The position numbers and the translations under genes were made by a program. Under the pieces are notes generated by a model. It did not search any database. It saw only the letters and a program-made list of their open reading frames with translations, and was not told the DNA's origin. Positions 1 to 64,000 of a stretch of DNA of 64,000 nt are shown piece by piece. The first letter of the stretch is position 1, and every line of letters starts with the position of its first letter. Origin of the DNA: a virus (Duplodnaviria > Heunggongvirae > Uroviricota > Caudoviricetes); IMG/VR virus record IMGVR_UViG_3300035670_000048, positions 1-64,000 of that record. The stretch is one strand, 5' to 3'.

Positions 1-1274
1 CCTGTATTGGTAGGTGTATTTGTTGGAGTATTAGTAGGGGTGTTTGTAAATGTTCCTGTATTGGTAGGTGTATTTGTTGGAGTATTAGTTGGTGTAGCTG
101 TAGGAGTAGATGTTGGGGTTGATGTTGGAGTTGCTGGAGGTGAACATACAGTCCAAGTAGCTACAACACCTATAGAACTAATTGTAAATGTATTTCCTGA
201 ATAAGATATTGTACCATCTTTAAATACTAACCCCCCACCATCAACTAACGTAGTAAGAGCAGCACTTGTATAAAGAGCTTTTCCATTAGTAACTACTGCA
301 GTAAATAAACTTGTTTCTGTACCTGCTACATATACTTGTTTAGGAGTTCCGGATGCAGCACAAGCTGTATTATTATCTGCAAATCCTCCTCCTAAATTAG
401 ATCCTATAGTAAATACAGTAAATTGTGGTGTAGAAGTTGGGGTTGATGTTGGAGTATTTGTAAATGTTCCTGTATTTGTAGGAGTATTAGTTGGGGTATT
501 TGTTGGAGTTTGAGTTGGGGTATTAGTTGCTGTATTCGTAGGTGTGTTAGTTGGTGTTGCTGTTGGAGTAGATGTAGCCGTTTCGGTAGCTGTAGGAGTT
601 GCTGTAGGGGTTGCTGTTGGAGTATTAGTAGGAGTTGCTGTTGCAGTTTCTGTTGCTGTAGGAGTATTAGTTGGGGTATTTGTTGCTGTATTAGTTGGAG
701 TATTAGTAGGAGTTGCAGTTGGTGTATCGGTTGGAGTAGATGTTAATGTTTCTGTATTAGTTGGAGTATTAGTTGGAGTTTGAGTTGGGGTATTAGTAGG
801 AGTATTTGTAAATGTTCCTGTATTTGTAGGAGTATTAGTTGGGGTATTTGTTGGAGTTTGAGTTGGGGTATTAGTTGCTGTATTCGTAGGTGTGTTAGTT
901 GGTGTTGCTGTAAATGTACCTGTATTAGTAGGTGTATTTGTTGGAGTTTGAGTTGGGGTATTTGTTGGAGTATTAGTTTTAGTTGCTGTAGGGGTATTTG
1001 TTGGTGTATTAGTAGGTGTTGAAGTTGGAGTAGCGAATGGATCTATATTTTTAGTTACTATATTATTACATCCAGGTTTTAAGTTAAGTACACTAAGAGT
1101 AGTAGCAGTATCACTAGTTAAAATAGCAATACCACTTAATAGTTGATCTGCCGTAATATTTACAGCATTCCCACCACTTTCTAAAGTAGCGAGTATCATA
1201 GAGTCATAATATATATTAAAAGGACCCGATAAATTATTTTCTGTAAGGGTTATTATGAATCTTCTGTTTCCCAT
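1..1274 (-). CDS. Tail-fibre-like structural protein with Pro-Thr (TPTNTPT) tandem repeats. Partial: the N-terminal ~424 aa lie in the window and the C-terminus is beyond the window start.
   Basis: RC of 1272-1274 is ATG and overlaps the TAA of the upstream gene. I translated ~80 codons by eye ([92 protein letters not shown]...) with no stop. The + strand reads as GV repeats, consistent with PT repeats on the minus strand. It is absent from the ORF track because there is no stop in the window. Confidence 0.6.
400..1020. repeat. Tandem and higher-order direct repeats encoding TPTxTPT units. Includes a perfect 113-nt direct repeat (451-563 = 799-911).
   Basis: ggagtatttgtaaatgttcctgtatttgtaggagtattagttggggtatttgttggagtttgagttggggtattagttgctgtattcgtaggtgtgttagttggtgttgctgt occurs twice. 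Shorter ttggagtttgagttggggtatt units occur at ~503, 768, 853 and 943. Related units lie at 1-110 and 1540-1740 (next gene). Confidence 0.8.
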
Positions 1275-2644
1275 TAGCAATTATAAACTGTATTAACGTT
1301 ACCTGATGAATCAAATGTAACTGAATATGTTAAACCGGTTGATATATCTTTAAGCCATGAGTAATTACCTGGGTCAGATGTATATGTTTTGGTTGTAAGT
1401 GCGGAATCATTATAAATAACTAATCCATTTGTAATAGACCAAGTTGAATTTATGTATTTAGTTAATCCAGATGAAACTGAACACGCATCTAAATTAGATG
1501 TGGATGTTGGATTTCCTAATTGGATAGTTCTAAATATTGGAGTAGCTGTTGGAGTAGCTGTTAAAGTATTAGTTGGAGTATTAGTTGGAGTATTAGTTGG
1601 GGTTTGTGTTGGGGTTGAAGTAGGAGTTGATGTTGCTGTAGGAGTAGCTGCATTTGTTGCTAATGGAGTACTAGTTGGAGTATTTGCTGGTGTTGAGGTT
1701 GGTGTACTAGTAGGAGTAGCGGTTGGGGTTTCTGTTACTGTATAATTAAATGATGGATTAGGTATTATATTTACTTTAATTTTACCATCATTACTTGTTA
1801 AAATACTGTCAGCACAATTACTTCCAGGTACTGAAGCATCAAATTTGTAATTGGTTAAATACGTACCTACTGCTGTTGTTATTATAGTTACTGTACCATC
1901 ATTATTATCTGTAAATAATTCATCATCATAATTAAATAATGTTAATGAAGTATAATCGATAGTATTTCCTCTAGCAGCCATCTGGTCTGTTAGATCAATC
2001 AATTTAGGAGTATCAGATCCCGTATCAAAGAATGTTACTTCCTTATATTGTGCTAATGGAGGGACAGGAAACATCAATTGATATTCCTGATTTGTAATTG
2101 TAGCTAATCCATGAGAATAGAATATATTACCAATATGAACATTAGAGTTCTTATAATCAATTAAGTTACCATTTCCATCATCCTTAACATAATATGCTGA
2201 TGATGATAATTCAAAGTGATAAGGTAATACTTGTTGTCCGTATATATCTTGGTTTATAGATAATACACGTATTCCTTCCATTGTACCGGTTGGAAAATTT
2301 TTAATTAATAAGGGATTATCATTATAATTAAAATATGAGCTAGTTGCTCTAGTTTGAGTCATTGCATCATAATATAATGATGACTCTAAAGAGGCAGTAC
2401 TTAAACTAGAAGTAAATGATTGATAAAATAAGTGATTAATTTGGGAATACACTAATCGTTCATACTGTCGTTCAGTAACCGAATCGTAATCAATATTAAA
2501 AGAACCAGTTACGTTGGTTCCTTTAAATATTACTATATTTTGATCGTTTTCCGGGTAAGGACAGTATTCGAAAACCCAATTTTTATTGGCTACATACGGA
2601 ACGGATATTACATCCGATCGTTTTAATCTTTTAAATGAAGCCAT
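1274..2644 (-). CDS. Tail-fibre / receptor-binding-like structural protein with a PT-rich linker ([14 protein letters not shown]...).
   Basis: 456 aa ORF. Ser/Thr/Asn-rich beta-type composition. PT linker at ~1540-1740. Start/stop coupled to neighbours. Confidence 0.55.
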
Positions 2645-2655
2645 TTATAATGTTT

Positions 2656-3642
2656 TTAGTAGTCTAACTTAATTCTAATCAAAGATTCTTTAGTAAAGTC
2701 TTTAACTAATGGACGAGATAATTTAGCTACTGCTAATAACTCATTATTATCATTATACATACCCACAGTTGTGACATATGTTTGTGGGTTATCAATTAAT
2801 GTAGTGTATAATAAACTACCACTATCATTTATAATTGATGGATTTGTTGTATAATTGAATTCGTTGTTTTTAACTCTAGTAAAGAAATAACGTGATGACA
2901 CGGTTTCTTGTGATTGTAATGTAAATGATGAAGCACCTGATCCAGAAATAGCTTTGTATAATGTTTCAGCATTATCACCAGGTGAACCATTTGATTGGCT
3001 AACGTTTAATATGATACCACCATTTGCTGTTGGGGCGGATAATGCTCTTGGATTTAATAAAATAGTTCCTAAATCTGGGAATAATAAACCATAAGAACCA
3101 GAAACACCAGCTAATGAAGTAGCAGCTACACCTGCTGAACCTGAAATTAGGTTATAATATCGATTAGATCCAATAAAGTTAGTAACTGAACCACTCACTA
3201 TACTATCGTCTGTTAGCGATAATACTACAGATCCAGATAATTTTAATGTTAAAGAACCAGGTTTAATTGATTCTTTATAGCGTGAACGAGCAACATTAAC
3301 TGCTAAGAAGTCTTTAGATACAATACCACCAAAATTGAATGATGAGTTCTCATCATTGTAGATTAAGCTTCTATATTGTCCGTAGTTAATACGAGTAGGA
3401 GTAATATCAGCTACTGATGTATTAATATCAGTTGATCCACTTCCTTCTAAGTGACCGTATTGAATAGAAAACTGTAGAGATGATGTAGCTACTGTGTCAA
3501 ATACGTTTAAGTAATATGAACTAGTTACTACACTAGAAGTAAAGAATGTACTTAGAGTCGCATTATCAGCGGTCCACATTCCTCTTACTACTGTTTCTGA
3601 ACTGATTACTGAATCATCAGTATTATATCTAACAAATGACAT
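2656..3642 (-). CDS. Virion structural protein (tail-fibre-associated).
   Basis: 328 aa ORF in the structural operon. S/T/N/G-rich. Confidence 0.45.
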   Translation of the reverse strand: MSFVRYNTDDSVISSETVVRGMWTADNATLSTFFTSSVVTSSYYLNVFDTVATSSLQFSIQYGHLEGSGSTDINTSVADITPTRINYGQYRSLIYNDENSSFNFGGIVSKDFLAVNVARSRYKESIKPGSLTLKLSGSVVLSLTDDSIVSGSVTNFIGSNRYYNLISGSAGVAATSLAGVSGSYGLLFPDLGTILLNPRALSAPTANGGIILNVSQSNGSPGDNAETLYKAISGSGASSFTLQSQETVSSRYFFTRVKNNEFNYTTNPSIINDSGSLLYTTLIDNPQTYVTTVGMYNDNNELLAVAKLSRPLVKDFTKESLIRIKLDY

Positions 3643-3643
3643 A

Positions 3644-4309
3644 TTATATGTTGTTTACTTTAATTATGTTTACTGGGATTGTAATTCTAGATCCTGAATC
3701 TCTACCAATAACTGTTATTGTTGTTGATAATTGAGTATTTGATGTTCCGAATAGAGTATTAATTGTAGTAGCCGTTAAAGTAAATGATGTACCTAATACT
3801 GATTTACTTAATTTAGTACCTGTAGTTACATTTGCATCTGGAGTAGTTGTTCCTGCAGATGTAATACCTGTTCCTTCAAATACAGACATTAATCTAATAT
3901 CGGAAATAGTTGCTGTGTATCCATTAGCTTCAAATGTTGAAGTAGCTCCTAAATAATTTAATGTTTGAGGAGTAATAGTAATTGTAGCACCTTGTTTTAA
4001 TGATATAGTATTGTAACCTAAAGAAATAACAGGTAACTTAGAAGTACCACGAGGTAAAGTTACTAATTTATAACGCATAATTTGAGCCTCATCAGGGAAT
4101 GCTTCAAGCATAGGCATTGCTTCAATAGCTTCGCCATAGAAAGCGGATCCAGATGGGTGAGATGGATTATATAAAGTATAATCGATTTCATCATCAGCTA
4201 ATGCAAATTGAGTAATTTGAAACGAACCATCGTTTCTAGCTAATAATTCGCGTCCTTTTTTAGTTAATATAGCATCTACGGTTACTGTAGTGTTATTTAG
4301 AATTGCCAT
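3644..4309 (-). CDS. Virion structural protein.
   Basis: 221 aa ORF tightly packed with neighbours. T/S-rich C-terminal half. Confidence 0.45.
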   Translation of the reverse strand: MAILNNTTVTVDAILTKKGRELLARNDGSFQITQFALADDEIDYTLYNPSHPSGSAFYGEAIEAMPMLEAFPDEAQIMRYKLVTLPRGTSKLPVISLGYNTISLKQGATITITPQTLNYLGATSTFEANGYTATISDIRLMSVFEGTGITSAGTTTPDANVTTGTKLSKSVLGTSFTLTATTINTLFGTSNTQLSTTITVIGRDSGSRITIPVNIIKVNNI

Positions 4310-4327
4310 AATTTATTCTGTTATTTT

Positions 4328-4351
4328 GGTATAAATATATATATTTAAAGG
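4328..4351 (-). promoter_or_regulatory. A/T-only promoter-like box (second class) upstream of structural gene 3644..4309.
   Basis: + strand ggtataaatatatatatttaaagg. Gene-strand CCTTTAAATATATATATTTATACC. Confidence 0.35.
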
Positions 4352-4356
4352 TTTTA

Positions 4357-7300
4357 CTACGATATAATGTAAGGATCTAGTTTTTGTAAGATATTACCGA
4401 TATCGTCTTTAATTGAGCCAGATAAGTCAGTAGGTATAATATACATTTTATCAGTTTGAGTACCTGGATCTTTAGTGTTATTTATGTAGATAGATGTTTC
4501 GTCTGGTTTTTTTCTAAATATAGCAAAGTTTTGTGCATTATTATATAATGATGTATCAACTCCACTATCTAATACTACTTTATAATTTCCCGATATAATC
4601 GAACTAGTAGATACAGTATAATATTTACTTCCTGGATTGTTGAAAGCACCAATACGAATTAAATCTTGTGAATAGATTGATGTTAAATCTACTGGTGTAG
4701 TATAATCTGATCCATATACTGAAGATGATATAAATGTGCTTTTAAATAGAAATTGGTTAAATGAAGCACTATCAAATATTAAAGTATCATTTGATACGTT
4801 TGTTGTTGATAAAGTAAATAATGATGAACTTTGACCAATAGAACCAGTAGTAATATACTTAGTTAATGGAGTTAAACTATCATATATTTCAAATGATGCA
4901 TTCGGATCAATTGTAAATACTAAGTAATTAGCAGCTAATGCTCCTGCTTGTTGAATATGAAACGCACTCATATCTACCCAATATAACCTAAATCTTACAT
5001 ATGTGCCTTCAGTTAATGAAGATGCTATTGTTGATACTTTTAAATCAAATTTAGATAATGAATTCATATCAGTATCAAACCAAATAGTACTTTCAGTTTG
5101 ATTATATCTAATAGTAGCTCCATTAGCGGTAAATGGATTACCAACAGGAGTTAAAGTAGTATGAGCAACATGAGTCCATGAAGCGGGATTTGTTGGATCC
5201 GTTGAAGATTCAACAACTCCAGAAATTCTAAATACACTAGGTCCTGTATCTGCATCATGGCCAACAATACCAAATCGTATACTACCACTTATTACATAAT
5301 CTGAAGTACGTGGTACTTTATACATGTAAACATCATTAATAGGAGAAAAAGTATCAGATGATATTTCATTATTATATGAACCAGAACTTCCGGTGGATGA
5401 AAATGTTAATAAATCAAATCCGTATACTTTACGATATTCATCTCCTGTTCTATCATTAAAAGTAGTACTAACAGTCCCTAAATTACTTTCCATATTCATA
5501 GATGTAGTATCAACTGCTAATCCAGAAACAGCATTATGTAACCAATCTGTTGCTGTTACTGCTGTGGTAGCCATTGCAACTCCAGATTGTAAAGTTCCGT
5601 TTTTATACCAAACATAAGGAGCAGATGTTGCATCTGGTACTGATGTAGGTGGTATAGCATCTGCGTTTTCAGTTATATATTCATATCTAAAAGATGATGG
5701 AGTAGTTGCTTTAACACCTAAATTTACTTGATAAGTGCCAATAGATGATGTGTATTCAAAATATAAAGTTTCATTTAATTCACGATATAATACAGGATTA
5801 TATGAGTATCCACTTTGCCATATAGTTTTTTCACCACTAAATGAATTTTTATCTTTTGATGGATCACTTAGTGATATAATCAAATTATCACCAGCCTTAA
5901 ATGTATTCTGTACTTCGAACCACTTTTTATTTTCTAAGTTTAATTCATTTAAATCGCTATCTTTAGTAACTAAATACTTTAATCTAATATTCGACTTATC
6001 ACGGAAGTTAATATTTTTAGCACTTACTGATCTAACAGTACCAAACTTAACATTATTACGATCGATAACTGCTGATTTACCAAATGATGTATCACCAGTA
6101 TAAGTTAATGATGATGTAGTATATGTGTTATATTTTAAACTAGATAATCTAGTACCATCATATCGTGAACGTTTATATCCTAATAATGATTCATTACTAT
6201 CTTGTAATTCAACTGATGATGTTAATGTACCAACGATTTGCAATAATGAATTATATAAATCTTCTAATTTAGTTCTACTAGTAGATATTCTATTTTCCGA
6301 TACGTTATTTAAAGTAACATTAAACTCACTATGATTAAATTGATTTATATCAACTGAATGGGATGGAATTAAATATAGATTCGGATTTGATTGTTCAAAT
6401 ACCTCATTGATATTTGCATATGATCCCGAATATTCACCGGTATAGAATGCAGCTTTATTACCCGCTATTTTATCGTAATGATAATCTGCATCTTCTGAAA
6501 TAATAGGAGCATTATATTCAGCATCATAAACTGTTTCTTCAGTTGCTTTAGGTTGATATGATTTTATTTTATTACGTTCAAGTACAGGTGATTTTATAGT
6601 TACACCAGTTAAAGCATTTGTTCTAGCAGGAACAAAATCCTTTAGCATCTTGAATAAGCTATTATCGAAATATTTAACTAATTCGAAAAATCCTTTATAG
6701 TCTAATCGATCAGTTATACTTCCAGATACAATAAAATATTCTTGTTTTTGTAAATTTAATGCATCGTATGAGCTAGATTCCATTAATCTAGGATCACCAA
6801 TATAATCATCTATTGAAAACGTTGGTTTAGAAGTAGCAATTGATGCAGATACTCTAGAGTCCAACGCAGTTTGAGGGCTGAATGATAAATCAATAAAGTG
6901 TAAGTCCGTTGATGTAAAATCAGATGATCCGGTAAATGGTTGTTGAACTGAAATGAATGGAGATAATACACTACCTGTTACAGTATTATTTTGTATTGTT
7001 ATCTTATCATTATCGTATCCTTTCAAACCACCAGTTCTAGTAGAACCACCTAATTCCTTAGGAGCAAATATACTACTAGTAACACCAAATGTTGTTATTA
7101 AGTTCTGTAAACCAGCTGCTGTGCCTTTAGTTTTAGTTAGTAAAGGTATATTATGATATATTCTTTTATATAATTCAGCTAGTTGGTCTTTTTTAGGTAC
7201 GTTATTTAAGTAACTACTAGTTATAGAGAAATCATCAATAAATAATGTACTACCACTATTTAAACCACCAATATAATTATCAAATTCATTATCGCCTTTA

Positions 7301-8727
7301 CTGTTATATAGTTTAACACCTAATGAACGTAAAGCATCGTATACTATATCTTTAGATACACCTTTTTCTAAGTTATTATCTGCGTTATATAATTCATTGA
7401 TTGAATCAATATAAATCCATATATTATCAAAATAATGACCAATCATATCTATAAAATCATAGTATGGTTGATAATTTATTGGATCGTTTTTAATATAATT
7501 TGGTATTACATTATATAAACGGTCTAAATTTTCTTCATCATAATTAGCAGCAGAACTAGTATATGAAACATACCATGTATTAGCTGATGATGTGGATGAT
7601 AAAGTATATGGTTTTATAATCGATGTTTTAGGCCAAGCGTATGAGCTTGATTCAAAATACATATATGATTCAAACCCATCAAACTTAGTTACTATATCGT
7701 CTATCTTTAAACGAATAGATGCTGTTTCCTCATTCTTTAATATAGATGTAGAAGCATTAATAATTGAAATACTTGTATTATAATCTTCAATCTGTTTTAT
7801 TTTATCATAAAATACTTCTAAACGTTTTTTAGCTGAGCTAAAATGGATGAAATTTTCAAACGAAGTATAATCAATATTTAAATCATATGAACTATCATTC
7901 ATATAGTTTAAAACTCTATGATATGATGATCCAGTCAGTGATGATACTAATGATGAATAATTTTCGTATTTTGTTCCTACATTTTGTTTGATATCAATAT
8001 CGATATCAAAGTTAGGTCCTTTTAACTGTGGAGGTAAAGCAGGTATTACTGAAGTATCTAAATTAATATCAAACACATACGGTTCAATAATTTCTTCAGT
8101 TATCCATCCGCTTTCCTTTACTTGTATAGTTTCGGATAAAGGAGTATATAATTTTAATAATAATGTTGGTGTTTGTGATTCATTATCGACAGCAGCATTA
8201 ATTATTAAGAATTGTTGATTTTGTGGTAAGTTAAATAAATAATATTTTGCATCAGTTGATACTTCAATATCTTGAATTAACTTTTCAGATAACGTCTGTA
8301 AATCTTCAGACGTTAATGATGTTGAATTTAATCTAATCTCTGTTCTATCTGCCGATATTTCAGAAATAAATAATTCAACTGAATCAGCATTAGAGATATA
8401 ACGTTTCTGAAAATGGTATTGAGTAGAAAACTCACCAGAAACGTAACCTAAATTTTGTAAATCCTGTACAGGGTCTATTTCAATTATAGGTAATGTATTT
8501 TCTACACTTAATCCTGAATTAGAGGGTAATTTAAAACTTTTATAATTGTAATTTGATACTAATAAGTTATTAGAAGTATCATAAACGAATAGTTCAATAT
8601 AATCATTTTCAAAACCAAAGTATTGGTTTTTTATCTCAGGAGATAATAAATTTAAATCCTCATTATCAATTCTAGATACTCGACTAGTATTGTTAATGTT
8701 TCCAATTATTTTGATATTATTCGCCAT
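4357..8727 (-). CDS. Large virion structural protein (baseplate wedge / tail-fibre, 1456 aa).
   Basis: Longest ORF in the window. Position directly downstream of the gp25/gp6-like baseplate genes. ATGA-type coupling at 8727. Confidence 0.55.
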   Translation of the reverse strand: MANNIKIIGNINNTSRVSRIDNEDLNLLSPEIKNQYFGFENDYIELFVYDTSNNLLVSNYNYKSFKLPSNSGLSVENTLPIIEIDPVQDLQNLGYVSGEFSTQYHFQKRYISNADSVELFISEISADRTEIRLNSTSLTSEDLQTLSEKLIQDIEVSTDAKYYLFNLPQNQQFLIINAAVDNESQTPTLLLKLYTPLSETIQVKESGWITEEIIEPYVFDINLDTSVIPALPPQLKGPNFDIDIDIKQNVGTKYENYSSLVSSLTGSSYHRVLNYMNDSSYDLNIDYTSFENFIHFSSAKKRLEVFYDKIKQIEDYNTSISIINASTSILKNEETASIRLKIDDIVTKFDGFESYMYFESSSYAWPKTSIIKPYTLSSTSSANTWYVSYTSSAANYDEENLDRLYNVIPNYIKNDPINYQPYYDFIDMIGHYFDNIWIYIDSINELYNADNNLEKGVSKDIVYDALRSLGVKLYNSKGDNEFDNYIGGLNSGSTLFIDDFSITSSYLNNVPKKDQLAELYKRIYHNIPLLTKTKGTAAGLQNLITTFGVTSSIFAPKELGGSTRTGGLKGYDNDKITIQNNTVTGSVLSPFISVQQPFTGSSDFTSTDLHFIDLSFSPQTALDSRVSASIATSKPTFSIDDYIGDPRLMESSSYDALNLQKQEYFIVSGSITDRLDYKGFFELVKYFDNSLFKMLKDFVPARTNALTGVTIKSPVLERNKIKSYQPKATEETVYDAEYNAPIISEDADYHYDKIAGNKAAFYTGEYSGSYANINEVFEQSNPNLYLIPSHSVDINQFNHSEFNVTLNNVSENRISTSRTKLEDLYNSLLQIVGTLTSSVELQDSNESLLGYKRSRYDGTRLSSLKYNTYTTSSLTYTGDTSFGKSAVIDRNNVKFGTVRSVSAKNINFRDKSNIRLKYLVTKDSDLNELNLENKKWFEVQNTFKAGDNLIISLSDPSKDKNSFSGEKTIWQSGYSYNPVLYRELNETLYFEYTSSIGTYQVNLGVKATTPSSFRYEYITENADAIPPTSVPDATSAPYVWYKNGTLQSGVAMATTAVTATDWLHNAVSGLAVDTTSMNMESNLGTVSTTFNDRTGDEYRKVYGFDLLTFSSTGSSGSYNNEISSDTFSPINDVYMYKVPRTSDYVISGSIRFGIVGHDADTGPSVFRISGVVESSTDPTNPASWTHVAHTTLTPVGNPFTANGATIRYNQTESTIWFDTDMNSLSKFDLKVSTIASSLTEGTYVRFRLYWVDMSAFHIQQAGALAANYLVFTIDPNASFEIYDSLTPLTKYITTGSIGQSSSLFTLSTTNVSNDTLIFDSASFNQFLFKSTFISSSVYGSDYTTPVDLTSIYSQDLIRIGAFNNPGSKYYTVSTSSIISGNYKVVLDSGVDTSLYNNAQNFAIFRKKPDETSIYINNTKDPGTQTDKMYIIPTDLSGSIKDDIGNILQKLDPYIIS

Positions 8728-9065
8728 TATTTCTTAACTGAATCTAATAATGTTTTATTTACGTTTAGCAATTCATTTCTCAATGTAGTAATTTCATCTA
8801 ATAAAGCTTGAACATCTGTTCCATCATTAAGACTAACTCCTAAGTATTCTGATGTTTGGTTTAAGATAAATCGATGAGATTGTATTTCACCTTCTTTAGG
8901 TATTTGATAAAATAAGTCATCATATAGTTGAAAAAAATCATCAATAGTAAAAACCTCATCAACTGTTGCTTTATTATTTAACAACTGTTTAAATCGGTTA
9001 TCAACTACTTTTTCAAAATTCTTTCTACTAAATGTGGTTTTACCTAAATCGATAAGTTCACTCAT
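8727..9065 (-). CDS. Hypothetical structural-module protein.
   Basis: 112 aa ORF coupled at both ends (9065 and 8727). Confidence 0.5.
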   Translation of the reverse strand: MSELIDLGKTTFSRKNFEKVVDNRFKQLLNNKATVDEVFTIDDFFQLYDDLFYQIPKEGEIQSHRFILNQTSEYLGVSLNDGTDVQALLDEITTLRNELLNVNKTLLDSVKK

Positions 9066-10138
9066 TATCTTACTACTTTAAAATAATTATTGTCTTCAAA
9101 TACTACTGTACTTCCGTTTATTACTGATTTAATCAATATTTGGTAATATCTTTCAGGTTGTAATCCATTCATATATAAATCAAAATAATTACCTGTTGAA
9201 TCAGCAGATAACTTAGTGTAAGTAGTATCAAAATCTATTACGAACTCTTCAGTTTTAATATCCTTTACAGCATAATATGAAGATGTAGGTAATACTTTAT
9301 TATTTAAATATAATGAAGACGTCTGGAATGTCCTAGTTGGGTAGCGATCCCTCACGTTTATTTTAAAACGATTAATTGAATCTTCTTGGAATTCACCTTT
9401 ATTATTAGATAATGATATAGATACTAAGTCTGTAGTAACAGCTGATAATGAACCTGTTGAATAAATGAAATCATTCCATCTGAATTCTAAACATGGAGTG
9501 TAGATAGTATGAGTATCTATTGAAAAATATTTAGTTTCAAATATTGATGATGTATTAAACTCTAAGTTAGATGCATGTTTGATTAAAAATCCATCAGTAT
9601 AATAACTAGAACTAATAGCATTAGTTACTTTTAATTCAATATCTTTAGCTGCTTGATAATCAAATGATTGAGTAGCAACTAAATTACTACCAGTCCAATA
9701 AGTACCACCACCTACAGTAGATGAATATGATGAAGTAACACCAGTCGAAGTACCATAAAATATACTTCCACCTTCTAAGTCTCTATACTTCCAGCTAACT
9801 CCATTAGACGATGAAGGAACGTTTGCTGCTCTACCACTACCTATACTCCAAGAACCAGAGATAGGGTGGCAATAAATTGTATAATCTAATGGTATTTCAG
9901 TAGCGTTTGCTAAATATAATTTCAAATATGCATCATATGTAGCACCATTTACTTTTGATGTTAATACATCAGAAATTTCAGTAGGTGAGAATGCAATAGC
10001 AATACGAGATACTTCCCCAGCATCTGCTTGTGATTTATATATACTAAGATCTAATATTTCATCTATACCAGTATTTTTACCAGGATAATATGAATATAGA
10101 GAAGCGTCTTTAGTAGGAAATATTTTATATACAGCCAT
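9065..10138 (-). CDS. Baseplate-associated protein.
   Basis: 357 aa ORF immediately downstream of the gp6/J-like gene. Confidence 0.45.
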   Translation of the reverse strand: MAVYKIFPTKDASLYSYYPGKNTGIDEILDLSIYKSQADAGEVSRIAIAFSPTEISDVLTSKVNGATYDAYLKLYLANATEIPLDYTIYCHPISGSWSIGSGRAANVPSSSNGVSWKYRDLEGGSIFYGTSTGVTSSYSSTVGGGTYWTGSNLVATQSFDYQAAKDIELKVTNAISSSYYTDGFLIKHASNLEFNTSSIFETKYFSIDTHTIYTPCLEFRWNDFIYSTGSLSAVTTDLVSISLSNNKGEFQEDSINRFKINVRDRYPTRTFQTSSLYLNNKVLPTSSYYAVKDIKTEEFVIDFDTTYTKLSADSTGNYFDLYMNGLQPERYYQILIKSVINGSTVVFEDNNYFKVVR

Positions 10139-10140
10139 TT

Positions 10141-11946
10141 TTAATATGTAATTATTCTACCGTTTATATCATTATCAGGGAAACGAATCTCAAACATGCT
10201 TGGATCAATCGATGGATATAAAATTCCATTTCTAGTAGCAGCGTGTATATCATATCCGTATGGAGAATAATCTCCACCTTGTTTATTTATTATTTCAATT
10301 TTTGAAACCGATCTAACACCAGGTATTTGTAATAAAAGCGCGTTAATCTCGGATAATATAATAGGTTGATTTATTTGCCATGAGTCTACCGCAAAATATG
10401 TTTTAAGCGAAGATATGCATGTAGATAATAACTCCTTATTATTATAGCTCGGATCAGAATTTATTTCAAAATTAACTCCTATATTAATATAGAACGCATT
10501 TTTAATATTAATAGCATCTGTAACCATACGATATTCATTAAGGTATGTTTTAAGATTTGATTTTAATGTGTTATTTGCGTTAGTTAATTTTTTATTTGAA
10601 TCATATCCAAGTATATATAAATCTAAACTTAATGGATTTTCACTTAATAAATTGCCTGTAGAATTAAATGTTTCCTGTGTTATATATGCTTTAGCAATTG
10701 CACCATATTTTGATGGTAAACTTAATGTTCTAACAATATAATCTTCTTTAGTTACAGCGCGATTTTGTGAAGTATATGCGTTTAATGTATTTAAACGTAT
10801 TTCTTCTACACTATCGCCACTTCTACCACCAACTGCGGGAGTTGGGTTATTTACTAATAAGTTTGATGTAATTAAAGTTTTAATATTTGTATCTGATGGA
10901 CTATATTTAAACCAATTAGCTGCATTAGATGTATCAATTGTTGTAATTGAATTAACAGGTAAGTTAGCTTCAACACCACCACCAACTAAATACTTAACAT
11001 AAAGATTTGAAGATGGTGCTATACCATAATTTTTAGTATAAAAAACAGACGCTTTATTATAGTCATCTATTCTATCAGATACACTAGGTACTAATCCCAA
11101 CTGAATATTATCAGGAGTAGGTATAATCTGAATATCTGTTTGGTTTGAAATACCAGATCCAAATTGTAATTCGATAGATCCAGTATTATGAATTCTAGTA
11201 ACAAAACGTTTAGGAACGCGTTGTAAGTTAATTAAATAATTAATACCATCACTTCCTGAAGTAGGATTAGCAGTTGGAGTAAATATAGTTTCTTGTGCTA
11301 AATAAGGTACTTCATACCATCTGTTTCCGTCAGAACCTGTAACTTCTAATATTTGTAATATATTAGAATTATTAATCGTTGCTGAATTAAACTTTGTTGG
11401 TGAGGAAAAAGCAAGTGTTGTTTCTTTAATTTCTGCTGATATTGCTGATACGGATTTTTTAATTAAAAAATAATCACTGTTATAATATGTTATTTCAGCA
11501 GATGATGTTTGAGAAAAATCAACATCGTCAGTAGTAATAAACTTAGTAAAATTAGTATTACTTGTTAATGTTGTATTAGCTGGGATGATTAATGAATATT
11601 CTAAATTAGGTAAACCAGCAACAGCAGGAATTAATTGGTATAAATCAACTGTCGTAGTTGCAGCATATGATGCTTTAGGGCGGTAACCAAATGAGTAAGC
11701 TAAGTTGTATAAACTTTCTTTTTCCTTAGCTAAGTTCAAGAAATTTTCTTGTATTTGAGTATCAACATAAAATGATGAAACATCACCTACATATGATGCC
11801 ATTTCAATAAACATATTTCCAGGAGATGATTCTGAAAAATCATTATATGTGTCTGGGAAGTATGTTTTAGCAAATTCCTGTAGGGATGTTTTAAAATCAC
11901 TAAATGATTTATTTACATATTTTATATTTTTATCCTCAGTTATCAT
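10141..11946 (-). CDS. Baseplate wedge protein, gp6 / Baseplate_J-like.
   Basis: 601 aa. Size and gene order (GPW/gp25-like gene immediately upstream, 4-nt overlap) match the W-J arrangement of contractile-tail baseplates. Called on family-level resemblance only. Confidence 0.45.
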   Translation of the reverse strand: MITEDKNIKYVNKSFSDFKTSLQEFAKTYFPDTYNDFSESSPGNMFIEMASYVGDVSSFYVDTQIQENFLNLAKEKESLYNLAYSFGYRPKASYAATTTVDLYQLIPAVAGLPNLEYSLIIPANTTLTSNTNFTKFITTDDVDFSQTSSAEITYYNSDYFLIKKSVSAISAEIKETTLAFSSPTKFNSATINNSNILQILEVTGSDGNRWYEVPYLAQETIFTPTANPTSGSDGINYLINLQRVPKRFVTRIHNTGSIELQFGSGISNQTDIQIIPTPDNIQLGLVPSVSDRIDDYNKASVFYTKNYGIAPSSNLYVKYLVGGGVEANLPVNSITTIDTSNAANWFKYSPSDTNIKTLITSNLLVNNPTPAVGGRSGDSVEEIRLNTLNAYTSQNRAVTKEDYIVRTLSLPSKYGAIAKAYITQETFNSTGNLLSENPLSLDLYILGYDSNKKLTNANNTLKSNLKTYLNEYRMVTDAINIKNAFYINIGVNFEINSDPSYNNKELLSTCISSLKTYFAVDSWQINQPIILSEINALLLQIPGVRSVSKIEIINKQGGDYSPYGYDIHAATRNGILYPSIDPSMFEIRFPDNDINGRIITY

Positions 11947-12362
11947 TTTAATGTAGAAAAGTCTATTATAATTTTATCTTTATTCCCAGAAATTTTTAAT
12001 TGGTATTCAACCATAACATATAATGTATTATGATCAGTATCTGGGGTTACTTCAATATTAGTTAATATAACTTCAGGAACATAGATATTAACATTATTTA
12101 TTATTTGATCTTGTATTTTTGTAATCAATTCATTATTTATAGGTTCAAATAATAATCTAGGTAAATCAGCACCAAATTCTGGATTCAGTATTCGTTCTCC
12201 TTTATATGTTAATAATAGATTAATTAAATTTGATTTAACTTGATCTTGAGTTGAATATGTTTTATTAAATACACCACCTCCATTAAATGGAAGACTTATT
12301 CCTACAGCTCGGTTTTTATCTAGATCTCTAGGATCTATTCTAGTTACTACAGGAATTGGCAT
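11943..12362 (-). CDS. Baseplate wedge subunit, gp25 / GPW family.
   Basis: 139 aa. Matches the GPW/gp25 pattern (GISLPFN...SNLINLLLTYKGERILNPEFGADLPRLLFEP...). Confidence 0.7.
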   Translation of the reverse strand: MPIPVVTRIDPRDLDKNRAVGISLPFNGGGVFNKTYSTQDQVKSNLINLLLTYKGERILNPEFGADLPRLLFEPINNELITKIQDQIINNVNIYVPEVILTNIEVTPDTDHNTLYVMVEYQLKISGNKDKIIIDFSTLK

Positions 12363-12364
12363 AA

Positions 12365-12673
12365 TTACTCGTTATATTGTCTCATTGCAGCTACATCTTG
12401 AGGAGTCATATTAGCAGCAGTTTCAGCTATAATGTCTAAGTATGGATTTCCTGTGGATACAGCTTGAGGTTTTGAATATTGTGATTGAACTGGAGGTGTT
12501 AAACCCATAGATGCGGCTAAATTTTGTCTATACGCCATCATATCAACATCCTGAGTTGTAAAGCTCATAGTTCTGTTCTCTTTTATGGGAGTAGGTTGAA
12601 CCTGTGATAATTCTTCTCTTAGAACTTCACGAACAGCTTCTTTAATAAGTTTTTTAAATACGTCTACTTTCAT
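12365..12673 (-). CDS. Hypothetical structural-module protein.
   Basis: 102 aa ORF. Preceded by an A/T promoter-like box at 12674-12690. Confidence 0.5.
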   Translation of the reverse strand: MKVDVFKKLIKEAVREVLREELSQVQPTPIKENRTMSFTTQDVDMMAYRQNLAASMGLTPPVQSQYSKPQAVSTGNPYLDIIAETAANMTPQDVAAMRQYNE

Positions 12674-12690
12674 GATTATAAATATTAAGC
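12674..12690 (-). promoter_or_regulatory. A/T-only promoter-like box (second class) directly abutting the ATG of 12365..12673.
   Basis: Gene-strand GCTTAATATTTATAATC-ATG. Confidence 0.3.
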
Positions 12691-13857
12691 TACGAGACCC
12701 TTTTGGTCTATTATTAATTTTAATTCTTCAACTAATACATCAGGATCTAAAGTAAATGAGAATGAACTTCTTACAGCTTCATTACCATCTCTATTTATAG
12801 CGACAGCATAACGTCGTTTATTTCCTTGTATTACGTTTCTAGTTAAAGGATTTATTTCTTCTTTAACAAAAAATTGAAATCCTTTATAATCATATCCACT
12901 TAAATACCCTAAACCCTCATTAGATATTGATTTTATTAATTGCGGAACTTGTTCAAGTGTTCCTTGCAATATTCTACCTAATTCAGCTAATCTTGCTTTA
13001 TGTTCAGCTAAATTTTCTTGTAATTTATTAACTAATAATAAAGCAACTTGAATTAATGGATTGATTTTATTTAATATATTTTGTATTTTTAACAATATTT
13101 TATTTACTGGTGAAGTAAAAGGGAATAATGATAATATTTCTATTATAGCTGTTAATATTGTAGTTAATATATTTAATATTTCTAATATTTTTTCTATTGT
13201 ATCTAATAAACGTTCGTTAGTTAAAATTATATTTAAAGCAGTACCTCGCTTTAATTTAGCAGTATCAAAATCCGTTTGAGTTTTAACATTAAATATAATA
13301 TCATTAGTTTCATCAACTAATTTTTCAATTTTTGTATTATTAATAGCTACATTTTCTAAAATAATAGTAGTAATAAAAGCAATAGCTTCTACTATATCAT
13401 CGAATGATGGTTTGCGTTTTGCTTTGTTCTTTGCATCATAGATAAATTCTTTTGCTTTTTCTTTTATATTATCTTTTTTTAATTTAGCAACTTGAACATC
13501 TTCTTCAGGAAGATCAGAAATTAAATCTTGTTGTTTTTGAATTTCTAATATTTGATCTTCATATGTTTGAATTTGATCGTTAATACTATTTTCTAAATTT
13601 GTAACTAATGTATCTCGTTCTTCATCTTTGATATATGGGCTATTACGAATTTGATTGAGTAGAAATGGTTTTGTTAATTTCAACTCATCAATTTTCATTT
13701 CAAGAGTTTGTTGCTCTACTTCAAGTTCAAGAATACGTACAGTTTTAGCATATTGGGCTTTTAATTTTTTACCTAATCCAAGTTTATTTTTACTTTTAGC
13801 TATAAGATTATTATCTTTACTAACTAATCCTTGAACTTCTTTAGATTTTTCTGCCAT
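12685..13857 (-). CDS. Coiled-coil protein (assembly or structural).
   Basis: 390 aa. Long heptad-like K/E/L/I-rich stretches. Confidence 0.45.
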   Translation of the reverse strand: MAEKSKEVQGLVSKDNNLIAKSKNKLGLGKKLKAQYAKTVRILELEVEQQTLEMKIDELKLTKPFLLNQIRNSPYIKDEERDTLVTNLENSINDQIQTYEDQILEIQKQQDLISDLPEEDVQVAKLKKDNIKEKAKEFIYDAKNKAKRKPSFDDIVEAIAFITTIILENVAINNTKIEKLVDETNDIIFNVKTQTDFDTAKLKRGTALNIILTNERLLDTIEKILEILNILTTILTAIIEILSLFPFTSPVNKILLKIQNILNKINPLIQVALLLVNKLQENLAEHKARLAELGRILQGTLEQVPQLIKSISNEGLGYLSGYDYKGFQFFVKEEINPLTRNVIQGNKRRYAVAINRDGNEAVRSSFSFTLDPDVLVEELKLIIDQKGLVA

Positions 13858-15020
13858 TATTTAGATACAAATACAGTTTCAGAATATATATCATTTAATT
13901 TACCACGCAATGTATTTAATTTACCAAATAAAGTAGCAGCATGTACATTATAAGTATATGGTGATCTAGCATGTCTGATATCAGAAGCAAATCCATTTAA
14001 TGCTTCTAATAATTTAGAAAGTAGATCTACTGTTTTTGCTCCTAATAATACAGGTTCTGTTGGTGTTTTACCTGTTGATTTTACACCTAAATAAATTTTA
14101 GGGCTATTTAATAATATACTACTATTAGAATTTAAATGAATTATTTGACTAGCACTTAATTCTATATTAGTACCCGAATAAAGCATAATTTCATCTTTTC
14201 TAGAATTTAATGTGATTCTATTAGATGATATTATTATTTGGCTATTCGAATATTTATTTGGATTTAATGGAGAAGTTAATGGATTTGAATCAATTAACCG
14301 TGAGACTTCTAATGGGATTATTTGTGTTGAAGTAAGATAAATAGATGAATCATCTTTATTTATATCTTCTATATAAGGTGTAACTGAATTTTTGGGGAAA
14401 TTATATCCATTAACTAATAATGTAATAGGATCACCATTGTTTCCAACTTTAGACCAAAAATTTTCGGTTTCGTTAAATTTTAAAGTACCACTTAAGCGTA
14501 AACCTTGCCCCCATCTTCCATATAATATATGATCTCCTTCAAATGGTAGTAAAGAATTAATTGTTTCTTTTTCTTCAATACTTTCTCCTAACTTAATGGA
14601 GTTGTTTTCTTTAACATTAAAAACAGCCTGAGAATTATGGTTTGTATTATTAAATAAATTAATAGAACTTAAATAATATATCTGTTTTTGATCAGTCACA
14701 TCAGAAGAATTACTTGAAGGTAAATCTACTAATAATACTAATTCTTCAATTAATGGAATATATGAATTAAATGGAAATAAGGGTTTTGCAAAATTTAATT
14801 TCTTTAACGACTCATCGTTAATATCTGAAGGGACTGGTTTATTTGGAGAAACATAATATACATTTCCTATATTACTCCAATCTCCGTAAAATCCAGGTGA
14901 ATTTTTATCTATAACAACATGGTATACCCTTCCAACTATAGAAGATTGAGTATTACTCCCTCCTACAGAACTTAAAGAGTTAAATAAAACACCTTGATTA
15001 TTCCTTACTATTGTTGCCAT
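13857..15020 (-). CDS. Baseplate hub / central-spike-like protein.
   Basis: 387 aa. C-terminal half has short beta-helix-like repeats (ISSNRITLNSRKDEIMLYSGTNIELSASQIIHLNSNSSILLNSPKIYLG) typical of gp5/VgrG-type spikes. Confidence 0.35.
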   Translation of the reverse strand: MATIVRNNQGVLFNSLSSVGGSNTQSSIVGRVYHVVIDKNSPGFYGDWSNIGNVYYVSPNKPVPSDINDESLKKLNFAKPLFPFNSYIPLIEELVLLVDLPSSNSSDVTDQKQIYYLSSINLFNNTNHNSQAVFNVKENNSIKLGESIEEKETINSLLPFEGDHILYGRWGQGLRLSGTLKFNETENFWSKVGNNGDPITLLVNGYNFPKNSVTPYIEDINKDDSSIYLTSTQIIPLEVSRLIDSNPLTSPLNPNKYSNSQIIISSNRITLNSRKDEIMLYSGTNIELSASQIIHLNSNSSILLNSPKIYLGVKSTGKTPTEPVLLGAKTVDLLSKLLEALNGFASDIRHARSPYTYNVHAATLFGKLNTLRGKLNDIYSETVFVSK

Positions 15021-15372
15021 CTACATTTACCGGTTTTTCTACTTCGTTGCTTATTTTCTGTACTTCTCCTCTTAGTTGTTCTAATTCAGCTTCACTTAAA
15101 AAATCACTATCACCATTACCACCAGAATTAGCCATAGCACGTTGTACAATACCAGCCATTTTAATTAATGAATCATCATTCTTAACAGAAACGTCAAGAT
15201 ATTCTTTAATTAATGGAACAACCATTAAAGCCGATTGAGTATCGGCTACAAACGGTTTAAGTCCCGAGATAAGATCTTTAATTTGTTTTTCTTTTTCTCG
15301 GGAATTATCGTAAATGTTTTTTAAAAGATCGGAAAATGATTTATTTCCAAATATTTTTTGATCAAAATCCAT
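14998..15372 (-). CDS. Hypothetical protein.
   Basis: 124 aa ORF. A/T promoter-like box immediately upstream (15373-15400). Confidence 0.5.
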   Translation of the reverse strand: MDFDQKIFGNKSFSDLLKNIYDNSREKEKQIKDLISGLKPFVADTQSALMVVPLIKEYLDVSVKNDDSLIKMAGIVQRAMANSGGNGDSDFLSEAELEQLRGEVQKISNEVEKPVNVDGNNSKE

Positions 15373-15400
15373 AATATTTATTTATTATAAATATATTTTC
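15373..15400 (-). promoter_or_regulatory. A/T-only promoter-like box of a second class (gene-strand ATATTTATWATA). Candidate late promoter.
   Basis: Gene-strand AATATATTTATAATAAATAAATATT-ATG. Similar boxes at 4328-4351, 12674-12690, 17856-17876, 26331-26353 and 58901-58932. Confidence 0.35.
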
Positions 15401-16156
15401 TTAGATTTTTACAAAACCTGTTTCGTAGTATTCGTTATATAAACGATAATATATCTTTTTTAGTACTTTAATTACTTTAGTTATTTGAAAAGTATCAACG
15501 TCTATCATTTCACGAATATAAATGTAGATAGCTTTTTTATTAAATATTTCTAAATTTTCGCGTTTACGGAATAATTCTAAAATTACGTCTGCTGTTTTTT
15601 GATCTTGAATCCTAGAAAATATTTTTTCAAGATTAACATCCATATAACGAACAAAATAATCTATAAAGTCATTTAAATCAGCATCGTTATTAGCTTCACG
15701 AACTAAGTCTTCAACAATAATTTTATCTTCATCTACTTCTTCTAATTCGCCTTTACCCTTAATTTTTTTATAATTTTTTTCATTATAAATAATTAAATAA
15801 CGCTTAGCAATAGTACCAAAATAAGAATATGCTTTACCTTTAGACTGATCATATAAATGAAGTTTTTCAAGTAAAAAAGCAACTACTTCATGTTTTAACT
15901 CATTAATAGTATCAACATCCGTATAATAGAACTTAAATGTATGAATAATATTTTCTGCTAATTTATGAAAAGCATAGTCAATACGTTGATCAAATATATG
16001 ATTACGTTCGTCTTGATCTTTAGACGCTAAATATTCTATAATTGCTTCTTCAGTATCTGAAGTAAAATATAGAATTGATTTCTTAGGCTTACGTTTACGT
16101 ATAGTACCTTTCTTGGTAAGAAGTACCTCTTCTTCTGGAGGGGATATTAAATCCAT
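15401..16156 (-). CDS. Late-transcription sigma factor candidate (T4 gp55-like).
   Basis: 251 aa. The segment FKFYYTDVDTINELKHEVVAFLLEKLHLYDQSKGKAYSYFGTIAKRYLIIYNEKNYKK has the same pattern as T4 gp55 (...[59 protein letters not shown]). The match is recalled from memory, not computed. Confidence 0.4.
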   Translation of the reverse strand: MDLISPPEEEVLLTKKGTIRKRKPKKSILYFTSDTEEAIIEYLASKDQDERNHIFDQRIDYAFHKLAENIIHTFKFYYTDVDTINELKHEVVAFLLEKLHLYDQSKGKAYSYFGTIAKRYLIIYNEKNYKKIKGKGELEEVDEDKIIVEDLVREANNDADLNDFIDYFVRYMDVNLEKIFSRIQDQKTADVILELFRKRENLEIFNKKAIYIYIREMIDVDTFQITKVIKVLKKIYYRLYNEYYETGFVKI

Positions 16157-16157
16157 A

Positions 16158-16439
16158 TTAATTATTTCGTGTTTTAAAAGAATTCAATTGAGTTTGAATT
16201 TCTTGTAATGTCTCAAAGAAAAAACCAATATCATCGTCTGCTTTAAAAGCTTGTGCTACTTCAGACTCCCCAATTTTTTTATTCGACAATTCAATAAGTT
16301 CAGAAATATTAGTAATATATTGGTCTTGTTCATCAACCAATTTTTCTAAACGTTCTGTTTTTTTAAGTAAATTATATATTATATATCCTAACGTAAGGAC
16401 AAATAAACTTAATACTGTAAATAGTAATATAGTTTCCAT
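16158..16439 (-). CDS. Small membrane protein.
   Basis: 93 aa with an N-terminal hydrophobic helix (ILLFTVLSLFVLTLGYIIYNLL). Confidence 0.5.
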   Translation of the reverse strand: METILLFTVLSLFVLTLGYIIYNLLKKTERLEKLVDEQDQYITNISELIELSNKKIGESEVAQAFKADDDIGFFFETLQEIQTQLNSFKTRNN

Positions 16440-16440
16440 A

Positions 16441-17211
16441 TTAATCGTTAAAGAAATTACTTACAATATCTTTTAAACCCGATTGAGGTAATGCGTCTAC
16501 ATTAATTTGTGGTTTCTTATTGTAAGTTTGTGTTGTTGCGGGTTTAGGTGCAGTAACTGGTGTTCCGTTTAATTTATCTAACCATTCACGTTCAAATTCA
16601 ATACGAGCAGCTAATAAATCAGCCTGATGGATAATAAACGGTAATGATGTACGTAATTTAGTTTCTGGAGACCATGACATTAAATATGATTTATTAGAAT
16701 CATCATATAAACCATCATGTAATTTGATTGCTAAATACTCATTTTTAGAAACTTCAACACCGATTTGTGATAATAACCATAAACCTCGGTCTGGAACTGT
16801 CATATAATCCATCTGAGTGTTGAAAGTATAAATTTCACCTCGATTTTTCACATGCCATTCAGACGGATTCGGTAATACAGCTTCATATTCCAATGTTCCA
16901 AACTTTCCCAAATCATGATTAAGCGCGGAGAAAACAACTTCCTCACGTGTGAACACTGGTTTGACGCCGTATTTTGTCCAAACCTCAAAAATATCTAAAG
17001 ATGCATTTACAACACGGTTAACATGTTCAACATATCCTCCAGGAAAACAATTATGATATTGTGGTTTGTGCGATGCAGGTAATAGAATAAAACGTTCTTC
17101 GTACTTTTCATAGAATTGTAATAATTTAGTACCACGTTCGCCCTTAATTTCAGATTTAATAAAATCCAAAAAAGTATTCCAATTATCTAATAATTGTTGT
17201 TCATTCAACAT
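16441..17211 (-). CDS. HD-domain phosphohydrolase-like protein.
   Basis: 256 aa. His/Asp motifs ...LNHDLGKF..., ...IKLHDGLYDD..., ...IIHQADLLAA... Confidence 0.45.
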   Translation of the reverse strand: MLNEQQLLDNWNTFLDFIKSEIKGERGTKLLQFYEKYEERFILLPASHKPQYHNCFPGGYVEHVNRVVNASLDIFEVWTKYGVKPVFTREEVVFSALNHDLGKFGTLEYEAVLPNPSEWHVKNRGEIYTFNTQMDYMTVPDRGLWLLSQIGVEVSKNEYLAIKLHDGLYDDSNKSYLMSWSPETKLRTSLPFIIHQADLLAARIEFEREWLDKLNGTPVTAPKPATTQTYNKKPQINVDALPQSGLKDIVSNFFND

Positions 17212-17230
17212 AACCTATTTATTTTAAAGT

Positions 17231-17422
17231 TTAAACGTATGATGAAAACTCATCATGTTCGATTGAAATTAATGATTGAACTTCTTCAATCTTTTCTTTT
17301 AAATCTTGAATTGTTTGTAAAATCGAATCTTGTGATTCTAATCTTGAAACTTGAAAATCCAATGTACGAGCAATGTTCGTCAATTGGTTAATTCTATCCA
17401 AAGCTTGGTCTTTATACCTCAT
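17231..17422 (-). CDS. Small helical protein downstream of a palindrome cluster (possible regulator).
   Basis: 63 aa ORF. Operator-like palindromes lie 20-110 nt upstream. Confidence 0.4.
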   Translation of the reverse strand: MRYKDQALDRINQLTNIARTLDFQVSRLESQDSILQTIQDLKEKIEEVQSLISIEHDEFSSYV

Positions 17423-17429
17423 TTTTAAT

Positions 17430-17535
17430 ACGTATATACGCGTTTATGTGATGTTTGGTAACGTTTGCAAACGTTTGAACGTTCTTTTTCTCATTCGTTC
17501 TAAACGTTTGGTTCAAAACACCAAACATTTAAATA
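17430..17535. promoter_or_regulatory. Cluster of palindromic operator-like sites: CGTATATACG and three or four AACGTTT(G) / CAAACGTTTG palindromes.
   Basis: acgtatatacgcg(17431-43), taacgtttgcaaacgtttgaacgttc(17459-85), ctaaacgtttggttcaaaacaccaaacattt(17500-31). CGTATATACG recurs at 18406-15. Confidence 0.5.
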
Positions 17536-17560
17536 TACGTGAGAAATTTCCATTGCCAAA

Positions 17561-17836
17561 CTATTTTTTTCTTTTCTTTTTAGACTCTTTAATCATTTCC
17601 TTTAAATCAATAGCGCGGAATGGAAATGAAAAATATTTATTTTTTTCCGCATCTTTTAAAATATCATCCTCTTGTGGATCGTCAGTAATAAAAAATGTAA
17701 ATTCGGCTTTACCGGGTAAAGCATCGAGTAAATCGGTTGAAGAAATTTCACGATCCAAACCATTATCTTTAAATAAAGTATTTACTCCGTTTACAAAAGC
17801 TGCTTTATTAGCATCTTTAAATAGATATGTTGCCAT
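17561..17836 (-). CDS. Hypothetical protein.
   Basis: 91 aa ORF. A/T promoter-like box upstream (17856-17876). Confidence 0.5.
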   Translation of the reverse strand: MATYLFKDANKAAFVNGVNTLFKDNGLDREISSTDLLDALPGKAEFTFFITDDPQEDDILKDAEKNKYFSFPFRAIDLKEMIKESKKKRKK

Positions 17837-17880
17837 ATAAAATTTTATTTTGTTTTATAATAAATATATATATTTGGGAT

Positions 17881-18351
17881 CTACGTGAGATCCTCGTTAG
17901 GTATGCCCAAAACTTCAAAAATCACGTCACGCGCAACCATAAAATTTACCGCAAATCCCTCGCGATTATTCTCCACTCTATATTCATTCAAACGGTCATG
18001 AATTTCTTGTTCTGCCGCGTATGGATTTTGGGTAAACCAAAAATCACGAATTTGCCACGGTGTAATCACACCCGTAGCAGAGTTTATTTCATTCACACGA
18101 TCAGCAACCGAACGCTCAGTAAACCCAATTTTGAATATTCCAGGCACCGAAGTGTTTTGTAGAACGTAAATATGGCCTGTTGAATGTGGGGAGGTTTTAT
18201 GACCAAATTTCTTTTTAAAATAGCGCACTTTCCATGCATTTTGTCCGTCATCAACAAAGTCGTATGCTCGAGCTGAACGAACGTTATCTCGCACTTGTTG
18301 AGCGTTCATCTCATAAAATTCGGATGTGTCCTTACCTGTTAAATTTTCCAT
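17881..18351 (-). CDS. T5orf172 / GIY-YIG-like domain protein.
   Basis: 156 aa. GHIYVLQNTSVPGIFKIGFTERSVADRVNEIN matches the T5orf172 (MUG113) signature. Confidence 0.55.
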   Translation of the reverse strand: MENLTGKDTSEFYEMNAQQVRDNVRSARAYDFVDDGQNAWKVRYFKKKFGHKTSPHSTGHIYVLQNTSVPGIFKIGFTERSVADRVNEINSATGVITPWQIRDFWFTQNPYAAEQEIHDRLNEYRVENNREGFAVNFMVARDVIFEVLGIPNEDLT

Positions 18352-18559
18352 TATATGTTTATTTATTTTTCATAACCTGGGAATGTGGTAAGGACAGTTT
18401 GAGGTTCCAAAGATCGTATATACGCTTGTATTTCCAAAAAATTTTGTAGAGGTTAAAATTTCGGATCTTGCGGTTTTATCCCAAAAGGGTTATTTTGGAA
18501 TTTGATCCCTAAAATTTCTCTATTATATTTAGACTGTTGAAACGTTATTTGACTTATTG

Positions 18560-18700
18560 GTTATATTTGTATATACGAGGGGTTGGGTGTAAAAGTGTAT
18601 ACGTGTTGAGAGTGCGCATGGTTAAGACACGGCCCCACCCACCCCGCATAGGGACCGCGGTTAACGTGGGAGCAACCCGCACACGAACCGCGATCGACCC
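18560..18700. ncRNA. GC-rich (~60%) structured island in a 630-bp intergenic region. Candidate ncRNA or origin element.
   Basis: ggggttgggtg...cccacccacccc long-range complement. Nested hairpin cgcggttaacgtgggagcaacccgcacacgaaccgcg. acgcgca(t/c)-T5/6 repeats at 18733-18770. No credible ORF. Confidence 0.35.
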
Positions 18701-18983
18701 GCTATCGACCGTATCTTTTAAAATTTTTTTAACACGCGCATCCTTTTTGTGATACGCGCACTTTTTTGTTATACACGTAAACTACCTAACCTTTGTGTAA
18801 TACGTCACATTCCCAGCATCATCCATATGATAGGCGTGAACATGTGACTCAATTTGGTATTTTGCAATACGGTGTATATTACTGAATTGAATTGGACGAT
18901 ATGAACGGTGTTTTGGGTTAGTTAATTTAGTCATGTGTAGTGGGTTAAATGGTTGAACTTAGGTGGATTGAATTGGTAATGGC

Positions 18984-19349
18984 TTATTCAGCCACTACCT
19001 TTGTCTTAACCTTTGCTTTCGCTTTAACCGGCACTTCAACCACTACCATTTTAGGACGTCCTAATTTCAATGTTCCACTTGCACGACGTGCTTCTAAATC
19101 AGCGATTCGCTTTGCACGAGCGCTTTCTGGATTAACTGGACGACCACGCTTAATATCTACACCTGATAATTTCTTAGCTAATTGCATTTCTTTCTTTAAT
19201 GCATTAGCAGAACCTGGAACTGATGGACGACCACGCTTAATTAAACCTGCTTCACGCTTTGCTTGGATCTCAGCTAAACGGATTTGACGAGCTGAATTCA
19301 TATTTACTGGACGACCTAATTGTGCTGATTTGTTTTCTTGATTTTTCAT
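18984..19349 (-). CDS. AT-hook DNA-binding protein (four GRP-core repeats).
   Basis: 121 aa. Four ~25-aa repeats each start with an AT-hook core (LGRP, KRGRP, KRGRP, KLGRP). Lys/Ala-rich tail. DNA-level repeat ggacgaccacgcttaat x2. Confidence 0.55.
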   Translation of the reverse strand: MKNQENKSAQLGRPVNMNSARQIRLAEIQAKREAGLIKRGRPSVPGSANALKKEMQLAKKLSGVDIKRGRPVNPESARAKRIADLEARRASGTLKLGRPKMVVVEVPVKAKAKVKTKVVAE

Positions 19350-19383
19350 AATGAATGTTTGTTTGTTTATTTGTTATTACGTT

Positions 19384-19412
19384 TTATTATGATGTAAATG
19401 TAATCTGGAAAT
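19384..19412 (-). promoter_or_regulatory. Early promoter motif, class A (+ strand form TTATTACA[TG]GTAAATGTAATCTGGAAAT; gene-strand form ATTTCCAGATTACATTTAC..TGTAATAA).
   Basis: ttattatgatgtaaatgtaatctggaaat. 35 nt upstream of the 19349 start. Confidence 0.6.
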
Positions 19413-19422
19413 CTGTCGGACC

Positions 19423-19626
19423 CTACTCTTTTGAACTTACGAACCCGAACATTGCTATTAGGAATCCAAACACTAGGACCACTACGTAATCCATATCATT
19501 AGTGAATACCATTCCGTAGCATGCGATCATCACTAACATTGTACCTAGTATAGCTAGGATTGCTGCTCCGTTTTTCTTAGTTTGAGCTTGCTTACGTGCG
19601 ATTTCTTGGATTTGAGCTTGTGTCAT
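19423..19626 (-). CDS. Small membrane protein.
   Basis: 67 aa with two hydrophobic segments. Early-motif promoter upstream. Confidence 0.5.
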   Translation of the reverse strand: MTQAQIQEIARKQAQTKKNGAAILAILGTMLVMIACYGMVFTNDMDYVVVLVFGFLIAMFGFVSSKE

Positions 19627-19653
19627 GTTTTTATTATTTTGTTAGTTAATTAT

Positions 19654-19682
19654 TTATTACAGGGTAAATATAATCTGGAAAT
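19654..19682 (-). promoter_or_regulatory. Early promoter motif, class A.
   Basis: ttattacagggtaaatataatctggaaat. Confidence 0.6.
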
Positions 19683-19687
19683 TGACA

Positions 19688-19933
19688 CTATAACATGTTT
19701 TCAACATTTACTTCATGTTGGTATATCACGTCATCATTATTTACTTTCCATAAGTTACCCTCATTATCTAATACGTGAACTGTAACTCGGTTTACTTTTT
19801 GGATTACGCCTGTACTTTTCTCATATCCCCATCCTATATTCTGTACTGGTGCTTCATACATGAATGTAATATGTTGTCCAACTGTGAATTCTGGTTTCTT
19901 AACTGCCGCTTTTTTGATGATTTGAGTTTTCAT
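19688..19933 (-). CDS. Hypothetical protein.
   Basis: 81 aa ORF. Motif variant at 19944-19974. Confidence 0.5.
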   Translation of the reverse strand: MKTQIIKKAAVKKPEFTVGQHITFMYEAPVQNIGWGYEKSTGVIQKVNRVTVHVLDNEGNLWKVNNDDVIYQHEVNVENML

Positions 19934-19981
19934 GTTCGTTTGTTTTTATGTACAGGGTAAAGTTAATCAGGACACACGCGC

Positions 19982-20197
19982 CTATCTAATCATAATAGGC
20001 GCTTTTTTAACTCTGCGTTTCGTGTGTTTCTTAACTGTCTTCATTTTGTAATACACTACATTGTTGATTGTAATGAATTCTTCATGACGCGCTGTACAGT
20101 AATCAAAGCGAATATAAGTGTCTCCGTTGAAGTGTTTAACCGGTACTACTGATGGGTTGATGTTCTTGATTCCTGGGTTGTGAATTGTTGCTGACAT
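19982..20197 (-). CDS. Hypothetical protein.
   Basis: 71 aa ORF. Early motif at 20221-20249. Confidence 0.5.
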   Translation of the reverse strand: MSATIHNPGIKNINPSVVPVKHFNGDTYIRFDYCTARHEEFITINNVVYYKMKTVKKHTKRRVKKAPIMIR

Positions 20198-20220
20198 GTT
20201 TGTTTGTTTTAGTTAATTAT

Positions 20221-20249
20221 TTATTACATGGTAATGATAATCTGGAAAT
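20221..20249 (-). promoter_or_regulatory. Early promoter motif, class A.
   Basis: ttattacatggtaatgataatctggaaat. Confidence 0.6.
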
Positions 20250-20437
20250 TATTCAACTTCAACCTCTTCAACATCCCAATAATACCATTTATACTGGAAT
20301 CCAAAACTATCTTTATATTTAACTTCCATTTCAGCTATATAGTTATTTGCTTTTTCTAATGTAGTGAATATTTTCTCTAGATCGGTACTATTACTCTCAC
20401 CACTACAATGTTCCTTATTTACTACGTATACTTTCAT
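20249..20437 (-). CDS. Hypothetical protein.
   Basis: 62 aa ORF. Early motif at 20451-20479. Confidence 0.5.
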   Translation of the reverse strand: MKVYVVNKEHCSGESNSTDLEKIFTTLEKANNYIAEMEVKYKDSFGFQYKWYYWDVEEVEVE

Positions 20438-20450
20438 GTTTATTTATTAT

Positions 20451-20479
20451 TTATTACATCGTAAATGTAACCTTGAATT
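20451..20479 (-). promoter_or_regulatory. Early promoter motif, class A.
   Basis: ttattacatcgtaaatgtaaccttgaatt. Confidence 0.55.
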
Positions 20480-20480
20480 T

Positions 20481-20639
20481 CTATCCTTCCAACGCGTCAA
20501 TTTCTGCCTCTAATTTGGCGATTTGTTTCTTGGTTGACTCAACCATTAATGTCCAGCCTTTGGCTTGGAACTTTTCTAGGCGCTCAATCGCATCCTCTAA
20601 TTGTTTTAATTTTAATTCGAATTTTAAATCGTTACTCAT
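20481..20639 (-). CDS. Small coiled-coil protein (52 aa, below the ORF-track cutoff).
   Basis: Translated by eye: MSNDLKFELKLKQLEDAIERLEKFQAKGWTLMVESTKKQIAKLEAEIDALEG*. Early motif directly upstream (20652-20680). Confidence 0.35.
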   Translation of the reverse strand: MSNDLKFELKLKQLEDAIERLEKFQAKGWTLMVESTKKQIAKLEAEIDALEG

Positions 20640-20651
20640 ATTGTTAATTAT

Positions 20652-20680
20652 TTATTACATGGTAATGGTAATTAAGAGAG
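20652..20680 (-). promoter_or_regulatory. Early promoter motif, class A.
   Basis: ttattacatggtaatggtaattaagagag. Confidence 0.55.
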
Positions 20681-20708
20681 AGGCATTTCCATACCTCCCT
20701 CTTTTTAT

Positions 20709-20969
20709 TTATTTTTCTATAAACCACATTAATATATCTTCTCCTCTCAATTCAAAATTCATCTCTACATCCCACTCATCATTTACTATATTTCCATTTC
20801 TTAATCTATTTTTTAAATCAATCCAACCATCTACAAATTCATCATCATAATTTTCTCTATCACTATACTCAATATCTAACCATAATTCTTCAATTCTCTT
20901 ACCAACTTCATACTCATTATCATTTCCACATCCAAACCATTCAATTAATACATTTTCCATTTTTTCCAT
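20709..20969 (-). CDS. Hypothetical acidic protein.
   Basis: 86 aa ORF. A/T-rich promoter-like region 20970-21040. Confidence 0.5.
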   Translation of the reverse strand: MEKMENVLIEWFGCGNDNEYEVGKRIEELWLDIEYSDRENYDDEFVDGWIDLKNRLRNGNIVNDEWDVEMNFELRGEDILMWFIEK

Positions 20970-21049
20970 TTTTATATTATTTATATTATTTAATTATTTA
21001 TATATTAAATATAATAAAGAAATATATATAATTAAAATAGAACAAAGAT

Positions 21050-21066
21050 GGGAGCCACGGGCTCCC
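21050..21066 (-). terminator. Rho-independent terminator-like hairpin downstream of the 21106 tRNA-like gene.
   Basis: gggagccacgggctccc (7-bp GC stem). On the gene strand it is followed by ATCTTTGTTCTATTTT. Confidence 0.45.
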
Positions 21067-21105
21067 TCTTATGCATCTGTAATAATTAACTAATAAACAA
21101 TATTG

Positions 21106-21197
21106 TGGTTAGGACAGGATTCGAACCTGTATGAGAGATAACCATTCCTTTATTCCCTCTATCTGTTAATTAGCGTCTACCATTCCGCCACCTAACC
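21106..21197 (-). tRNA. tRNA-like gene, 91 nt (type II-length). Anticodon not resolvable by eye.
   Basis: The RC reads GGTTAGG-TG-GCGG-AATGGTAGA-CGC...ACAGG-TTCGAAT-CCTGT-CCTAACC-A. It has a perfect 7-bp acceptor, a 3-bp D-stem and a canonical T-arm. I could not fold a standard anticodon arm. Confidence 0.55.
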
Positions 21198-21205
21198 GGG
21201 TACTC

Positions 21206-21367
21206 TTATTTTACCTTAACGAATCGACCGTTACGGATATCACGTTTGTGACGACGACCGAACTTGTCTACTGCTGTTTCGTAATACATGTTTGCGTATA
21301 CTTTATACACGTAATAACCTGCTACTGTCAATAGTGCTGCTGCACCTAAAATTTGAAATAATTCCAT
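21206..21367 (-). CDS. Small membrane protein. Start re-assigned to an internal Met.
   Basis: MELFQILGAAALLTVAGYYVYKV... The track start at 21427 would place the early motif (21384-21410) inside the gene. Confidence 0.45.
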   Translation of the reverse strand: MELFQILGAAALLTVAGYYVYKVYANMYYETAVDKFGRRHKRDIRNGRFVKVK

Positions 21368-21427
21368 ATGTTTGTTTTGTTTTTTTACTCTGTAAATGTA
21401 ATTAAGACATTTTTGTTTTCCCAGCAC

Positions 21428-21895
21428 AAAAAATTGTATAAAAAAAACATGATTAGACGTTTATTTAATCATCACCACCACCATTTAGACGGTCGTTGAA
21501 CCATTTAATCGCCATTTAGACGGTTGTCTAATCGTTTCACAACAAAAAAATGACACAAAATTGGACTGTTCTACTAAGAAAGCGTCTCCTTACATGTGAA
21601 CCCACCACCTTTGTGTGGGCTATTCTACTAATTTTAAAGTATATACAAAGTATTTATAAAAATGGTAGGAGGGGTGGGGAGAAAAATTGGAACACAACCC
21701 TTTACCACACCACCGTCATCTCCATTCATTCCACATACCATTACACATTTATATAATTACACGAACGTCTAATTACACATCCGTCTAACCACATTCCATA
21801 CTAACAAAAAAATATTCCACATCTACATAACACAAATATATGCGAAAAAAACGTGGGATCTACGTGGATTCTACACGAAAAAAACATGATCACTA
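21428..21895. promoter_or_regulatory. 470-bp non-coding region with iteron-like TTAGACGG / CCGTCTAA repeats (3 direct then 3 inverted) and CCACC-rich tracts. Candidate origin or regulatory hub.
   Basis: TTAGAC at 21453, 21486, 21517. GTCTAA at 21526, 21767, 21783. ccatttagacgg x2. Hairpin cccaccacctttgtgtggg at 21601-19. Tandem gtgggatctac/gtggattctac at 21852-74. Confidence 0.4.
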
Positions 21896-22291
21896 CTATA
21901 CGCGCGGCGCCTTACTTGCCGTACCATACATGTGATCATACACGGCTACCCACAATGCTAATCCAATCAACGTCGGCATTACGTGTTGCATTCCTAACGT
22001 ATCGTACAACCACGTCAATATATTAAAACCCGTATACACGAATAAAAACACAATCATCATTGCCACGAATGACTTTGTGAGGCGTTTCCACATCGGCGGA
22101 TAATCCGTGTTCGTGTTCGGTGTGTTAGTCTGAATATTATTATTTATTGTCTTTCTCATCTCGTCCGTCATGTTCGTTGTATTTATTGTTTGTTGTTTTA
22201 ATTGCTGTGCTGCTCGTTCCGCGTTTGCTAACACCTCATTTATTGTTTCCATTGGTAATGGATCACTATATGAATGCGATTTATTTACCAT
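21896..22291 (-). CDS. Membrane protein.
   Basis: 131 aa. C-terminal hydrophobic segments. Confidence 0.5.
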   Translation of the reverse strand: MVNKSHSYSDPLPMETINEVLANAERAAQQLKQQTINTTNMTDEMRKTINNNIQTNTPNTNTDYPPMWKRLTKSFVAMMIVFLFVYTGFNILTWLYDTLGMQHVMPTLIGLALWVAVYDHMYGTASKAPRV

Positions 22292-22542
22292 TGCATTTCA
22301 TCTGGGTTTATTGCTGGAACTGCATCCATTGTTTGATTTGTTATTTCACCTAATAAACTTAACATACTTAATGATTGCATACGTAATGTTGAATGTAGTT
22401 TACCTAATTCGAATCCTTGTTGCATTTTGTTGTTTTCCCCGACCGATAGCTTTTTTATGTCTTCTGCTGTATTAGCAAACATGCGTTCGTAATGTCTGAG
22501 ATCTCGTAACTGCTCGTGTGTTATGAAGTGTTTATTTTTCAT
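22285..22542 (-). CDS. Hypothetical protein. Start moved to MKNKHF so it couples (TATGAAAAATAA) with the upstream gene.
   Basis: The track ORF 22285..22626 overlaps 22532..22780 by 95 nt. The internal ATG gives a typical 11-nt overlap. Confidence 0.4.
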   Translation of the reverse strand: MKNKHFITHEQLRDLRHYERMFANTAEDIKKLSVGENNKMQQGFELGKLHSTLRMQSLSMLSLLGEITNQTMDAVPAINPDEMQW

Positions 22543-22780
22543 ATTGTTCGTTATAATATTGTAATCCACTATTGCCTGATAATTCCTCTTCACATCCTTC
22601 CCAAAACCCATTTTCCCATGATGCAATTATCTGCTCTTTCTCCTTTGGAAGTAGTTCCTTTGCTTTCTGATATACATCACCTGGATCCACTGGAATGACT
22701 TCGCTTTCTTCAATCATCCATTCCATTAACTCTTGTAGCGCTGTTTTATTTTTCATTGTATCTTGGATTATCTTTAACAT
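22532..22780 (-). CDS. Hypothetical protein.
   Basis: 82 aa ORF. Confidence 0.5.
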   Translation of the reverse strand: MLKIIQDTMKNKTALQELMEWMIEESEVIPVDPGDVYQKAKELLPKEKEQIIASWENGFWEGCEEELSGNSGLQYYNEQYEK

Positions 22781-22781
22781 A

Positions 22782-23087
22782 TTACTTTTTTGTTATTGCT
22801 TTACCAATTATATTAATTATTCTATTCCATCTCCATTCACTTTGTTTTTCTTCTATTGTCATTGGATACGGTTCTTCCTTTATGTTATCATTCACATTGG
22901 TATTACCATACGAACTCCACATCGCTTGAATATAGATTTGATGTAAGTGTGGCGGAATATCTTTGAACTCACCAATTATTGTAATTGGTAATTTCGTTCC
23001 ACTACCTGCTATTGTAATTGAGGAATTCATTTGAGCCTTTGTGCTGACTTGTATTGTTAAATGCTCACCTCCAAATGTTATACTCAT
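22782..23087 (-). CDS. Hypothetical protein.
   Basis: 101 aa ORF. Confidence 0.5.
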   Translation of the reverse strand: MSITFGGEHLTIQVSTKAQMNSSITIAGSGTKLPITIIGEFKDIPPHLHQIYIQAMWSSYGNTNVNDNIKEEPYPMTIEEKQSEWRWNRIINIIGKAITKK

Positions 23088-23088
23088 A

Positions 23089-23319
23089 TTATTTTAAGAA
23101 GAAGTCAAATGTTTGCTTAATGATGCTCATGTTTACTTCTTGGTAGATTAGCCATTTACACCATACAATGGGAGTAAATATGAAATCCATGATTGCCCAT
23201 CCAATACTATTGTGAATTGTGTATCCAATCATTGCCGTCGGCAATTGAATTAGAATGTATGGGAATGTAAATACCTTAACTGTTATTTTTTTATTTGTCA
23301 TTGTCTTGTTGTTTACCAT
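23089..23319 (-). CDS. Small membrane protein.
   Basis: 76 aa. Hydrophobic, Trp-rich. Confidence 0.5.
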   Translation of the reverse strand: MVNNKTMTNKKITVKVFTFPYILIQLPTAMIGYTIHNSIGWAIMDFIFTPIVWCKWLIYQEVNMSIIKQTFDFFLK

Positions 23320-23654
23320 CCACTATTCTCTACCCAACCTACTTCCTCTAATACATCATAAATCTTATCTAATGCGGTATGCATTTTATTTGTAGATTCT
23401 TTAAATTGATGATCACGTGCTTTCATACCTGCTTCATAAGCATAATGCATTAGGTAGTTAACGTATTTTTCTGTAAATCCGAATGAATCGGTTCCTGCTT
23501 CTCCTACGTGTCTGTGATATCCTTCATTGCTGAATTTTTCTTGTACGTATGCTTTCAACCATAGTATGTTTTGATCTACTTCGTTAGGTCGAGGCGATAA
23601 TTTAACTGCGCCTTCTTCTACTCGTTTCTTGTAAAAATCCCAAAATTCGCTCAT
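23313..23654 (-). CDS. Hypothetical protein.
   Basis: 113 aa ORF. Early motif at 23674-23701. Confidence 0.5.
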   Translation of the reverse strand: MSEFWDFYKKRVEEGAVKLSPRPNEVDQNILWLKAYVQEKFSNEGYHRHVGEAGTDSFGFTEKYVNYLMHYAYEAGMKARDHQFKESTNKMHTALDKIYDVLEEVGWVENSGW

Positions 23655-23673
23655 GATGTTTGTTTATTTATCT

Positions 23674-23701
23674 TATTACATTGTAAATGTAATTAGGAAA
23701 C
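23674..23701 (-). promoter_or_regulatory. Early promoter motif, class A.
   Basis: ttattacattgtaaatgtaattaggaaac. Confidence 0.6.
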
Positions 23702-24052
23702 TTAAAATTTACTAAATAGTTTATACCACCATTTTGATTTAATTGCTAAAAGTGGGTATGCTTTTTTCTGATAAGCGTCTACTGCTTCTTCCCATTTTTC
23801 TACATTCCCTACATGCTGAATATACATTTTATCAACTTCATCACGTAGTTCTTTTATAGCTTTATTCAACTCTACACCCTTACCGTAAATTCTGGTTTGG
23901 TATGTTGGATTTTCGGTCTTTCTACGATCAAGTATTACTAATTTAGCGTTTTGAAGTTCTATATTCATTTGAACCATTTCTTCATATTCCTTATTTTTAT
24001 TCATCAACCACTCATACTCGGATAGAGGCATTGTGATAGTTTTATTTTCCAT
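23702..24052 (-). CDS. Hypothetical protein.
   Basis: 116 aa ORF. Confidence 0.5.
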   Translation of the reverse strand: MENKTITMPLSEYEWLMNKNKEYEEMVQMNIELQNAKLVILDRRKTENPTYQTRIYGKGVELNKAIKELRDEVDKMYIQHVGNVEKWEEAVDAYQKKAYPLLAIKSKWWYKLFSKF

Positions 24053-24200
24053 TATCGTATGCTCTGAATACTGTTTTTAAATTATTGCGATCGGTTTGTT
24101 GCATTGCAACGTCTGTTAAGTGTTTGGATTTTTGTTTTACCATTTCACTTATCAATTCAAATGCGCGGTTTGTTTTTTCGGCTTGTGTTTTATTTGTCAT
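24042..24200 (-). CDS. Small ORF (52 aa) filling the gap between 24052 and 24190.
   Basis: Translated by eye: MTNKTQAEKTNRAFELISEMVKQKSKHLTDVAMQQTDRNNLKTVFRAYDNGK*. Couples with both neighbours. Confidence 0.3.
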   Translation of the reverse strand: MTNKTQAEKTNRAFELISEMVKQKSKHLTDVAMQQTDRNNLKTVFRAYDNGK

Positions 24201-24420
24201 TTTCGATACAATATTTTATTAATTTTTTACCTACGTTAGAGCTTTTAGCAATTGAATCACCTGTAATTAGTGATTCGATTTTCCAAGTTACTTCACCGTT
24301 TTTTTCGATTTTGATTACTTTATACTCATCATTATCTTCTTCATCGTAATCGTCGGTTCCAAAGTATATGTGGTATACTGTACTCTTGGCACATAGTTCT
24401 AGATATTTCTTATTTTCCAT
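24190..24420 (-). CDS. Hypothetical protein. Probably leaderless, as the motif abuts the ATG.
   Basis: 76 aa ORF. Early motif 24421-24443 starts 1 nt after the start codon. Confidence 0.5.
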   Translation of the reverse strand: MENKKYLELCAKSTVYHIYFGTDDYDEEDNDEYKVIKIEKNGEVTWKIESLITGDSIAKSSNVGKKLIKYCIENDK

Positions 24421-24443
24421 ATTGTAAATGTAATCTGGAAATT
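24421..24443 (-). promoter_or_regulatory. Early promoter motif, class A, abutting the start codon (leaderless arrangement).
   Basis: attgtaaatgtaatctggaaatt begins 1 nt after the ATG of 24190..24420. Confidence 0.55.
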
Positions 24444-24576
24444 TTATTCTTTCAAATCGTACACATAGTATCTAATTGGTACATCATCGCTACCGATGAA
24501 TTCTCTCATTTGCGGCTCGACTGGCATCTCTTCAAACATGCGTTGTGTTCCTTCCGGATCGGTTTGGAACATATAA

Positions 24577-24843
24577 TTAATTGTTGTTTGTAGGTAGATT
24601 TGCTTCATGAGGGATATCTTCTGTATACGTTTGCTTATTTGACTGGTATGTACTCATTGTTGTTCCACCTGTAGTGAAGTAATGGTAACGGCCATTGTCT
24701 AAGAATCGATATATTTTGATACCATCCTTTTCGAATAGGTATTCAACTTCAAATCCATCATCCTTACCTAATTGTTCTTTTGAAATCGGATCGTTTATAC
24801 ACGATGTAAGTAATAATGCTGCTACTAATGTTAGATATTTCAT
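24577..24843 (-). CDS. Lipoprotein.
   Basis: Signal peptide plus lipobox MKYLTLVAALLLTSCIND. Confidence 0.55.
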   Translation of the reverse strand: MKYLTLVAALLLTSCINDPISKEQLGKDDGFEVEYLFEKDGIKIYRFLDNGRYHYFTTGGTTMSTYQSNKQTYTEDIPHEANLPTNNN

Positions 24844-24844
24844 G

Positions 24845-25033
24845 TTATTTTAATTTATTTCTGAAATCACGTACTACTGCTGCTGCCTCGTAGTCTTCAA
24901 TCATCACTACTGAGCGTTCGATGTCTTCTAACATTGCGTCTGCGTTTCCGTTGAATTCCTCGTTAAGTATTTTCTTTAGTCTGCGTTTCGACGTTTTGTT
25001 TAATTTCATTTCGTCGATTAATCGTTCCATCAT
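24845..25033 (-). CDS. Hypothetical protein.
   Basis: 62 aa ORF. Confidence 0.45.
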   Translation of the reverse strand: MMERLIDEMKLNKTSKRRLKKILNEEFNGNADAMLEDIERSVVMIEDYEAAAVVRDFRNKLK

Positions 25034-25034
25034 A

Positions 25035-25337
25035 TTACAATTTGTTTTCTAATTCATTGATGAAATATAATGCGTCTGTTTTACCTCCGACATGGAATAC
25101 TTGTAATTCATTCATTGTGTACTCACGATCATATGTTTTCCAATCGTAGATAGTAAAGTAATCGTTTTTGAATTTAACTACCCATTCCACTTGTGTTTTA
25201 TCATCGAGTGATGCTTCGCTGAATGTAGGTGGACCTAACACTTCTACTAATCGTTTGTAAGTAGCGTGTGTATAGCCTTTTAATGATGTGCCGCATGTTT
25301 GATTTGATGCGAAGTCTTGATTTCTTAATGTTCTCAT
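25035..25337 (-). CDS. Hypothetical protein.
   Basis: 100 aa ORF. Early motif (class B) at 25350-25378. Confidence 0.5.
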   Translation of the reverse strand: MRTLRNQDFASNQTCGTSLKGYTHATYKRLVEVLGPPTFSEASLDDKTQVEWVVKFKNDYFTIYDWKTYDREYTMNELQVFHVGGKTDALYFINELENKL

Positions 25338-25349
25338 GTTTGCTCGTTT

Positions 25350-25378
25350 TTATTACAGATTAAAGATAATTAGGAAAT
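25350..25378 (-). promoter_or_regulatory. Early promoter motif, class B (+ strand form TACAGATTAAAGATAAT[TA]AGGAAAT).
   Basis: ttattacagattaaagataattaggaaat. Confidence 0.6.
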
Positions 25379-25379
25379 T

Positions 25380-25580
25380 CTATTTATCCAATATTATTGA
25401 ATTAAGTATATCAATTGATTCTGTTAAATCATATCCATACTCATCTAAGATTCGGATAAAATCATGTAAATTATTACATTGATTTAATTCCTTTCGTATT
25501 TGTTTCATTGGGAATGGTGGGGATGCTTCTTCTTCATCCATAATATGAAATAATTTGAGTCTTAAATCTTGGATTTCCAT
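25380..25580 (-). CDS. Hypothetical protein.
   Basis: 66 aa ORF. Motif at 25592-25620. Confidence 0.5.
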   Translation of the reverse strand: MEIQDLRLKLFHIMDEEEASPPFPMKQIRKELNQCNNLHDFIRILDEYGYDLTESIDILNSIILDK

Positions 25581-25591
25581 ATGTTTGTTTA

Positions 25592-25620
25592 TTTGTACAG
25601 ATTAAAGATAATAAGGAAAT
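25592..25620 (-). promoter_or_regulatory. Early promoter motif, class B.
   Basis: tttgtacagattaaagataataaggaaat. Confidence 0.6.
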
Positions 25621-25632
25621 TCTTAGATTGCC

Positions 25633-25845
25633 CTATGCGTAGCCGTTTTCGACTGCGTATCGTTCTAAATAGTCATGAATCGCATCAAACGGCTTGTCGC
25701 CTCTGTAATTGAATACATCGATTTCTTTACCATTACTGTACACACTGTACATTGACCCACCATTATTTTCAACTGTCATGTGGGTTAAATCAACATCACC
25801 GCACGTTACCCGATATATGGTAGATTTTTCTATTCCTAAATTCAT
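25633..25845 (-). CDS. Hypothetical protein.
   Basis: 70 aa ORF. Confidence 0.5.
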   Translation of the reverse strand: MNLGIEKSTIYRVTCGDVDLTHMTVENNGGSMYSVYSNGKEIDVFNYRGDKPFDAIHDYLERYAVENGYA

Positions 25846-25847
25846 GG

Positions 25848-26036
25848 CTATTTCTTTTTAGTTAGTGAAGCGATTTTAGCATTTAAGTCCTTAGCTATCA
25901 TTGCTGGGAATTTAATATCGTATAGAACGCGTTTGCCGTTTGATTCGGCGTCTGTGATTTCTTTCTCGAAATTTTCTTGCCATAACTCTAATGCTTGCTG
26001 GATTACGAATTGATCGTGTGCGTTTAACTTCTTCAT
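25848..26036 (-). CDS. Hypothetical protein.
   Basis: 62 aa ORF. Motif at 26062-26090. Confidence 0.5.
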   Translation of the reverse strand: MKKLNAHDQFVIQQALELWQENFEKEITDAESNGKRVLYDIKFPAMIAKDLNAKIASLTKKK

Positions 26037-26061
26037 GTTTGTTTATTTATTGGTTTAACTT

Positions 26062-26090
26062 TTATTACATCGTAAATATAATCTAGAAAT
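26062..26090 (-). promoter_or_regulatory. Early promoter motif, class A.
   Basis: ttattacatcgtaaatataatctagaaat. The preceding leader atgtttgtttatttattggtttaactt is near-identical to 28764-28791. Confidence 0.6.
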
Positions 26091-26330
26091 TTATAAATTC
26101 CTAAGAATAACTAATTTAGCGTCTACTTCTTCGGCGGTTAGTCCATGTAATACACCTGTTGCTACGGGAGTAGTAAAGTCGATAACTCCATCTTTATAAG
26201 TAGTCATCATATATGACTCGCCATCAAATGTTAATTTAGCAGCGTAATTATTAATGAATTGTATTCCGAATTCGGTTAAATTTGAATCCGTTGGATGTGG
26301 TCTGAATTCTAGTCTAGGTAGTATTTGCAT
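26091..26330 (-). CDS. Hypothetical protein.
   Basis: 79 aa ORF. A/T promoter-like box at 26331-26353. Confidence 0.5.
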   Translation of the reverse strand: MQILPRLEFRPHPTDSNLTEFGIQFINNYAAKLTFDGESYMMTTYKDGVIDFTTPVATGVLHGLTAEEVDAKLVILRNL

Positions 26331-26356
26331 GTCGTTTTATAATAAATATGGAGAAA

Positions 26357-26728
26357 CTATACAGTCTCTCCAATTTCTAATTCTACTACATCGTTTAATT
26401 TTAATCGTGTAATTTCTGATTTTAAATAATTAGTAGCAATTTCACGATACTCTTCATTGGCCATCTGAATTAGTTTATCTAATTCTTCGTCTGTGATGTC
26501 GATTGGTAATGATACTTTATAGTTATCATCACGATTTGAATATTTCATGATTTCGACTTGACTCTTATAATCCTCTCCAAAGTCAACACCTGATACATTA
26601 GTACCTTCAGCGAAGTATAAACTAATATTTTCAGATAATTGATTGTGTCCTTCAGGTAATCGCATTACAATTCCTAAACCACGTATTTGCTCGAATAATG
26701 TTTTGAATGTGTTTAATTGATTTCTCAT
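26357..26728 (-). CDS. Hypothetical protein.
   Basis: 123 aa ORF. Motif at 26757-26785. Confidence 0.5.
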   Translation of the reverse strand: MRNQLNTFKTLFEQIRGLGIVMRLPEGHNQLSENISLYFAEGTNVSGVDFGEDYKSQVEIMKYSNRDDNYKVSLPIDITDEELDKLIQMANEEYREIATNYLKSEITRLKLNDVVELEIGETV

Positions 26729-26756
26729 GTTTTTATTTGTTTATTTGTTCTAACTT

Positions 26757-26785
26757 TTCTTACAGATTAAAGATAATAAGGAAAT
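26757..26785 (-). promoter_or_regulatory. Early promoter motif, class B.
   Basis: ttcttacagattaaagataataaggaaat. Confidence 0.6.
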
Positions 26786-26795
26786 TTTTAAAAGC

Positions 26796-27149
26796 CTACC
26801 AACTTGAGCTGTAGTATAGATCATCTAAGCAGTATGGCTTATTTTCGAGTATATCGTTAATGATTCCTACTGTGTAATCTAAACTCACATAATATCCATC
26901 TTCATATACGGTTTCACCGAAGAAGAATCCTGACTGTGTTGGCAGTAACGATTCGGCTAATGATGAATCGTTTAATACCTGATTACATTCATCACGTAAC
27001 TGAATTAATTGCTCTTTAGTTACTTTGTAGTCTCCACAGTCATCTACACCGTTTTGGACGTTCTGAACGAACCATCTGTGGATTTGATTTGCTTTTCTCC
27101 AATACCCGACTTCATTTCCGTCGTGAATTAACATCATATCTAATCCCAT
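26796..27149 (-). CDS. Hypothetical protein.
   Basis: 117 aa ORF. Confidence 0.5.
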   Translation of the reverse strand: MGLDMMLIHDGNEVGYWRKANQIHRWFVQNVQNGVDDCGDYKVTKEQLIQLRDECNQVLNDSSLAESLLPTQSGFFFGETVYEDGYYVSLDYTVGIINDILENKPYCLDDLYYSSSW

Positions 27150-27150
27150 A

Positions 27151-27345
27151 TTATAATTGATTTAAACGGATATGCTCCTTGTTGATGAAGTAATTTAATT
27201 TACCTGAATATTCCTCTAATAGTACTAGTAATTGTACTTTAGATTCAACTGTAGGTGATGTAGCTAATGATCTAGCTGTTGATTCGATTAGACTGCTGTA
27301 GTAATCGATTTTGGGCATGTAGCCGTATAGATATTTATTTCTCAT
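27151..27345 (-). CDS. Hypothetical protein.
   Basis: 64 aa ORF. Motif at 27361-27385. Confidence 0.5.
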   Translation of the reverse strand: MRNKYLYGYMPKIDYYSSLIESTARSLATSPTVESKVQLLVLLEEYSGKLNYFINKEHIRLNQL

Positions 27346-27399
27346 GTTTGTTTGTTTTAATACATTATAAATGTAATTAAGAAATTTATTTAATCCAAG

Positions 27400-27523
27400 T
27401 AGTCAGTACAGGATTCGAACCTGTGATAGTCTCCATCAGCACATTGATAAAGCAGAGACTCCGCCATTCCTCTCCAAGAATTAGCGTCAATGTTTCGGTA
27501 CGTGTTCCTCTCGCCACCTGACT
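27400..27523 (-). tRNA. tRNA-like gene, 123 nt (acceptor/D/T arms tRNA-like, with ~50 nt of extra internal sequence).
   Basis: RC: AGTCAGG-TG-GCGA-G...ACAGG-TTCGAAT-CCTGT-ACTGACT. The acceptor is 6/7 paired. It shares its 5' and 3' ends with the 21106 and 40691 elements. It contains an internal near-duplication (TGGCGAGAGG / AATGGCGGAG). Confidence 0.4.
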
Positions 27524-27530
27524 GTATTAT

Positions 27531-27809
27531 TTACTTTTCAATCATTGTGATTGGTACTTTATAGCTGAAGTATCCTGTTTCGAGTTGTAATGTAGCAGTT
27601 GTACGTTTGATTTCTCTAACGATCAATGATTTACCTTGTAGTTTGGGGTGATTCACTTTTACTTTATCTCCAATGTTAATTTCGAACTCGGCGATTGCCT
27701 GTTTGCGTTTTACTTTAATAGTTTTAACAACGCGTTCATTTAATTCACGTAGTTGCTCTAATGTCAGTTGGTTTAATTGTGCTTGTGTCATGTTATCTAT
27801 AATTTTCAA
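27531..27809 (-). CDS. Hypothetical protein.
   Basis: 92 aa ORF. Confidence 0.5.
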   Translation of the reverse strand: MKIIDNMTQAQLNQLTLEQLRELNERVVKTIKVKRKQAIAEFEINIGDKVKVNHPKLQGKSLIVREIKRTTATLQLETGYFSYKVPITMIEK

Positions 27810-27960
27810 ATATGAATAATAATTCTTCGCGTGTTAATTCGCTTAATGCGTTTTTAAATGCAACGTGAGTTGGGATTAATGCTCGTTCGTAGTTGTCTAC
27901 TTCCCAATTGATTTTGTTCTGTAGATCCAATACTGTTTTTATTTTATCTTCTCGTATCAT
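27793..27960 (-). CDS. Small ORF (55 aa).
   Basis: Translated by eye: MIREDKIKTVLDLQNKINWEVDNYERALIPTHVAFKNALSELTREELLFIFENYR*. Class B motif immediately upstream (27974-28003). 17-nt overlap with the downstream gene. Confidence 0.3.
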   Translation of the reverse strand: MIREDKIKTVLDLQNKINWEVDNYERALIPTHVAFKNALSELTREELLFIFENYR

Positions 27961-27973
27961 GTTAATTTATTTA

Positions 27974-28003
27974 TTCGTACAGATTAAAGATAATTAAGAG
28001 AAC
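27974..28003 (-). promoter_or_regulatory. Early promoter motif, class B.
   Basis: ttcgtacagattaaagataattaagagaa. Confidence 0.55.
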
Positions 28004-28012
28004 TTCAACACC

Positions 28013-28762
28013 CTATTGGGCGTTGAAGTGATCCATTAACTCGTCATTCGTCATTTTATTTGTCATTGCATCATATTTCTTATGAGCATATTCACCATCA
28101 GGTGTAGTAGTAGTTCTAAACACTATGTAGCTACCTGATTTGAATTTAACTGTAACTGTTTCGAATTCATCGTAATTACCTCTGCCACTATTATATCCTT
28201 TACCTGCTTCTACTTCAGCGTTTGGATATAATTTCTTGTATTTGTTAACTGTATACTTAACAATTGATTTAACTGTATTGGCGCGTGCAAATTCGTAATG
28301 TGCTTTTTCAGCTGCTTTAGCGATATTAACTAATATCGTTTCAGCTTTCATTTTACGTGAGTTCTGATTCAACCAGAAGCATTCGACTTTATCACCATAT
28401 AGTGAAATTGTAGCTTTGGTCTTAACGATTTCATTCTTTGTGTTATCGTATCGATCGAATATAATGTAAAAGTTACCATCGAATTGATCTAATTCAGCTT
28501 CAACCATTTTAGCTTCATCTCTCCAATGATTAACATTAACGCTACGCATTACTTTCTTACAATCAATGCTATAACTGTATTGAGCAGGTGAGAATCCAGC
28601 ATCAATTACCAGTTTCATTTTACGTAATACTTCGTCTTTTTGACGATTCATCTGCTTTGTAGCCGACGCTTTAGCTTCTGTAAGGCGTTGTTCCTGCTCT
28701 ACAGTTAACATGTTTGTGAATAATGGTAATTGGTTTGGAGCGATTTCTATTGTGTTTTCCAT
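28013..28762 (-). CDS. Hypothetical protein.
   Basis: 249 aa ORF. Motif at 28792-28819. Confidence 0.5.
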   Translation of the reverse strand: MENTIEIAPNQLPLFTNMLTVEQEQRLTEAKASATKQMNRQKDEVLRKMKLVIDAGFSPAQYSYSIDCKKVMRSVNVNHWRDEAKMVEAELDQFDGNFYIIFDRYDNTKNEIVKTKATISLYGDKVECFWLNQNSRKMKAETILVNIAKAAEKAHYEFARANTVKSIVKYTVNKYKKLYPNAEVEAGKGYNSGRGNYDEFETVTVKFKSGSYIVFRTTTTPDGEYAHKKYDAMTNKMTNDELMDHFNAQ

Positions 28763-28791
28763 AATGTTTGTTTATTTATTGGTTTAACTTC

Positions 28792-28819
28792 TTATTACAT
28801 TTAAAGATAATTAGGAAAT
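28792..28819 (-). promoter_or_regulatory. Early promoter motif, class A/B hybrid.
   Basis: ttattacatttaaagataattaggaaat. Confidence 0.55.
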
Positions 28820-28947
28820 CTTCTTACTCCCAATAATTTGTCCGATCAATGATACTAATATCTGGAAACTGGTAATTAATAATCCTACCATAGCAGCTGA
28901 TTGCAGGTTATCTTTACTGATTAGGTTTTTGATATCTTTCTCCATGA

Positions 28948-29220
28948 TTACGCTATTTTATCTATTTCAGGAATGATAACTGTTTGAATATGATTATTGA
29001 ACAGCGTTTCGTGTTCAATCATCTCAGCAGGTGCCCAATTGCATGTACATACATCATGATATGATCTATGATATGACATTGCCTCGTATGGATAATTTTC
29101 ATTTACCAATGTGAATGTTCCATCACCCTCGATGTCTTCTACTTCATATTCAGGGTAATTTGCTGTTAACCACGTTAGGAATGTTTTGTTAATTAGTTTG
29201 CGTTTTTCTGACTTGTTCAT
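28948..29220 (-). CDS. Hypothetical Cys/His-containing protein.
   Basis: 90 aa. Motif at 29237-29264. Confidence 0.5.
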   Translation of the reverse strand: MNKSEKRKLINKTFLTWLTANYPEYEVEDIEGDGTFTLVNENYPYEAMSYHRSYHDVCTCNWAPAEMIEHETLFNNHIQTVIIPEIDKIA

Positions 29221-29236
29221 ATGTTTGTTTATTTAT

Positions 29237-29264
29237 TTGTACATAGTAAATATAATAAGGAAAG
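29237..29264 (-). promoter_or_regulatory. Early promoter motif, class A.
   Basis: tttgtacatagtaaatataataaggaaag. Confidence 0.55.
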
Positions 29265-29286
29265 CTCGATCTTTCGACCGAGCTTT
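29261..29286 (-). terminator. Terminator-like hairpin after the SPFH gene.
   Basis: aaagctcgatctttcgaccgagcttt (8-bp stem). Confidence 0.4.
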
Positions 29287-29300
29287 AACTTATAAACTAA

Positions 29301-30248
29301 CTATTGAATATTCTTGAACATTTGAGGTACAGTTCCGTATACTGGTAACTTACCATCCCATTTATTAATGTATTCTAATTGTAATAACAATGGTGTTAAT
29401 GTTTGTTGTTTCATTCTATTTGATTCAGCTTCAGCTTTAGCTGATGTTAACATTGCTTGTGCGTTACCTTCTGCAGTTGCTACTTTAATTTTAGCTTGTG
29501 CTTCAGCCGTTTTAACTTCATTTTCTGCTCTCAATGCTGCTTGTACTGCATTATTTTTAGCTTCGATAGAACGTTTGAATGTTTCAGGATAAATTAAATT
29601 TGATGTGAATTGATTAATCGTGAATCCTTCTTTTAATAATTGACCATCCAACAATCTACGAACTTCAATTTCGAATACCGCTCTATTGCTGATTAATTCA
29701 TCTGCTGTATATTTGTTAGTTGCTAATCTGAATGCATCATATACTGCTGTCTTTAGGAATCCTTCTTCAATGTCTTCTAATGGTCTACGATACTTAGCAA
29801 ATATAGCAGGTACTTTATCTCGCTGTACTGAATAGTTCATAATAGGAGATACTGAAAATTCCGAACCGTCCTTACTATTTACGATGAACGAATTATCACC
29901 TTTATATTCTTTATGCTGAATGAATGTAGGAAATTCGTAAATACGAGTTGTAATTGGATTATAGAATACCACACCAGTAACTGCTACAATATCATCTACA
30001 CCTTTATTATCGCCATACTGATTTACTTTAACACCTACGTGTCCTGCATCAATGCGTTCACATGATGACATTAAGAATACTAATACTACTACAGCGATAA
30101 TACCCCCTAAAATTGATTTGATCATAACTTTTGTTTTTTGTTTTTTCTTTTCGTTAAATTCTAATTCTATTTGGTTGATTTCTTCTTCGGTTCGATAACG
30201 ATTTTCATCGTTATTATATCGATAATCATATCTTCTAAACTCTGCCAT
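29301..30248 (-). CDS. SPFH / band-7 (stomatin-prohibitin-HflK/C-like) membrane protein.
   Basis: 315 aa. N-terminal TM (ILGGIIAVVVLVFLMSS). SPFH-like core followed by an Ala/Glu/Lys coiled-coil tail (AEAQAKIKVATAEGNAQAMLTSAKAEAESNR). Confidence 0.55.
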   Translation of the reverse strand: MAEFRRYDYRYNNDENRYRTEEEINQIELEFNEKKKQKTKVMIKSILGGIIAVVVLVFLMSSCERIDAGHVGVKVNQYGDNKGVDDIVAVTGVVFYNPITTRIYEFPTFIQHKEYKGDNSFIVNSKDGSEFSVSPIMNYSVQRDKVPAIFAKYRRPLEDIEEGFLKTAVYDAFRLATNKYTADELISNRAVFEIEVRRLLDGQLLKEGFTINQFTSNLIYPETFKRSIEAKNNAVQAALRAENEVKTAEAQAKIKVATAEGNAQAMLTSAKAEAESNRMKQQTLTPLLLQLEYINKWDGKLPVYGTVPQMFKNIQ

Positions 30249-30251
30249 AAC

Positions 30252-30425
30252 TTATTTTGTTTTATTTGTGAAAATTTGATAATTTAATGTAATTAATCCA
30301 ATCATATTTAATCCACTTACTATATTAAGTAATGAATCGGCTGCAGTTAATCCTGGAAATATGATGTTATTTACTAGTAGCATATCACCTAGTAATATGC
30401 ATACCAAATATAATAGTAACTTCAT
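30252..30425 (-). CDS. Small 2-TM membrane protein (57 aa) immediately downstream of the SPFH gene.
   Basis: Translated by eye: MKLLLYLVCILLGDMLLVNNIIFPGLTAADSLLNIVSGLNMIGLITLNYQIFTNKTK*. TAATG coupling with 30425. Confidence 0.3.
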   Translation of the reverse strand: MKLLLYLVCILLGDMLLVNNIIFPGLTAADSLLNIVSGLNMIGLITLNYQIFTNKTK

Positions 30426-30685
30426 TATTCGCCTCGGTTACCTGCTTTCTGGAATTTCTTATAATCAGGAATACCCTCGAAATTGCGTTGCCAGTAATCG
30501 AAGTCCTTCTCGCTCATCGGCATTCCGAATACATGCCATTCAGCTAATTTTCTGTCGCCTTGCGGAATTAATGCGGGTCCGTCTGAATTGTGTAGTTGTT
30601 TCTTACCACCACGATCTAAATAATAACCGATCGTTCCGTCTGCTGTTTTGAATTTACCGTACTTTAATTTGTTGTAACTTTCCAT
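30425..30685 (-). CDS. Hypothetical protein.
   Basis: 86 aa ORF. Confidence 0.5.
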   Translation of the reverse strand: MESYNKLKYGKFKTADGTIGYYLDRGGKKQLHNSDGPALIPQGDRKLAEWHVFGMPMSEKDFDYWQRNFEGIPDYKKFQKAGNRGE

Positions 30686-30688
30686 AAC

Positions 30689-31408
30689 TTATTTTTTATA
30701 TGTATTAAATTTAATTTCACCGTTATCAATGATCATATACTCGCCTGATGTTCCTAATGTATCAATATAGTAGTAACGACCATTTGTTGATTTACCTTCA
30801 CGATCGATTTTATTCTGTTGAGTATGACCTACAACTTGAATGAACTGATCACGTAATGTATCACGATTAGCTTTCTGAAGTGATTTAGGACGAATCCAAA
30901 TTGGAGACGATTCAACACTATCACCATATGGACTCAATCCAGTAAATCTAAACGGACGTGATGATGAATCCCACATTTCGTTTATATTATCTGCTACATT
31001 ATCACCTTCTAAATGCAACATTTTCATCCAGTAAGTATACCAATCATTACTTACACCAGCGTGAGTGAATAGATAACCATCCATTTCGTATGCCATCTGT
31101 AGGTGTTCTGTATTATTGAATAATAAATCATTAATAGCTGGAGCAGCACCGGCTTGATATCCACTATAACGTTCTGAGCCATCCATATAATGAAAGTCAT
31201 GATTACCAACTAATATGATTACCTCTGCTTTGTCTGATAATTTGAAGTTAATTATCTGTTCAAAGTTTGACATCTGCTCGGCCGCAGTATAATCATCGTA
31301 TGAATCAAAGTAATCTCCAATGAATATAACTCGATCTGGTTGTTCGTCTATTACGATTTGCTTCCAGCAATCACGACCATGGATATCACCTATTACAACT
31401 GTTTTCAT
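30689..31408 (-). CDS. PPP-family Ser/Thr or diadenosine-tetraphosphatase-type metallophosphoesterase.
   Basis: Signature motifs GDIHGR ... GDYFDSY ... GNHDF. Confidence 0.65.
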   Translation of the reverse strand: MKTVVIGDIHGRDCWKQIVIDEQPDRVIFIGDYFDSYDDYTAAEQMSNFEQIINFKLSDKAEVIILVGNHDFHYMDGSERYSGYQAGAAPAINDLLFNNTEHLQMAYEMDGYLFTHAGVSNDWYTYWMKMLHLEGDNVADNINEMWDSSSRPFRFTGLSPYGDSVESSPIWIRPKSLQKANRDTLRDQFIQVVGHTQQNKIDREGKSTNGRYYYIDTLGTSGEYMIIDNGEIKFNTYKK

Positions 31409-31431
31409 ATTATAAATGTAATTAAGAGAAC
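31406..31431 (-). promoter_or_regulatory. Early promoter motif, class A (short form) abutting the ATG of the PPP phosphatase gene.
   Basis: catattataaatgtaattaagagaac. Confidence 0.5.
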
Positions 31432-31653
31432 TTAAATATGTAAATGATCTTTAATATTTTGAATATGCTTACATACCTTAGTACGTCCACATTGAAACGC
31501 TAAGCAATTGCATTTCAATTTGTTATCTTGATCTCGTACTACCTTATAGTCTTTGAATTTACCTTTTGCATCTTTGGATCCCATTACTACATAAGTAATA
31601 GTCCATTTTTCAGTTGGTATCTGTGTTTTGCGTGGTCGTCCTCGTTGTGCCAT
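31432..31653 (-). CDS. Small zinc-finger protein (SWIM-like CxC...CxH).
   Basis: KCNCLAFQCGRTKVCKHI. Confidence 0.4.
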   Translation of the reverse strand: MAQRGRPRKTQIPTEKWTITYVVMGSKDAKGKFKDYKVVRDQDNKLKCNCLAFQCGRTKVCKHIQNIKDHLHI

Positions 31654-31798
31654 TGGTTAGTTGTGTTTGTAGTTGACGTATTTCTTGTTGTAACAGTTTA
31701 TATTCTTCTGAGCGCAGTCCGTCTCTACTAGCCAATAAACAAGCCATTGACTGACGTTGTAATTCCATCAAACGTGAGACTATTATATGTTGTTCCAC
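31610..31798 (-). CDS. Hypothetical protein.
   Basis: 62 aa ORF overlapping 31432..31653 by 44 nt. Confidence 0.35.
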   Translation of the reverse strand: MEQHIIVSRLMELQRQSMACLLASRDGLRSEEYKLLQQEIRQLQTQLTNGTTRTTTQNTDTN

Positions 31799-31805
31799 TG
31801 CTCAT

Positions 31806-32000
31806 TTATATACACATATAAATATAATGGGACATATCTCTATGTCCCTTATGTTTTACTTGATATAATTTACCTTTTTTTGTCTTACAGACTCTTTCGG
31901 TAGTCATTTTACTTATAATGTGGCAACACTCCCCAACGCTTAGTGGTTCCGGTTTGAATCGTTCTAATATTTCTGCAAATGTTAATTTGTTATTTTTCAT
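31806..32000 (-). CDS. Small Cys/His-rich protein.
   Basis: 64 aa. Motif at 32001-32022. Confidence 0.45.
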   Translation of the reverse strand: MKNNKLTFAEILERFKPEPLSVGECCHIISKMTTERVCKTKKGKLYQVKHKGHRDMSHYIYMCI

Positions 32001-32023
32001 GCTATGAATGTAATTAAGAAATC

Positions 32024-32623
32024 TTAATATTTCACTTGCTTATATTCAACACTTATCGTATCATACTCGTCTCCAGTTGGATCAATGTTTTTAAGAGTAA
32101 CTGTGTAAACAGGTGTTTCATCAGCGTAATCAGCTTTATCAATGTATTTTACTACACCTGTATATCCTTCTGGGAATTGATATGCTTCAAAGTATTTTGG
32201 ATTTAATTCAATTTTATCACCTATTTTATATGTGTCGAAATCCATTGATGATTCTTTAATGTTGGCTAATTTTTGGAAACGCTCATACATTGAATCGTAA
32301 TTACGAGGTACTTCACGATTCGCTTCTTCTTCCTCATAATCGTCTACCATTGATTGGTCACGTGCTGATAATGGTTTATTTGGTAATGCTTTGTCTTCAT
32401 CACTTAAGTGATCAGTATTATCAGGAGCAATTTCGTCCATTGCTGCTTGAGCACGTTCGTAATAGTCCATTGCCTTTTCAGCATATAAATTACGTGCTGC
32501 ATCTGTAATGGTTGGATCCATAGCTAATGTTCTATATTCATAGAACTTTTCCATACAATACTTTGCATAGTCAGCTGGGCTCATTTCATCCTTAGCATCA
32601 GGGCCAAATTCTTCGTTAATCAT
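32024..32623 (-). CDS. Hypothetical acidic protein.
   Basis: 199 aa ORF. Motif at 32641-32663. Confidence 0.5.
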   Translation of the reverse strand: MINEEFGPDAKDEMSPADYAKYCMEKFYEYRTLAMDPTITDAARNLYAEKAMDYYERAQAAMDEIAPDNTDHLSDEDKALPNKPLSARDQSMVDDYEEEEANREVPRNYDSMYERFQKLANIKESSMDFDTYKIGDKIELNPKYFEAYQFPEGYTGVVKYIDKADYADETPVYTVTLKNIDPTGDEYDTISVEYKQVKY

Positions 32624-32660
32624 ATTAGATATTTTATTTATATATAAATATAATCAAGAA

Positions 32661-32680
32661 AGGGGAACCTAAGCTCCCCT
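32661..32680 (-). terminator. Rho-independent terminator after the small lipoprotein gene.
   Basis: aggggaacctaagctcccct. On the gene strand GGGGAGCTTAGGTTCCCC is followed by TTTCTTGATTATATTT. Confidence 0.5.
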
Positions 32681-32700
32681 TTACCTAATACTAACTCTGA

Positions 32701-32871
32701 TTACTTAGCAGCAGCAGTGTCAGCAGCTACTGAATCAGCAGCAACTGTATCTACAGCAGCAGTGTCAACTGCAGTTGTGTCAGCAGCAGATTCTGATTTA
32801 GAACCACCACATGATACTGTAGCTAAAGCGAATGTTAATGCAACGAACGTTAGTGCGAATAATTTTTTCAT
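32701..32871 (-). CDS. Small secreted lipoprotein (56 aa) with AADT(A/V) repeats. GC-richer than its surroundings.
   Basis: Translated by eye: MKKLFALTFVALTFALATVSCGGSKSESAADTTAVDTAAVDTVAADSVAADTAAAK*. The track's +32717..32920 ORF is its antisense artefact. Terminator hairpin downstream at 32661-32680. Confidence 0.45.
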   Translation of the reverse strand: MKKLFALTFVALTFALATVSCGGSKSESAADTTAVDTAAVDTVAADSVAADTAAAK

Positions 32872-32955
32872 TTTTGTTTTATTTTGGTTATTTAATTTAT
32901 TTACAACTTATTTTACTTAATATAAATATACTGAAGAAATCCTGAAATTCTAATC

Positions 32956-34071
32956 TTAATGACTATCTCCAACGTCTTTCTTTTCAGCATAGATGTGGTA
33001 GTCGGGATTAATTACTTTGGCTACTTTACTTCTATCACCTGATTCCTCTTTGATAACGATACCTTCATGTGGTACTTTAGTGCCGTCAATGAATTGATTG
33101 AATGTAAATGCATCTTGTACTTCTTGAGACCAGAACCCTCTATACAGTAACTCTACATAATGTAATTTTAAAGTAGCGATCTCACTGTCTGATCGATGTA
33201 CTGATAAGTATTTACCATCCACCTCAACATCAAATCCTACAAACTCGATATCATCTAAACCATATTCATAATTCTTTTGGATACCTTTACCGAATACTTC
33301 TCCATAAACGATAAAACCAGTACCAATCAATTCAGGTGAATACCATGTTTTAACATGAGCCCATAATTTGTCTTTGATATCATATCGATCAGCAATTGTT
33401 CTCCATACATCAGTATCATAGAATCCTTGTGTATCAGATCCTTTTTCAACGTTGTGTGAGCCATAAATGAACTCATAATTAGCCCATTCATTACCGAAGA
33501 ATTTCCTTACTTTATCCCACAATGATAACTTATTCTTCTTGATAATACCGTAACGAGCATTTGTACCATGAATCTTACGAGTAATTTCTACTACGTCGTC
33601 TTCAGTAAACATATTAGGTACGTTCTTGAAGTTAGGGAACTTATAGTAAACGTGGAAATTTGGATTATCCTTGTATTTAATCTTACGTCCACCTGCTAAT
33701 TGTACTTGTCTAACTGGTGGTTCATATTTGTAGATACCTAACTCCTTCATCAAATCATCACCCTCATCATGGAATGTTCTAATATAACCATAAGGAATAA
33801 TTAAACATTCAGAATAAACACCACGTAATTTAATAGTACGTACACGTCCGCCTTTACGTAAGTAATTAGTAACACCGATTCGGTCAGATAATTCTTCAGG
33901 AATGATAGCGTCTGTAGTAGCGATAACTGCTTTTTGATCTATATAGTATTCGCCTTTCTTACTGATGCAATTCCATCCGTTTACTACTACTAATTCGATG
34001 TTGTCTGCTCCGTCAATCGGTTTGATGTCGGTAACTTTACCTACGAAGCATACTGAGTTATTGTTTTCCAT
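32956..34071 (-). CDS. ATP-dependent RNA ligase (Rnl2/Rnl5-like nucleotidyltransferase with an N-terminal OB-like extension).
   Basis: 371 aa. Covalent nucleotidyltransferase motif I KIHGTN (KxHG) at ~residue 165. N-terminal ~150 aa VGKVTDIKPIDGADNIELVVVNGW... resembles the OB domain of Rnl5-type ligases. As I recall it, T4 Rnl2 carries KIHGTN. Confidence 0.55.
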   Translation of the reverse strand: MENNNSVCFVGKVTDIKPIDGADNIELVVVNGWNCISKKGEYYIDQKAVIATTDAIIPEELSDRIGVTNYLRKGGRVRTIKLRGVYSECLIIPYGYIRTFHDEGDDLMKELGIYKYEPPVRQVQLAGGRKIKYKDNPNFHVYYKFPNFKNVPNMFTEDDVVEITRKIHGTNARYGIIKKNKLSLWDKVRKFFGNEWANYEFIYGSHNVEKGSDTQGFYDTDVWRTIADRYDIKDKLWAHVKTWYSPELIGTGFIVYGEVFGKGIQKNYEYGLDDIEFVGFDVEVDGKYLSVHRSDSEIATLKLHYVELLYRGFWSQEVQDAFTFNQFIDGTKVPHEGIVIKEESGDRSKVAKVINPDYHIYAEKKDVGDSH

Positions 34072-34240
34072 TGATTGATATTGATTTATATATTCCTGCT
34101 AGTTCTCCTTTTTCGTATTGTAGTTTTAAATCTACTTGTTCAAGTGATAATAATATATCTTTTAATTCTAGTACAAGTTCTAAATTACCTGCTTCTAATT
34201 GCTCGTAGATTCTTTCTACTACTGTTTGTTCATTTTCCAT
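34058..34240 (-). CDS. Hypothetical protein. Start re-assigned to MENEQTVV...
   Basis: The track ORF 34058..34348 overlaps 34230..34412 by 119 nt. The internal ATG at 34240 gives a normal 11-nt overlap. Confidence 0.4.
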   Translation of the reverse strand: MENEQTVVERIYEQLEAGNLELVLELKDILLSLEQVDLKLQYEKGELAGIYKSISINGKQ

Positions 34241-34412
34241 CTTCAATAATTTTAATTGTTTTAGGATCAACAGGCCAGATAGGCATACGATCAAGTGTGA
34301 CTTGAAAATCACCACTAAAACCAATACCTGCAAAAGTACAAATACCAACTAATGGTTCGTTTGGCCATCTTGGAGATATTACTGATATTTTCTTTCCTAT
34401 TAAGTGTTCCAT
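34230..34412 (-). CDS. Hypothetical protein.
   Basis: 60 aa ORF. Motif at 34428-34454. Confidence 0.45.
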   Translation of the reverse strand: MEHLIGKKISVISPRWPNEPLVGICTFAGIGFSGDFQVTLDRMPIWPVDPKTIKIIEDGK

Positions 34413-34427
34413 TTGTTTGTTTATCTT

Positions 34428-34454
34428 ATTATACTGTAAATATAATTAAGAAAT
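34428..34454 (-). promoter_or_regulatory. Early promoter motif, class A.
   Basis: ttatactgtaaatataattaagaaat. Confidence 0.55.
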
Positions 34455-35051
34455 TTGGTCTATACTATCTGGATAATATAGTAATGTTGGATTCTTTTTC
34501 TGAATATCGATATCAGGATATTGTTTTTTAAATTCCTGAACATCAAATCGCTTTGTGATTAGATGAAAACCATTCTTAGTAGGGATAACTGCGTCTACTT
34601 TATCTCCTACTGGTCGTAAAGTATTAATGAAATCATCAATTGTACCTACAACTTCTAGTAGAGGACTATCAATGTCAACTACCCAACGCTTCTCATGTGT
34701 CTTCAACTGTCCAACAACTGAATCAAATAGTCCTTGTTGTTTGTGTTGTCCACATTTGATTCGTTCAGCCAATGTTACCATCATATCTAACGATACATCT
34801 TTATGACTTTGTTTTTGAATGTGCATGTATGCTCTTGCCTTAAACACCTCACATAGCATTTTAATTTCATCATATCGTTCTTCTAACTGCTCAACTGATT
34901 TAATACAGTATGAACGAATAGTACGAACCGATTGATGGTTTGCTTTATCAGTTGATTGATCCTTTTTACGTTTGAAAACGTATAGCATATAGAAATCATC
35001 CTCATCATCGAAGTTGAGTAATGGTTTGATTAGATTTAAGTTATCGATCAT
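34446..35051 (-). CDS. Hypothetical protein.
   Basis: 201 aa ORF. Confidence 0.5.
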   Translation of the reverse strand: MIDNLNLIKPLLNFDDEDDFYMLYVFKRKKDQSTDKANHQSVRTIRSYCIKSVEQLEERYDEIKMLCEVFKARAYMHIQKQSHKDVSLDMMVTLAERIKCGQHKQQGLFDSVVGQLKTHEKRWVVDIDSPLLEVVGTIDDFINTLRPVGDKVDAVIPTKNGFHLITKRFDVQEFKKQYPDIDIQKKNPTLLYYPDSIDQIS

Positions 35052-35215
35052 AATTCGATTTTTTTAATTTTACCACATTTAGTACACATTAGTATTTGTC
35101 TTACTTTATATGGTCTATTTTCTTTATCACTATGAAATATATTTACCTCATCATGTATTTTCCATTGATGCATACAACCCCATTTAGCTAGTATTTGATT
35201 GATTAGTTCTATCAT
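35048..35215 (-). CDS. Small zinc-ribbon-like ORF (55 aa).
   Basis: Translated by eye: MIELINQILAKWGCMHQWKIHDEVNIFHSDKENRPYKVRQILMCTKCGKIKKIEL*. Confidence 0.3.
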   Translation of the reverse strand: MIELINQILAKWGCMHQWKIHDEVNIFHSDKENRPYKVRQILMCTKCGKIKKIEL

Positions 35216-35601
35216 AATTTAATTTGGAATCTATGTAACATATTACCTATTGATGCTGCAGGAACATTATGTATTGATTCATTACCATGACGATTCTCTA
35301 CAATCAACGAATGAACACGATAACCGTATTTAGCTGCTAATTCATAATAATCTTTCATTTCCCATTCCTGAGTAAATGTGTTTGCTACTACAATTTTAGC
35401 ATCGTTATCTGTCATCCAATCCTCAACTACATCACGACACCACTTATGTGCTGCTGGTAATCCGCGTTGATTAAATTCATATTCGCCTGTTTCTTCATTG
35501 ATAAAGTACATATCTGCTTCGATATGTCTATTAGCTAATAATTCTGCTAATGTTGTTTTACCAGCACCTGGTAATCCTCTTAATAATATTAAATCTTTCA
35601 T
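35212..35601 (-). CDS. P-loop kinase (AAA_33 / polynucleotide-kinase-like). Start re-assigned to MKDLILL...
   Basis: Walker A LRGLPGAGKTT at the N-terminus. The track start at 35661 would run through the promoter motif 35599-35623. Confidence 0.5.
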   Translation of the reverse strand: MKDLILLRGLPGAGKTTLAELLANRHIEADMYFINEETGEYEFNQRGLPAAHKWCRDVVEDWMTDNDAKIVVANTFTQEWEMKDYYELAAKYGYRVHSLIVENRHGNESIHNVPAASIGNMLHRFQIKL

Positions 35602-35623
35602 AATATGAAGATAATTAAGAAAT
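35599..35623 (-). promoter_or_regulatory. Early promoter motif, class B (short), abutting the kinase ATG.
   Basis: cataatatgaagataattaagaaat. Confidence 0.5.
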
Positions 35624-35884
35624 TTAATAATGTAAATCCAAATAAAAACATTCTTTATCATCTAGGTATGTAACCGGACTCCAAACTGCGGAATATTGGT
35701 TATCCCATTCTGGATATATTGGGTCTGGTTTCTTTAAAGTTTTCCATCCACGTTCTTCATAATATATATCTTCTACTCTCTGTGATACTACCAATGCATC
35801 ATCTGGATAATCTTTCAAATATTCTTTTAATTCACCTACTGTTAGATAATGTAGATGTTTTTCTTTAAATTCCTTCGGTGTCAT
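35624..35884 (-). CDS. Hypothetical protein.
   Basis: 86 aa ORF. Confidence 0.45.
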   Translation of the reverse strand: MTPKEFKEKHLHYLTVGELKEYLKDYPDDALVVSQRVEDIYYEERGWKTLKKPDPIYPEWDNQYSAVWSPVTYLDDKECFYLDLHY

Positions 35885-36083
35885 TATTTATTTGTTTAAT
35901 TATGGTTCGATTTATAGGAAATGAAGCAACGATAGTTTTCATGTAAGTGCTTTTTTGTTCAATTTTAAATGTATAACATCCGTTATTGTAATCATATCCA
36001 TCCGCATCTATTTCATATTCAACAATTCCACCACTACCACCTTGGATAGTTCCCGTAATTACATCTAAATAATATCTTTTCAT
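35865..36083 (-). CDS. Hypothetical protein.
   Basis: 72 aa ORF. Confidence 0.45.
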   Translation of the reverse strand: MKRYYLDVITGTIQGGSGGIVEYEIDADGYDYNNGCYTFKIEQKSTYMKTIVASFPINRTIIKQINNDTEGI

Positions 36084-36085
36084 AA

Positions 36086-37231
36086 TTAAAATCCAATCTT
36101 ACGTTTTGTATCTGCGGCTTTGTACTCGATTTCCTGTAAATTGTAAATTTCAGTTAATGTCATGTCATCAGTAGCGACGTGATCCATTCCTAAATGTTTG
36201 ATTAATTTATTAGCATCATCAACATTTAATTTATCGAATTTATGTTCAGCAATTAATCTACCTTTACGTAATAGCGCTGTATCAATCTTCTTACGATCCA
36301 TATTAAACGTGGCGACTATTTGAATGTTTAGTATGTCTCCCAGAATACCGTCAGTCAAGTTTAGTATGTTAGATACACCGTTGGCTCCGTTAGTATCTCG
36401 GTCAGTAATAACACGTTCAGCATCTTCAATGAATAGAATCGAATCACTATTTTCAATTAAAAACGGAGTCATCTCAGGTGAGGTGATGAAATCCACCAAA
36501 TATGGTGGGACGAACATCACCTTCTTGTCCTTGATTTTAGATGCTAAGTATTTTAAGTAGTGTGTCTTACCAGTACCTGGCTCGCCATGTAGTAGTACTA
36601 ATCCTTTACCTTTCTTCTGATTTAATGTTGATAATATCTTATCATGAATCGGAGTAAATGATGAACCGTAATTGTGTTCTAAATCTAATTTTTGCTTAGG
36701 CAGATCGAATGTTTGAGTATCATATCCGTGACGTGTCTGAACGATCAATGATATGTTATTTTCTCTCCTAGGTTTCTTTTTTAGAATCTTAAGTAAATCA
36801 GTACGTAATAATTCATATCCATCTAAGCTAATATTTGAGTATAGAGAGAGTGATGTATCATTATAATCATCTTCTTCGTCTTTAGATTTATTAACTTCAT
36901 TATATGGAGATAATTTTATCATCACTATGCTACTTCCACCATTATTATCATTAACTAATTTACTAAATACTTTAGTTGATGAATGTTTTTTGAATGAAGT
37001 ATAGTCTAAACTATGTACTTCATCAAATTTCCAAGTAGATAACCACTCATCCATTTCCTTAAGATTAAATGAATATCCTGATAGGTATTCATGCTTATTA
37101 ATCCAATGTCCGGTCTTATTTATAGCATAATGAGCATAAGGAAAATCCTCATGATCGACGTTATGGAATGGAGTTGTATTCATTGTTTCGTGTTTACCTT
37201 TAGTTAAATCAGTTATACTTATGTAAGTCAT
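36086..37231 (-). CDS. AAA+ ATPase (classic AAA: Walker A/B, second region of homology) with an N-terminal domain of unknown function.
   Basis: VLLHGEPGTGKTHYLKYLA ... ILFIEDAERV ... ATFNMDRKKIDTALLRKGRL. Confidence 0.6.
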   Translation of the reverse strand: MTYISITDLTKGKHETMNTTPFHNVDHEDFPYAHYAINKTGHWINKHEYLSGYSFNLKEMDEWLSTWKFDEVHSLDYTSFKKHSSTKVFSKLVNDNNGGSSIVMIKLSPYNEVNKSKDEEDDYNDTSLSLYSNISLDGYELLRTDLLKILKKKPRRENNISLIVQTRHGYDTQTFDLPKQKLDLEHNYGSSFTPIHDKILSTLNQKKGKGLVLLHGEPGTGKTHYLKYLASKIKDKKVMFVPPYLVDFITSPEMTPFLIENSDSILFIEDAERVITDRDTNGANGVSNILNLTDGILGDILNIQIVATFNMDRKKIDTALLRKGRLIAEHKFDKLNVDDANKLIKHLGMDHVATDDMTLTEIYNLQEIEYKAADTKRKIGF

Positions 37232-37244
37232 TATACAACTCGTT

Positions 37245-37478
37245 TTATAGTTTTAAATACCACGCTGTGAATTTTTGGATTAATCCAACAATACTTCTTA
37301 TGATCAGTACTACAATAGTTATAAACCATATACATGAAAGTACAGTATATGCTTCTTCATTACTATTCCAATCATAGTGATCATCATCGAATCCAAATGT
37401 TTTACCAAAGAATTTAAAAAATGTCAATGTGAGGAAAAACCCAATTAGATAAATTCCTATAATATATAATAATATCAT
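37245..37478 (-). CDS. Small 2-TM membrane protein.
   Basis: 77 aa. Two hydrophobic helices. Confidence 0.5.
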   Translation of the reverse strand: MILLYIIGIYLIGFFLTLTFFKFFGKTFGFDDDHYDWNSNEEAYTVLSCIWFITIVVLIIRSIVGLIQKFTAWYLKL

Positions 37479-38176
37479 TATACAACTCGTTTTACGTGAT
37501 GATCAAATTCGAATCCGGATTTAACTGGTCTTGGATTCATTAATGTTAATACTTTATTTAACGATATTGGATCCATTCCATTACCATCAACACCTACATC
37601 CATCATTTTACCTTTACCAATACGACGTTCTGGAGGTAAGTGGACATGTCCGTGTAAGTGAATTACATTCTCATTCATGTTATTCCATGACATGATTGGG
37701 TAATGCATCAATACGAAGTTATGTTCTTTATTTATATTTAATTCAACATATTGGTTAACTGATGAGAATATATGTCTAATTCCATCACGATCACGTTCAA
37801 TATGATGATCGTGATTACCTAATACTAAGTGAATATTCTTACAATTAATACGGTCACGGAATTTTTGGATTGATTCAAACCCACCAAACGACCAATCACC
37901 TAAGTGAAATAAGATATCATCTGGACCTACTACTTCGTTAATTCCATTTACAATTCGATCATTCATTTGATCTAATGTTTTGAAATCACGAGTAATATCT
38001 TCAGCATCAGTCCATCGAGTCACTCCTCTACAAATGTTAGTGTGATTATAGTGGGTGTCTGAAGTGAAGTATAGTCGTTGGGTAGGTTCTAATTTAATTT
38101 TCATCATTGAATTTTCCAAATAAATCCTCGCCTTTATAGTCTGGATGGTTTTTGTGCATGTAATCAATCCCACCAA
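37478..38176 (-). CDS. Calcineurin-type binuclear metallophosphoesterase.
   Basis: Motifs YFTSDTHYNH ... HLGDWSFGG ... VLGNHDHH ... HGHVH. Confidence 0.6.
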   Translation of the reverse strand: MVGLITCTKTIQTIKARIYLENSMMKIKLEPTQRLYFTSDTHYNHTNICRGVTRWTDAEDITRDFKTLDQMNDRIVNGINEVVGPDDILFHLGDWSFGGFESIQKFRDRINCKNIHLVLGNHDHHIERDRDGIRHIFSSVNQYVELNINKEHNFVLMHYPIMSWNNMNENVIHLHGHVHLPPERRIGKGKMMDVGVDGNGMDPISLNKVLTLMNPRPVKSGFEFDHHVKRVV

Positions 38177-38227
38177 CCCACATCCAACAGATATAGGCTA
38201 GTAATGGTAGTATAAGTAATATAATCG

Positions 38228-38407
38228 CTACCATATCTCTAACGCTGTTTTAGGAGTATTAGATTTAATATGTGATTCGCTTAAATTATATTTAAGTAAG
38301 TACTCACGTTTCTGACGAGCATAATACTCGTTCAATTCCTTATCAATTGATGATATTACAGTTGTAGGATACTGTTTGATATTGAATATATCTTTTTTGG
38401 CTGTCAT
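38228..38407 (-). CDS. Small ORF (59 aa).
   Basis: Translated by eye: MTAKKDIFNIKQYPTTVISSIDKELNEYYARQKREYLLKYNLSESHIKSNTPKTALEIW*. Class B motif at 38423-38444. Confidence 0.3.
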   Translation of the reverse strand: MTAKKDIFNIKQYPTTVISSIDKELNEYYARQKREYLLKYNLSESHIKSNTPKTALEIW

Positions 38408-38422
38408 AATAATTATTTTATG

Positions 38423-38444
38423 TTTTAAAGATAATGAGGAAAAG
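38423..38444 (-). promoter_or_regulatory. Early promoter motif, class B, placed immediately after a terminator hairpin.
   Basis: ttttaaagataatgaggaaaag. Confidence 0.5.
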
Positions 38445-38457
38445 GGGCCGAAGCCCC
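38444..38457 (-). terminator. Rho-independent terminator after 38465..39268.
   Basis: ggggccgaagcccc. On the gene strand GGGGCTTCGGCCCC is followed by TTTTCCTCATTATC. Confidence 0.55.
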
Positions 38458-38464
38458 TTACCTC

Positions 38465-39268
38465 TTAAACTACCTCGGCGTACTCGCTTACATACTGATC
38501 TGCTAATTCCCACAATCCGGAATTGAATTCGATGTCTTGGGTAAAGTTCTTTAACGCTCTTGCTTTACGTGTTTTACCTTTTTCGTTTTGGTAGTTAAAA
38601 CCACCACCAACTAACTTCTCTTGGACACGGTTCAGAATTGCCCACATCGACATACCAGCATCTTCTTTACGTTCAACTACTAATAATTGATCTGTATTAA
38701 TCTCTTTTAAATTATCACCAAAACGCAACTGAGCTGCTTTAGCTGCAAACGCATTTGCTAATTCATCTGAGATTTCGATTTCATTGAATTTATTAATACG
38801 ACCAACTACATCAGGTAAACGTTCTACCATTGTATGAATTAATGAACGTAATGTTTCGAAATCATAACCTTGATGGCGGATTTTTAATGTGCCTAAATCC
38901 TTATCTTTAATCACTAAACCGTTTGAACATACTAAACGGAAAATACCTACTTCAAATCTAAATGTAGACGAACCATCATGTGAATTGGTTAATAATACTT
39001 CAATGTATGAATCTACATTTCCGTTTGCATCAGCCATATACACACCCTCGTTTCTGAATTTAACTAAGTGTTTCTTAATTGCTGAATTGCCACCCTTACG
39101 GGCCTTAACACCAACTGCTTGAACGGGTTCCCATCCTAATTTTCTCATGTCTTCCACTACTTGAATAGTAGGGATTTGAGTGTAATGATCTGATAATCCG
39201 GCTTTATGCTCGGTAGATATTACTGCAGGTGCTAAATTTGCGATTTGATCGTTTGATAAAATGTTCAT
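38465..39268 (-). CDS. Hypothetical protein.
   Basis: 267 aa ORF. Terminator hairpin directly downstream (38444-38457). Confidence 0.5.
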   Translation of the reverse strand: MNILSNDQIANLAPAVISTEHKAGLSDHYTQIPTIQVVEDMRKLGWEPVQAVGVKARKGGNSAIKKHLVKFRNEGVYMADANGNVDSYIEVLLTNSHDGSSTFRFEVGIFRLVCSNGLVIKDKDLGTLKIRHQGYDFETLRSLIHTMVERLPDVVGRINKFNEIEISDELANAFAAKAAQLRFGDNLKEINTDQLLVVERKEDAGMSMWAILNRVQEKLVGGGFNYQNEKGKTRKARALKNFTQDIEFNSGLWELADQYVSEYAEVV

Positions 39269-39296
39269 TTGATATTTGGTTTAATTGTTTAACTTA

Positions 39297-39324
39297 TTTT
39301 ACGAGTTAAAGATAATGAGGAAAG
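39297..39324 (-). promoter_or_regulatory. Early promoter motif, class B.
   Basis: ttttacgagttaaagataatgaggaaag. Confidence 0.55.
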
Positions 39325-39334
39325 CTCTTACTTC

Positions 39335-39553
39335 CTAGTACTTGTAAGATGATTTAGTTTCAATTTCTTCTTCTGTTACTTCTGGTTTTGAGTAAGTATA
39401 AGGTACTACTGTATAACCCATTGTTTCAAGCATTGCTCTTAAATTCGATACTTTAGGATATGCCATTTTCTCTAATTCGGATCCAATTCCTTTTAATAAT
39501 AGCATTTCTTTGTAGTCACGAGCAGTTTTACGGTTGGCGGATGTGTTTTCCAT
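39335..39553 (-). CDS. Hypothetical protein.
   Basis: 72 aa ORF. Motif at 39587-39613. Confidence 0.5.
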   Translation of the reverse strand: MENTSANRKTARDYKEMLLLKGIGSELEKMAYPKVSNLRAMLETMGYTVVPYTYSKPEVTEEEIETKSSYKY

Positions 39554-39586
39554 TTGTTTGTTTTGGTTTTAAGTTAAAAATTTATT

Positions 39587-39613
39587 TTATAATGTAAATA
39601 TAATAAGGAAAAT
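39587..39613 (-). promoter_or_regulatory. Early promoter motif, class A.
   Basis: ttataatgtaaatataataaggaaaat. Confidence 0.55.
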
Positions 39614-40234
39614 TTAAATACTTTGGTAAGCTTCTCTAATCTTTTTACGTACTGTATCACGATAATCGTCTGCGGCAGCGATGATTTCGTTACGGGATGA
39701 ATTCCACAACTCCAATTCTGCTTTACGACGGCGTACTAATCCTCTACTAACGCGTCCACTAGCCATTTTATATTGTAGTAAATAAGGCTCAATATCACGT
39801 CCACGCTTAATTGCTTTACCTAATCCATCAGTTGCGAAACGCATTCCGATATTGAATGCTATCATTGATGTTAGTATAACTTTCTTACGAGATTTGAGTT
39901 CAGGGAAACGACGTTTAACGTCTTTAATGAATTTAGTATAATCCTTATCAAATAATTCGTCTGCTTCTCTAACTGATATGCCGTGTCTGTATTTAGAACG
40001 TTCGGCTTTAGTCATAACGTGACCCCAACCAATAGTCCATTTACCACCTTGGCATTTATACGGTTTTAATTTTAATGATTCTTCTGATTTGATGAATAAA
40101 GCAGCTGTATTATAGAGTTTGTCGTCTGACGTTTCTGCTACTTCAATAATTTCTGGTTCGACTGTGGGTCTGTGTTTTTCATTGTAACCCATCCACAATG
40201 CGGCTAACATAGCCGTTACGACTATCTTTCTCAT
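39614..40234 (-). CDS. Phage lysozyme (GH24, T4-lysozyme-like) with an N-terminal hydrophobic signal/anchor.
   Basis: SEESLKLKPYKCQGGKWTIGWGH aligns with T4L E11...D20...T26 ([21 protein letters not shown]). The catalytic Glu and Thr are present, and the Asp20 position is Cys. N-terminus MRKIVVTAMLAALWMGY. Confidence 0.6.
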   Translation of the reverse strand: MRKIVVTAMLAALWMGYNEKHRPTVEPEIIEVAETSDDKLYNTAALFIKSEESLKLKPYKCQGGKWTIGWGHVMTKAERSKYRHGISVREADELFDKDYTKFIKDVKRRFPELKSRKKVILTSMIAFNIGMRFATDGLGKAIKRGRDIEPYLLQYKMASGRVSRGLVRRRKAELELWNSSRNEIIAAADDYRDTVRKKIREAYQSI

Positions 40235-40307
40235 AAGTAATGTTGGTTAAATTGTTAAACTTATAATCTAAAGTTAATTAAGAAAGTTATACTTTCAAAA
40301 TTGTAAA

Positions 40308-40373
40308 GAGAGACTTCGGGTCTTTCAGGGTTACTGATGATGAGTGCAGGCTTAAAGTCGTATTACTAACCCT
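40308..40373 (-). terminator. Two adjacent stem-loops downstream of the tRNA-like pair (candidate terminator or processing structure).
   Basis: gagagacttcgggtctttc (7-bp stem, TTCGG loop). On the gene strand it is followed by TTTACAATTTTG. agggtta-N32-taaccct at 40327-40373. Confidence 0.35.
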
Positions 40374-40430
40374 TTTTCCAACCTATACCTCGTAAGCTCA
40401 TCACTACAGCTTCGCTCATCTCTCTTTATG

Positions 40431-40575
40431 TGGTTCTAATGGGAATCGAACCCATGATGTTAAGTCACTTACTTCAATCAACTACTCCTTATTGTGTACA
40501 CCTTAGAGCCTTTTCGATTGACCGTCACGTTAACCCACTCATTGCTTTTGGAGCGACCTCAACAACTATAGAACC
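40431..40575 (-). tRNA. tRNA-like element, 145 nt, with a perfect acceptor stem and T-arm but ~70 nt of extra internal sequence.
   Basis: RC: GGTTCTA-...-ATGGG-TTCGATT-CCCAT-TAGAACC-A. The 7/7 acceptor pairs with sequence 138 nt away. The interior is not foldable as a D/anticodon arm by eye. Confidence 0.35.
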
Positions 40576-40690
40576 ATATTTGATGTCTTTCCATCAGTCA
40601 CTAATTATTATGTCACGTTTCTGTTTTAGCCTATATTTAGGTTTCTGCAAGTGTTTCCGTATTACACGGAGGGCATTAGTTCACCCACTG

Positions 40691-40832
40691 TAGTCAGGAC
40701 AGGATTCGAACCTGTAAATTGCTAATCGTTGTGAGCCTATATAGCATTCATCTCACCGCTTCTACGATTGCGTATACCAATGCTTTTTTATTACTTGCAA
40801 TTAATATATAGCATATATTCCGCCACCTGACC
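40691..40832 (-). tRNA. tRNA-like gene, 141 nt. Same family as 21106 and 27400, with a ~37-nt insertion in the D-loop and a ~27-nt hairpin insertion in the anticodon-arm region.
   Basis: RC: GGTCAGG-TG-GCGG-AAT[ATATGC...AAGCAT]TGGTATA-CGC-AATCGT...[GGTGAG...CTCAC]...ACGATT...ACAGG-TTCGAAT-CCTGT-CCTGACT-A. Acceptor 7/7 (one G-U). Confidence 0.4.
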
Positions 40833-41042
40833 AAATAATTTCGGAACTTATGGATTTTCACCACCAAAATCTCTTTTCTCAACTGGCCTCGTTGAGCGAG
40901 TGTTATCGCGTAATTCGTCATTCCTAACTTAGGGTAATTAATCCTAAATATATCTTTATGGTTCGTCCTCGAATTCGGGAAACGGATTAAAACCATTTAA
41001 AATTGCTTCAACATAAATTTCGTCCATCGTCTTATCTTTAAG

Positions 41043-41066
41043 TACGATGTAAATGTAATTAGGAAA
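41043..41066 (-). promoter_or_regulatory. Early promoter motif, class A.
   Basis: acgatgtaaatgtaattaggaaat. Confidence 0.55.
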
Positions 41067-41069
41067 TTT

Positions 41070-41789
41070 TTAAAATCCGAACGTTTTGATATTATCGTCC
41101 TTGTCTATTAGTATAGCTGTTTTAGACTCTACCCAATCACCTGAGTTTAAATAATGGATTCCGTCTATTATTCTATCTTCGGCTGTATGAATATGACCAC
41201 ATATAACACCACTACATTTGTGTTGTTTAGCTAATTTAGCTGCATTTTCTTCAAAATCAGCTATAAATGATACTGCTGATTTGACTTTAGCTTTAATACG
41301 TTTACTAATTGAGTAATATGGTAAGCCGAATGATGCTCTGATACGGTTGAATGTTGTGTTTAATGCTAATGCTAGATCGTATCCAACTGATCCAATTTTA
41401 GCTACCCATTTCCAAGTTGATGAAAATACATCTAAAATATCACCATGAAATACTAAGTATTTCTTACGTTTAATGCCGATTATATATTCTTCACATAACG
41501 TTATATTAGACATTTTAATCATGAAGAACTCAGATAGGAACTCATCATGATTACCTCTAATCCAAATAATATCTGTTTTTTTAGATAACTCAAGTAATCT
41601 AAGTATAACTTTAGTATGTTGTTTTTTCCATTTTGAACCACGTTGTAATGCCCACCCATCAACTATATCACCATTCAATATTAGTTGTTCAGTTGGGTGT
41701 TCGTCTAAGAACTTTAAAAATTCTTTAGCCTGGCTATCTTTAGTTCCTAGATGGAGATCAGACACTATGATGGTTTTATATTTGGTCAT
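41070..41789 (-). CDS. LpxH-like calcineurin-fold metallophosphoesterase.
   Basis: IIVSDLHLGTKD ... LNGDIVDGW ... RGNHDEF ... ICGHIHT. Confidence 0.5.
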   Translation of the reverse strand: MTKYKTIIVSDLHLGTKDSQAKEFLKFLDEHPTEQLILNGDIVDGWALQRGSKWKKQHTKVILRLLELSKKTDIIWIRGNHDEFLSEFFMIKMSNITLCEEYIIGIKRKKYLVFHGDILDVFSSTWKWVAKIGSVGYDLALALNTTFNRIRASFGLPYYSISKRIKAKVKSAVSFIADFEENAAKLAKQHKCSGVICGHIHTAEDRIIDGIHYLNSGDWVESKTAILIDKDDNIKTFGF

Positions 41790-42774
41790 ATAATACGTTT
41801 TCTATTGCTTTTAATACTTGTTCGTCTGTTGATATTTTGAAATTATAATCAGCATCTGGTAGTTTTGTTCTTTCTAAGAACCATCTTAAATACACAGGTG
41901 CTAATTTACCTTTATATCCATTATGAATACGATTTGCTGCTTCAGCATTACATTCTTGTTCATATTGACCCTCAATTGGTATAGTCAAAACTCGTTTATT
42001 TAAGTACAATGCTTCAGCTACTGTTTCAAACCCACCTCCGGTAATTACTCCACTACATCCTAGTAAAGCATACATAAAATCAGATGGATTAGATGGTTTT
42101 AATCGTACATTAGACTTATTCCAAGTAGGTTTATTTACTTGAGATGAAAATATTACAAATTGGTATTCTGGGTATTTACCAAATAGATTCATTAATTCAT
42201 TTGGGTTGTAAGCCGATAAATAAACTAATATATATTTTTTATCGACTACTAACCCTTTACTATCACGTATAACGCTTCTAATATGAGGTGGTAATATGAA
42301 GTCATCATAATCTTTAAAATGAAATCCAACATTATGTTTACATGGAGCGTAATTCTTTAATATCCATTCAGCTACTTTATCCACTTTAGGTGGACGAGGT
42401 GTTTCTTCAGATAGGAATGCAGCGTGGTGAGATAATGATAGTGACTTAATACCTCGTAATTTAGCAGCATATGCTGATATCGGTTCAAAATCTGATATAA
42501 TTAAATCATATTGCTCAACTGGTAATGATAGTATATCCTTAATGAATTGGAATATATTTAATTGCCTGAATGTTTTCCAGTAATCTAATTTACCATTATC
42601 ATAAACGAATGTGAATCCTTTAAGTCGGTATTTAATGTTTTGTCCAATATCGATTGGATTCATTTCACCTGATACTAAAATATCTACATCGTAGTGTTTT
42701 AGAATAGGTAAAATTGACATTGCGCGTGACGCGTGGCCATAACCGGTGCCATTGAAGGCATATAATATTTTCAT
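41776..42774 (-). CDS. GT-B fold glycosyltransferase (GT28 / MurG-like).
   Basis: N-terminus MKILYAFNGTGYGHASRAMSILPIL (GxGxxGH). C-terminal GGGFETVAEALYLNKRVLTIPIEGQ. Confidence 0.45.
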   Translation of the reverse strand: MKILYAFNGTGYGHASRAMSILPILKHYDVDILVSGEMNPIDIGQNIKYRLKGFTFVYDNGKLDYWKTFRQLNIFQFIKDILSLPVEQYDLIISDFEPISAYAAKLRGIKSLSLSHHAAFLSEETPRPPKVDKVAEWILKNYAPCKHNVGFHFKDYDDFILPPHIRSVIRDSKGLVVDKKYILVYLSAYNPNELMNLFGKYPEYQFVIFSSQVNKPTWNKSNVRLKPSNPSDFMYALLGCSGVITGGGFETVAEALYLNKRVLTIPIEGQYEQECNAEAANRIHNGYKGKLAPVYLRWFLERTKLPDADYNFKISTDEQVLKAIENVLYDQI

Positions 42775-43310
42775 TAATCTACAAGTTTGTATATTTCATC
42801 TAAACAACGTCCTTGTTCATCGTAATCTAATCCAAATCCAACAATAAATTCATCATTGGTTAACTCCATGCCTACGTAATCAACAACCACATCAACTGTG
42901 TAATTCTTGGGGCGTGTAAATAAAGAGCAAATTTTAACGCTGTTAACGTGTTTTTCATGGATGAGATATTCTTTTAGCTGCTGCATTGTTAGGCCTGTTT
43001 CAACAATGTCCTCGACTATAATTATATTACGTTTAAACAAGTCGCGGGATATTCCAAGAACTTGTTTTACTTCACCTGTAGATTCAGTACCCTCATACGA
43101 TGATAACCTAATATATTCTAATTCAGGATTTAATGGGTATAAATGTTCCGCTAAATGAGCCGCGAATATACCTGCACCCTTTAATACTATTACCAATACT
43201 GGATTACGTACGTTGTCGTGCATAATCTCCATTGATAATGCCTTAATCATGGCATTTAATTTTTGTTTTGGTATTAGTGGTTCGAAATTTTTATCTTTAA
43301 TCTTCAACAT
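42774..43310 (-). CDS. hpt: Hypoxanthine-guanine phosphoribosyltransferase.
   Basis: PRPP-binding motif IIIVEDIVETGLTM. LKGAGIFAAHL, DYVGMELTNDEFIVGFGLDYDEQGRCL. Confidence 0.75.
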   Translation of the reverse strand: MLKIKDKNFEPLIPKQKLNAMIKALSMEIMHDNVRNPVLVIVLKGAGIFAAHLAEHLYPLNPELEYIRLSSYEGTESTGEVKQVLGISRDLFKRNIIIVEDIVETGLTMQQLKEYLIHEKHVNSVKICSLFTRPKNYTVDVVVDYVGMELTNDEFIVGFGLDYDEQGRCLDEIYKLVD

Positions 43311-43485
43311 TAGCTTTATTTAAGTCCTTAGTAATTTGTTCTATAATCTCGTCTGTAGTTAAAAACATAGGAGCATCTAAACGATATTTACCTTTAAGGC
43401 TGTTATATGAACTAATAACTTCTCGTACCAAACTTTGTGTAATTTGGGTTTTTGGTTCTTGATTTGACATAACTTGTTATTTAAT

Positions 43486-43713
43486 TTAATCTGCGAATAA
43501 ATCGTCTGGTAAATCGTCTAATTCATCTTCCCATTCTGGAAATTCATCTTCATCAGCCCAAATCACATTCCATTCAGCATCGCTGATTTCATTTGGGTCG
43601 ATAATTTCTTCTAATCCGTAGTATTCTAAATCCTCTTCGTATGTTTCATCGTAAGCAATATTATCGATATCAACATCAAGTGGAGTTTTTGGGTTGCGTG
43701 GTCTTAGTTCCAT
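43486..43713 (-). CDS. Highly acidic small protein.
   Basis: 75 aa, D/E-rich (ADEDEFPEWEDELDDLPDDLFAD). Confidence 0.5.
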   Translation of the reverse strand: MELRPRNPKTPLDVDIDNIAYDETYEEDLEYYGLEEIIDPNEISDAEWNVIWADEDEFPEWEDELDDLPDDLFAD

Positions 43714-43714
43714 A

Positions 43715-44089
43715 TTATAATTCTGAGATTATGTTTAGAATGTCTTTTTTTAGTTGTTTACGCGTAAATTTTACTGTTGGTATTAATGTTTTTAACTCAA
43801 CTAACTTAGCACATAACTCATATTCTTCAGCTTCTTCCAATACTGGTAAACATCCATCTAAATTTTCGATGTAATCAGTATCATCCATTGCTAATGAAGT
43901 AGCCATACTTAAACCACCAATACTTGGAGACATTATAGTACAAGCAATAATATATTTTAGTTTATGTTTACAAGCAAATTCGACCGCTTTAACCGTTTGC
44001 TTAGCAATATCTAGTCTGTGTTCCGGACCCGGCATTCCTGCCTTGCCTCCACGGATTATAAGCGGTTCGAATTGATCTTGTTCTTCCAT
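43715..44089 (-). CDS. Hypothetical protein.
   Basis: 124 aa ORF. Confidence 0.5.
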   Translation of the reverse strand: MEEQDQFEPLIIRGGKAGMPGPEHRLDIAKQTVKAVEFACKHKLKYIIACTIMSPSIGGLSMATSLAMDDTDYIENLDGCLPVLEEAEEYELCAKLVELKTLIPTVKFTRKQLKKDILNIISEL

Positions 44090-44100
44090 AATGATAAATA

Positions 44101-44310
44101 TTATGCTTCAATCACAGAAACAATATTTGATTTAGATGCTGATTTTACTTCAAAATCGTTCTCGCCACGCTCAGCTAAATATTCTGTAATACGTGCTTCA
44201 GCTTCTGTAACGCTCATTGCGTCTACTAAATACTGTTCTGTTTGTTTTTTAATTTTACCTTTTGCGTCTTCTACTTCGAAAACGGCTTTTACTGTGAAAT
44301 ACTGAGCCAT
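44101..44310 (-). CDS. Hypothetical protein.
   Basis: 69 aa ORF. Confidence 0.5.
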   Translation of the reverse strand: MAQYFTVKAVFEVEDAKGKIKKQTEQYLVDAMSVTEAEARITEYLAERGENDFEVKSASKSNIVSVIEA

Positions 44311-44313
44311 AAT

Positions 44314-44553
44314 TTATATAATTTTATTTGTAATTTGTAAAATTGTTTTTTGATCTTCTTCAGATAGTCTCCATCTGTTGTTGGACAGTTTACCAATTTG
44401 GTCATTCCATACATCATCTGTACTTGGGAACTCCGCTTTTTTAGCTACGTAACCATCTTCATATAGTTCGTCTACTAACTGTTGTAATTCTCTAACGCTT
44501 AATGATGAAATAACATCATCAATATCTACATCTACACTAACGTAACCACGCAT
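44314..44553 (-). CDS. Hypothetical protein.
   Basis: 79 aa ORF. Motif at 44569-44591. Confidence 0.5.
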   Translation of the reverse strand: MRGYVSVDVDIDDVISSLSVRELQQLVDELYEDGYVAKKAEFPSTDDVWNDQIGKLSNNRWRLSEEDQKTILQITNKII

Positions 44554-44568
44554 ATTTTATTTATTTTA

Positions 44569-44591
44569 ACAATTAAAGATAATGAGGAAAT
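44569..44591 (-). promoter_or_regulatory. Early promoter motif, class B.
   Basis: acaattaaagataatgaggaaat. Confidence 0.5.
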
Positions 44592-44594
44592 AAA

Positions 44595-45236
44595 TTAATT
44601 CCTAGCAATCAAGCTATTTTCTTCGGGCTCATCCTCTTCCCATAACCCAAGCGCTTTCATATTTGCAATTTGATCTTCATCTAATTGCCAGTCAAAATCC
44701 ACCTGTTTGGTTTCCTGATTTGATTCTATAGAACGTATTTGATTACCTGTAAGTACTTCACCTACATATAAATAATAACAGTTATAACATAACAATTGTA
44801 GATTTTCTAATCTATAATCTACTTTATTACCGTTTCTAAAATGCATCAGTAATGGCATCTTATAATCTGTAACTCGTCGTTCTGAGAAGTCACACATATC
44901 ACAGCATTCTTTTAGATATCCTTCTTCGACTGCTCTGACCTTAATTTTTTCAGGCGTGAAGCTTTGCCAGCCATCCCCACCATCAAGAATATCCTTAACA
45001 TTCGGTTCTTTACGGCGGTTAGGCAGGAATTTAGGAATACCCACTCCCTCTTGGTTCTTATGTACTTCGAACAGAGTAGGAGAATTAGGATCGTTGTCAT
45101 CTAATCTATATGATTTCATAAATGGCCACAAGTGCTGATATGAGCAACCCAAATAACGAGCAGCTGCTCGAATTGATTTGGTATGTCTCATGGCCCTTAG
45201 TAGGTCCTCTTTATTGAATGGTTTAGCTTTAGCCAT
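44595..45236 (-). CDS. HNH-type endonuclease-like protein with an N-terminal helix-turn-helix-like segment.
   Basis: CCDMCDFSERRVTDYKMPLLMHFRNGNKVDYRLENLQLLCYNCY (Cys pairs flanking His/Asn). N-terminus IRAAARYLGCSYQHLWPF. Confidence 0.45.
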   Translation of the reverse strand: MAKAKPFNKEDLLRAMRHTKSIRAAARYLGCSYQHLWPFMKSYRLDDNDPNSPTLFEVHKNQEGVGIPKFLPNRRKEPNVKDILDGGDGWQSFTPEKIKVRAVEEGYLKECCDMCDFSERRVTDYKMPLLMHFRNGNKVDYRLENLQLLCYNCYYLYVGEVLTGNQIRSIESNQETKQVDFDWQLDEDQIANMKALGLWEEDEPEENSLIARN

Positions 45237-45237
45237 T

Positions 45238-45633
45238 TTATAACAATTTCTTTACAACTTGCCACAGTTGTTCTGGATCAGATATTTCACGTTCATTTCC
45301 ATCTGTATCAACGTATGGAATTGATCCGTCCATTTCTAATCGATCATAACAATAGTGAATAATCAACTCAGCAGCCTGAGTTCCAAATGATAAATAAATC
45401 AGATTATCAATGATTTGTAAATACATTTCATCGTAGTCTGATAAATCGATTTTAAAGTCTGAATGTACTAATGTTGAACGATTTAATACTAATTCAATTT
45501 GAGTAATGATATTGATGAATAATTCATGTTTGATATCATCATTATTTTTCTTACGACGTACTATCTTAGTGTTAGCACCAATAATGTTATTTATTTGGTT
45601 TTGAATACCTTCAATATCTTTATCTACATTCAT
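45238..45633 (-). CDS. Hypothetical protein.
   Basis: 131 aa ORF. Confidence 0.5.
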   Translation of the reverse strand: MNVDKDIEGIQNQINNIIGANTKIVRRKKNNDDIKHELFINIITQIELVLNRSTLVHSDFKIDLSDYDEMYLQIIDNLIYLSFGTQAAELIIHYCYDRLEMDGSIPYVDTDGNEREISDPEQLWQVVKKLL

Positions 45634-45715
45634 AACTTATTATCTTTTTTAATATTATGATTAATAAAACCAATCATTATTCCTACAAACATTATTATTG
45701 TCAATACTATTGGAC

Positions 45716-46024
45716 TCATAACTGATTTTTTAATTTTACAATTTCAGCACACGTTTCATAATCTTCAAACACCTCGTAATACGAGATAGACTTGTCTAGT
45801 GCTGACTCAAAGTCTTGTTTTTCAACTGTTAGGTATTGTCCTGTAGAATTGATTTCAACTATTTTAGCGTGTTTTAATTTACGCTTAATAGCATCTCGTA
45901 TCCCAGTTACTGTTTGATAATAAACAATATCTCTAACAACTTCATTCTCAGCTATAACTGAGTAATCTGGTTCACCGTCTCCGTTTATATTAAACTGTAG
46001 ATTCGGTATTATTCGCTTGGCCAT
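45716..46024 (-). CDS. Hypothetical protein.
   Basis: 102 aa ORF. Confidence 0.5.
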   Translation of the reverse strand: MAKRIIPNLQFNINGDGEPDYSVIAENEVVRDIVYYQTVTGIRDAIKRKLKHAKIVEINSTGQYLTVEKQDFESALDKSISYYEVFEDYETCAEIVKLKNQL

Positions 46025-46406
46025 CAGAATTAGGGTTTAAAATGTTTTTGATAAATAATTTAAAGCTCTCTAATCGGATTAAGAATCCAATTACATTCTG
46101 ATATGGTACGTCTAAATCGGTATCAACTGATAATCCGATATCTGCTAGTCCTTTGTTTAATTTAGTTTTTAATTTTTGGGTAATTTCTTCCTTCTTAGCC
46201 TCGTCTGTGCCTTGAGGAACGATGAATTGAATTTTAATACCCTTTTTAGTCGGGTTTTTATTCACATCCACTACCATTTTTAATCCACTATCTGGTGAAT
46301 CTGGAGGTGTCATATCAACTGCGGGTTGTGTTGGTTCTGCAGTTGTTTCTTCTCCATTTAATTCTCCGATGATAGCTTTTATCTCGTCTTCTAATAAATG
46401 ATGCAT
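45990..46406 (-). CDS. Hypothetical protein.
   Basis: 138 aa ORF. Motif at 46426-46450. Confidence 0.5.
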   Translation of the reverse strand: MHHLLEDEIKAIIGELNGEETTAEPTQPAVDMTPPDSPDSGLKMVVDVNKNPTKKGIKIQFIVPQGTDEAKKEEITQKLKTKLNKGLADIGLSVDTDLDVPYQNVIGFLIRLESFKLFIKNILNPNSDGQANNTESTV

Positions 46407-46425
46407 ATTTTAGTATTTATTTTTC

Positions 46426-46450
46426 TTAATATAAATATAATAAAGAAAGG
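46426..46450 (-). promoter_or_regulatory. Early promoter motif (short form).
   Basis: cttaatataaatataataaagaaagg. Confidence 0.45.
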
Positions 46451-46468
46451 CCCTAGAAACTAGGACCT
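46448..46468 (-). terminator. Terminator-like hairpin after 46490..46840.
   Basis: aggccctagaaactaggacct (one mismatch), immediately followed by the promoter motif. Confidence 0.4.
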
Positions 46469-46489
46469 TTAATTTTTAGCCGTGTGCTA

Positions 46490-46840
46490 CTATTTCTTCT
46501 TAGGATAGTAACGACGCTTTTTCTTCGCTGGCTTAGGTGTTTCAACAACTGGGGCTACTTCAGCTACAGGAGTAGCTTCAACTAAAGGTGTTTGTTCTTC
46601 AGCGATCTCTGCTTTTACCTTTTTAGATGGTGTAGCAGGAACAGAAGCTAACGCTTCATCAATCTTAGCAGCCATCTTTTCTACTTGTTCAATAGACTTA
46701 GATACACTAGCCGTTGCTTCTACAATTTCATCTGTTAGGTCCTTGTTTTCAAGAACAACCTCAACGGTCTCAGATGATTTGTACATGTAAAAAACTGCTC
46801 CAGCAATAATAACTAAAGCGATAATCGAAATTAACAACAT
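46490..46840 (-). CDS. Membrane protein with a basic C-terminal tail.
   Basis: 116 aa. N-terminal TM. C-terminal KPAKKKRRYYPKKK. Terminator-like hairpin downstream at 46448-46468. Confidence 0.5.
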   Translation of the reverse strand: MLLISIIALVIIAGAVFYMYKSSETVEVVLENKDLTDEIVEATASVSKSIEQVEKMAAKIDEALASVPATPSKKVKAEIAEEQTPLVEATPVAEVAPVVETPKPAKKKRRYYPKKK

Positions 46841-46864
46841 AATTGTTTGGGTTTGGTTTAAAAA

Positions 46865-47095
46865 TTAATCTTTGAAAAAGTCTAATACTACAAACTGCAT
46901 AAATTTAAACAGTGATACTGGTATAAATAAAAATAGTACAATAAATGGTATTCCGGGTATTAATAAATATCGTCTATATTTTCGTTTATATGAACGGTCT
47001 AATGATAAATCTAATAATGAATCTACCATAAGCGCTACTGCAACATTCATAACAATAAGAACAAATATATAAAAAGTGATTAGTACGTATTCCAT
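46865..47095 (-). CDS. Small 2-TM membrane protein.
   Basis: 76 aa, hydrophobic. Confidence 0.5.
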   Translation of the reverse strand: MEYVLITFYIFVLIVMNVAVALMVDSLLDLSLDRSYKRKYRRYLLIPGIPFIVLFLFIPVSLFKFMQFVVLDFFKD

Positions 47096-47271
47096 TATTC
47101 TTCTCTATGGTGTTTAGTTGTGTTATGATAGATAAATGCGGTTAATAATACCCACCCAAATTTAGATGAGTCGGTCCATTCAATTAGAGCAACATCATAA
47201 TTAATTAATGTAAATACTCCAAATGCTATTAAAGCAGCTACTACAGCGTATTGTATTAAAACTTTTATCAT
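47095..47271 (-). CDS. Small membrane ORF (58 aa).
   Basis: Translated by eye: MIKVLIQYAVVAALIAFGVFTLINYDVALIEWTDSSKFGWVLLTAFIYHNTTKHHREE*. Motif at 47269-47293 abuts the ATG. Confidence 0.3.
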   Translation of the reverse strand: MIKVLIQYAVVAALIAFGVFTLINYDVALIEWTDSSKFGWVLLTAFIYHNTTKHHREE

Positions 47272-47293
47272 AATGTAAATTTAATTAGGAAAG
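47269..47293 (-). promoter_or_regulatory. Early promoter motif, class A (short).
   Basis: cataatgtaaatttaattaggaaag. Confidence 0.5.
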
Positions 47294-47298
47294 TTTGC

Positions 47299-48066
47299 TT
47301 ATCCAATATATTTTTCATTGTTTGTTGAGTTATGTCTAGCATACCCACCCCACTTGTATCTGAAGTAATCATGACATTGTTGTTCTACAACTGAAGCGTT
47401 TGCTTTTTGTTCGTCTGATTTAGTACCTAATGATACGAAGTGATAGAATGATATATTATATAAGCGAATCATCTTCATGTTATTTAATTTACATTTCATA
47501 AAGAATTCCCAATCTACTACCCACGGTCCAGGATATGTTTCATCGAATCCACCTACTTTTAAGTAATCGGTTTTAGAGATGAATATGGGAAATGTAGATC
47601 CACATTCGTCTTGGTATTGCTTTGATAGCTGTACTTCCTCTACTCTGAAGCGCTCCAATTCAAATGTTTCAGGTGTGCGTCCGAAATCCTGAATGTGAAA
47701 TTGTGAAAACATACTTGGGTATGGTTCAATTTGATTGGGAGCATACACACATCCAGGTTTATATTGTGATTCTAATCTTGTATCCCAATCCACGGGAAAC
47801 ACGTTATCATCTTGGATATGAAGCACTAACTCGTTTGACGCATTGTAGTGGCCGAAGTTCATAGCTCGTATCATTCCCACGTTTTCCTCCAAGTTAAGTA
47901 TTGATATGTGTTCTTTATATTTATCTAATACTTCTTTATTGATATCGTAGAATCCATCTACAACTACGATGATTTCGTTCTTATTAGTTTGTCCTTCAAT
48001 ACATGATTTTAAACACAAATCAAGTGCTTCTGGTTCCTTATACGTTGGTATTACAACTGATATCAT
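47299..48066 (-). CDS. GT2-family glycosyltransferase. Start moved to MISVVIPTY..., which couples ATGA with the upstream gene.
   Basis: ISVVIPTYKEPEALDLCLKSCIEGQTNKNEIIVVVDGFYD is a GT-A fold DxD-type N-terminus. Confidence 0.55.
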   Translation of the reverse strand: MISVVIPTYKEPEALDLCLKSCIEGQTNKNEIIVVVDGFYDINKEVLDKYKEHISILNLEENVGMIRAMNFGHYNASNELVLHIQDDNVFPVDWDTRLESQYKPGCVYAPNQIEPYPSMFSQFHIQDFGRTPETFELERFRVEEVQLSKQYQDECGSTFPIFISKTDYLKVGGFDETYPGPWVVDWEFFMKCKLNNMKMIRLYNISFYHFVSLGTKSDEQKANASVVEQQCHDYFRYKWGGYARHNSTNNEKYIG

Positions 48067-48749
48067 ACTTTTGCCCAATTTGTTAATGAAGAAAGCCAAG
48101 CGGTTTCACCGTGAGTTGAATATCCTGGAATTGAGGATAATAATCGTTTGCCTCTATTATATAAATCAATAAACATATGAAAATCACGTGGGTATGTTTC
48201 TGAAGTATAATCACGTAATACTTCTTCGTCTTGACGTAATGTTTTTACTTTAGCAGCAAACGTCATTGTAGTTGCATTAGTTATCTTCCAATGCACTGAC
48301 TCCGTCAGGAATACACGAGTAATTTCACTGTTTTCTGTAATGTATGGATTACCACCTACATCTCCATTAATGTATTTATCTGGATGATCATATAGTGTTA
48401 CGTAGTCGCCTATTTCTAGTCCTTCTTCGATTAATTTTAACGAATTTGGTCTGTGTAGATAATCATTTTCGATAAAGTATACTATCTCGTTATCGTCTAG
48501 CGTTAAAGCTAAATCTAATGCTAAATTAAATGTACCTGCACCGTGTCCAACTGAAACGTACTGAATTTTATCTTCAGAGCAATACTGAGTAATCATTTTG
48601 TTTGTTTCCTCAGATGTATTATCTGCTATAATGGTCCAATCAGCGTCTTTGAATATATTAATTGCATTCCATAGACAATTTCGGTTAGTAATGTACTTTG
48701 GTTTTACTTTATTATATCCTGCGTCTGATATTCTGTAAATTATTTTCAT
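48063..48749 (-). CDS. Polysaccharide-biosynthesis protein (putative glycosyltransferase).
   Basis: Within the glycan operon. Start re-assigned to MKIIYRISDAGYNKVKP. Function is from context only. Confidence 0.35.
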   Translation of the reverse strand: MKIIYRISDAGYNKVKPKYITNRNCLWNAINIFKDADWTIIADNTSEETNKMITQYCSEDKIQYVSVGHGAGTFNLALDLALTLDDNEIVYFIENDYLHRPNSLKLIEEGLEIGDYVTLYDHPDKYINGDVGGNPYITENSEITRVFLTESVHWKITNATTMTFAAKVKTLRQDEEVLRDYTSETYPRDFHMFIDLYNRGKRLLSSIPGYSTHGETAWLSSLTNWAKV

Positions 48750-49540
48750 ACTGTTAATACTCCTTCTGTTAATACGTGATAATGACATACACCCTCAATC
48801 ATTATATTCTTATGACTCGAATCGTGTATCTCGTATTTTTTAACTAAATTTAATAAAGAAAGGTACTTATCTGGCGATATTAAATGTTCTTTTGATAAGT
48901 TATTGCGTTCTATACAATCACGTAAGAATTTCTCGCAACTCCAGTTTTCAATATACTCCCAAATGCGTCCGTTATAATCGTCTAATGATTTAATATACTT
49001 ATATGTTTCGTCAGCATAGTAAGCATCGTTTAAATAATCGGTTTTAGCTACGTTTATAAAGTAGAAATTTGTTTGTGGGTAGAAATCTTCATTTACTATA
49101 CGTTCAAAATCAAAATCGTATTTAAACATACCACCAAATCCGATTCCATTCAAATAATAGAAATCAGCATCACCTATCTGTTTATCTAATAACTCCTGAG
49201 TGACGATTGTATCATTTGCTGATTTACATAGCCACTCAATGTTATTTTCCTTACAGTAATTGAATACTAAGTTATCTAGGTCAACGTAGCCGTGATTGTG
49301 ACCTCTGTTTTCTGGGGATGTGATTAGAATACATTTTGGGAAATATTCACGCCACATTAACTCATATGGTTTAATCCATTCAGATGAGTTAAAGTTTGTA
49401 GCTATGATTATATTCTCATATTCCTCAAGTATATCTAGATTGTATTTAATATATTGCTCTATTCGATCAATACTTTCTTGAGAATCGATATAACCGATTG
49501 TGCCGTAAGCACTTTTATTCATTAATTCTCTGACAACCAT
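48746..49540 (-). CDS. Glycan-island protein of unknown function.
   Basis: 264 aa ORF, coupled to its neighbours. Confidence 0.4.
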   Translation of the reverse strand: MVVRELMNKSAYGTIGYIDSQESIDRIEQYIKYNLDILEEYENIIIATNFNSSEWIKPYELMWREYFPKCILITSPENRGHNHGYVDLDNLVFNYCKENNIEWLCKSANDTIVTQELLDKQIGDADFYYLNGIGFGGMFKYDFDFERIVNEDFYPQTNFYFINVAKTDYLNDAYYADETYKYIKSLDDYNGRIWEYIENWSCEKFLRDCIERNNLSKEHLISPDKYLSLLNLVKKYEIHDSSHKNIMIEGVCHYHVLTEGVLTV

Positions 49541-50262
49541 GCTGTTAATTTATCTATATTCATTGTTATGTCCTCAGGTGCAAATGCTGGTTTTGCTACT
49601 GGTTTAGTTCTAAATTCATACTTAGTTAAATCGTACCATGTTTTTTCTTCAGTTCCAACATTAAACACTCCACTAGCATTTGTTTTAATTAATTTAATAA
49701 TTAATGATGCTATTTTAGGTGTATAATCGCCATTTGTAGATTGATTACGCCACGCTTGTGCCCATGGGAATGGATATGGTTTATGTGATTCTCTAATGAT
49801 TAAATAATCATTTGAACGTAATTGCACATATGCATCCGCTACTAATTTAGTATAGCCATACCAATTTCTATCATTTGCTGGTACTGTTTCCTCGCTTGCT
49901 TTAGGTAATGAATTAACATAAACGTGATCTGTTGATATATGAATTAATTTTATACCCATATCGTTACAGTAGTCAGTTAACTCAGCAGCAAACTTATAAT
50001 TGATATTCCAATGTGGTTCTCTATCGTCTGAATAAGTAGATGTGTCTGCTATACAGTTTACTATTGTATTATACTTTAGTATTATTTCTCCAATTTCAGT
50101 AAATTGATGCAGTACTTTCTTATTTAAGCTAGTTACATCACTAATATTGAATCCATCTTTTTTACGGGATATATAATCCCATCCTGTCTGCTTTACTAAT
50201 TCAGAACCTAATTGTCCATCACCTAATACTAAGACTTTGTCTGCGGGAACACCTCTATGCAT
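49522..50262 (-). CDS. NAD(P)-dependent sugar-nucleotide reductase/epimerase (RmlD-like).
   Basis: N-terminal Rossmann VLVLGDGQLGSEL. ISTDHVY and YGYTK (YxxxK) are placed as in dTDP-4-dehydrorhamnose reductases. Confidence 0.6.
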   Translation of the reverse strand: MHRGVPADKVLVLGDGQLGSELVKQTGWDYISRKKDGFNISDVTSLNKKVLHQFTEIGEIILKYNTIVNCIADTSTYSDDREPHWNINYKFAAELTDYCNDMGIKLIHISTDHVYVNSLPKASEETVPANDRNWYGYTKLVADAYVQLRSNDYLIIRESHKPYPFPWAQAWRNQSTNGDYTPKIASLIIKLIKTNASGVFNVGTEEKTWYDLTKYEFRTKPVAKPAFAPEDITMNIDKLTAWLSEN

Positions 50263-50441
50263 AACACGTTTTTATCATTTATCATTATCATTCGGCCATC
50301 AGCAGTAGTCAGTTTTGTAAACTGACCCTGCTTGATGACTGCTGTTTCAATATCTTCAAATGTTCGTTTTTCACCACCTACAAAGTGAATGATTTGAGTA
50401 ACGTACTTACCTTGTTTTTTAACACTTGATTGTAAATCCAT
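50229..50441 (-). CDS. Small glycan-island protein.
   Basis: 70 aa ORF. Confidence 0.4.
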   Translation of the reverse strand: MDLQSSVKKQGKYVTQIIHFVGGEKRTFEDIETAVIKQGQFTKLTTADGRMIMINDKNVLCIEVFPQTKS

Positions 50442-51727
50442 TATTTAAACGCTTTAATTACTTGTTCAATATACTCAAATACTGGTTCAGTATAGTGTGG
50501 TGCAGCACCGATAAAGAATACTTTATCTAATACTTTATTTGCTTCAGGGTATAGACTCGAATCGTCTAGGAATGAATAGCCTGGATGTAATAAGATATTA
50601 CCTGCAAAGTAATTACGTGTTTGGATTTTATTTGCTTCTAGGTATTCAACTAAACGATGTTTTAAACCTGGCTCATCACAAATAAATGGTGTACCAAACC
50701 AACATGGATCTGCTTTATCCAATGCGATAGGTGCTCTTAATCCTGGAATATTGTCTGTAAAGATTTGAGTTAAACGATCATGTGATGTACGACGATTAGC
50801 TTCAATTTCATCTAATTTGACTAGTTGTTCTAACCCAATAGCACCTTGTAAATCCAATGGTTTTAAGTTATATCCCATTTCTGAAAACACATACTTGTGA
50901 TCGATTATACCATCATAATTTTCAAGCCATTTATCGAATCGATTACCGCATGTACCACATGATAATAAGTTAGCTGAACCGATGCAATAACAATCTCTAC
51001 CCCACCATGAAATCGAAACGAATAATTTCTTTAATTCATCATCGTTTGTACATACCATTCCACCTTCACCAGTTGAGATGTGGTGTGCAGGATAAAACGA
51101 ATTTGAGAATGCAACATAGTATTCGCTTAAGTATTCATTACCCCATTTAGAACCTAATGAATCGCAGTTATCACCTACTAATTGAATATTGTGTTTAGTA
51201 GCGATTTCAAGTAATCGATCCATATCTGGTGGATTACCTAATACGGGCGATACGAAGATTGCCTTAGTACGAGGTGTGATTTTAGCCTCTAACGCGTCTA
51301 AATCAAAGTTTAATGTATCCCACTCAATGTCTACGAATACTGGTTTTAATCGATGTTGATAAAGAACCGAGATAGTAGTAGCAAATCCAACAGGCGATAC
51401 AAGTACTTCATCATCGTCTGCCCACTTGAATCTGCGCTTAAGCGCCGCAATTAATACAAGATTTGCTGACGAACCTGAATTAACCATATGTGAGTGTTTC
51501 ACATTGAATCGCTTACTGAATTGACGTTCGAATTTAAATACTTTCTCACCTGTAGTAATCCATTTACCATTTAAGAATGTATCAATAGCGGCTTCTGTTT
51601 CTTTATTATCCCAATACGGTCCTGAATAGTAAATTGGTGTTTTACCTGGTTCAAAACTCTTAGCATTATAGATATAAGGTGCTACGTGATTACCAATTAA
51701 TGATTGTATGTTTTCTAAATTTACCAT
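50441..51727 (-). CDS. DegT/DnrJ/EryC1/StrS-family PLP-dependent sugar aminotransferase or 3-dehydrase (RfbH/DdhC-like by length).
   Basis: 428 aa. GKWITTGEKVFKFERQF ... NSGSSANLVLIAAL ... DNCDSLGSKW ... FSNSFYPAHHISTGEGGMV follows the DegT family pattern. The length fits E1-dehydrase-type members. Confidence 0.65.
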   Translation of the reverse strand: MVNLENIQSLIGNHVAPYIYNAKSFEPGKTPIYYSGPYWDNKETEAAIDTFLNGKWITTGEKVFKFERQFSKRFNVKHSHMVNSGSSANLVLIAALKRRFKWADDDEVLVSPVGFATTISVLYQHRLKPVFVDIEWDTLNFDLDALEAKITPRTKAIFVSPVLGNPPDMDRLLEIATKHNIQLVGDNCDSLGSKWGNEYLSEYYVAFSNSFYPAHHISTGEGGMVCTNDDELKKLFVSISWWGRDCYCIGSANLLSCGTCGNRFDKWLENYDGIIDHKYVFSEMGYNLKPLDLQGAIGLEQLVKLDEIEANRRTSHDRLTQIFTDNIPGLRAPIALDKADPCWFGTPFICDEPGLKHRLVEYLEANKIQTRNYFAGNILLHPGYSFLDDSSLYPEANKVLDKVFFIGAAPHYTEPVFEYIEQVIKAFK

Positions 51728-51730
51728 TTA

Positions 51731-52600
51731 TTATATTTTTGAAATTAAATACTCTGCTAATGCTTTAGTTGTTAAGTGTTGTTTTGTATGCTCGTAAACT
51801 TGATCTAATATACTGAAGAAATTACTTTCATCAAAATTATTAGCTAAATTTCGGGCCTCTAGTAGTAATTCCTTGGGGAAGTTGGCTAATGTATCCTTAG
51901 GGCAGTCTTCTAATCCTATAAAGTAAGGCATACAATAGTTACCTAATATTTCGTAGTGACGCATACAATCCCATCCTGCCTTCTTCATTGTTACTCCGTA
52001 GTATGATTTCTGATAGTCTTCATAATATGATTCTTCAGTTTTGAAGATATATGTTTCATGTTGGCCTGGAATTACTGTACCGTACTCTTGTGTTTTATTT
52101 TTATTTGGTATAGCTAATTTTGAAGTTGGAAATGCAAATGTAATCGGTAATAGGTTTGAATGGTTATCTGCTAGTTCACGTTTAAAGTATAGGTGTTTTG
52201 TATATGATGAATCTAATTCTGACTCATCATTGCCATCCACTAATATAATTCTATTTGATGGATAGTAGTTTGATACTAAAAACCAATAATCCTTACAACG
52301 TTTGATAGCACCATAAATAATATAATCATAATATCGATCTTTAATTTTTTGTTCAATATCAGTTCGATCAATATTATTTTCACCAATTAGCCAGAATGAA
52401 GTCATTCCACCCCACAAGTGTTTAGTATCGATTTTACCTTCATATTCCTTATATAATGTAGGTATTTGAGTACTATCTACTACATTATCTCCGAATAACT
52501 CCCTTAATCCATAGAATAATAGATCATTCTGGTAGTCATTAATGAATCCACCACTCGCCTTAGCTATATCTAAATAATTAGTTACGTATAATATTTTCAT
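51731..52600 (-). CDS. Glycan-island protein of unknown function.
   Basis: 289 aa ORF. Confidence 0.4.
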   Translation of the reverse strand: MKILYVTNYLDIAKASGGFINDYQNDLLFYGLRELFGDNVVDSTQIPTLYKEYEGKIDTKHLWGGMTSFWLIGENNIDRTDIEQKIKDRYYDYIIYGAIKRCKDYWFLVSNYYPSNRIILVDGNDESELDSSYTKHLYFKRELADNHSNLLPITFAFPTSKLAIPNKNKTQEYGTVIPGQHETYIFKTEESYYEDYQKSYYGVTMKKAGWDCMRHYEILGNYCMPYFIGLEDCPKDTLANFPKELLLEARNLANNFDESNFFSILDQVYEHTKQHLTTKALAEYLISKI

Positions 52601-53514
52601 GATAGGAATACTTCATTAAATTGTTTCATTACGTTTTCTGGAGTGTATTCTTTATAACAGTTCCAATCGATAGGTTCAACACCACGTTTAATATTAAGTA
52701 AGAAATGATACAACTCATCATAATTAGAATAGTATGTACCTTTATCACCTAACATTTCGATATGATTACGTTCAGGTGAGTTCTTATATGTAATCACTGG
52801 TTTATTTTTGGTTGAAAACTCAGCAATAGCTAAACCGAATGTTTCTCCTCGTTCACGAGCATGAATCATAGCATCGCATGTATTAATGAATGCTACTTTC
52901 TGATTCATATCAGTGGTTCCTTTAAGGAATTTTACATTTGGTAAATCACAAAACGCATCCTGATTCATGAATAAAAATAGTAAGTCGCTTCGTAAAGTAG
53001 CTGCATCAATTACTGCTTGGCGTGCAAATGGTAATTCAAAGTTATTACCTCCATAATATCCGAGTACGAATCTATAATGGCGTCCGAATACTTCTTTATA
53101 ATCGTATTTTTCATCTGGTAAATCAACCATATGAGGAACGAATGGAGATCCATTACCATGAGTATCAGCTAGCCATTTAGATACATAAGCATAAACATCA
53201 CCATGAGGCTCATATGATGGAAATACAGCGTGTACTAAATTTTTAGCATTTGGATGTAGTACTCCATCATTAAATCCGTACTTTAAAACATGAAAGTAAT
53301 CACATTCAATATTATATATTTCATTTATATTTGGAGCTACTATCGTTTCGAATCGATTATTGAATTTATCATAGCTGGTTAATTCAGCATTCTGAGTAGT
53401 GGCAATAATTGATTTATTACCTAATATAGTTTCATTATAATGAGCGTAATCGTATACTGCTATACTAGTGCCTCGCTCATTTAGGTTCGGATCGTAGAAT
53501 AAAATGGTTTTCAT
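52597..53514 (-). CDS. GT-B glycosyltransferase (GT4-like C-terminal domain).
   Basis: RERGETFGLAIAEFSTKNKPVITY is the GT4 E-x7-E-type donor-binding region. Confidence 0.45.
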   Translation of the reverse strand: MKTILFYDPNLNERGTSIAVYDYAHYNETILGNKSIIATTQNAELTSYDKFNNRFETIVAPNINEIYNIECDYFHVLKYGFNDGVLHPNAKNLVHAVFPSYEPHGDVYAYVSKWLADTHGNGSPFVPHMVDLPDEKYDYKEVFGRHYRFVLGYYGGNNFELPFARQAVIDAATLRSDLLFLFMNQDAFCDLPNVKFLKGTTDMNQKVAFINTCDAMIHARERGETFGLAIAEFSTKNKPVITYKNSPERNHIEMLGDKGTYYSNYDELYHFLLNIKRGVEPIDWNCYKEYTPENVMKQFNEVFLS

Positions 53515-54239
53515 ATTTCAACTATAGGTAGTAATTCAGCTAATCGTTCTACTTTATCAATGCTATGTACTGTACAGATGTGATCACATGGGTATTCATT
53601 ATCGATTCTGAACATTCTGTAGCCGAATGATTTAATGTAATTTAATAATTGTTCTTTAGTTACATTAAATTTAGCTAATTGGTGTTCCTCGATTTCAATG
53701 AATATATCTGGTAGTGATTGCTTGATTGTATTTTCAGCACCTAATAAAGCAAATAATTCATACCCTTGTACATCCATTTTGATAAAGTCAGGTTGTGAAT
53801 CTATCATATCTAATGTGATAACTTGTACTTCATCTCCACCTTCACCTACTGATGTATCTCCTATATTTACCCAATCTAAATCGTATGATACAGGACTCAT
53901 CGTTGTAATACCTTGCTCTTGACCTAACGCAGCATGAACTACAATAGCATTATATATGTTATTTAAAATCATATTACCACTTAATTGCTGATTAACAATG
54001 CGTTGTGGTTCGAATGCAAATAATCTACCTGATGGACCAATTTGTTTACCCATTATTACAGCATTATATCCGAAATTTGATCCACAATCAAGTACTGTAT
54101 CTCCTTCTTTAACTAAATGTTGTACTACAGTTTTAAAGTGTGGTTCCCATGGTTTGCCACTTTTTAAATGCTGTGCTATAGCATCGTTAGGGAAGACGAT
54201 AAAATTACCGTCTTCGTTTTGGAATAATTCTGATATCAT
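53511..54239 (-). CDS. FkbM-family SAM-dependent methyltransferase.
   Basis: VLDCGSNFGYNAVIMGKQIGPSGRLFAFEPQ. Confidence 0.65.
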   Translation of the reverse strand: MISELFQNEDGNFIVFPNDAIAQHLKSGKPWEPHFKTVVQHLVKEGDTVLDCGSNFGYNAVIMGKQIGPSGRLFAFEPQRIVNQQLSGNMILNNIYNAIVVHAALGQEQGITTMSPVSYDLDWVNIGDTSVGEGGDEVQVITLDMIDSQPDFIKMDVQGYELFALLGAENTIKQSLPDIFIEIEEHQLAKFNVTKEQLLNYIKSFGYRMFRIDNEYPCDHICTVHSIDKVERLAELLPIVEI

Positions 54240-54868
54240 ATTGTATCGTAGAATGAGTTTTGTTGTTCTTGACGTTGAATATCTTTATAATGCCATAAAA
54301 ATAATTCAGCTGGAATATATGATAGAGATCTATGTCCATCAAGTACTTCGTGTACTTTATTTTTCCATTTGATTGTACCGTTATTTTTGAATATGCGGTG
54401 CTGCCAGTCTGGGAAATTGATTAATTCTTGTCCATCGATTTTTTGTATATTCCAATTCCATTTAGCAATATGTTCTGGGGTGATACCGTCTACTACATTG
54501 CGTCTTGAAATGTAAAACGATTCAGCTAATCCACGATTAGATTCAAATACAGCGGGTAGATATGCCCAAAATTCATTTGATGGTAATTCATCAGCATCAA
54601 TTTGAACAATATAATCCCCAGAACAGTACTTGATAAAGTTATTCTTGAATGAAGCAAAATCTTTATTCAGTGAAGCAGGGTACCATGCGATACCCTTACT
54701 TGCCACTGTTAATGATCGTAGATACTCTTCTACTTTAGGTGATCCATTATCTGTATCAAATAAAACAACAATTTCATCATCTTGTTGTTTATTTTCTAAA
54801 ATATTATCTATTAATGTCTGTACTTCGATTAATTCATGACAGACTGTAATTGCAAAACTAAACTTCAT
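54236..54868 (-). CDS. GT2-family glycosyltransferase.
   Basis: FAITVCHELIEVQTLIDNILENKQQDDEIVVLFDTDNGS. Confidence 0.5.
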   Translation of the reverse strand: MKFSFAITVCHELIEVQTLIDNILENKQQDDEIVVLFDTDNGSPKVEEYLRSLTVASKGIAWYPASLNKDFASFKNNFIKYCSGDYIVQIDADELPSNEFWAYLPAVFESNRGLAESFYISRRNVVDGITPEHIAKWNWNIQKIDGQELINFPDWQHRIFKNNGTIKWKNKVHEVLDGHRSLSYIPAELFLWHYKDIQRQEQQNSFYDTI

Positions 54869-55307
54869 TTTGATCTTGATTTAATAAAACCGAATAAGCA
54901 TATAGTGCGGCTGGGAACATTACGTTTGGAAATAATGTTGAATTAGCCATATCTAATTTATGTGTTTGTCCAACGATTGCTTTATCGTCTGCTGTAACGG
55001 GAACATATGCTGCTACTCTGAATCCCCAACTATCTGCGTTTTTACCGTCTGGAAATAACATAGCTCTATTCTGTTCGTTTAGTACTGTTGGGTACCAAAC
55101 AAATCCATCATCATCCACTAATTTTAAGTCTTTAAACAATTCGGGTTGTGAATCATATATTGATTTTTCTACATCAGATCCTTCTACCATTCCTTCATTG
55201 GTTTGGTATCCACAGCTCTGACAAATGCGAGTATTTACACCTCCCATTTTAACTTCAAATACACTAGATTCAATTCCACAAATAGGACAATCATGTAGTT
55301 CTTCCAT
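54858..55307 (-). CDS. Zinc-ribbon protein.
   Basis: CPICG...CQSCGY at the N-terminus. Confidence 0.45.
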   Translation of the reverse strand: MEELHDCPICGIESSVFEVKMGGVNTRICQSCGYQTNEGMVEGSDVEKSIYDSQPELFKDLKLVDDDGFVWYPTVLNEQNRAMLFPDGKNADSWGFRVAAYVPVTADDKAIVGQTHKLDMANSTLFPNVMFPAALYAYSVLLNQDQNEV

Positions 55308-56611
55308 TATTCAGCTTTTTTAAGTGTTGGTAATTTATTTAATTTAGGTAATTCCAAAGGTACAAATACTGGAATCGGCTTAGCACGTTCGTCTAGAATC
55401 TGAGTTAATCGCTCAGTCATTTTATCTAATGAGAAGTTATTCTTAGATATACTTGCTTGCTTTTTGGCACCTGGTAAGTATTTCTTATAATTTTCAAATA
55501 CTTCTTTTAATGCGTATCCTGCTTGTCCATCATTTGGAGTAAACCATTGTGAATCAGCAATTAGCATATTAGGTACTACTGCTGATGAATGTATATTCTT
55601 TAATTCACCACCAACTAAAATTGATGCGTCTTTATCTAAGAAGTCAACATGACCAGACCATCCAGATGCAATTACTGGTTTTTCAGATAAAGTAAATTCT
55701 AATAGAGGGCGACCGAATCCTTCACCTTTAGTAAACGATACCATCGCTTTTACTTTTGGATGGTTATATAAATCGTTTACATCTTCGTCTTCTAAATCAC
55801 CGTGTAGTAAATAAATGTTTGGTATAATACCTTTAGTTGTTTTACGTACTGCTTCGATTTTTTCTAATATTGAATTACGATCCATAATCGAAGTTGTAGC
55901 TGCATTCGTTTTTAAAATTAATGCTGGTGCTTTAGTTTTACCTTTAAATACTTCTAAAAATGCTTTAATCATATACGCTATATTCTTTCTATCCTCGCCG
56001 AACTCGCCTTGCAGCCAATGTCCTACAAATAAAAAACAGAAGTCTTCCTTAATCTTAGATATTTCGGACATTAAATCAGTTTTAAGTGGAGTCGTTTTAA
56101 AGTACTTATTTAAATCAACACCTTCAAATAATACCTCAACTGGTGTTGTTAATTCAACAATACCTTCTGGTTTATTCGTCATTTTATTCTTCTGTTCGAA
56201 TTTCGAATTTTCGAATACTTGCTTAGTGTGATTTGAAGAACCTAAAATTAAATCCATACGATTACATCCTTCAATCCAAGATGGATCACAGATTGTAGTT
56301 TCAATACCAGCAGTAACACCAATGTTATTGTATTTGCCTACTTTCTGAAATTCATTCGGTACTGTAATCTGGAGCCATACATCTGGCTGTACAGTCATTT
56401 GAGGAATAATACGTGATTTTAAATCAGCTTCTTCCGCAATCTCATCGTTTAGAAAGCCAAATGGAGTTGATCCCCATCGTTGAGATAATAATTTAATATC
56501 CCACTCATCGCCTTTGGCTTTAATTAACGATTTAATAAAATCTCTAGAGCGTGCACCGTAGCCACTAAATGTGTCTACAGGTGAGCTTACTACACATAAC
56601 GGCTTATTCAT
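55307..56611 (-). CDS. GT4/GT1-type GT-B glycosyltransferase.
   Basis: GEGFGRPLLEFTLSEKPVIASGWSGH. Confidence 0.6.
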   Translation of the reverse strand: MNKPLCVVSSPVDTFSGYGARSRDFIKSLIKAKGDEWDIKLLSQRWGSTPFGFLNDEIAEEADLKSRIIPQMTVQPDVWLQITVPNEFQKVGKYNNIGVTAGIETTICDPSWIEGCNRMDLILGSSNHTKQVFENSKFEQKNKMTNKPEGIVELTTPVEVLFEGVDLNKYFKTTPLKTDLMSEISKIKEDFCFLFVGHWLQGEFGEDRKNIAYMIKAFLEVFKGKTKAPALILKTNAATTSIMDRNSILEKIEAVRKTTKGIIPNIYLLHGDLEDEDVNDLYNHPKVKAMVSFTKGEGFGRPLLEFTLSEKPVIASGWSGHVDFLDKDASILVGGELKNIHSSAVVPNMLIADSQWFTPNDGQAGYALKEVFENYKKYLPGAKKQASISKNNFSLDKMTERLTQILDERAKPIPVFVPLELPKLNKLPTLKKAE

Positions 56612-58046
56612 GTTCTGCTACTGGGTATTTTAAATAATTTGGTTTATAATCTTCAATTTTAATTAAGTCAAATATTGAACGTGGAGTCCATTTTTCGAAT
56701 GTTTCATCAATACCATCAATGATGTTTTTAGACATATTTGCTGCTGTCATCATTGCTTCATCTGATGTTACCCACTTACGAGCTAACACACCTAAGTTAT
56801 TATAGTAACTAGCATCATTTATTTTTAATGAATATGCATTATATAATTGATTAGCTACATCTCTAAAGTCACATCTATCATCAAAGATATACGGAGTTGG
56901 AGGAGAACCAATTAATGATATGTTACGTGGGAAAACTGGAAATGCAAATGTGCCTGCTTTCTTATATTTGCCTAAGTGATTCGATCCGAACGCTTCAGTA
57001 AATTCAATCCACTTACCATTCTCGTCTTCAAAACGCATTTGATCCTGCATACCACCTGTTACGTTAGCTAGAATTGGAGTACCTGCCATCATTGATTCAG
57101 TTAATGCTAATCCCCATCCTTCGTTTGATGAAATTAAAGCAGTTAAATCGGCTAAGTTATAGTACTTATTTAGCTGTTCTGTATTAATCTTCTGATTTGA
57201 GATGAATATGTTTTTCTGTTTATTACCCATTAACATTTCAATTACGCGTGGTAAATCAGTACCATTATCATCTACTGCGTCTGTATGTAATACTAAAGCA
57301 CATTTATCAGCTTGTTCTTTAGGTAATTGATCTAAAAACGTTTTAAATGCTAGAATCAAGTCTGATGTTGATTTACGTCTTAAATTACGTGAATTATAGA
57401 ACGTAACAAAATCAAATTCTAATTCACCAAATACTTGTTTTTTAAATGATTTGAAATCATCTGCTGACTTATCTAACGGATAGAATTGTTTTTCATTAAT
57501 ACCGTGAGGAACGTATTTGATAACTTTATCATTTGCTAAATCACCTAATACTACACGATTGATGTTTTCTGTTTGCTTCGAAATAGCAAATAACGTATCG
57601 CATGATTCGTAGTATGGCTTATTATACAATGGATAAGGCAAATCATCCCAAATGTTTAAATAGATAATAGGCATTTGCTGACGTAACTCACGCTCGTGTT
57701 GAAATAACCATACCCAATAGCGTGGATCGGTAAATAACATAATTGCGTCTGGTTTTTCGATATCAATCAATTGACGTACAAATTCGATAGTACCGTATCC
57801 ATCAGTTGGATAAACCATAATTGATGAATCTTCGATTCCAGCGTTTTTGTTTGTGTCTGCTGATAGATCTAATCGTTGTCCTTTTTCTGGGTGATTAATA
57901 GCACCTCCAATATTTACCCAATTGAAGTGGTGTGCTGTACCAACAACCATTTCTCTAGCCATTGTAGCAATACCAGAGGTAAATCGAATGTCGTCACACA
58001 GTAGTAGGATTTTTTTCCTTTGATCCTTAGGAATGTAATTTTGCAT
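56604..58046 (-). CDS. GT4-type GT-B glycosyltransferase.
   Basis: NEGWGLALTESMMAGTPILANVTGGMQD. Confidence 0.6.
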   Translation of the reverse strand: MQNYIPKDQRKKILLLCDDIRFTSGIATMAREMVVGTAHHFNWVNIGGAINHPEKGQRLDLSADTNKNAGIEDSSIMVYPTDGYGTIEFVRQLIDIEKPDAIMLFTDPRYWVWLFQHERELRQQMPIIYLNIWDDLPYPLYNKPYYESCDTLFAISKQTENINRVVLGDLANDKVIKYVPHGINEKQFYPLDKSADDFKSFKKQVFGELEFDFVTFYNSRNLRRKSTSDLILAFKTFLDQLPKEQADKCALVLHTDAVDDNGTDLPRVIEMLMGNKQKNIFISNQKINTEQLNKYYNLADLTALISSNEGWGLALTESMMAGTPILANVTGGMQDQMRFEDENGKWIEFTEAFGSNHLGKYKKAGTFAFPVFPRNISLIGSPPTPYIFDDRCDFRDVANQLYNAYSLKINDASYYNNLGVLARKWVTSDEAMMTAANMSKNIIDGIDETFEKWTPRSIFDLIKIEDYKPNYLKYPVAEHE

Positions 58047-58049
58047 AAC

Positions 58050-58679
58050 TTATTTATATTGTGTTTGTATTTGTTTATATTTTTCTTCTCCTAAGTAATA
58101 CCATGGTTTGTGATAACCTAAAGTACCTAATTCGAATATACTCTCAACACTGAATTTTTTAGCGGCTTCTATAGGTGCTAATTTACCTATATTATGTTCG
58201 GTCATTATTTTAGTAAAGTATAAATCTTCACCACAATCACGTTTCCAATTATAATCTGAACATATTTGCATCATTATTTTTGGGTTTCGTAAAGATAAAC
58301 CACCATTTCCAACATATGGAAAATATTCATATGGAGCGCCGATATAATCATACTCAAGAAAATCTTCAATACCACTTCTTAGTAATCCACTATCGCTTTG
58401 GAATATCAATACTCTATCGTAATCAGTGAAGTGAGCCCAAAATTTAAATCCGTGATCTGTAAGTAATAAATTATAGCAATGAACTGAATTATCTTCTAAT
58501 TCGATTTCTACTATTGTATAATCTATATTGAGATTCTTTAATTCATTACTGTATTTATTCTTTAATTCAGGTGTTGTAAATAGAAAATAATGAGTATCTA
58601 AAGGTAAGTAGGGGATATGATTTAAAAACACCTCACTTATATTAATATTCCTAGTTTCTACTATAGCAGCACTTAACAT
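58050..58679 (-). CDS. Glycan-island protein of unknown function.
   Basis: 209 aa ORF coupled to 58046. Confidence 0.4.
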   Translation of the reverse strand: MLSAAIVETRNINISEVFLNHIPYLPLDTHYFLFTTPELKNKYSNELKNLNIDYTIVEIELEDNSVHCYNLLLTDHGFKFWAHFTDYDRVLIFQSDSGLLRSGIEDFLEYDYIGAPYEYFPYVGNGGLSLRNPKIMMQICSDYNWKRDCGEDLYFTKIMTEHNIGKLAPIEAAKKFSVESIFELGTLGYHKPWYYLGEEKYKQIQTQYK

Positions 58680-58694
58680 AACTTTTATTATTGA

Positions 58695-58895
58695 TTATAA
58701 ACTTCCTGACATTACTAATGCAGTGTGATTATGTATTTGTTTTTTGAATTCGTCATTCGTCAAATACAAGTGCATAGCTCTGTTCATTAATTTTTGTAAG
58801 TTGAATTTATCTTTTATAGAGGCAACTTTAAATCCCTCAAATAAGTCTCCGTGTACCTTTACACTTGTTAAGACTAGTTGTTCATTTTTTCCCAT
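58695..58895 (-). CDS. Hypothetical protein.
   Basis: 66 aa ORF. A/T promoter-like box at 58901-58932. Confidence 0.45.
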   Translation of the reverse strand: MGKNEQLVLTSVKVHGDLFEGFKVASIKDKFNLQKLMNRAMHLYLTNDEFKKQIHNHTALVMSGSL

Positions 58896-58900
58896 TTTTG

Positions 58901-58932
58901 TATATTATTATATTTGTATATAAATATATAAC
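58901..58932 (-). promoter_or_regulatory. A/T-only promoter-like box (second class).
   Basis: Gene-strand GTTATATATTTATATACAAATATAATAATATA. Confidence 0.3.
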
Positions 58933-58936
58933 AGAA

Positions 58937-59890
58937 CTAGAAAGATGAATCTTTACTGCACAGTTCTTTATTGTCTTTAAACGGACACCATTGACATGAT
59001 TCTTTGGATACGTTCTTGACTAATTCTGTTGACTTATAAGTGCCATCAGGGTTGAATACTGTATTGATAAATTCTGTAATGTGTGATACTGCTTTATTAC
59101 GTTTGCCTTTACCTGAAGCGGGCTCAACGATTTGAATACGTTTTTGAGGGAAATCAAGATTTTCATATAGTTTACGTTTTACAACGAAGAATTCAACATC
59201 GATTTGTTCTGGATCTATATTATATTGTTTAGCAAAGTATTCCTTATATAGAATAATCTGCTGCATTTTTAGTTCGTCCTTCTTTTCCTTATCTTTCCAC
59301 CCCATCTTAGATGTTTTGATATCGAAGATCTTAACTTTATTAGTGTTTTCGTTATATAATACGAAGTCAATGTATCCTTTTAGATAAACGTTAGGATGGT
59401 TAGGATCAATCGGCTGCACTAAAGGCATCTCGATCCCAACTAAATGCCATTTTCTAGTGCTAAAATATTCGCCTTTATTCTTTTTAAAGTAATCGATAAT
59501 AGCTAATCCATCTTCATAGTACTCACGCATTTCGGATGCAGACGAGAAATGAACACCTTTATTATCGTTTAGTGTTTTCTTATATTCGTCTGAGAATGTC
59601 TGCTGAAAGAATGACTCAATATCTAAACGATCTGCTTCAGCACCGCTAGTATCAAACATTGTTTGAATATAGTGTTGCATTGCAACGTGTACTGAGGTAC
59701 CAAACACAGCAGCCATTGATGGCTGATAGATACGATACCCTTCCCTATATTCTAAACCCCAACGAAATGGACATTTAGCATAGATAGAGAACTGAGAATA
59801 TGATATTGTTTTATCACTTTGGTAGTTTATTTCTCTTACCGCTTTGTTTTTTATTTCCTTTAGCAGGGCGGGTATCTGTGTTTTGGCCAT
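58937..59890 (-). CDS. PD-(D/E)xK nuclease of the RecB/Cas4-like type, with candidate Fe-S Cys ligands.
   Basis: GYIDFVLY ... IFDIKTSK (D...D/ExK). An N-terminal Cys (YAKCPFRW) plus a C-terminal CQWCPF...C cluster recalls the Cas4/AddB 4Fe-4S arrangement. Confidence 0.45.
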   Translation of the reverse strand: MAKTQIPALLKEIKNKAVREINYQSDKTISYSQFSIYAKCPFRWGLEYREGYRIYQPSMAAVFGTSVHVAMQHYIQTMFDTSGAEADRLDIESFFQQTFSDEYKKTLNDNKGVHFSSASEMREYYEDGLAIIDYFKKNKGEYFSTRKWHLVGIEMPLVQPIDPNHPNVYLKGYIDFVLYNENTNKVKIFDIKTSKMGWKDKEKKDELKMQQIILYKEYFAKQYNIDPEQIDVEFFVVKRKLYENLDFPQKRIQIVEPASGKGKRNKAVSHITEFINTVFNPDGTYKSTELVKNVSKESCQWCPFKDNKELCSKDSSF

Positions 59891-60263
59891 AACTGTTTAA
59901 TATGTCTTGAAATTGATCGTCGCTCAATAAAGCGAGATAATCGTTTGCTTCTCTTTGAGATACTTGCATTAGTAAAGATAATTTAGACACTTTATCCTTA
60001 TCTATCTTTTCGGTTGCTGCTTTAGTATACTTAAAGTATTTTTTTGCTTTTGGAATTAATGATAAATAAATATTATATACTTGTTCTGCATTTAGATTAG
60101 GTATAGCTTGTACTTCATTAGCAACTATACAGTAATTCGCATCCATAGATAGGTACCTATGTAGCATATACACATTAATGCTTTTTATTTCGGCATCAGT
60201 TAATTTACTATAAGGTACCTTATCGTAGGATAAGTAATTTAATATTTTAAAGAATTCATTCAT
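59814..60263 (-). CDS. Hypothetical protein with a basic tail.
   Basis: 149 aa ORF. 77-nt overlap with the downstream gene, so the start is uncertain. Confidence 0.4.
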   Translation of the reverse strand: MNEFFKILNYLSYDKVPYSKLTDAEIKSINVYMLHRYLSMDANYCIVANEVQAIPNLNAEQVYNIYLSLIPKAKKYFKYTKAATEKIDKDKVSKLSLLMQVSQREANDYLALLSDDQFQDILNSYGQNTDTRPAKGNKKQSGKRNKLPK

Positions 60264-60547
60264 TACTCAGGTTGTGGAAAACGTGAACGCTTTGGTTGCT
60301 CAGTTACATCTTCAACTGACGGAGCACCTGATGCGGCACGTTGTTGAGGTAAGAATCGTGCATTTACATGACCGCATCTATCGCAAGCAAATACAGGAAT
60401 AGGCATCATACCGTCTTGAGCAGTACCGGTAATAAAGCGTGATATGCTGCGTAGCATTACTGCTTCGTGGAATGTAGTGCTACCACACTCATCGCACGTT
60501 ATCTCGGTAGTATCTTCGAGATTAATGTTCATTTTTACTGGTTCCAT
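60263..60547 (-). CDS. Zinc-ribbon protein.
   Basis: CDECG ... CDRCGH. Confidence 0.45.
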   Translation of the reverse strand: MEPVKMNINLEDTTEITCDECGSTTFHEAVMLRSISRFITGTAQDGMMPIPVFACDRCGHVNARFLPQQRAASGAPSVEDVTEQPKRSRFPQPE

Positions 60548-60759
60548 TATTTATTATAAGTTTCGTTGTAATATTCTTCACCAAATTTAAAAGGGATTGC
60601 ACTATTATAGGCTTTTGTTATCTGATCTTTCTCCATTTGTTTGGCTTGGGTAATTAAATTATTTATACCATCCCACATTTTTAACGATAAAATTAAATCA
60701 GGATGTAAATTATTTAATTCTTTTACTAGCCATTCTATTGCCGTTTGTCTAGTTTCCAT
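60547..60759 (-). CDS. Hypothetical protein.
   Basis: 70 aa ORF. Confidence 0.45.
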   Translation of the reverse strand: METRQTAIEWLVKELNNLHPDLILSLKMWDGINNLITQAKQMEKDQITKAYNSAIPFKFGEEYYNETYNK

Positions 60760-61646
60760 TATTTAATTATGTTTATAATTGAGGCAATACACGCCATAAA
60801 ATTAATTTCCTTATCTACGACTGTAGCGTGTTTGAATTGGTATTCGGCTAATGTCATTGTAATTAATCCATTATCTTTACCTAATTCATCATATAACGCT
60901 CTATACATTGGTTCAAAGTCAGATATGTTATTATCTACTAGGTATTGTCTAACTGATTTGAATGCATCTTTACCTTGAATTAATTTAACTACATCTGATA
61001 TATCGAATTTAGTATCGATTTTAGTAACTACTAATTTACCATCAACAGTATGTTGTTGAATTACATTAATAATTTTACGGATGTCTGGATAGTAATTATT
61101 AATAATGTTTGCTACATCATTTATTATATAAGATACATTTTCTTCATCTAATATACCTGCTAAGTGACGAGCAATATCGGGTTTAGATAGTGTTTCAATT
61201 TTGAATGCTTGGCATCTTGACTGTAATGGCTCAATAATACGCTCAACGTAATTACATGTTAGAATGAAACGTGTTTTAGCAGAAAACGTTTCAATTATAT
61301 TACGTAATGATGCTTGTGCATTGATAGTTAAATAATCGGACTCATCTAGAATAACTACTTTTAATGGTCTGAATGTAGATGTAGAAGCAAATGATTTTAC
61401 TTTATCACGAATCGTATCAATACCGTTTTCGTCTGATGCATTGATATACATCATATCGCAATCGATATTTTGAGTAATTAATTTAGCAAGTGTAGTTTTA
61501 CCAGTACCTGCTTTACCATATAATAATAAGTGGGGGATGTCGTTTTTTAGAATCCAACTACCGATTGTAGTTTTTAATTCTGAATTACCAATGTATTGAT
61601 CTAATGTTTGTGAGCGGTACTTTTCAGTCCAAAGAGTATGTTGCAT
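60759..61646 (-). CDS. Sliding-clamp loader AAA+ subunit (T4 gp44 / RFC-small-subunit-like).
   Basis: EKYRSQTLDQ (compare T4 gp44 QKYRPSTIDE), LLLYGKAGTGKTTLAKLITQNIDCDMMYINASD, VVILDESD, IEPLQSRC (compare IKPLQSRC). Confidence 0.8.
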   Translation of the reverse strand: MQHTLWTEKYRSQTLDQYIGNSELKTTIGSWILKNDIPHLLLYGKAGTGKTTLAKLITQNIDCDMMYINASDENGIDTIRDKVKSFASTSTFRPLKVVILDESDYLTINAQASLRNIIETFSAKTRFILTCNYVERIIEPLQSRCQAFKIETLSKPDIARHLAGILDEENVSYIINDVANIINNYYPDIRKIINVIQQHTVDGKLVVTKIDTKFDISDVVKLIQGKDAFKSVRQYLVDNNISDFEPMYRALYDELGKDNGLITMTLAEYQFKHATVVDKEINFMACIASIINIIK

Positions 61647-61793
61647 ATTAATTACCAGGTATATTATATTTTTCTTGAATGTAATTAAGAGCTTTTAATT
61701 TATCAATCGTATCTTCTAATATAGCGATTTTTTCCTTTAATTTAGCATTTTCTTCCAGAGCACGCTCTAATTGTAGTTTTACTGTCTTTACTG

Positions 61794-61994
61794 TCATAGC
61801 TTTTCTATTTCTTGTTTAACTTCTTGCCACCATACTAATTCGTGATTATATGGAGAATCATCGTCACTAGCATCTGGTATAGCTTTTATTATCTCATATA
61901 CTGTAATTAATGAGCATTGTTTAGCTATTCTCGAATCATTTGTAAGCCTCCAAAATCCTACATATAATTCTTCTGCTTCTTCTTTTGCTGTCAT
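61794..61994 (-). CDS. Hypothetical protein.
   Basis: 66 aa ORF. Confidence 0.45.
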   Translation of the reverse strand: MTAKEEAEELYVGFWRLTNDSRIAKQCSLITVYEIIKAIPDASDDDSPYNHELVWWQEVKQEIEKL

Positions 61995-61999
61995 GACAT

Positions 62000-62215
62000 T
62001 TATTTTTTAATTCTAACCACATAATTTATATACTCAGGTTGATGATTATTTTTATAATCTCTATAGTATGTAATATATGAATTAATAATTTCAGCGTTTT
62101 CTATATTGACATCCTCAATAAACTTTCTATGTCTTTTCATTCCGTTTGTTCCGGTATGAAATGATAAATGCCTATATTCATATTTAGGAAATAGTAGTCT
62201 AAATAATTTTTTCAT
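62000..62215 (-). CDS. Hypothetical protein.
   Basis: 71 aa ORF. Confidence 0.45.
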   Translation of the reverse strand: MKKLFRLLFPKYEYRHLSFHTGTNGMKRHRKFIEDVNIENAEIINSYITYYRDYKNNHQPEYINYVVRIKK

Positions 62216-62230
62216 AACATTTATTTTAAG

Positions 62231-62304
62231 TGGGCCAGGTAGGGATCGAACCTACTACCTCCGCATTATGAGTGCGTTGCTCTAACCGAATGAGCTACAA
62301 GCCC
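62231..62304 (-). tRNA. tRNA-Met (anticodon CAT; could equally be an Ile2-type).
   Basis: RC: GGGCTTG-TA-GCTC-ATTCGGTTA-GAGC-A-ACGCA-CTCATAA-TGCGG-AGGTA-GTAGG-TTCGATC-CCTAC-CTGGCCC-A. Clean cloverleaf (one T-T in the acceptor), 74 nt. Confidence 0.8.
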
Positions 62305-62434
62305 TAAAGTGGGGGATTTGAAAAAGCCCGGTCCCCCTTCCGTCCAACCAACGATTTGGCCCATTTGCAGTTCTTATGGGATGCTTTCTGGTGATTTCGA
62401 TCTAGCTGCCCTGCAGAACATGCTAGCGGTATGC

Positions 62435-62585
62435 TGTAATGGAGGGATTCGAACCACTCATGAGGTAATTAGGTAAAGGACAATAGCGCTTGCAAGCTGG
62501 TGGTCTACCCCGATATCCTTACTTTATTTCATTATTCCCCGCCCCCGAGACAGGAGGGTGCGTCTGCCAATTTCGCCACACTACA
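62435..62585 (-). ncRNA. Degenerate tRNA-like / structured RNA element (~150 nt). It has a GGTTCGAATCC T-loop motif and a D-arm-like TGGCGAAATTGGCAGACGC, plus a foldable CCCTC-CTGTCTC-GGGGG arm.
   Basis: Putative acceptor TGTAGTG/CATTACA (7 bp incl. one G-U) pairs across 150 nt. The T-stem is poorly paired. GC-rich islands sit in an AT-rich genome. Confidence 0.3.
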
Positions 62586-62590
62586 ATTTA

Positions 62591-63022
62591 CTATAAGTCT
62601 TCAGGTAAGTTAGCTGTATAGTTTAAAGTGGTTCCTTTAGGTAAAGTAGTCACTGTATTACCGATTGTTAGAGTTGAATTTTCTGGTATTTTAGCAGTTA
62701 CACTTGTATTACCATTTGTTGTAATACTACCAAAAGCACCATAAACAGTACCACTTCCTGTTGTTGCTGTTAATACTGTATCCCCTTCACAAGTTACTTT
62801 ATTAATATCTGATGGGTGTTTATACCAGTAAGGGTTGTCAAATGGATTTCTAGGAATAGGACCAGATGGGATAGTATTAGGAGTATATGGTGGATATACT
62901 ATTGTTTCTCCTACTTTACCTAACTCCGAAACAATGGTTTCCCATTGCTTCGGTGTTGGTCCTTCTTCTCCTACAGCATCTACAAATCCGTTAAGCCAGT
63001 ATATAAATTGTTGATTATTCAT
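62591..63022 (-). CDS. Hypothetical protein downstream of the chaperonin gene.
   Basis: 143 aa ORF. 8-nt overlap with the chaperonin stop. Confidence 0.5.
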   Translation of the reverse strand: MNNQQFIYWLNGFVDAVGEEGPTPKQWETIVSELGKVGETIVYPPYTPNTIPSGPIPRNPFDNPYWYKHPSDINKVTCEGDTVLTATTGSGTVYGAFGSITTNGNTSVTAKIPENSTLTIGNTVTTLPKGTTLNYTANLPEDL

Positions 63023-64000
63023 ACATATTCATGTCTAATGGTTGTTCTGACTTTTTATCTTCTGGTTTGTTGTACACGATTGATTCTGTAATTAATACTG
63101 TACCTGCAACCGATACTGCATTTTCTAATGCTAAACGAGTAACTTTAGTAGGATCAATAATACCATCTTCAACTAAGTTAGTAATGCATTTACTCTTTAA
63201 GTTATAGCCTTGATCCGAACTTACTTGATTGATACGAGTTACTAATCCGTATGTTTCTAATGCTTCATATCCTGCATTCGATAGAATCTTATTGAATGGA
63301 GCAACGCAAGCATTATAAACGATCTGACGTCCTAAATCTAAATCAACGTTTGCATATTTTTCTTTAGCTAATACTTCACGAGCATGTACTAATGCAACTC
63401 CACCACCAGGTAAGATACCTTCTTGTAATGCTGCTTTAGTTGCGTGTAATGCATCATCTACACGGTCCTTTTTCTCTCTCATTTCCACTTCTGTGGGAGC
63501 GCCGATATTGATGATTGCAACACCACCTGATAGCTTACCTAAACGTTCTTGTAATTTTTCACGTTCGAACATTGACTTAGCATTGTCGATTTGGTTTTTC
63601 AAATCATCGATACGTTGTTCGATTTCTTCAACTTTACCTTGTCCATCAACAATTGTTGTTGTTTCTTTAGCTACTGTAACTAAACGCGCTTCGCCTAACC
63701 AATCGGAATTAAATTTATCCAATTTCATACCTTTTTCTGGCGATACTACTTGTCCACCTGTTACTGTGGCAATATCTTCTAAGATATGTAAACGACGATC
63801 TCCAAAATCAGGTGCTTTAACAGCTGCTGCTCTTAGAATACCACGCATCTTATTTACCAATAAAGTAGATAATGCTTCTCCGTCGATATCTTCTGCAATG
63901 ATTAACAATTCGCTATTTGACTGTGATAATGAATTTAATAATGGTAGTAAGTCTTTAACTTGAGTTAATTTACCATTATACAATAAAATCTTAGGCTTAT
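63015..64000 (-). CDS. groL: GroEL-type chaperonin (Cpn60). Partial: the C-terminal ~328 aa lie in the window and the N-terminus is beyond the window end.
   Basis: AAVKAPDFGDRRLHILEDIATVTGGQVVSPEKGM ... REKLQERLGKLSGGVAIINIGAPTEVEMREKKDRVDDALHATKAALQEGILPGGGVAL matches the E. coli GroEL apical/equatorial region almost residue for residue. The reading frame stays open upstream to position 64000. The track's 'M' at 63983 is a TTG. Confidence 0.85.
   Translation of the reverse strand, partial: KPKILLYNGKLTQVKDLLPLLNSLSQSNSELLIIAEDIDGEALSTLLVNKMRGILRAAAVKAPDFGDRRLHILEDIATVTGGQVVSPEKGMKLDKFNSDWLGEARLVTVAKETTTIVDGQGKVEEIEQRIDDLKNQIDNAKSMFEREKLQERLGKLSGGVAIINIGAPTEVEMREKKDRVDDALHATKAALQEGILPGGGVALVHAREVLAKEKYANVDLDLGRQIVYNACVAPFNKILSNAGYEALETYGLVTRINQVSSDQGYNLKSKCITNLVEDGIIDPTKVTRLALENAVSVAGTVLITESIVYNKPEDKKSEQPLDMNMYE

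Follow-up and report, generated by a model that had tools for sequence, protein, structure and literature searches.

Repeated candidate promoters of the Bacteroidota sigma-A type, some fused to terminators and some predicted leaderless, in a large myovirus with T4-type modules

The primary sigma factor of Bacteroidota (sigma-A or sigma-ABfr) has the consensus TTTG at -33 and TAnnTTTG at -7 (Bayley 2000 and Chen 2007, as cited in PMC6847099). In F. johnsoniae, the -7 box reads T-12 A-11 H H T-8 T-7 T-6 and lies 4-5 nt from the transcription start site (TSS); its G at -5 is reported to vary hardly at all, and an AT-rich motif is centred at -18 (PMC6847099). The box of F. psychrophilum lies at -12..-5 (PMC9723704). 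T4-like myoviruses carry early promoters and promoter-early stem-loop (PeSL) cassettes (Arbiol 2010; Comeau 2014, PMC4122927). The window analysed here, 64,000 nt of virus DNA, comes from a large myovirus whose baseplate and clamp-loader modules are of T4 type; its likeness to T4 is only distant, at about 40% identity in the clamp loader. The best cultured match of its baseplate wedge protein is in the Flavobacterium phage immuto (46%), and a 502-nt fragment from a relative has been assigned to a Bacteroidota MAG by binning.

A preliminary description of this DNA had reported about 30 copies of a conserved early promoter motif, and the repeat is real. A position weight matrix (PWM), seeded with 10 ATTTCC sites and iterated to convergence, yields 33 copies on the gene (minus) strand, from 19383-19412 to 48833-48862, and a single copy on the plus strand at 18514-18543. 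The PWM scores are bimodal, and all 33 minus-strand matches exceed 15 bits, whereas second-order Markov simulations give 0.29 matches above 12 bits. The compact core TTTCYTNATTAHHTTTA, allowing at most one mismatch, has 31 matches against 0.45 expected. Although coding sequence makes up 88% of the region and intergenic DNA only 11.7%, 30 of the 33 cores are wholly intergenic, and every minus-strand copy is oriented with the genes. The copies are spaced by a median of 657 nt over a 29.5-kb block of 74 ORFs, mostly small and unannotated. The consensus strings first proposed fared unevenly: the gene-strand string ATTTCC-N3-TTA-N2-... was mis-spaced (no matches at up to two mismatches), that of class A was one base short (one match as written, 10 with one added N) and that of class B was correct (four matches).

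Properly aligned, the element spans about 45 nt. Its four parts, from upstream to downstream, are T-n-G(G) at -35..-32, which is the -33 element; TTTCYT at -21..-16, a box whose C at -18 never varies; (AT)TA-HH-TTTA at -14..-5, the -7 box; and a conserved start region, T(-1)-R(+1)-T-A-A. In the window, T-12, A-11 and T-7 are present in 33/33 copies and T-8 and T-6 in 31/33 each, while G is absent at -10 and -9. T occupies -35 in 27/33 copies and G occupies -33 in 23/33; in relatives, the corresponding counts are 86/121 and 81/121, an independent confirmation, since these columns lay outside the search PWM there. The G of the -33 element and the TA of the -7 box are 20 nt apart; the published -33 to -7 spacing of Bacteroides promoters is N19-21. 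The proposals that the copies look like promoters of the Bacteroidota -33/-7 type and that the embedded TAnnTTTA is a -7 box are both supported in silico. ATTTCC, previously placed at the -33 or an activator position, is not the -33 element, because it sits within the spacer at -22..-17 and a separate T-n-G(G), overlooked in the preliminary description, lies 12 nt upstream of it.

The geometry matches the boxes of F. johnsoniae and F. psychrophilum. Shared with the Bacteroidota consensus are the box at -12..-5 with T-12, A-11, no G at -10/-9 and T-8 T-7 T-6; the 4 nt from box to predicted start; a T-n-G whose G, at -33, precedes the box by 20 nt; a T-rich feature near -18; and short A-rich leaders that lack Shine-Dalgarno sites, with a minority of leaderless starts. 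There are also distinct differences. The phage motif has A, not G, at -5 in every copy, adds the TTTCYT box with its invariant C, and has the conserved start region; its -33 element is T-n-G-G and not TTTG. Recognition by sigma-A is a prediction. In intergenic DNA the box in use is TAHHTTTA, 35 of whose 77 occurrences are intergenic, compared with 1 of 19 for TAHHTTTG.

The closest cultured relative found, vB_FspM_immuto (Immutovirus), was inspected by eye over 50 kb, without statistics. Before its genes we saw a hairpin with a T-run, TA(T/C)(A/C)TTTA, 4-5 nt and (T)ATAA; the box ends in A and not G, and one gene has its ATG 4 nt past it. However, the TTTC(T) run of immuto abuts the TA of the box, whereas in the window motif it lies 4 nt upstream.

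The element is of the kind expected for the Bacteroidota-type promoter plan, although some invariant bases are unexplained. By analogy with that plan, we consider that the copies are probably promoters for a host sigma-A of Bacteroidota type, driving many small early genes of this phage, with some copies fused to terminators and some giving leaderless mRNAs. 'Early' here is suggested by the genome context and the similarity to the host consensus. The host primary sigma factor would read each promoter through the -33 T-n-G(G), the TTTCYT box as a lineage-specific pyrimidine box, the -7 box and the start region. A classical sigma-70 promoter, with ATTTCC as -35 and T(G/A)TAAT as -10 and thus a proteobacterial host, is already disfavoured and is the least credible of the readings. 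Some copies do carry TATAAT or TGTAAT at positions 22-27 (e.g. 34454), and the better matches of the clamp loader include a Pelagibacter phage. However, the two -10 positions that matter most do not hold up (A at hexamer position 2 in only 14/33 copies, T at position 6 in only 13/33), the spacer from ATTTCC to the hexamer is 15 nt, and scanning with the sigma-70 consensus gives no enrichment (85 sites, 98.9 expected). In five copies, the start codon is inside the would-be -10, so that the sigma-70 start would fall within the ORF, and the depletion of Shine-Dalgarno sites described below also speaks against this reading.

The invariant bases raise a further alternative, that TTTCYT and A-5 form a code for a phage-supplied activator, sigma appropriator, sigma factor or modified RNA polymerase; we regard this as unlikely, though less so than any other alternative. 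With such a code, the phage could distinguish its promoters from those of the host. Analogues are the MotA/AsiA middle promoters of T4 and the ADP-ribosylation by Alt that favours T4 early promoters. C-18, which carries more information than any other position of the motif, and A-5, the last base of the -7 box, are each present in 154/154 copies, while neighbouring columns vary freely (0.09 bits at motif position 8). Both lie outside the published host consensus, and the TTTCYT box with its C-18 is part of no described Bacteroidota sigma-A consensus. The box is also absent from the promoters of other lineages of the same phage group, which bear different add-ons, e.g. CCCTAAnTTCTTAnCCGAG in L010/L022; recognition by the unmodified host holoenzyme alone is therefore not assured. 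On the other side, F. johnsoniae promoters have their AT-rich motif at -18, so the TTTCYT box may be an optimized host contact, and a Flavobacterium phage from another genus likewise uses TAHHTTTA. The comparison with T4 middle promoters is also divided: both have a phage-specific box upstream of a host-like downstream element, but the MotA box, at about -30, takes the place of the -35, whereas the window motif retains the -33, the -7 and their spacing and places its extra box at -21..-16. No MotA, AsiA or sigma-like match was found among 70 ORFs scanned (60 against PHROGs, 10 against Pfam), which is weak evidence because most small ORFs are unscanned or unannotated.

For the preferred host sigma-A reading, the start site can be placed from the window itself. 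Five window copies and six copies in relatives have their ATG precisely at motif position 23; elsewhere the start codon is -2, +2 or no fewer than 13 nt away, and no copy shows a distance of 3-12 nt. This coincidence and the gap in distances put the predicted start at position 23 independently of the Flavobacterium literature. Position 23 is a purine in 30/33 copies and is preceded by T in 23/33. Transcripts would thus begin at this purine, 4 nt past the -7 box, and most would have an A-rich leader of 14-52 nt without a Shine-Dalgarno site, often with AAACAAAC; about 15% would begin with AUG and be leaderless. The motif had been said often to abut the start codon, which holds for five of the 33 copies (24420, 31408, 32000, 35601 and 47271), and the other 28 have leaders of 14-52 nt. 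The suggestion of leaderless mRNAs for the abutting copies fits in silico, although read-through transcripts are another possible template for translating the genes that have ATG at position 23.

The five predicted leaderless genes are as follows, all promoter cores being 30 nt and, unless stated, on the minus strand. The core at 24413..24442 (30.6 bits, ATG at 24420, distance 0) precedes gene 24190-24420; the L085 promoter that aligns with it by DNA also has ATG at position 23, and the L085 homolog of the gene maps elsewhere in that locus. The core at 31401..31430 (25.3 bits, ATG at 31408, distance 0) precedes a metallophosphoesterase gene (30689-31408) whose product begins MKTVVIGDIHG, and the core at 35594..35623 (26.7 bits, ATG at 35601, distance 0) precedes a P-loop kinase-like gene (35212-35601), whose product is matched by PHROG profiles from residue 1 onward and carries an N-terminal P-loop. 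These two starts are anchored by N-terminal catalytic motifs. The core at 31993..32022 (26.8 bits, ATG at 32000) precedes a 64-aa gene (31806-32000), whose orthologs in L082, L086 and L090 keep ATG at position 23 behind a differing promoter sequence. Lastly, the core at 47264..47293 (32.1 bits, ATG at 47271, distance 0) precedes a 58-aa gene (47095-47271).

Among the copies with leaders, that at 19383..19412 (32.4 bits, TSS 19390, 41-nt leader, gene 18984-19349) is the last promoter before the structural-gene block. Upstream of it lie 19653..19682 (34.2 bits, TSS 19660, 34-nt leader, gene 19423-19626), 20220..20249 (30.3 bits, TSS 20227, 30-nt leader, gene 19982-20197) and 20450..20479 (19.4 bits, TSS 20457, gene 20249-20437), the last with a degenerate TTTC box, AATTCA. 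The series continues with 20994..21023 (28.2 bits, TSS 21001, gene 20709-20969), 21381..21410 (29.5 bits, TSS 21388, gene 21206-21367) and 23672..23701 (31.9 bits, TSS 23679, gene 23313-23654). Two copies, 25349..25378 (34.2 bits, TSS 25356, gene 25035-25337) and 25591..25620 (30.2 bits, TSS 25598, gene 25380-25580), are conserved in L090/L094. Further copies lie at 26756..26785 (32.5 bits, TSS 26763, gene 26357-26728), 27356..27385 (30.4 bits, TSS 27363, gene 27151-27345), 32911..32940 (21.9 bits, TSS 32918, gene 32701-32871) and 34425..34454 (30.7 bits, TSS 34432, gene 34230-34412). Those at 39295..39324 (30.4 bits, TSS 39302, gene 38465-39268) and 39583..39612 (30.5 bits, TSS 39590, gene 39335-39553) are conserved in L082, which also has an identical copy of 40257..40286 (21.5 bits, TSS 40264), before an endolysin-like gene (39614-40234). 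Next come 41038..41067 (31.9 bits, TSS 41045, gene 40748-40996) and 44562..44591 (25.6 bits, TSS 44569, gene 44314-44553).

The shared A-rich leader reported earlier is also real. The copy at 26061..26090 (31.4 bits, TSS 26068, gene 25848-26036) has a 32-nt leader common to that at 28790..28819 (22.0 bits, TSS 28797, gene 28013-28762), and the leaders 26036-26062 and 28764-28791 share 26-nt identity. Upstream regions in general are poor in Shine-Dalgarno sites: GGAG, GAGG or AGGA occurs in 3/116, compared with 10.1 ± 3.0 in random ones. A is found at -3 of 73/116, and ACAAAC lies at most 25 nt from the ATG in 15 genes, with 2 expected.

Directly upstream of 8/33 copies is a hairpin of -8 kcal/mol or stronger, compared with 11.5% of random windows. 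The core at 19946..19975 (26.4 bits, TSS 19953, 20-nt leader, gene 19688-19933) has an upstream hairpin of -14.2 kcal/mol, and that at 20651..20680 (28.7 bits, TSS 20658, gene 20481-20639) is fused to one of -13.9 kcal/mol. The core at 27973..28002 (24.0 bits, TSS 27980, gene 27793-27960) is fused to a 12-bp terminator hairpin (-19.6 kcal/mol), as are 29235..29264 (30.9 bits, TSS 29242, gene 28948-29220), 32633..32662 (24.7 bits, TSS 32640, gene 32024-32623) and 46420..46449 (28.3 bits, TSS 46427, gene 45990-46406) to terminator hairpins of -15.9, -15.5 and -17.1 kcal/mol, respectively. The core at 38414..38443 (27.7 bits, TSS 38421, gene 38228-38407) is fused to the GGGGCTTCGGCCCC hairpin (-14.1 kcal/mol). 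The motif's T-rich left end would, in roughly one copy in four, double as the U-tract of the preceding gene's terminator, giving terminator-promoter cassettes like the PeSLs of T4-type phages. An element acting in RNA (a terminator U-tract, RNase processing site or translational operator) and not a promoter would suit the eight copies in which the TTTC(Y)T box is the tail of a strong hairpin, and the motif would be present in read-through transcripts. This is highly improbable, as 25/33 copies are without an upstream hairpin of -8 kcal/mol or better, the distance to the ATG ranges from 14 to 52 nt, unlike an operator, and the invariant columns correspond to the consensus of a DNA promoter, one of whose elements lies 20 nt farther upstream.

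The likeness to T4 early promoters and PeSLs extends beyond the stem-loop directly upstream of a subset. Both systems have dozens of near-identical strong promoters oriented with the genes, packed among small ORFan genes of a hyperplastic region beside conserved T4-type modules, with conservation that reaches past the host consensus and a link to gene indels and replacements between close relatives. On the other hand, the window plan is Bacteroidota -33/-7 and not sigma-70 -35/-10, the cassette is without a Shine-Dalgarno site, the stem-loop is on only about a quarter of copies, and some cassettes abut the ATG.

Relatives gain and lose genes and promoter cores at such terminator-promoter cassettes. 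Gene content between promoters varies widely; the RNA-ligase block (32.7-36.1 kb) is missing from the closest relatives, and about 20 nt of the core at 31401..31430, from the upstream stop codon to the ATG, is an insertion relative to the same gene junction in L082/L086/L090. This indel, the differing promoter-bounded ORFs, the identical promoter-plus-leader copies in the window and the PeSL precedent (PMC4122927) would also fit cassettes that serve mainly recombination or mobility and are conserved by homogenization, with promoter activity secondary or absent. We consider this very unlikely as the main role, though the two roles are not mutually exclusive. Homogenization would conserve all columns equally, whereas invariant and free columns alternate here; the invariant columns coincide with the host -7 and -33 positions, and the strict co-orientation with genes and the bimodal ATG distance point to a role in expression. 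For the promoter reading itself, alignment of the promoters across close relatives brings no footprinting support, since they are conserved no better than the coding DNA beside them.

The division into two sub-classes stands only in part: motif positions 13/14 and 19 covary weakly but really (permutation p 0.0006 and 0.004), and there is no clean split. Classes A and B as temporal regulons are unsupported, since the variants are interspersed and the variant carried by orthologous promoters of one gene changes from one related phage to another; for example, the variant before gene 28013-28762 differs in L082/L090/L086.

Two copies lie outside the range first described. The weakest, at 48833..48862 (18.2 bits, TSS 48840), is 52 nt before gene 48063-48788 and is placed in the 3' end of ORF 48746-49540. 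The sole plus-strand copy, 18514..18543 (21.0 bits during iteration, 13.7 bits with the final PWM, predicted TSS ~18536), points into a conserved GC-rich stretch without genes and is itself conserved in L085/L094/L093.

All genes called in the window lie on the − strand. The window carries T4-type baseplate wedge genes at 10141-12362 and, further along, genes for the large and small clamp-loader subunits (59814-61646), for an exonuclease and for a fragment of GroEL, the C-terminal portion of a GroEL-like phage chaperonin (63015-63848, − strand). The 30-kb block that separates them consists mostly of small ORFs without a family match; an RNA ligase, phosphoesterases, a P-loop kinase and an endolysin-like gene are encoded there as well. 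A tRNA-Met gene is located at 62230-62304 (− strand). No close DNA match to the window was found among 50,697 phage records, cultured phages included. The clamp loader is ~40% identical to the clamp loaders of many T4-like and jumbo phages, and the closest match of the baseplate wedge protein (46%) is in the cultured Flavobacterium phage vB_FspM_immuto (immuto), which also encodes GroES/GroEL.

To define the repeated motif, we seeded a 30-nt weight matrix on ten exact ATTTCC sites with common context and iterated it. The matrix converged on 33 − strand copies (19383-19412 to 48833-48862) and one + strand copy (18514-18543). The scores are bimodal: the 33 minus-strand matches all exceed 15 bits, 26 of them exceed 25 bits, and the range of 8-15 bits is nearly empty, whereas second-order Markov simulations give 0.29 matches above 12 bits, with a top score of 16.4. 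Similarly, the 17-nt core TTTCYTNATTAHHTTTA is matched 31 times with at most one mismatch, against 0.45 expected. The core is wholly intergenic in 30 of the 33 copies, although the region is 88.3% coding, and every − strand copy has the orientation of the genes. The 33 copies are packed into 29.5 kb holding 74 ORFs, with a median spacing of 657 nt. The repeated motif noted in the preliminary description is thus genuine, and the range given there, 19384-47293, holds most copies but misses a weak one at 48833-48862. That copy and the one at 47264-47293 lie at the low-coordinate edge of an 11-kb stretch (47299-58046) that is otherwise free of the motif, the former being the weakest copy. This stretch carries a run of sugar-modification genes, comprising several GT2 and GT1 glycosyltransferases, a DegT-type aminotransferase, an RmlD/epimerase-like protein and an FkbM methyltransferase, which may serve to modify either DNA or the cell surface. 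A degenerate copy, AGCTCTTAATTACATTCAAG (61664-61693, − strand, 8.9 bits), stands immediately upstream of the clamp-loader gene 60759-61646 and may be a weak or decayed promoter.

True relatives were obtained by a motif pattern scan, and related metagenomic phage contigs yielded 121 more copies. Relatives reached through the RNA ligase (L001-L080) were rejected as a comparison set for the motif, being mosaics of other lineages with 0 motif matches. In 17 aligned promoter pairs, the motif is not conserved above the flanking coding DNA, so footprinting was uninformative at 75-94% identity.

Numbered on the gene strand from the A of ATTTCC, the motif has TTTCYT at positions 2-7, where C at position 5 is present in 33/33 copies and forms the most informative column (2.63 bits). 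Position 8 is free (0.09 bits). ATTA follows at positions 9-12 (32-33 of 33 copies), then Y/A and A/C at positions 13-14, with G in none, and TTTA at positions 15-18 (T 31/33, T 33/33, T 31/33 and A 33/33, respectively). Positions 19-21 are almost free, positions 22-25 read T-R-T-A with a purine at position 23 in 30/33, and an A-rich run begins at position 26. C5, T11, A12, T16 and A18 are likewise invariant across the relatives' 121 copies. Since invariant and free columns alternate, as at position 8 between invariant blocks, the conservation reflects selection on particular bases and not wholesale copying. The 29-mer described initially also lacks an upstream element, with T at position −12 (27/33), G at position −10 (23/33), then G/A and A; this T-n-G element lay outside the search matrix, and recurs in the relatives (T 86/121, G 81/121). 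Two of the original pattern strings needed correction: the gene-strand summary is mis-spaced and has 0 matches, and the class A string is one base short, matching once as given and 10 times with an added N.

The position of the start codons points to a transcription start at position 23. In five window copies (24420, 31408, 32000, 35601 and 47271), an ATG occupies positions 23-25 exactly; elsewhere, between 14 and 52 nt separate position 23 from the first ATG of a long ORF downstream. The corresponding distances in the relatives are 0 (six cases), −2 (one), +2 (one) or otherwise at least 13, and distances of 3-12 nt do not occur in the window or the relatives. If position 23 were the 5′ end of the mRNA, the ribosome would impose just such a pattern, with the AUG either terminal or preceded by a leader of useful length, and the observed distances fit. 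Protein features anchor two of these start codons: the ATG at 31408 begins a metallophosphoesterase with the N-terminus MKTVVIGDIHG, and PHROG profiles align from residue 1 of the P-loop kinase starting at 35601. In addition, position 23 is where the 64-aa gene 31806-32000 starts in three relatives as well, despite a differing promoter sequence. From these sequence relationships, leaderless mRNAs are predicted for all five window genes. The earlier suggestion of leaderless starts is therefore upheld as a prediction by the five window and six relatives' copies, but the statement that the motif often abuts the start codon applies to 5/33 copies only.

With +1 at position 23, TA-HH-TTTA falls at −12 to −5, TTTCYT at −21 to −16 with its C at −18, T-n-G at −35 to −33, T at −1 and R at +1. 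In Flavobacterium johnsoniae, work based on mapped start sites found T−12, A−11, T−8, T−7, T−6 and G−5 to be nearly invariant, G to be virtually absent at −10/−9, a gap of 4-5 nt between the box and the start, and AT-rich motifs whose centres lie at −18 and −28 (PMC6847099). In F. psychrophilum, the sigma-A box likewise lies at −12 to −5, the median 5′ UTR is 24 nt and 5.5% of mRNAs are leaderless (PMC9723704). The phage −7 box agrees at each shared position: T−12 and A−11 are present in 33/33 window copies, T−8 in 31/33, T−7 in 33/33 and T−6 in 31/33, and the same positions in 117-121 of the relatives' 121 copies, which were selected with the weight matrix. G occurs at −10 and −9 in 0/33 window copies each and in 1/121 relatives' copies each. 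The ATG lies exactly 4 nt past the box in 5 window and 6 relatives' copies, and T(−1)/R(+1) would also fit a start there. The motif also has a −33 element, T−35 (27/33) and G−33 (23/33), which stands 20 nt from the TA of the −7 box. In Bacteroidota sigma-A promoters the −33 element is TTTG/TTG, and the −33 to −7 spacing in Bacteroides is N19-21, which the 20 nt fit. Thus, the embedded TAnnTTTA was correctly recognized as a Bacteroidota −7 box as far as sequence geometry goes. The placing of ATTTCC at −33 does not hold, since TTTCYT lies at −21 to −16 and the T-n-G at −35 to −33 is separate from it. By this analogy, the phage motif follows Flavobacterium sigma-A geometry position by position, with a start site derived independently, and use of sigma-A is predicted.

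Two features differ from the host promoters. First, the phage box ends in A in 33/33 window and 121/121 relatives' copies, instead of G−5; in the intergenic gene strand of the window, TAHHTTTA occurs 35 times and TAHHTTTG once. Second, TTTCYT with its invariant C−18 matches no described sigma-A element. A sigma-70 promoter was also considered. The consensus scan gave 85 matches against 98.9 expected, with no enrichment, and reading the motif itself as a sigma-70 promoter fails at two key −10 positions and would place five start codons inside the −10 hexamer.

The translation signals agree with a Bacteroidota type of host. Shine-Dalgarno sequences are depleted, the tetramers GGAG/GAGG/AGGA preceding 3 of 116 genes where random windows give 10.1 ± 3.0, and the start codons of these genes have A at −3 (73/116) and an A-rich −12 to −14. 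In 15 genes, against an expectation of 2, ACAAAC stands no more than 25 nt from the ATG, and some twelve start codons of early genes are directly preceded by an (A)AACAAAC element. In immuto, a hairpin, a T-run, TAHHTTTA, a gap of 4-5 nt and (T)ATAA similarly precede genes, and one ATG lies 4 nt past the box. A scan of 185,579 genomes for the motif in hosts and prophages gave 45 single, apparently chance matches in AT-rich genomes, and its one real relative is a 502-nt contig (L112, JAURIG010000240.1) binned in a Bacteroidota MAG. This contig is 84% identical to the metagenomic relative L085 and contains a promoter, a small basic repeat-rich ORF, a T-rich stretch and a second promoter, a layout that may reflect an assembly break at repeated promoters; it is the sole, weak link to a host bin. 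Taken with the promoter geometry and the failure of the sigma-70 reading, these observations suggest that the host belongs to the Bacteroidota and is probably a flavobacterium.

The division into classes A and B, which had been offered as a marker of temporally distinct regulons, gives way to a continuum in which a single pair of positions covaries. TC at positions 13-14 pairs with A at position 19 (TCTTTAA), and CA/TA with C/T there, a weak covariation with permutation p values of 0.0006 and 0.004. The AG at positions 7-8 that characterizes class A is limited to a few copies, which are clustered; along the genome, the variants are intermingled; and promoters of the same gene differ in variant between relatives (homologs of 28013-28762, 28948-29220 and 31806-32000). 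These three features disfavour a role as regulon markers.

C−18 and A−5 are the only features that might conceal something new. The box-final A is present in all 154 window and relatives' copies. The phage group's other lineages, those to which the RNA ligase led, have retained TAHHTTTA, the start region (c/t)A(t/g)TATAA and, ~19-20 nt upstream, a G-rich block, but have no TTTCYT. TTTCYT is specific to the present lineage, and its place is taken by CCCTAAnTTCTTAnCCGAG in two of the others (L010 and L022). C−18 lies at the position of the host's own −18 motif and may be an optimized contact of the host holoenzyme. We consider it unlikely that C−18 (TTTCYT) and A−5 together form a lineage-specific discrimination code read by a phage-supplied factor or a phage-modified RNA polymerase. 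Such a code would mean that sigma appropriation has a Bacteroidota counterpart in this clade, working on promoters that still look host-like, and that each lineage has evolved its own add-on box, such as TTTCYT here and CCCTAAnTTCTTAnCCGAG in L010 and L022. No phage-encoded sigma, anti-sigma or activator was recognized in the 70 ORFs scanned, where small ORFs mostly lack a family. In T4 middle promoters, a MotA activator box at about −30 replaces the −35 element, and the MotA and AsiA genes are needed. In contrast, the extra box here lies at −21 to −16 with the −33 element kept, and MotA/AsiA were not matched in the partial scan of ORFs.

By analogy, the motif family would represent phage early promoters. 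As in T4-type early regions, many co-oriented copies occupy a hyperplastic region of small ORFs flanked by T4-type baseplate wedge and clamp-loader genes, and indels and gene replacements between close relatives occur at the cassettes, behaviour comparable to that of the promoter-early stem-loop (PeSL) promoter-terminator cassettes of T4-type phages (PMC4122927). A hairpin of −8 kcal/mol or lower precedes 8/33 copies, against 11.5% of random 44-mers. In six copies (20680, 28002, 29264, 32662, 38443 and 46449), the 3′ arm of the hairpin continues directly into TTTC(Y)T, so the box would double as the U-tract of a terminator. At the phosphoesterase junction (~31409-31430), the window has ~20 nt of promoter core that are absent from its closest syntenic relatives (L082, L086 and L090), in which the ATG directly follows the upstream stop codon. 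On this comparison, promoters come and go as compact indels. Synteny maps of the window and five relatives (L082, L086, L090, L085 and L094) place many promoter-bounded ORFs in one genome only. The block at ~32.7-36.1 kb, with the RNA ligase (32956-34071), a phrog_14949 protein and the P-loop kinase, is missing in the three closest relatives, and its RNA ligase is 88% identical to one in the otherwise unrelated lineage L001; the block (~32700-36080) has the appearance of a promoter-bounded cassette that has been exchanged horizontally. Unlike in PeSL cassettes, sigma-70 −35/−10 boxes are not enriched and Shine-Dalgarno sequences are depleted, as expected for a Bacteroidota host, and the promoter plan is that of the Bacteroidota.

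This kind of element is well known, and the instance is new as far as our searches show; nothing was found in the literature on the motif or on promoters of T4-like Flavobacterium phages. No new kind of system is revealed. The T4 picture, in which promoter-terminator cassettes drive gene shuffling, is extended to phages of a phylum whose sigma differs and in which Shine-Dalgarno sequences are not used. The ~150 aligned, strong Bacteroidota-type predicted promoters (33 in the window and 121 in relatives), with the start fixed by the putatively leaderless genes, would be useful for expression tools in Flavobacteria, and the architecture of promoter and leader would help to predict which phylum hosts an uncultured phage. 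They also raise two precise questions, namely what reads C−18 and why A, not G, stands at −5.

Two gene-free regions were also noted. The single + strand copy (18514-18543, predicted start at ~18536) is oriented opposite to every gene and reads into a GC-rich stretch of 430 nt that lacks genes, is highly conserved in four metagenomic relatives (L085, L094, L093 and L083) and has a T-run near 18716-18736 at its end. The palindrome (C/T)GTATATACG occurs three times near this promoter (17431-17440, 18415-18424 and 18568-18577). Five sequences gave no net covariation support for an RNA structure of the + strand transcript, and no Rfam match was found; the region 18514-18740 (+ strand) could be a non-coding RNA or a promoter-plus-R-loop replication origin. 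The second region (21430-21895, ~470 nt), also without an Rfam match, contains 17-20-nt direct repeats with TTAGACG three times at a spacing of 31-32 nt (21453, 21485 and 21516), repeats of the same type inverted about three times (21757-21791) and GTGGAAT repeats. This array looks iteron-like, a candidate origin or protein-binding region, and the sole intergenic canonical TAHHTTTG of the window (21833-21840, − strand) lies in the same gene-free region.

Lastly, a distinct motif, (A)TATATATTTAT(A), was seen by eye at a distance of 15-30 nt upstream of some genes, several of them structural (− strand genes 3644-4309, 12365-12673, 14998-15372, 17561-17836 and 58695-58895). Both the TTTCYT box and the −33 element are missing at these sites. 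The late promoter of T4 is TATAAATA, and (A)TATATATTTAT(A) may, by analogy, be its counterpart in this phage.

What the first reader, a model, noticed from the sequence alone, without database searches (positions are those of the whole stretch)
21106..40832. Family of phage tRNA-like genes with canonical ends but 20-75 nt of extra internal sequence
Three loci (21106-21197, 27400-27523, 40691-40832) share near-identical termini. On the gene strand these are 5' GGT(T/C)AGG-TG-GCG(G/A)-AAT...GGTAGA/GGTATA-CGC and 3' ACAGG-TTCGAAT-CCTGT-CCT(A/G)AC(C/T)-A. Their lengths are 91, 123 and 141 nt. In the 141-nt copy the extra sequence can be placed as a ~37-nt insert inside the D-loop plus a ~27-nt hairpin in the anticodon-arm region. 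In the 123-nt copy there is an internal near-duplication. A fourth element (40431-40575, 145 nt) has a perfect 7-bp acceptor and a canonical T-arm enclosing ~70 unassignable nt. In contrast, tRNA-Met at 62231-62304 is an ordinary 74-nt cloverleaf. Inserts of this length and position match neither group I introns nor known bacterial tRNA introns. They could be small introns or insertion elements in tRNAs, a paralogous tRNA-like ncRNA family, or decoy or primer RNAs. Any of these is unusual for a phage.
Basis: seen in the sequence. Interest (0 to 1): 0.85.

Follow-up and report, generated by a model that had tools for sequence, protein, structure and literature searches.

The report
Phage tRNA-like RNAs with swappable cores
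The odd "tRNAs" are real members of a large, apparently undescribed family of phage RNAs that keep a near-invariant tRNA outer frame but replace the anticodon arm with a fast-changing structured insert, so they almost certainly cannot decode codons and probably do another job.

Summary
E1 (21106-21197), E2 (27400-27523) and E3 (40691-40832), all on the minus strand, share a tRNA acceptor stem (AGUCAGG/CCUGACU, A73), a tRNA-Leu-type D arm and a canonical T arm. None has an anticodon arm. The same frame recurs in more than 120 IMG/VR stretches, giving about 237 distinct copies of 58-180 nt and up to 7 copies per 5 kb. Among 185,579 species genomes it was found only on MAG contigs. Only 1 of 181 parsed copies has a canonical anticodon stem-loop. 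The middle is hypervariable. Some subfamilies are still conserved between phages with compensatory changes. Near-identical genomes differ by presence or absence of a whole element, by a different member at the same site, or by a swapped middle inside the same frame. E5 (62434-62585, newly found) and E4 belong to two sister families. Introns, pseudogenes and DNA-only repeats are poorly supported. The best reading is non-decoding tRNA-like scaffold RNAs. They would be processed like tRNAs and carry a variable cargo domain. Most keep the elements that E. coli LeuRS needs to charge tRNA-Leu lacking its anticodon arm. Function is inferred only. No expression data were available.

The parts
21106..21197 (-). 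E1: 92-nt tRNA-like RNA of the 'GUCAGG' family. It has a GGUUAGG/CCUAACC acceptor stem, A73, a Leu-type D arm GCGGAAUGGUAGACGC and a T arm ACAGG-UUCGAAU-CCUGU. A 42-nt middle replaces the anticodon arm.
   Evidence: Sequence. Rfam tRNA scores 40.6 bits with the anticodon arm skipped. The MFE fold keeps the acceptor stem, the T arm and a middle hairpin, z = -2.54. In relative L320 the flanks and frame are the same but the middle is an unrelated 68 nt.
27400..27523 (-). E2: 124-nt member of a conserved subfamily. The D region is replaced by GAGAGGAACACGUACCGAAACAUUGA. The 3' hairpin GAGUCUC/GAGACU carries the 21-nt loop UGCUUUAUCAAUGUGCUGAUG. A pseudoknot ACAUUGA/UCAAUGU is possible.
   Evidence: In one search, 94% of cells are paired against 32-41% when partners are slid, and 4 pairs show compensatory changes. 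The site is empty in L308, L310, L311, L312 and L314, and L309 has a different member at the same site.
40691..40832 (-). E3: 142-nt family member with a 37-nt hairpin inserted in the D loop and an expanded anticodon-position hairpin.
   Evidence: It is 100% identical in L228 while the adjacent spacer is only 57% identical. L229 and L232 carry a different member in its place, and L230 and L231 carry nothing.
40431..40575 (-). E4: 145-nt tRNA-like RNA of a separate small family. It has a GGUUCUA/UAGAACC acceptor stem, A73 and a T arm AUGGG-UUCGAUU-CCCAU.
   Evidence: z = -2.25. Orthologues are in L228 (92% identity) and L227, the latter with a compensatory G2:C71 to A2:U71 change. Its exact 3' motif has no match in IMG/VR.
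62434..62585 (-). E5 (not in the original finding): 152-nt tRNA-like RNA of a third family. It has a UGUAGUG/CAUUACA acceptor stem, G73, a D arm GCGAAAUUGGCAGACGC and an anticodon-like stem with the invariant loop CUGUCUC. A roughly 75-nt three-helix domain sits in the variable-arm position, and the T stem has a bulged U.
   Evidence: 19 of 45 predicted pairs have compensatory changes. In L015, L057, L078 and L080 it directly follows tRNA-Ser(UGA); in L053 it lies about 100 nt downstream of it.
62231..62304 (-). Ordinary tRNA-Met(CAU), used as the comparator.
   Evidence: 62.2 bits.
40581..40596 (-). Hairpin UGAUG-GAAAGA-CAUCA, 5 nt upstream of E4. The same stem-GAAAGA-stem hairpin precedes many family members in tandem arrays in other phages.
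   Evidence: It is 100% conserved in L228.
40305..40427 (-). Element X: a 123-nt structured region directly after E4, closed by AAAGAGAGA/UCUCUCUUU. It is part of the same indel block.
   Evidence: It is 96.8% identical in L228 and is absent together with E3 and E4 in L229 and L232.
40833..40957 (-). 125-nt leader upstream of E3, containing the AUUUUGG...CCGAAAU hairpin. It is present whenever a tRNA-like element occupies this locus.
   Evidence: A similar stretch precedes a tRNA in L053.
21050..21066 (-). Intrinsic-terminator-like hairpin GGGAGCC-CGU-GGCUCCC followed by a U-rich tail, 40 nt downstream of E1.
32956..34071 (-). Context only: an RNA ligase gene. With a P-loop kinase (35212-35661) and three calcineurin-type phosphoesterases (30689-31408, 37478-38176, 41070-41789) it forms an RNA-repair-like gene set between E2 and E3.
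   Evidence: No functional link to the elements was shown.

Best explanation
E1, E2 and E3 belong to a large, phage-specific family of non-decoding tRNA-like RNAs. E4 and E5 belong to two sister families.

Shown: each copy keeps a tRNA outer frame and loses the anticodon arm. The frame consists of a 7-bp acceptor stem that is almost invariant in sequence (AGUCAGG/CCUGACU, A73, C74), a tRNA-Leu-type D arm and a canonical T arm. A lineage-specific structured domain of about 25-130 nt takes the place of the anticodon arm. A further hairpin can sit in the D loop. The elements lie on the gene strand at the ends of small transcription units.

Inferred: the intact acceptor/T minihelix and the D/T elbow cause the RNAs to be cut out of the transcript by RNase P and 3' trimming and to receive CCA, as tRNAs do. 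The tRNA part would then act as a handle for processing, stability and recognition. Most copies keep exactly the elements that E. coli LeuRS needs to charge tRNA-Leu lacking its anticodon arm: A73, A15-U48, G18G19, A20a and the T loop. They may therefore be leucylated. The variable middle would be the working cargo.

Shown: this middle, or the whole unit, is exchanged between near-identical genomes. Inferred: the exchange happens by recombination between the conserved ends, and the pace points to a host-conflict role, for example a decoy or sponge for host factors that act on tRNAs. The actual target is unknown.
For: Frame and abundance. About 237 distinct copies were extracted, with up to 7 in 5 kb in L090. 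Among 185,579 species genomes there were 18 hits, all on MAG contigs. No GenBank phage carries both ends.

RNA-level selection. In the acceptor and T stems G:U pairs outnumber A:C pairs 58 to 5, so the gene strand is the one under selection. D stems covary: GCG/CGC, GUGU/ACAC, GCUU/AAGC, GCUC/GAGC. In loci collected through the RNA ligase gene, not through the motif, the acceptor 3' strand CCUGACU plus A73 is kept in 26 of 29 copies and the 5' strand AGUCAGG in 27 of 29. Bona fide phage tRNA-Leu and tRNA-Lys acceptor stems differ freely among phages of the same clade.

Not decoding. Only 1 of 181 copies has a 5-bp stem with a 7-nt loop carrying U33 and R37. ARAGORN in default mode misses the window copies.

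Middle under constraint. The mean folding z-score of the middles is -0.68 (n = 171, p about 1e-15), and their GC content is 40% against a 32% window average (window mean). The E2 subfamily has 4 compensatory pairs. The E5 family has 19 of 45 compensatory pairs.

Turnover. Empty site, different member at the same site, or swapped core were all seen. Against L228, E3 is 100% identical while the neighbouring spacer is 57% identical.

Expression context. All five elements are co-oriented with the genes. E1 starts 8 nt and E2 7 nt after an upstream stop codon. A terminator follows E1. A promoter-like motif follows E2 and element X.

Leucine set. Of 217 copies, 201 have A73, 177 have U48, and 129 have A73, U48 and the D-loop motif together. 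These are the requirements given in PMC9976931.
Against: No transcript, processing or charging data were available, so every step after 'it is conserved as an RNA structure' is inference.

Retrieval by an exact 3' motif inflates the apparent invariance of the T arm and the acceptor 3' strand. Only about 30 copies come from motif-independent loci.

E2 lacks U48 and the Leu-type D loop, so charging by LeuRS cannot be general. LeuRS also does not explain why all seven acceptor pairs are fixed.

The folding z-scores of the middles are modest, and 26% are above 0. Some middles may be only loosely constrained filler.

No complementary target was found in the window, and no conserved protein partner was found among neighbouring genes.

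Concerted evolution by recombination could by itself keep the ends alike.
Confidence: 0.6

Rival explanations
1. They are genuine tRNA genes interrupted by short introns or inserts, which are spliced out to give normal decoding tRNAs.
For: The outer frame is a good tRNA. ARAGORN -i can force E1 into Phe(AAA) with a 14-nt intron and E2 into Val(GAC) with a 29-nt intron. An RNA ligase, a kinase and phosphoesterases are encoded nearby. D-loop hairpins are present or absent between orthologues.
Against: The forced ARAGORN folds score at threshold (101 and 104) and contain mismatched stems. No position of excision restores a conserved anticodon loop. Members of only 69-78 nt already have 3-6-nt loops. 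Only 1 of 181 copies has a canonical anticodon arm. BHB motifs are at or below shuffle level. No intron family matches at E <= 10, and the inserts are far below group I size. Several copies per genome share one acceptor identity, which would not make sense for tRNAs reading different codons.
Confidence: 0.05
2. They are decaying pseudogenes, left over from the large tRNA arrays that related phages carry.
For: Many relatives have 15-25 normal tRNAs upstream of the RNA ligase gene, whereas this window has only tRNA-Met. The elements sit in or near such arrays.
Against: The ends are more conserved than those of functional tRNAs from phages of the same clade. Compensatory changes are seen in the D, T and acceptor stems and in the middles. 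E3 is 100% identical to its L228 copy beside a spacer that is 57% identical. Copy numbers reach 7 per array. The middles are richer in GC than the window as a whole.
Confidence: 0.04
3. They act at the DNA level, as recombination sites or miniature mobile cassettes with inverted termini (like integron attC sites or MITEs). On this view the tRNA shape is a relic.
For: Precise presence/absence polymorphism and replacement occur at the same site. The termini are inverted repeats that are invariant in sequence. Homing-endonuclease-like ORFs (GIY-YIG, T5orf172) are common neighbours. Length variation of 58-180 nt with conserved ends recalls attC sites.
Against: Pairing is strand-specific, with G:U outnumbering A:C 58 to 5. 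Tertiary-interaction nucleotides (G18G19, the T loop UUCGAAU, U48) are conserved, which a DNA site would not need. All window copies are co-oriented with the genes. There is no target-site duplication. In arrays the elements alternate with tRNAs, not with ORF cassettes.
Confidence: 0.1
4. They are only processing punctuation. RNase P cleavage at the tRNA-like fold would define the 3' ends of upstream mRNAs (as in MALAT1/mascRNA or mitochondrial punctuation), and the released RNA would be a by-product.
For: E1, E2 and E5 begin 5-8 nt after the stop codon of the upstream ORF. The elements sit at the ends of transcription units, before the next promoter-like motif.
Against: Punctuation needs neither an invariant acceptor sequence, nor conserved subfamily-specific middles with covariation, nor tandem arrays of up to 7 copies without intervening ORFs. 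Sister genomes do without the element at the same gene junction.
Confidence: 0.1
5. They are functional decoding tRNAs with unconventional anticodon arms, for example for recoding, frameshifting or suppression.
For: A few members have plausible loops. L122 carries a canonical tRNA-Lys(UUU) in this same frame, and members in L152, L161 and L193 have a CUUAAGU loop on an extended stem. E5 keeps an invariant tRNA-Asp-like loop, CUGUCUC.
Against: For the main family, loop sizes and sequences are essentially random and the canonical geometry is absent in 180 of 181 copies. ORFs in the window read through normally with table 11. This rival stays open for E5 only.
Confidence: 0.04

Closest known systems
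Phage T4 stable RNAs species 1 and 2 (rnaC, rnaD) in the T4 tRNA cluster
   Same: They are phage-encoded, 119-139 nt, sit in a tRNA gene cluster on the same strand as the tRNAs, and have no known function. rnaC ends in a canonical T arm, CCGGG-UUCGAAU-CCCGG.
   Different: No sequence similarity was seen. T4 has two single-copy genes, not a many-membered family. Nothing in T4 corresponds to a shared invariant acceptor stem, a hypervariable core or core swapping. I did not establish a full acceptor/D/T frame for rnaC.
Engineered 'tRNA scaffold' for recombinant RNA expression (Ponchon and Dardel; used in PMC3753655 and PMC3401473)
   Same: The architecture is the same. The acceptor, D and T arms are kept, and a foreign structured RNA is grafted in place of the anticodon stem-loop so that the cell processes and stabilises it like a tRNA.
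   Different: That system is man-made. Here the design is natural, multi-copy and diversifying. Equivalent processing and stabilisation are inferred, not shown.
Minimal leucine-accepting tRNA-Leu variants (E. coli tRNA-Leu lacking the anticodon and variable arms; review PMC9976931)
   Same: A73, the A15-U48 pair, G18G19, A20a and the D/T-loop contacts are retained in most family members. According to the review these suffice for charging by LeuRS.
   Different: Those variants are laboratory constructs. Charging of the phage RNAs is untested. E2 lacks part of the set. The fixed acceptor-stem sequence is not a LeuRS requirement.
Murine gammaherpesvirus 68 vtRNAs/TMERs and MALAT1 mascRNA (virus or host tRNA-like modules used as processing handles; from my own knowledge, mascRNA also in PMC8457004)
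   Same: They are non-aminoacylated or non-decoding tRNA-like folds. Their cleavage by tRNA-processing enzymes releases or matures an attached functional RNA.
   Different: Those are eukaryotic systems using Pol III, RNase P and RNase Z. Their cargo lies downstream of the tRNA-like fold, not inside it, and there is no hypervariable core.
Bacterial YrlA (Y RNA-like) RNAs and the tmRNA tRNA-like domain
   Same: They are bacterial or phage non-coding RNAs that embed a tRNA-like T arm and acceptor mimic (PMC4201824).
   Different: In YrlA the RNA termini form a Ro-binding stem and the tRNA-like module is internal. tmRNA needs G3:U70 and an mRNA-like ORF. Neither Rfam model matches beyond the T arm.

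Membership tests
Canonical decoding tRNA | 7-bp acceptor stem with a discriminator base, and a 5-bp T stem with a UUCRANY loop | tested here: met
   E2 has one G.A mismatch at 7:66.
Canonical decoding tRNA | D arm with G18G19 | tested here: inconclusive
   Met by E1 and by E3 (E3 with a 37-nt insert). E2's D region is replaced, although it retains a GG.
Canonical decoding tRNA | Anticodon arm: 5-bp stem with a 7-nt loop carrying U33 and R37 at the canonical position | tested here: not met
   Only 1 of 181 parsed family members has it, and none in the window does. The Rfam alignment of E1 skips this arm.
Canonical decoding tRNA | Detected by standard tRNA finders at default settings | tested here: not met
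   ARAGORN in default mode finds only tRNA-Met. The Rfam gathering scan of the whole window finds only tRNA-Met. E1 reaches 40.6 bits only under laxer filters.
Intron-containing tRNA (group I or archaeal-type BHB) | Group I catalytic core, or a bulge-helix-bulge motif at the exon-intron junctions | tested here: not met
   No intron family matches at E <= 10. BHB counts are 3, 6, 4, 5 and 12 against shuffle means of 2.8, 7.2, 9.0, 10.6 and 10.2.
Intron-containing tRNA (group I or archaeal-type BHB) | Excision restores a standard cloverleaf with an anticodon loop | tested here: not met
   ARAGORN -i gives only threshold-level, mismatched folds. The short members lack a 7-nt loop without any insert.
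Intron-containing tRNA (group I or archaeal-type BHB) | Spliced mature RNA observed | not testable with these tools
   No RNA-seq data were available.
tmRNA | tRNA-Ala-like domain with G3:U70, a tag-peptide reading frame and pseudoknots | tested here: not met
   ARAGORN finds no tmRNA. Rfam tmRNA matches only 17-18 nt of the T arm, at 15.2 and 6.8 bits against a gathering score of 47. Pair 3:70 is U:A.
YrlA / bacterial Y RNA | Ro-binding terminal stem with an internal tRNA-like module, and a Ro (TROVE) gene nearby | tested here: not met
   There is no Rfam match. The termini here form the acceptor stem itself. No TROVE domain was found among the 20 window proteins scanned, but not all ORFs were scanned.
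T4-type stable RNAs (rnaC/rnaD) | Small RNA gene inside or next to a phage tRNA cluster, on the same strand, with a tRNA-like 3' domain | tested here: met
   This is an analogy of context and of the T arm only.
T4-type stable RNAs (rnaC/rnaD) | Sequence or structure homology to T4 rnaC or rnaD | not tested
   Inspected by eye only. No alignment or covariance model was made.
Leucine-accepting tRNA-like RNA (LeuRS substrate) | A73, A15-U48, G18G19, A20a and an intact D/T-loop interaction (PMC9976931) | tested here: inconclusive
   The sequence elements are present together in 129 of 217 members, and in E1. E3 has A73 and U48 but its D loop reads GGUAUA and failed the motif test. E2 lacks U48 and the D-loop motif. 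Charging itself cannot be tested here.
DNA-level repeat (integron attC / MITE) | Function as DNA: symmetric conservation on both strands, target-site duplication or recombinase core sites | tested here: not met
   Pairing is strand-specific, G:U against A:C = 58:5. There is no target-site duplication at the E2 site.

The most novel reading that the evidence does not exclude
These phages run a natural 'tRNA-scaffold display' system. A fixed tRNA-Leu-like frame with a dedicated, sequence-specific partner guarantees processing, stability and perhaps leucylation. A library of interchangeable structured RNA cores is shuffled between genomes through the conserved ends. Each core would neutralise or reprogramme a different host factor, for example tRNA-directed defence nucleases or transferases. 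This would be an RNA counterpart of fast-evolving anti-defence protein genes, and a new class of phage non-coding RNA.
Probability: 0.3. Interest if true: 0.92.

Novelty: new variant of a known kind. Interest (0 to 1): 0.8.

Why it matters
Phage tRNA genes are usually discussed only in terms of codon supply or escape from anticodon nucleases. This family is abundant in uncultivated freshwater phages and keeps every part of a tRNA except the part that reads codons. That part is diversified at a pace typical of host-virus conflict genes.

If the RNAs are processed and perhaps charged as predicted, three things follow:
- They are a natural precedent for the engineered tRNA scaffold.
- They are a ready source of compact, stable structured RNA modules.
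- They are a new layer of phage-host interaction acting through RNA.

They also matter for annotation. Standard tools either miss them or call them tRNAs with arbitrary anticodons. About 50 were mis-called this way by ARAGORN in the collected loci. Such calls distort tRNA counts and inferences about recoding in phage metagenomics.

Tried and rejected
- **Introns.** I tried ARAGORN intron mode, Rfam E-value scans and a BHB motif count against shuffles. None gave support.
- **Known RNA family.** Rfam 15 gave only the tRNA model, on the window and on nine array-rich loci.
- **Antisense or guide role.** Complementary k-mers between the middles of E1-E5 and the 64-kb window gave only a few above-shuffle 11-12-mers and no convincing target. 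Host sequence could not be tested.
- **Host tRNA origin.** The 3' motif is absent from isolate genomes and appears on only 18 MAG contigs, mostly binned to Bacteroidota.
- **Cultured relatives.** Megablast and blastn found no GenBank phage. No record has both ends of the family. The RNA ligase is at most 29% identical to that of any isolate phage.
- **Conserved protein partner.** Clustering 1,620 ORFs from 120 motif-anchored loci showed no cluster present in more than 15 loci.
- **E4 orthologues by exact motif.** There were none in IMG/VR. Two were found later by a structural scan.
- **Exact-protein look-up for the ORF upstream of E1.** It is not on record as I delimited it.
- **Literature.** Five full-text searches found no description of this family. 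One search failed on a term that was too short.
- **Not done.** I did not build a covariance model. Python counts on extracted copies were used instead, so the census remains biased by the retrieval motif.

Full report
**What is in the window**

The window is AT-rich, 32% G+C on average. Almost all of its genes are on the minus strand. It encodes GroEL, an RNA ligase, glycosyltransferases, a PD-(D/E)XK nuclease, a lysozyme and many small ORFs, which is the make-up of a large phage. No GenBank phage matches it at the DNA level. Its RNA ligase is at most 29% identical to that of any isolate phage. In IMG/VR the same ligase has 127 relatives on contigs of up to 304 kb.

E1 is 21197->21106, E2 is 27523->27400, E3 is 40832->40691 and E4 is 40575->40431. 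ARAGORN in default mode and the Rfam gathering scan report only tRNA-Met at 62231-62304. Under laxer filters the Rfam tRNA model scores E1 at 40.6 bits. It does so only by replacing the anticodon arm with a 31-nt local insert. For E2-E4 it sees only the T arm. A motif scan turned up a fifth element, E5 (62585->62434), 129 nt upstream of tRNA-Met.

**A large family, not three oddities**

I collected 80 loci around relatives of the RNA ligase gene. Many carry 15-25 ordinary tRNAs upstream of the ligase. Among and near those tRNAs the ends of E1-E3 recur: (A)GTCAGGTGGCGGAAT(T)GGTAGACGC at the 5' end and ACAGGTTCGAATCCTGTCCTGACTA at the 3' end. They enclose middles of very different length and sequence.

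One 5-kb stretch (L090) holds 7 copies. Among one genome for each of 185,579 bacterial and archaeal species there were only 18 hits. All were on MAG contigs, mostly binned to Bacteroidota. No bacterial isolate genome carries this end, as a tRNA or otherwise, so the family is phage-specific. No GenBank phage record contains both ends.

About 237 distinct copies of 58-180 nt were extracted.

**The frame is a tRNA frame maintained at the RNA level**

- **Scaffold positions.** Across 217 copies, acceptor pairs 1:72 to 7:66, T-stem pairs, the T loop UUCGAAU, U8, A73 (201 of 217) and U48 (177 of 217) are nearly fixed.
- **D-stem covariation.** D stems covary: GCG/CGC, GUGU/ACAC, GCUU/AAGC, GCUC/GAGC, ACG/CGU.
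- **Strand specificity.** Deviations in the acceptor and T stems are G:U in 58 cases and A:C in 5, which is strand-specific and places the functional strand on the gene strand.
- **Retrieval bias.** Retrieval through the motif biases the 3' 25 nt. In the ligase-anchored loci, which were collected without reference to the motif, CCUGACU plus A73 is still kept in 26 of 29 copies and AGUCAGG in 27 of 29.
- **Comparison with true tRNAs.** Bona fide tRNA-Leu(UAA) and tRNA-Lys from phages of the same clade have freely differing acceptor stems, such as GCCGGAG, GGCCGGG, AUCCCUG and GCCUCGG.

The acceptor sequence of the family is therefore under a constraint that ordinary tRNAs do not feel.

**They do not decode**

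Only 1 of 181 parsed copies has a 5-bp stem and 7-nt loop with U33 and R37 at the anticodon position. That copy is a tRNA-Lys(UUU) in L122. The shortest members, 69-78 nt, have stems capped by 3-6-nt loops, GNRA tetraloops among them. ARAGORN assigns about 50 members arbitrary anticodons at near-threshold scores.

Intron readings fail on several counts:
- ARAGORN -i produces only mismatched folds scoring 101 and 104.
- BHB motifs are no more frequent than in shuffled sequence.
- No intron family matches, and the inserts are far too short for group I introns.

**The middle: hypervariable, yet not junk**

The 237 middles fall into 174 similarity clusters. As a group they fold better than dinucleotide shuffles, with a mean z of -0.68 (n = 171, p about 1e-15). 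Their GC content is 40% against the 32% window average (window mean).

Some subfamilies persist between distant phages and show compensatory changes. The E2 subfamily was aligned from eight distinct sequences. It keeps the 5' module GAG-GGAACACGNNCCGAAACAUUGA and a 3' hairpin whose pair 91:117 is C-G, U-A or A-U. Overall 94% of cells are paired, against 32-41% when the partners are slid, and four pairs have changes on both sides. A 7-bp ACAUUGA/UCAAUGU pseudoknot is possible, but it is invariant and therefore untested.

Hairpins inserted in the D loop between A14-A15-U16 and G18G19, as in E3, appear and disappear within subfamilies (L132 against L185, L212 against L163). They behave as expansion segments at a solvent-exposed position of the tRNA elbow.

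**Turnover between near-identical genomes**

*E3/E4 locus.* These loci were anchored on the phosphoesterase gene 41070-41789.
- L228 (99% amino-acid identity) has E3 100% identical. The E3-E4 spacer is only 57% identical. The GAAAGA hairpin is 100% identical, E4 92% and element X 97%. One additional family member follows X.
- L229 and L232 (97% and 80%) keep the leader but carry a single different member in place of E3, E4 and X. That member has GAUCAGG/CCUGAUC, which is two compensatory acceptor changes, plus a D-loop insert.
- L230 and L231 (93% and 91%) lack the whole block.

*E2 locus.* These loci share an identical downstream 64-aa protein.
- Five relatives have an empty site, ...GAAAAGTAA|AAATTTCTTAATTAC...
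- The window has ATAATAC-[E2]-CTTGGATTAAAT at that point.
- L309 has the same flanks around a different member.
- There is no target-site duplication.

*E1 locus*.
- Three contigs are identical to the window.
- L320 has the same flanks and the same frame, but its 68-nt middle is unrelated to E1's 42 nt.

So units are gained, lost and replaced, and cores are swapped inside a constant frame. The conserved D-arm and T-arm sequences are the obvious recombination arms, although this is an inference. GIY-YIG and T5orf172 endonuclease-like ORFs are among the commonest neighbours of family members.

**Sister families**

*E5.* It belongs to a family found next to tRNA-Ser(UGA): directly after it in L015, L057, L078 and L080, and about 100 nt downstream in L053. 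L038 and L223 also carry a member. Its features are U1:A72, G73, a covarying D stem, and an anticodon-like stem (CCCUC/GGGGG, or CCUUC/GGAGG in one relative) with the invariant loop CUGUCUC. A roughly 75-nt three-helix domain occupies the variable-arm position, and the T stem has a bulged U. Nineteen of 45 predicted pairs show compensatory changes. The loop equals the E. coli tRNA-Asp loop CUGUCAC except at position 37; that comparison rests on my own knowledge. G73 and G34-U35-C36 are aspartate identity elements (PMC9976931), but the G1-C72 pair typical of bacterial tRNA-Asp is absent. Further members have a UGUCAGG/CCUGACA acceptor stem, which links this family to the main one.

*E4.* It has two orthologues (L228 and L227), one with a compensatory 2:71 change.

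**Expression context (inferred)**

All five elements share the strand of the genes. E1, E2 and E5 start 5-8 nt after the stop codon of a small upstream ORF. A terminator-like hairpin lies 40 nt after E1.

The motif TTTCTTAATTAMNTTTA occurs 20 times against 1.5 expected, and 19 of the 20 are on the minus strand. It follows E2 and element X. The elements therefore end small transcription units.

Between E2 and E3 lie an RNA ligase, a P-loop kinase and three calcineurin-type phosphoesterases. Iyer et al. describe this kind of gene set as RNA repair in jumbo phages (PMC7824862).

**Mechanism proposed**

Shown:
- a conserved, strand-specific tRNA frame without an anticodon arm;
- a diversified structured core;
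- cassette-like turnover.

Inferred:
- Excision by RNase P and 3' trimming with CCA addition. CCA is not encoded; the trailers start with C.
- The frame acts as a handle for processing, stability and recognition.
- Most copies may be charged by LeuRS. The review PMC9976931 states that in E. coli A73, A15-U48, G18G19, A20a and the D/T-loop contacts are what matter for leucine identity. It also states that tRNA-Leu variants lacking the anticodon and variable arms remain active. A73, U48 and the D-loop motif occur together in 129 of 217 members, E1 among them. E3 has A73 and U48, but its D loop (GGUAUA) failed the motif test. E2 lacks part of the set.
- The core is the working part, and its rate of exchange suggests a conflict role such as a decoy or sponge.

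Open points:
- No target was found in the window.
- No co-inherited protein was found.
- The reason for the fixed acceptor sequence is unexplained. It could reflect a dedicated partner, homogenisation by recombination, or both.

**Comparison with what is known**

- **T4 rnaC/rnaD.** This is the closest natural analogue. These stable RNAs of unknown function sit in the T4 tRNA cluster, and rnaC ends in a T arm.
- **Engineered tRNA scaffold.** This is the closest in design.
- **Anticodon-arm-less tRNA-Leu.** This is the closest biochemical precedent.
- **Families ruled out.** The elements fail the membership tests for decoding tRNA, intron-containing tRNA, tmRNA and YrlA.
- **Literature.** Full-text searches found no description. 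A large screen for structured RNAs in viruses mentions only generic 'tRNA-like' candidates (PMC10690425). That is absence from the held library, not proof of novelty.

**Verdict**

I classify the family as a new variant of a known kind, virus-encoded tRNA-like RNAs. There is a fair chance that it is a categorically new system, a natural tRNA-scaffold display of exchangeable RNA modules.

Noticed in passing
window 40305-40427 (-): Element X is a 123-nt structured region directly after E4. It is closed by AAAGAGAGA/UCUCUCUUU, has inner GUGAUGAG/CUCAUCAU and AGGGUUA/UAACCCU pairings, and contains CCCUGAAAGACCC. It is 96.8% identical in L228 and is lost together with E3 and E4 in L229 and L232. 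A similar AACCCUGAAAGACC stretch occurs in L011 and inside some family members (L068, L087, L139). No Rfam match.
   Followed up: partly
window 40581-40596 (-); also L022, L090, L137, L141, L192: A hairpin of the form stem-GAAAGA-stem (here UGAUG-GAAAGA-CAUCA) sits 4-8 nt upstream of E4 and of many tRNA-like units in tandem arrays. It could be a processing or leader signal. In the window it occurs only in front of E4.
   Followed up: partly
window, 20 sites, e.g. 27368-27384, 40269-40285, 41050-41066, 21393-21409 (-): The intergenic motif TTTCTTAATTAMNTTTA occurs 20 times against 1.5 expected, 19 of them on the gene strand, each just upstream of a small gene. It is probably the phage's own promoter or regulatory box. 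The tRNA-like elements sit immediately upstream of such boxes.
   Followed up: partly
window 40833-40957 (-) and 40955-41026 (-): A 125-nt leader containing an AUUUUGG...CCGAAAU hairpin precedes E3 and is conserved in L228, L229 and L232. A similar stretch precedes a tRNA in L053. Upstream of it lies a 23-codon micro-ORF, MDEIYVEAILNGFNPFPEFEDEP, whose C-terminal PEFEDEP is kept in L230 and L231, which lack the RNA block.
   Followed up: no
window 30689-41789 (-): An RNA-repair-like gene set lies here: an RNA ligase (32956-34071), an AAA_33 P-loop kinase (35212-35661) and three calcineurin-type phosphoesterases (30689-31408, 37478-38176, 41070-41789). It sits between E2 and E3, next to DUF932 and lysozyme genes.
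   Followed up: partly
L036 3352, L038 8088, L040 110, L053 8427 (+): A fourth kind of expanded tRNA-like unit lies upstream of tRNA-Met in relatives: UGCCGGAG-UG-GCGGAA[30-nt hairpin]AGACGU...CUCCGGCA. It has a D-loop hairpin insert and a non-canonical T loop (UAAUCAA).
   Followed up: no
L015, L022, L065, L080 (between tRNAs): A conserved inter-tRNA element, CUCAAGUACCCAUACCGCCAACGAUGGGCUAAGUAAGAUACAAUUCCG...GGGGAGUAGAAUGCUUGAG, recurs in the tRNA arrays of several relatives and looks like another structured RNA. No Rfam match in L022.
   Followed up: no
L122 13031-13101 (-): One copy with the family's exact acceptor and T arm is a fully canonical tRNA-Lys(UUU), scoring 66.3 bits in Rfam and 122.5 in ARAGORN. 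It could be the ancestral form or a recombinant that placed a real anticodon arm in the frame.
   Followed up: partly
window 62305-62433 (-): The 129-nt spacer between E5 and tRNA-Met contains the G+C-rich hairpin GGGGGACCGGGCUUUUUCAAAUCCCCC and a GCUAGC...GCUAGA repeat. It is identical in the three near-identical contigs L315-L317.
   Followed up: no
window 40748-40996 (-): The mechanical 82-aa ORF that overlaps the 5' part of E3 is probably spurious. The region is leader plus RNA, and it is replaced or absent in close relatives.
   Followed up: partly
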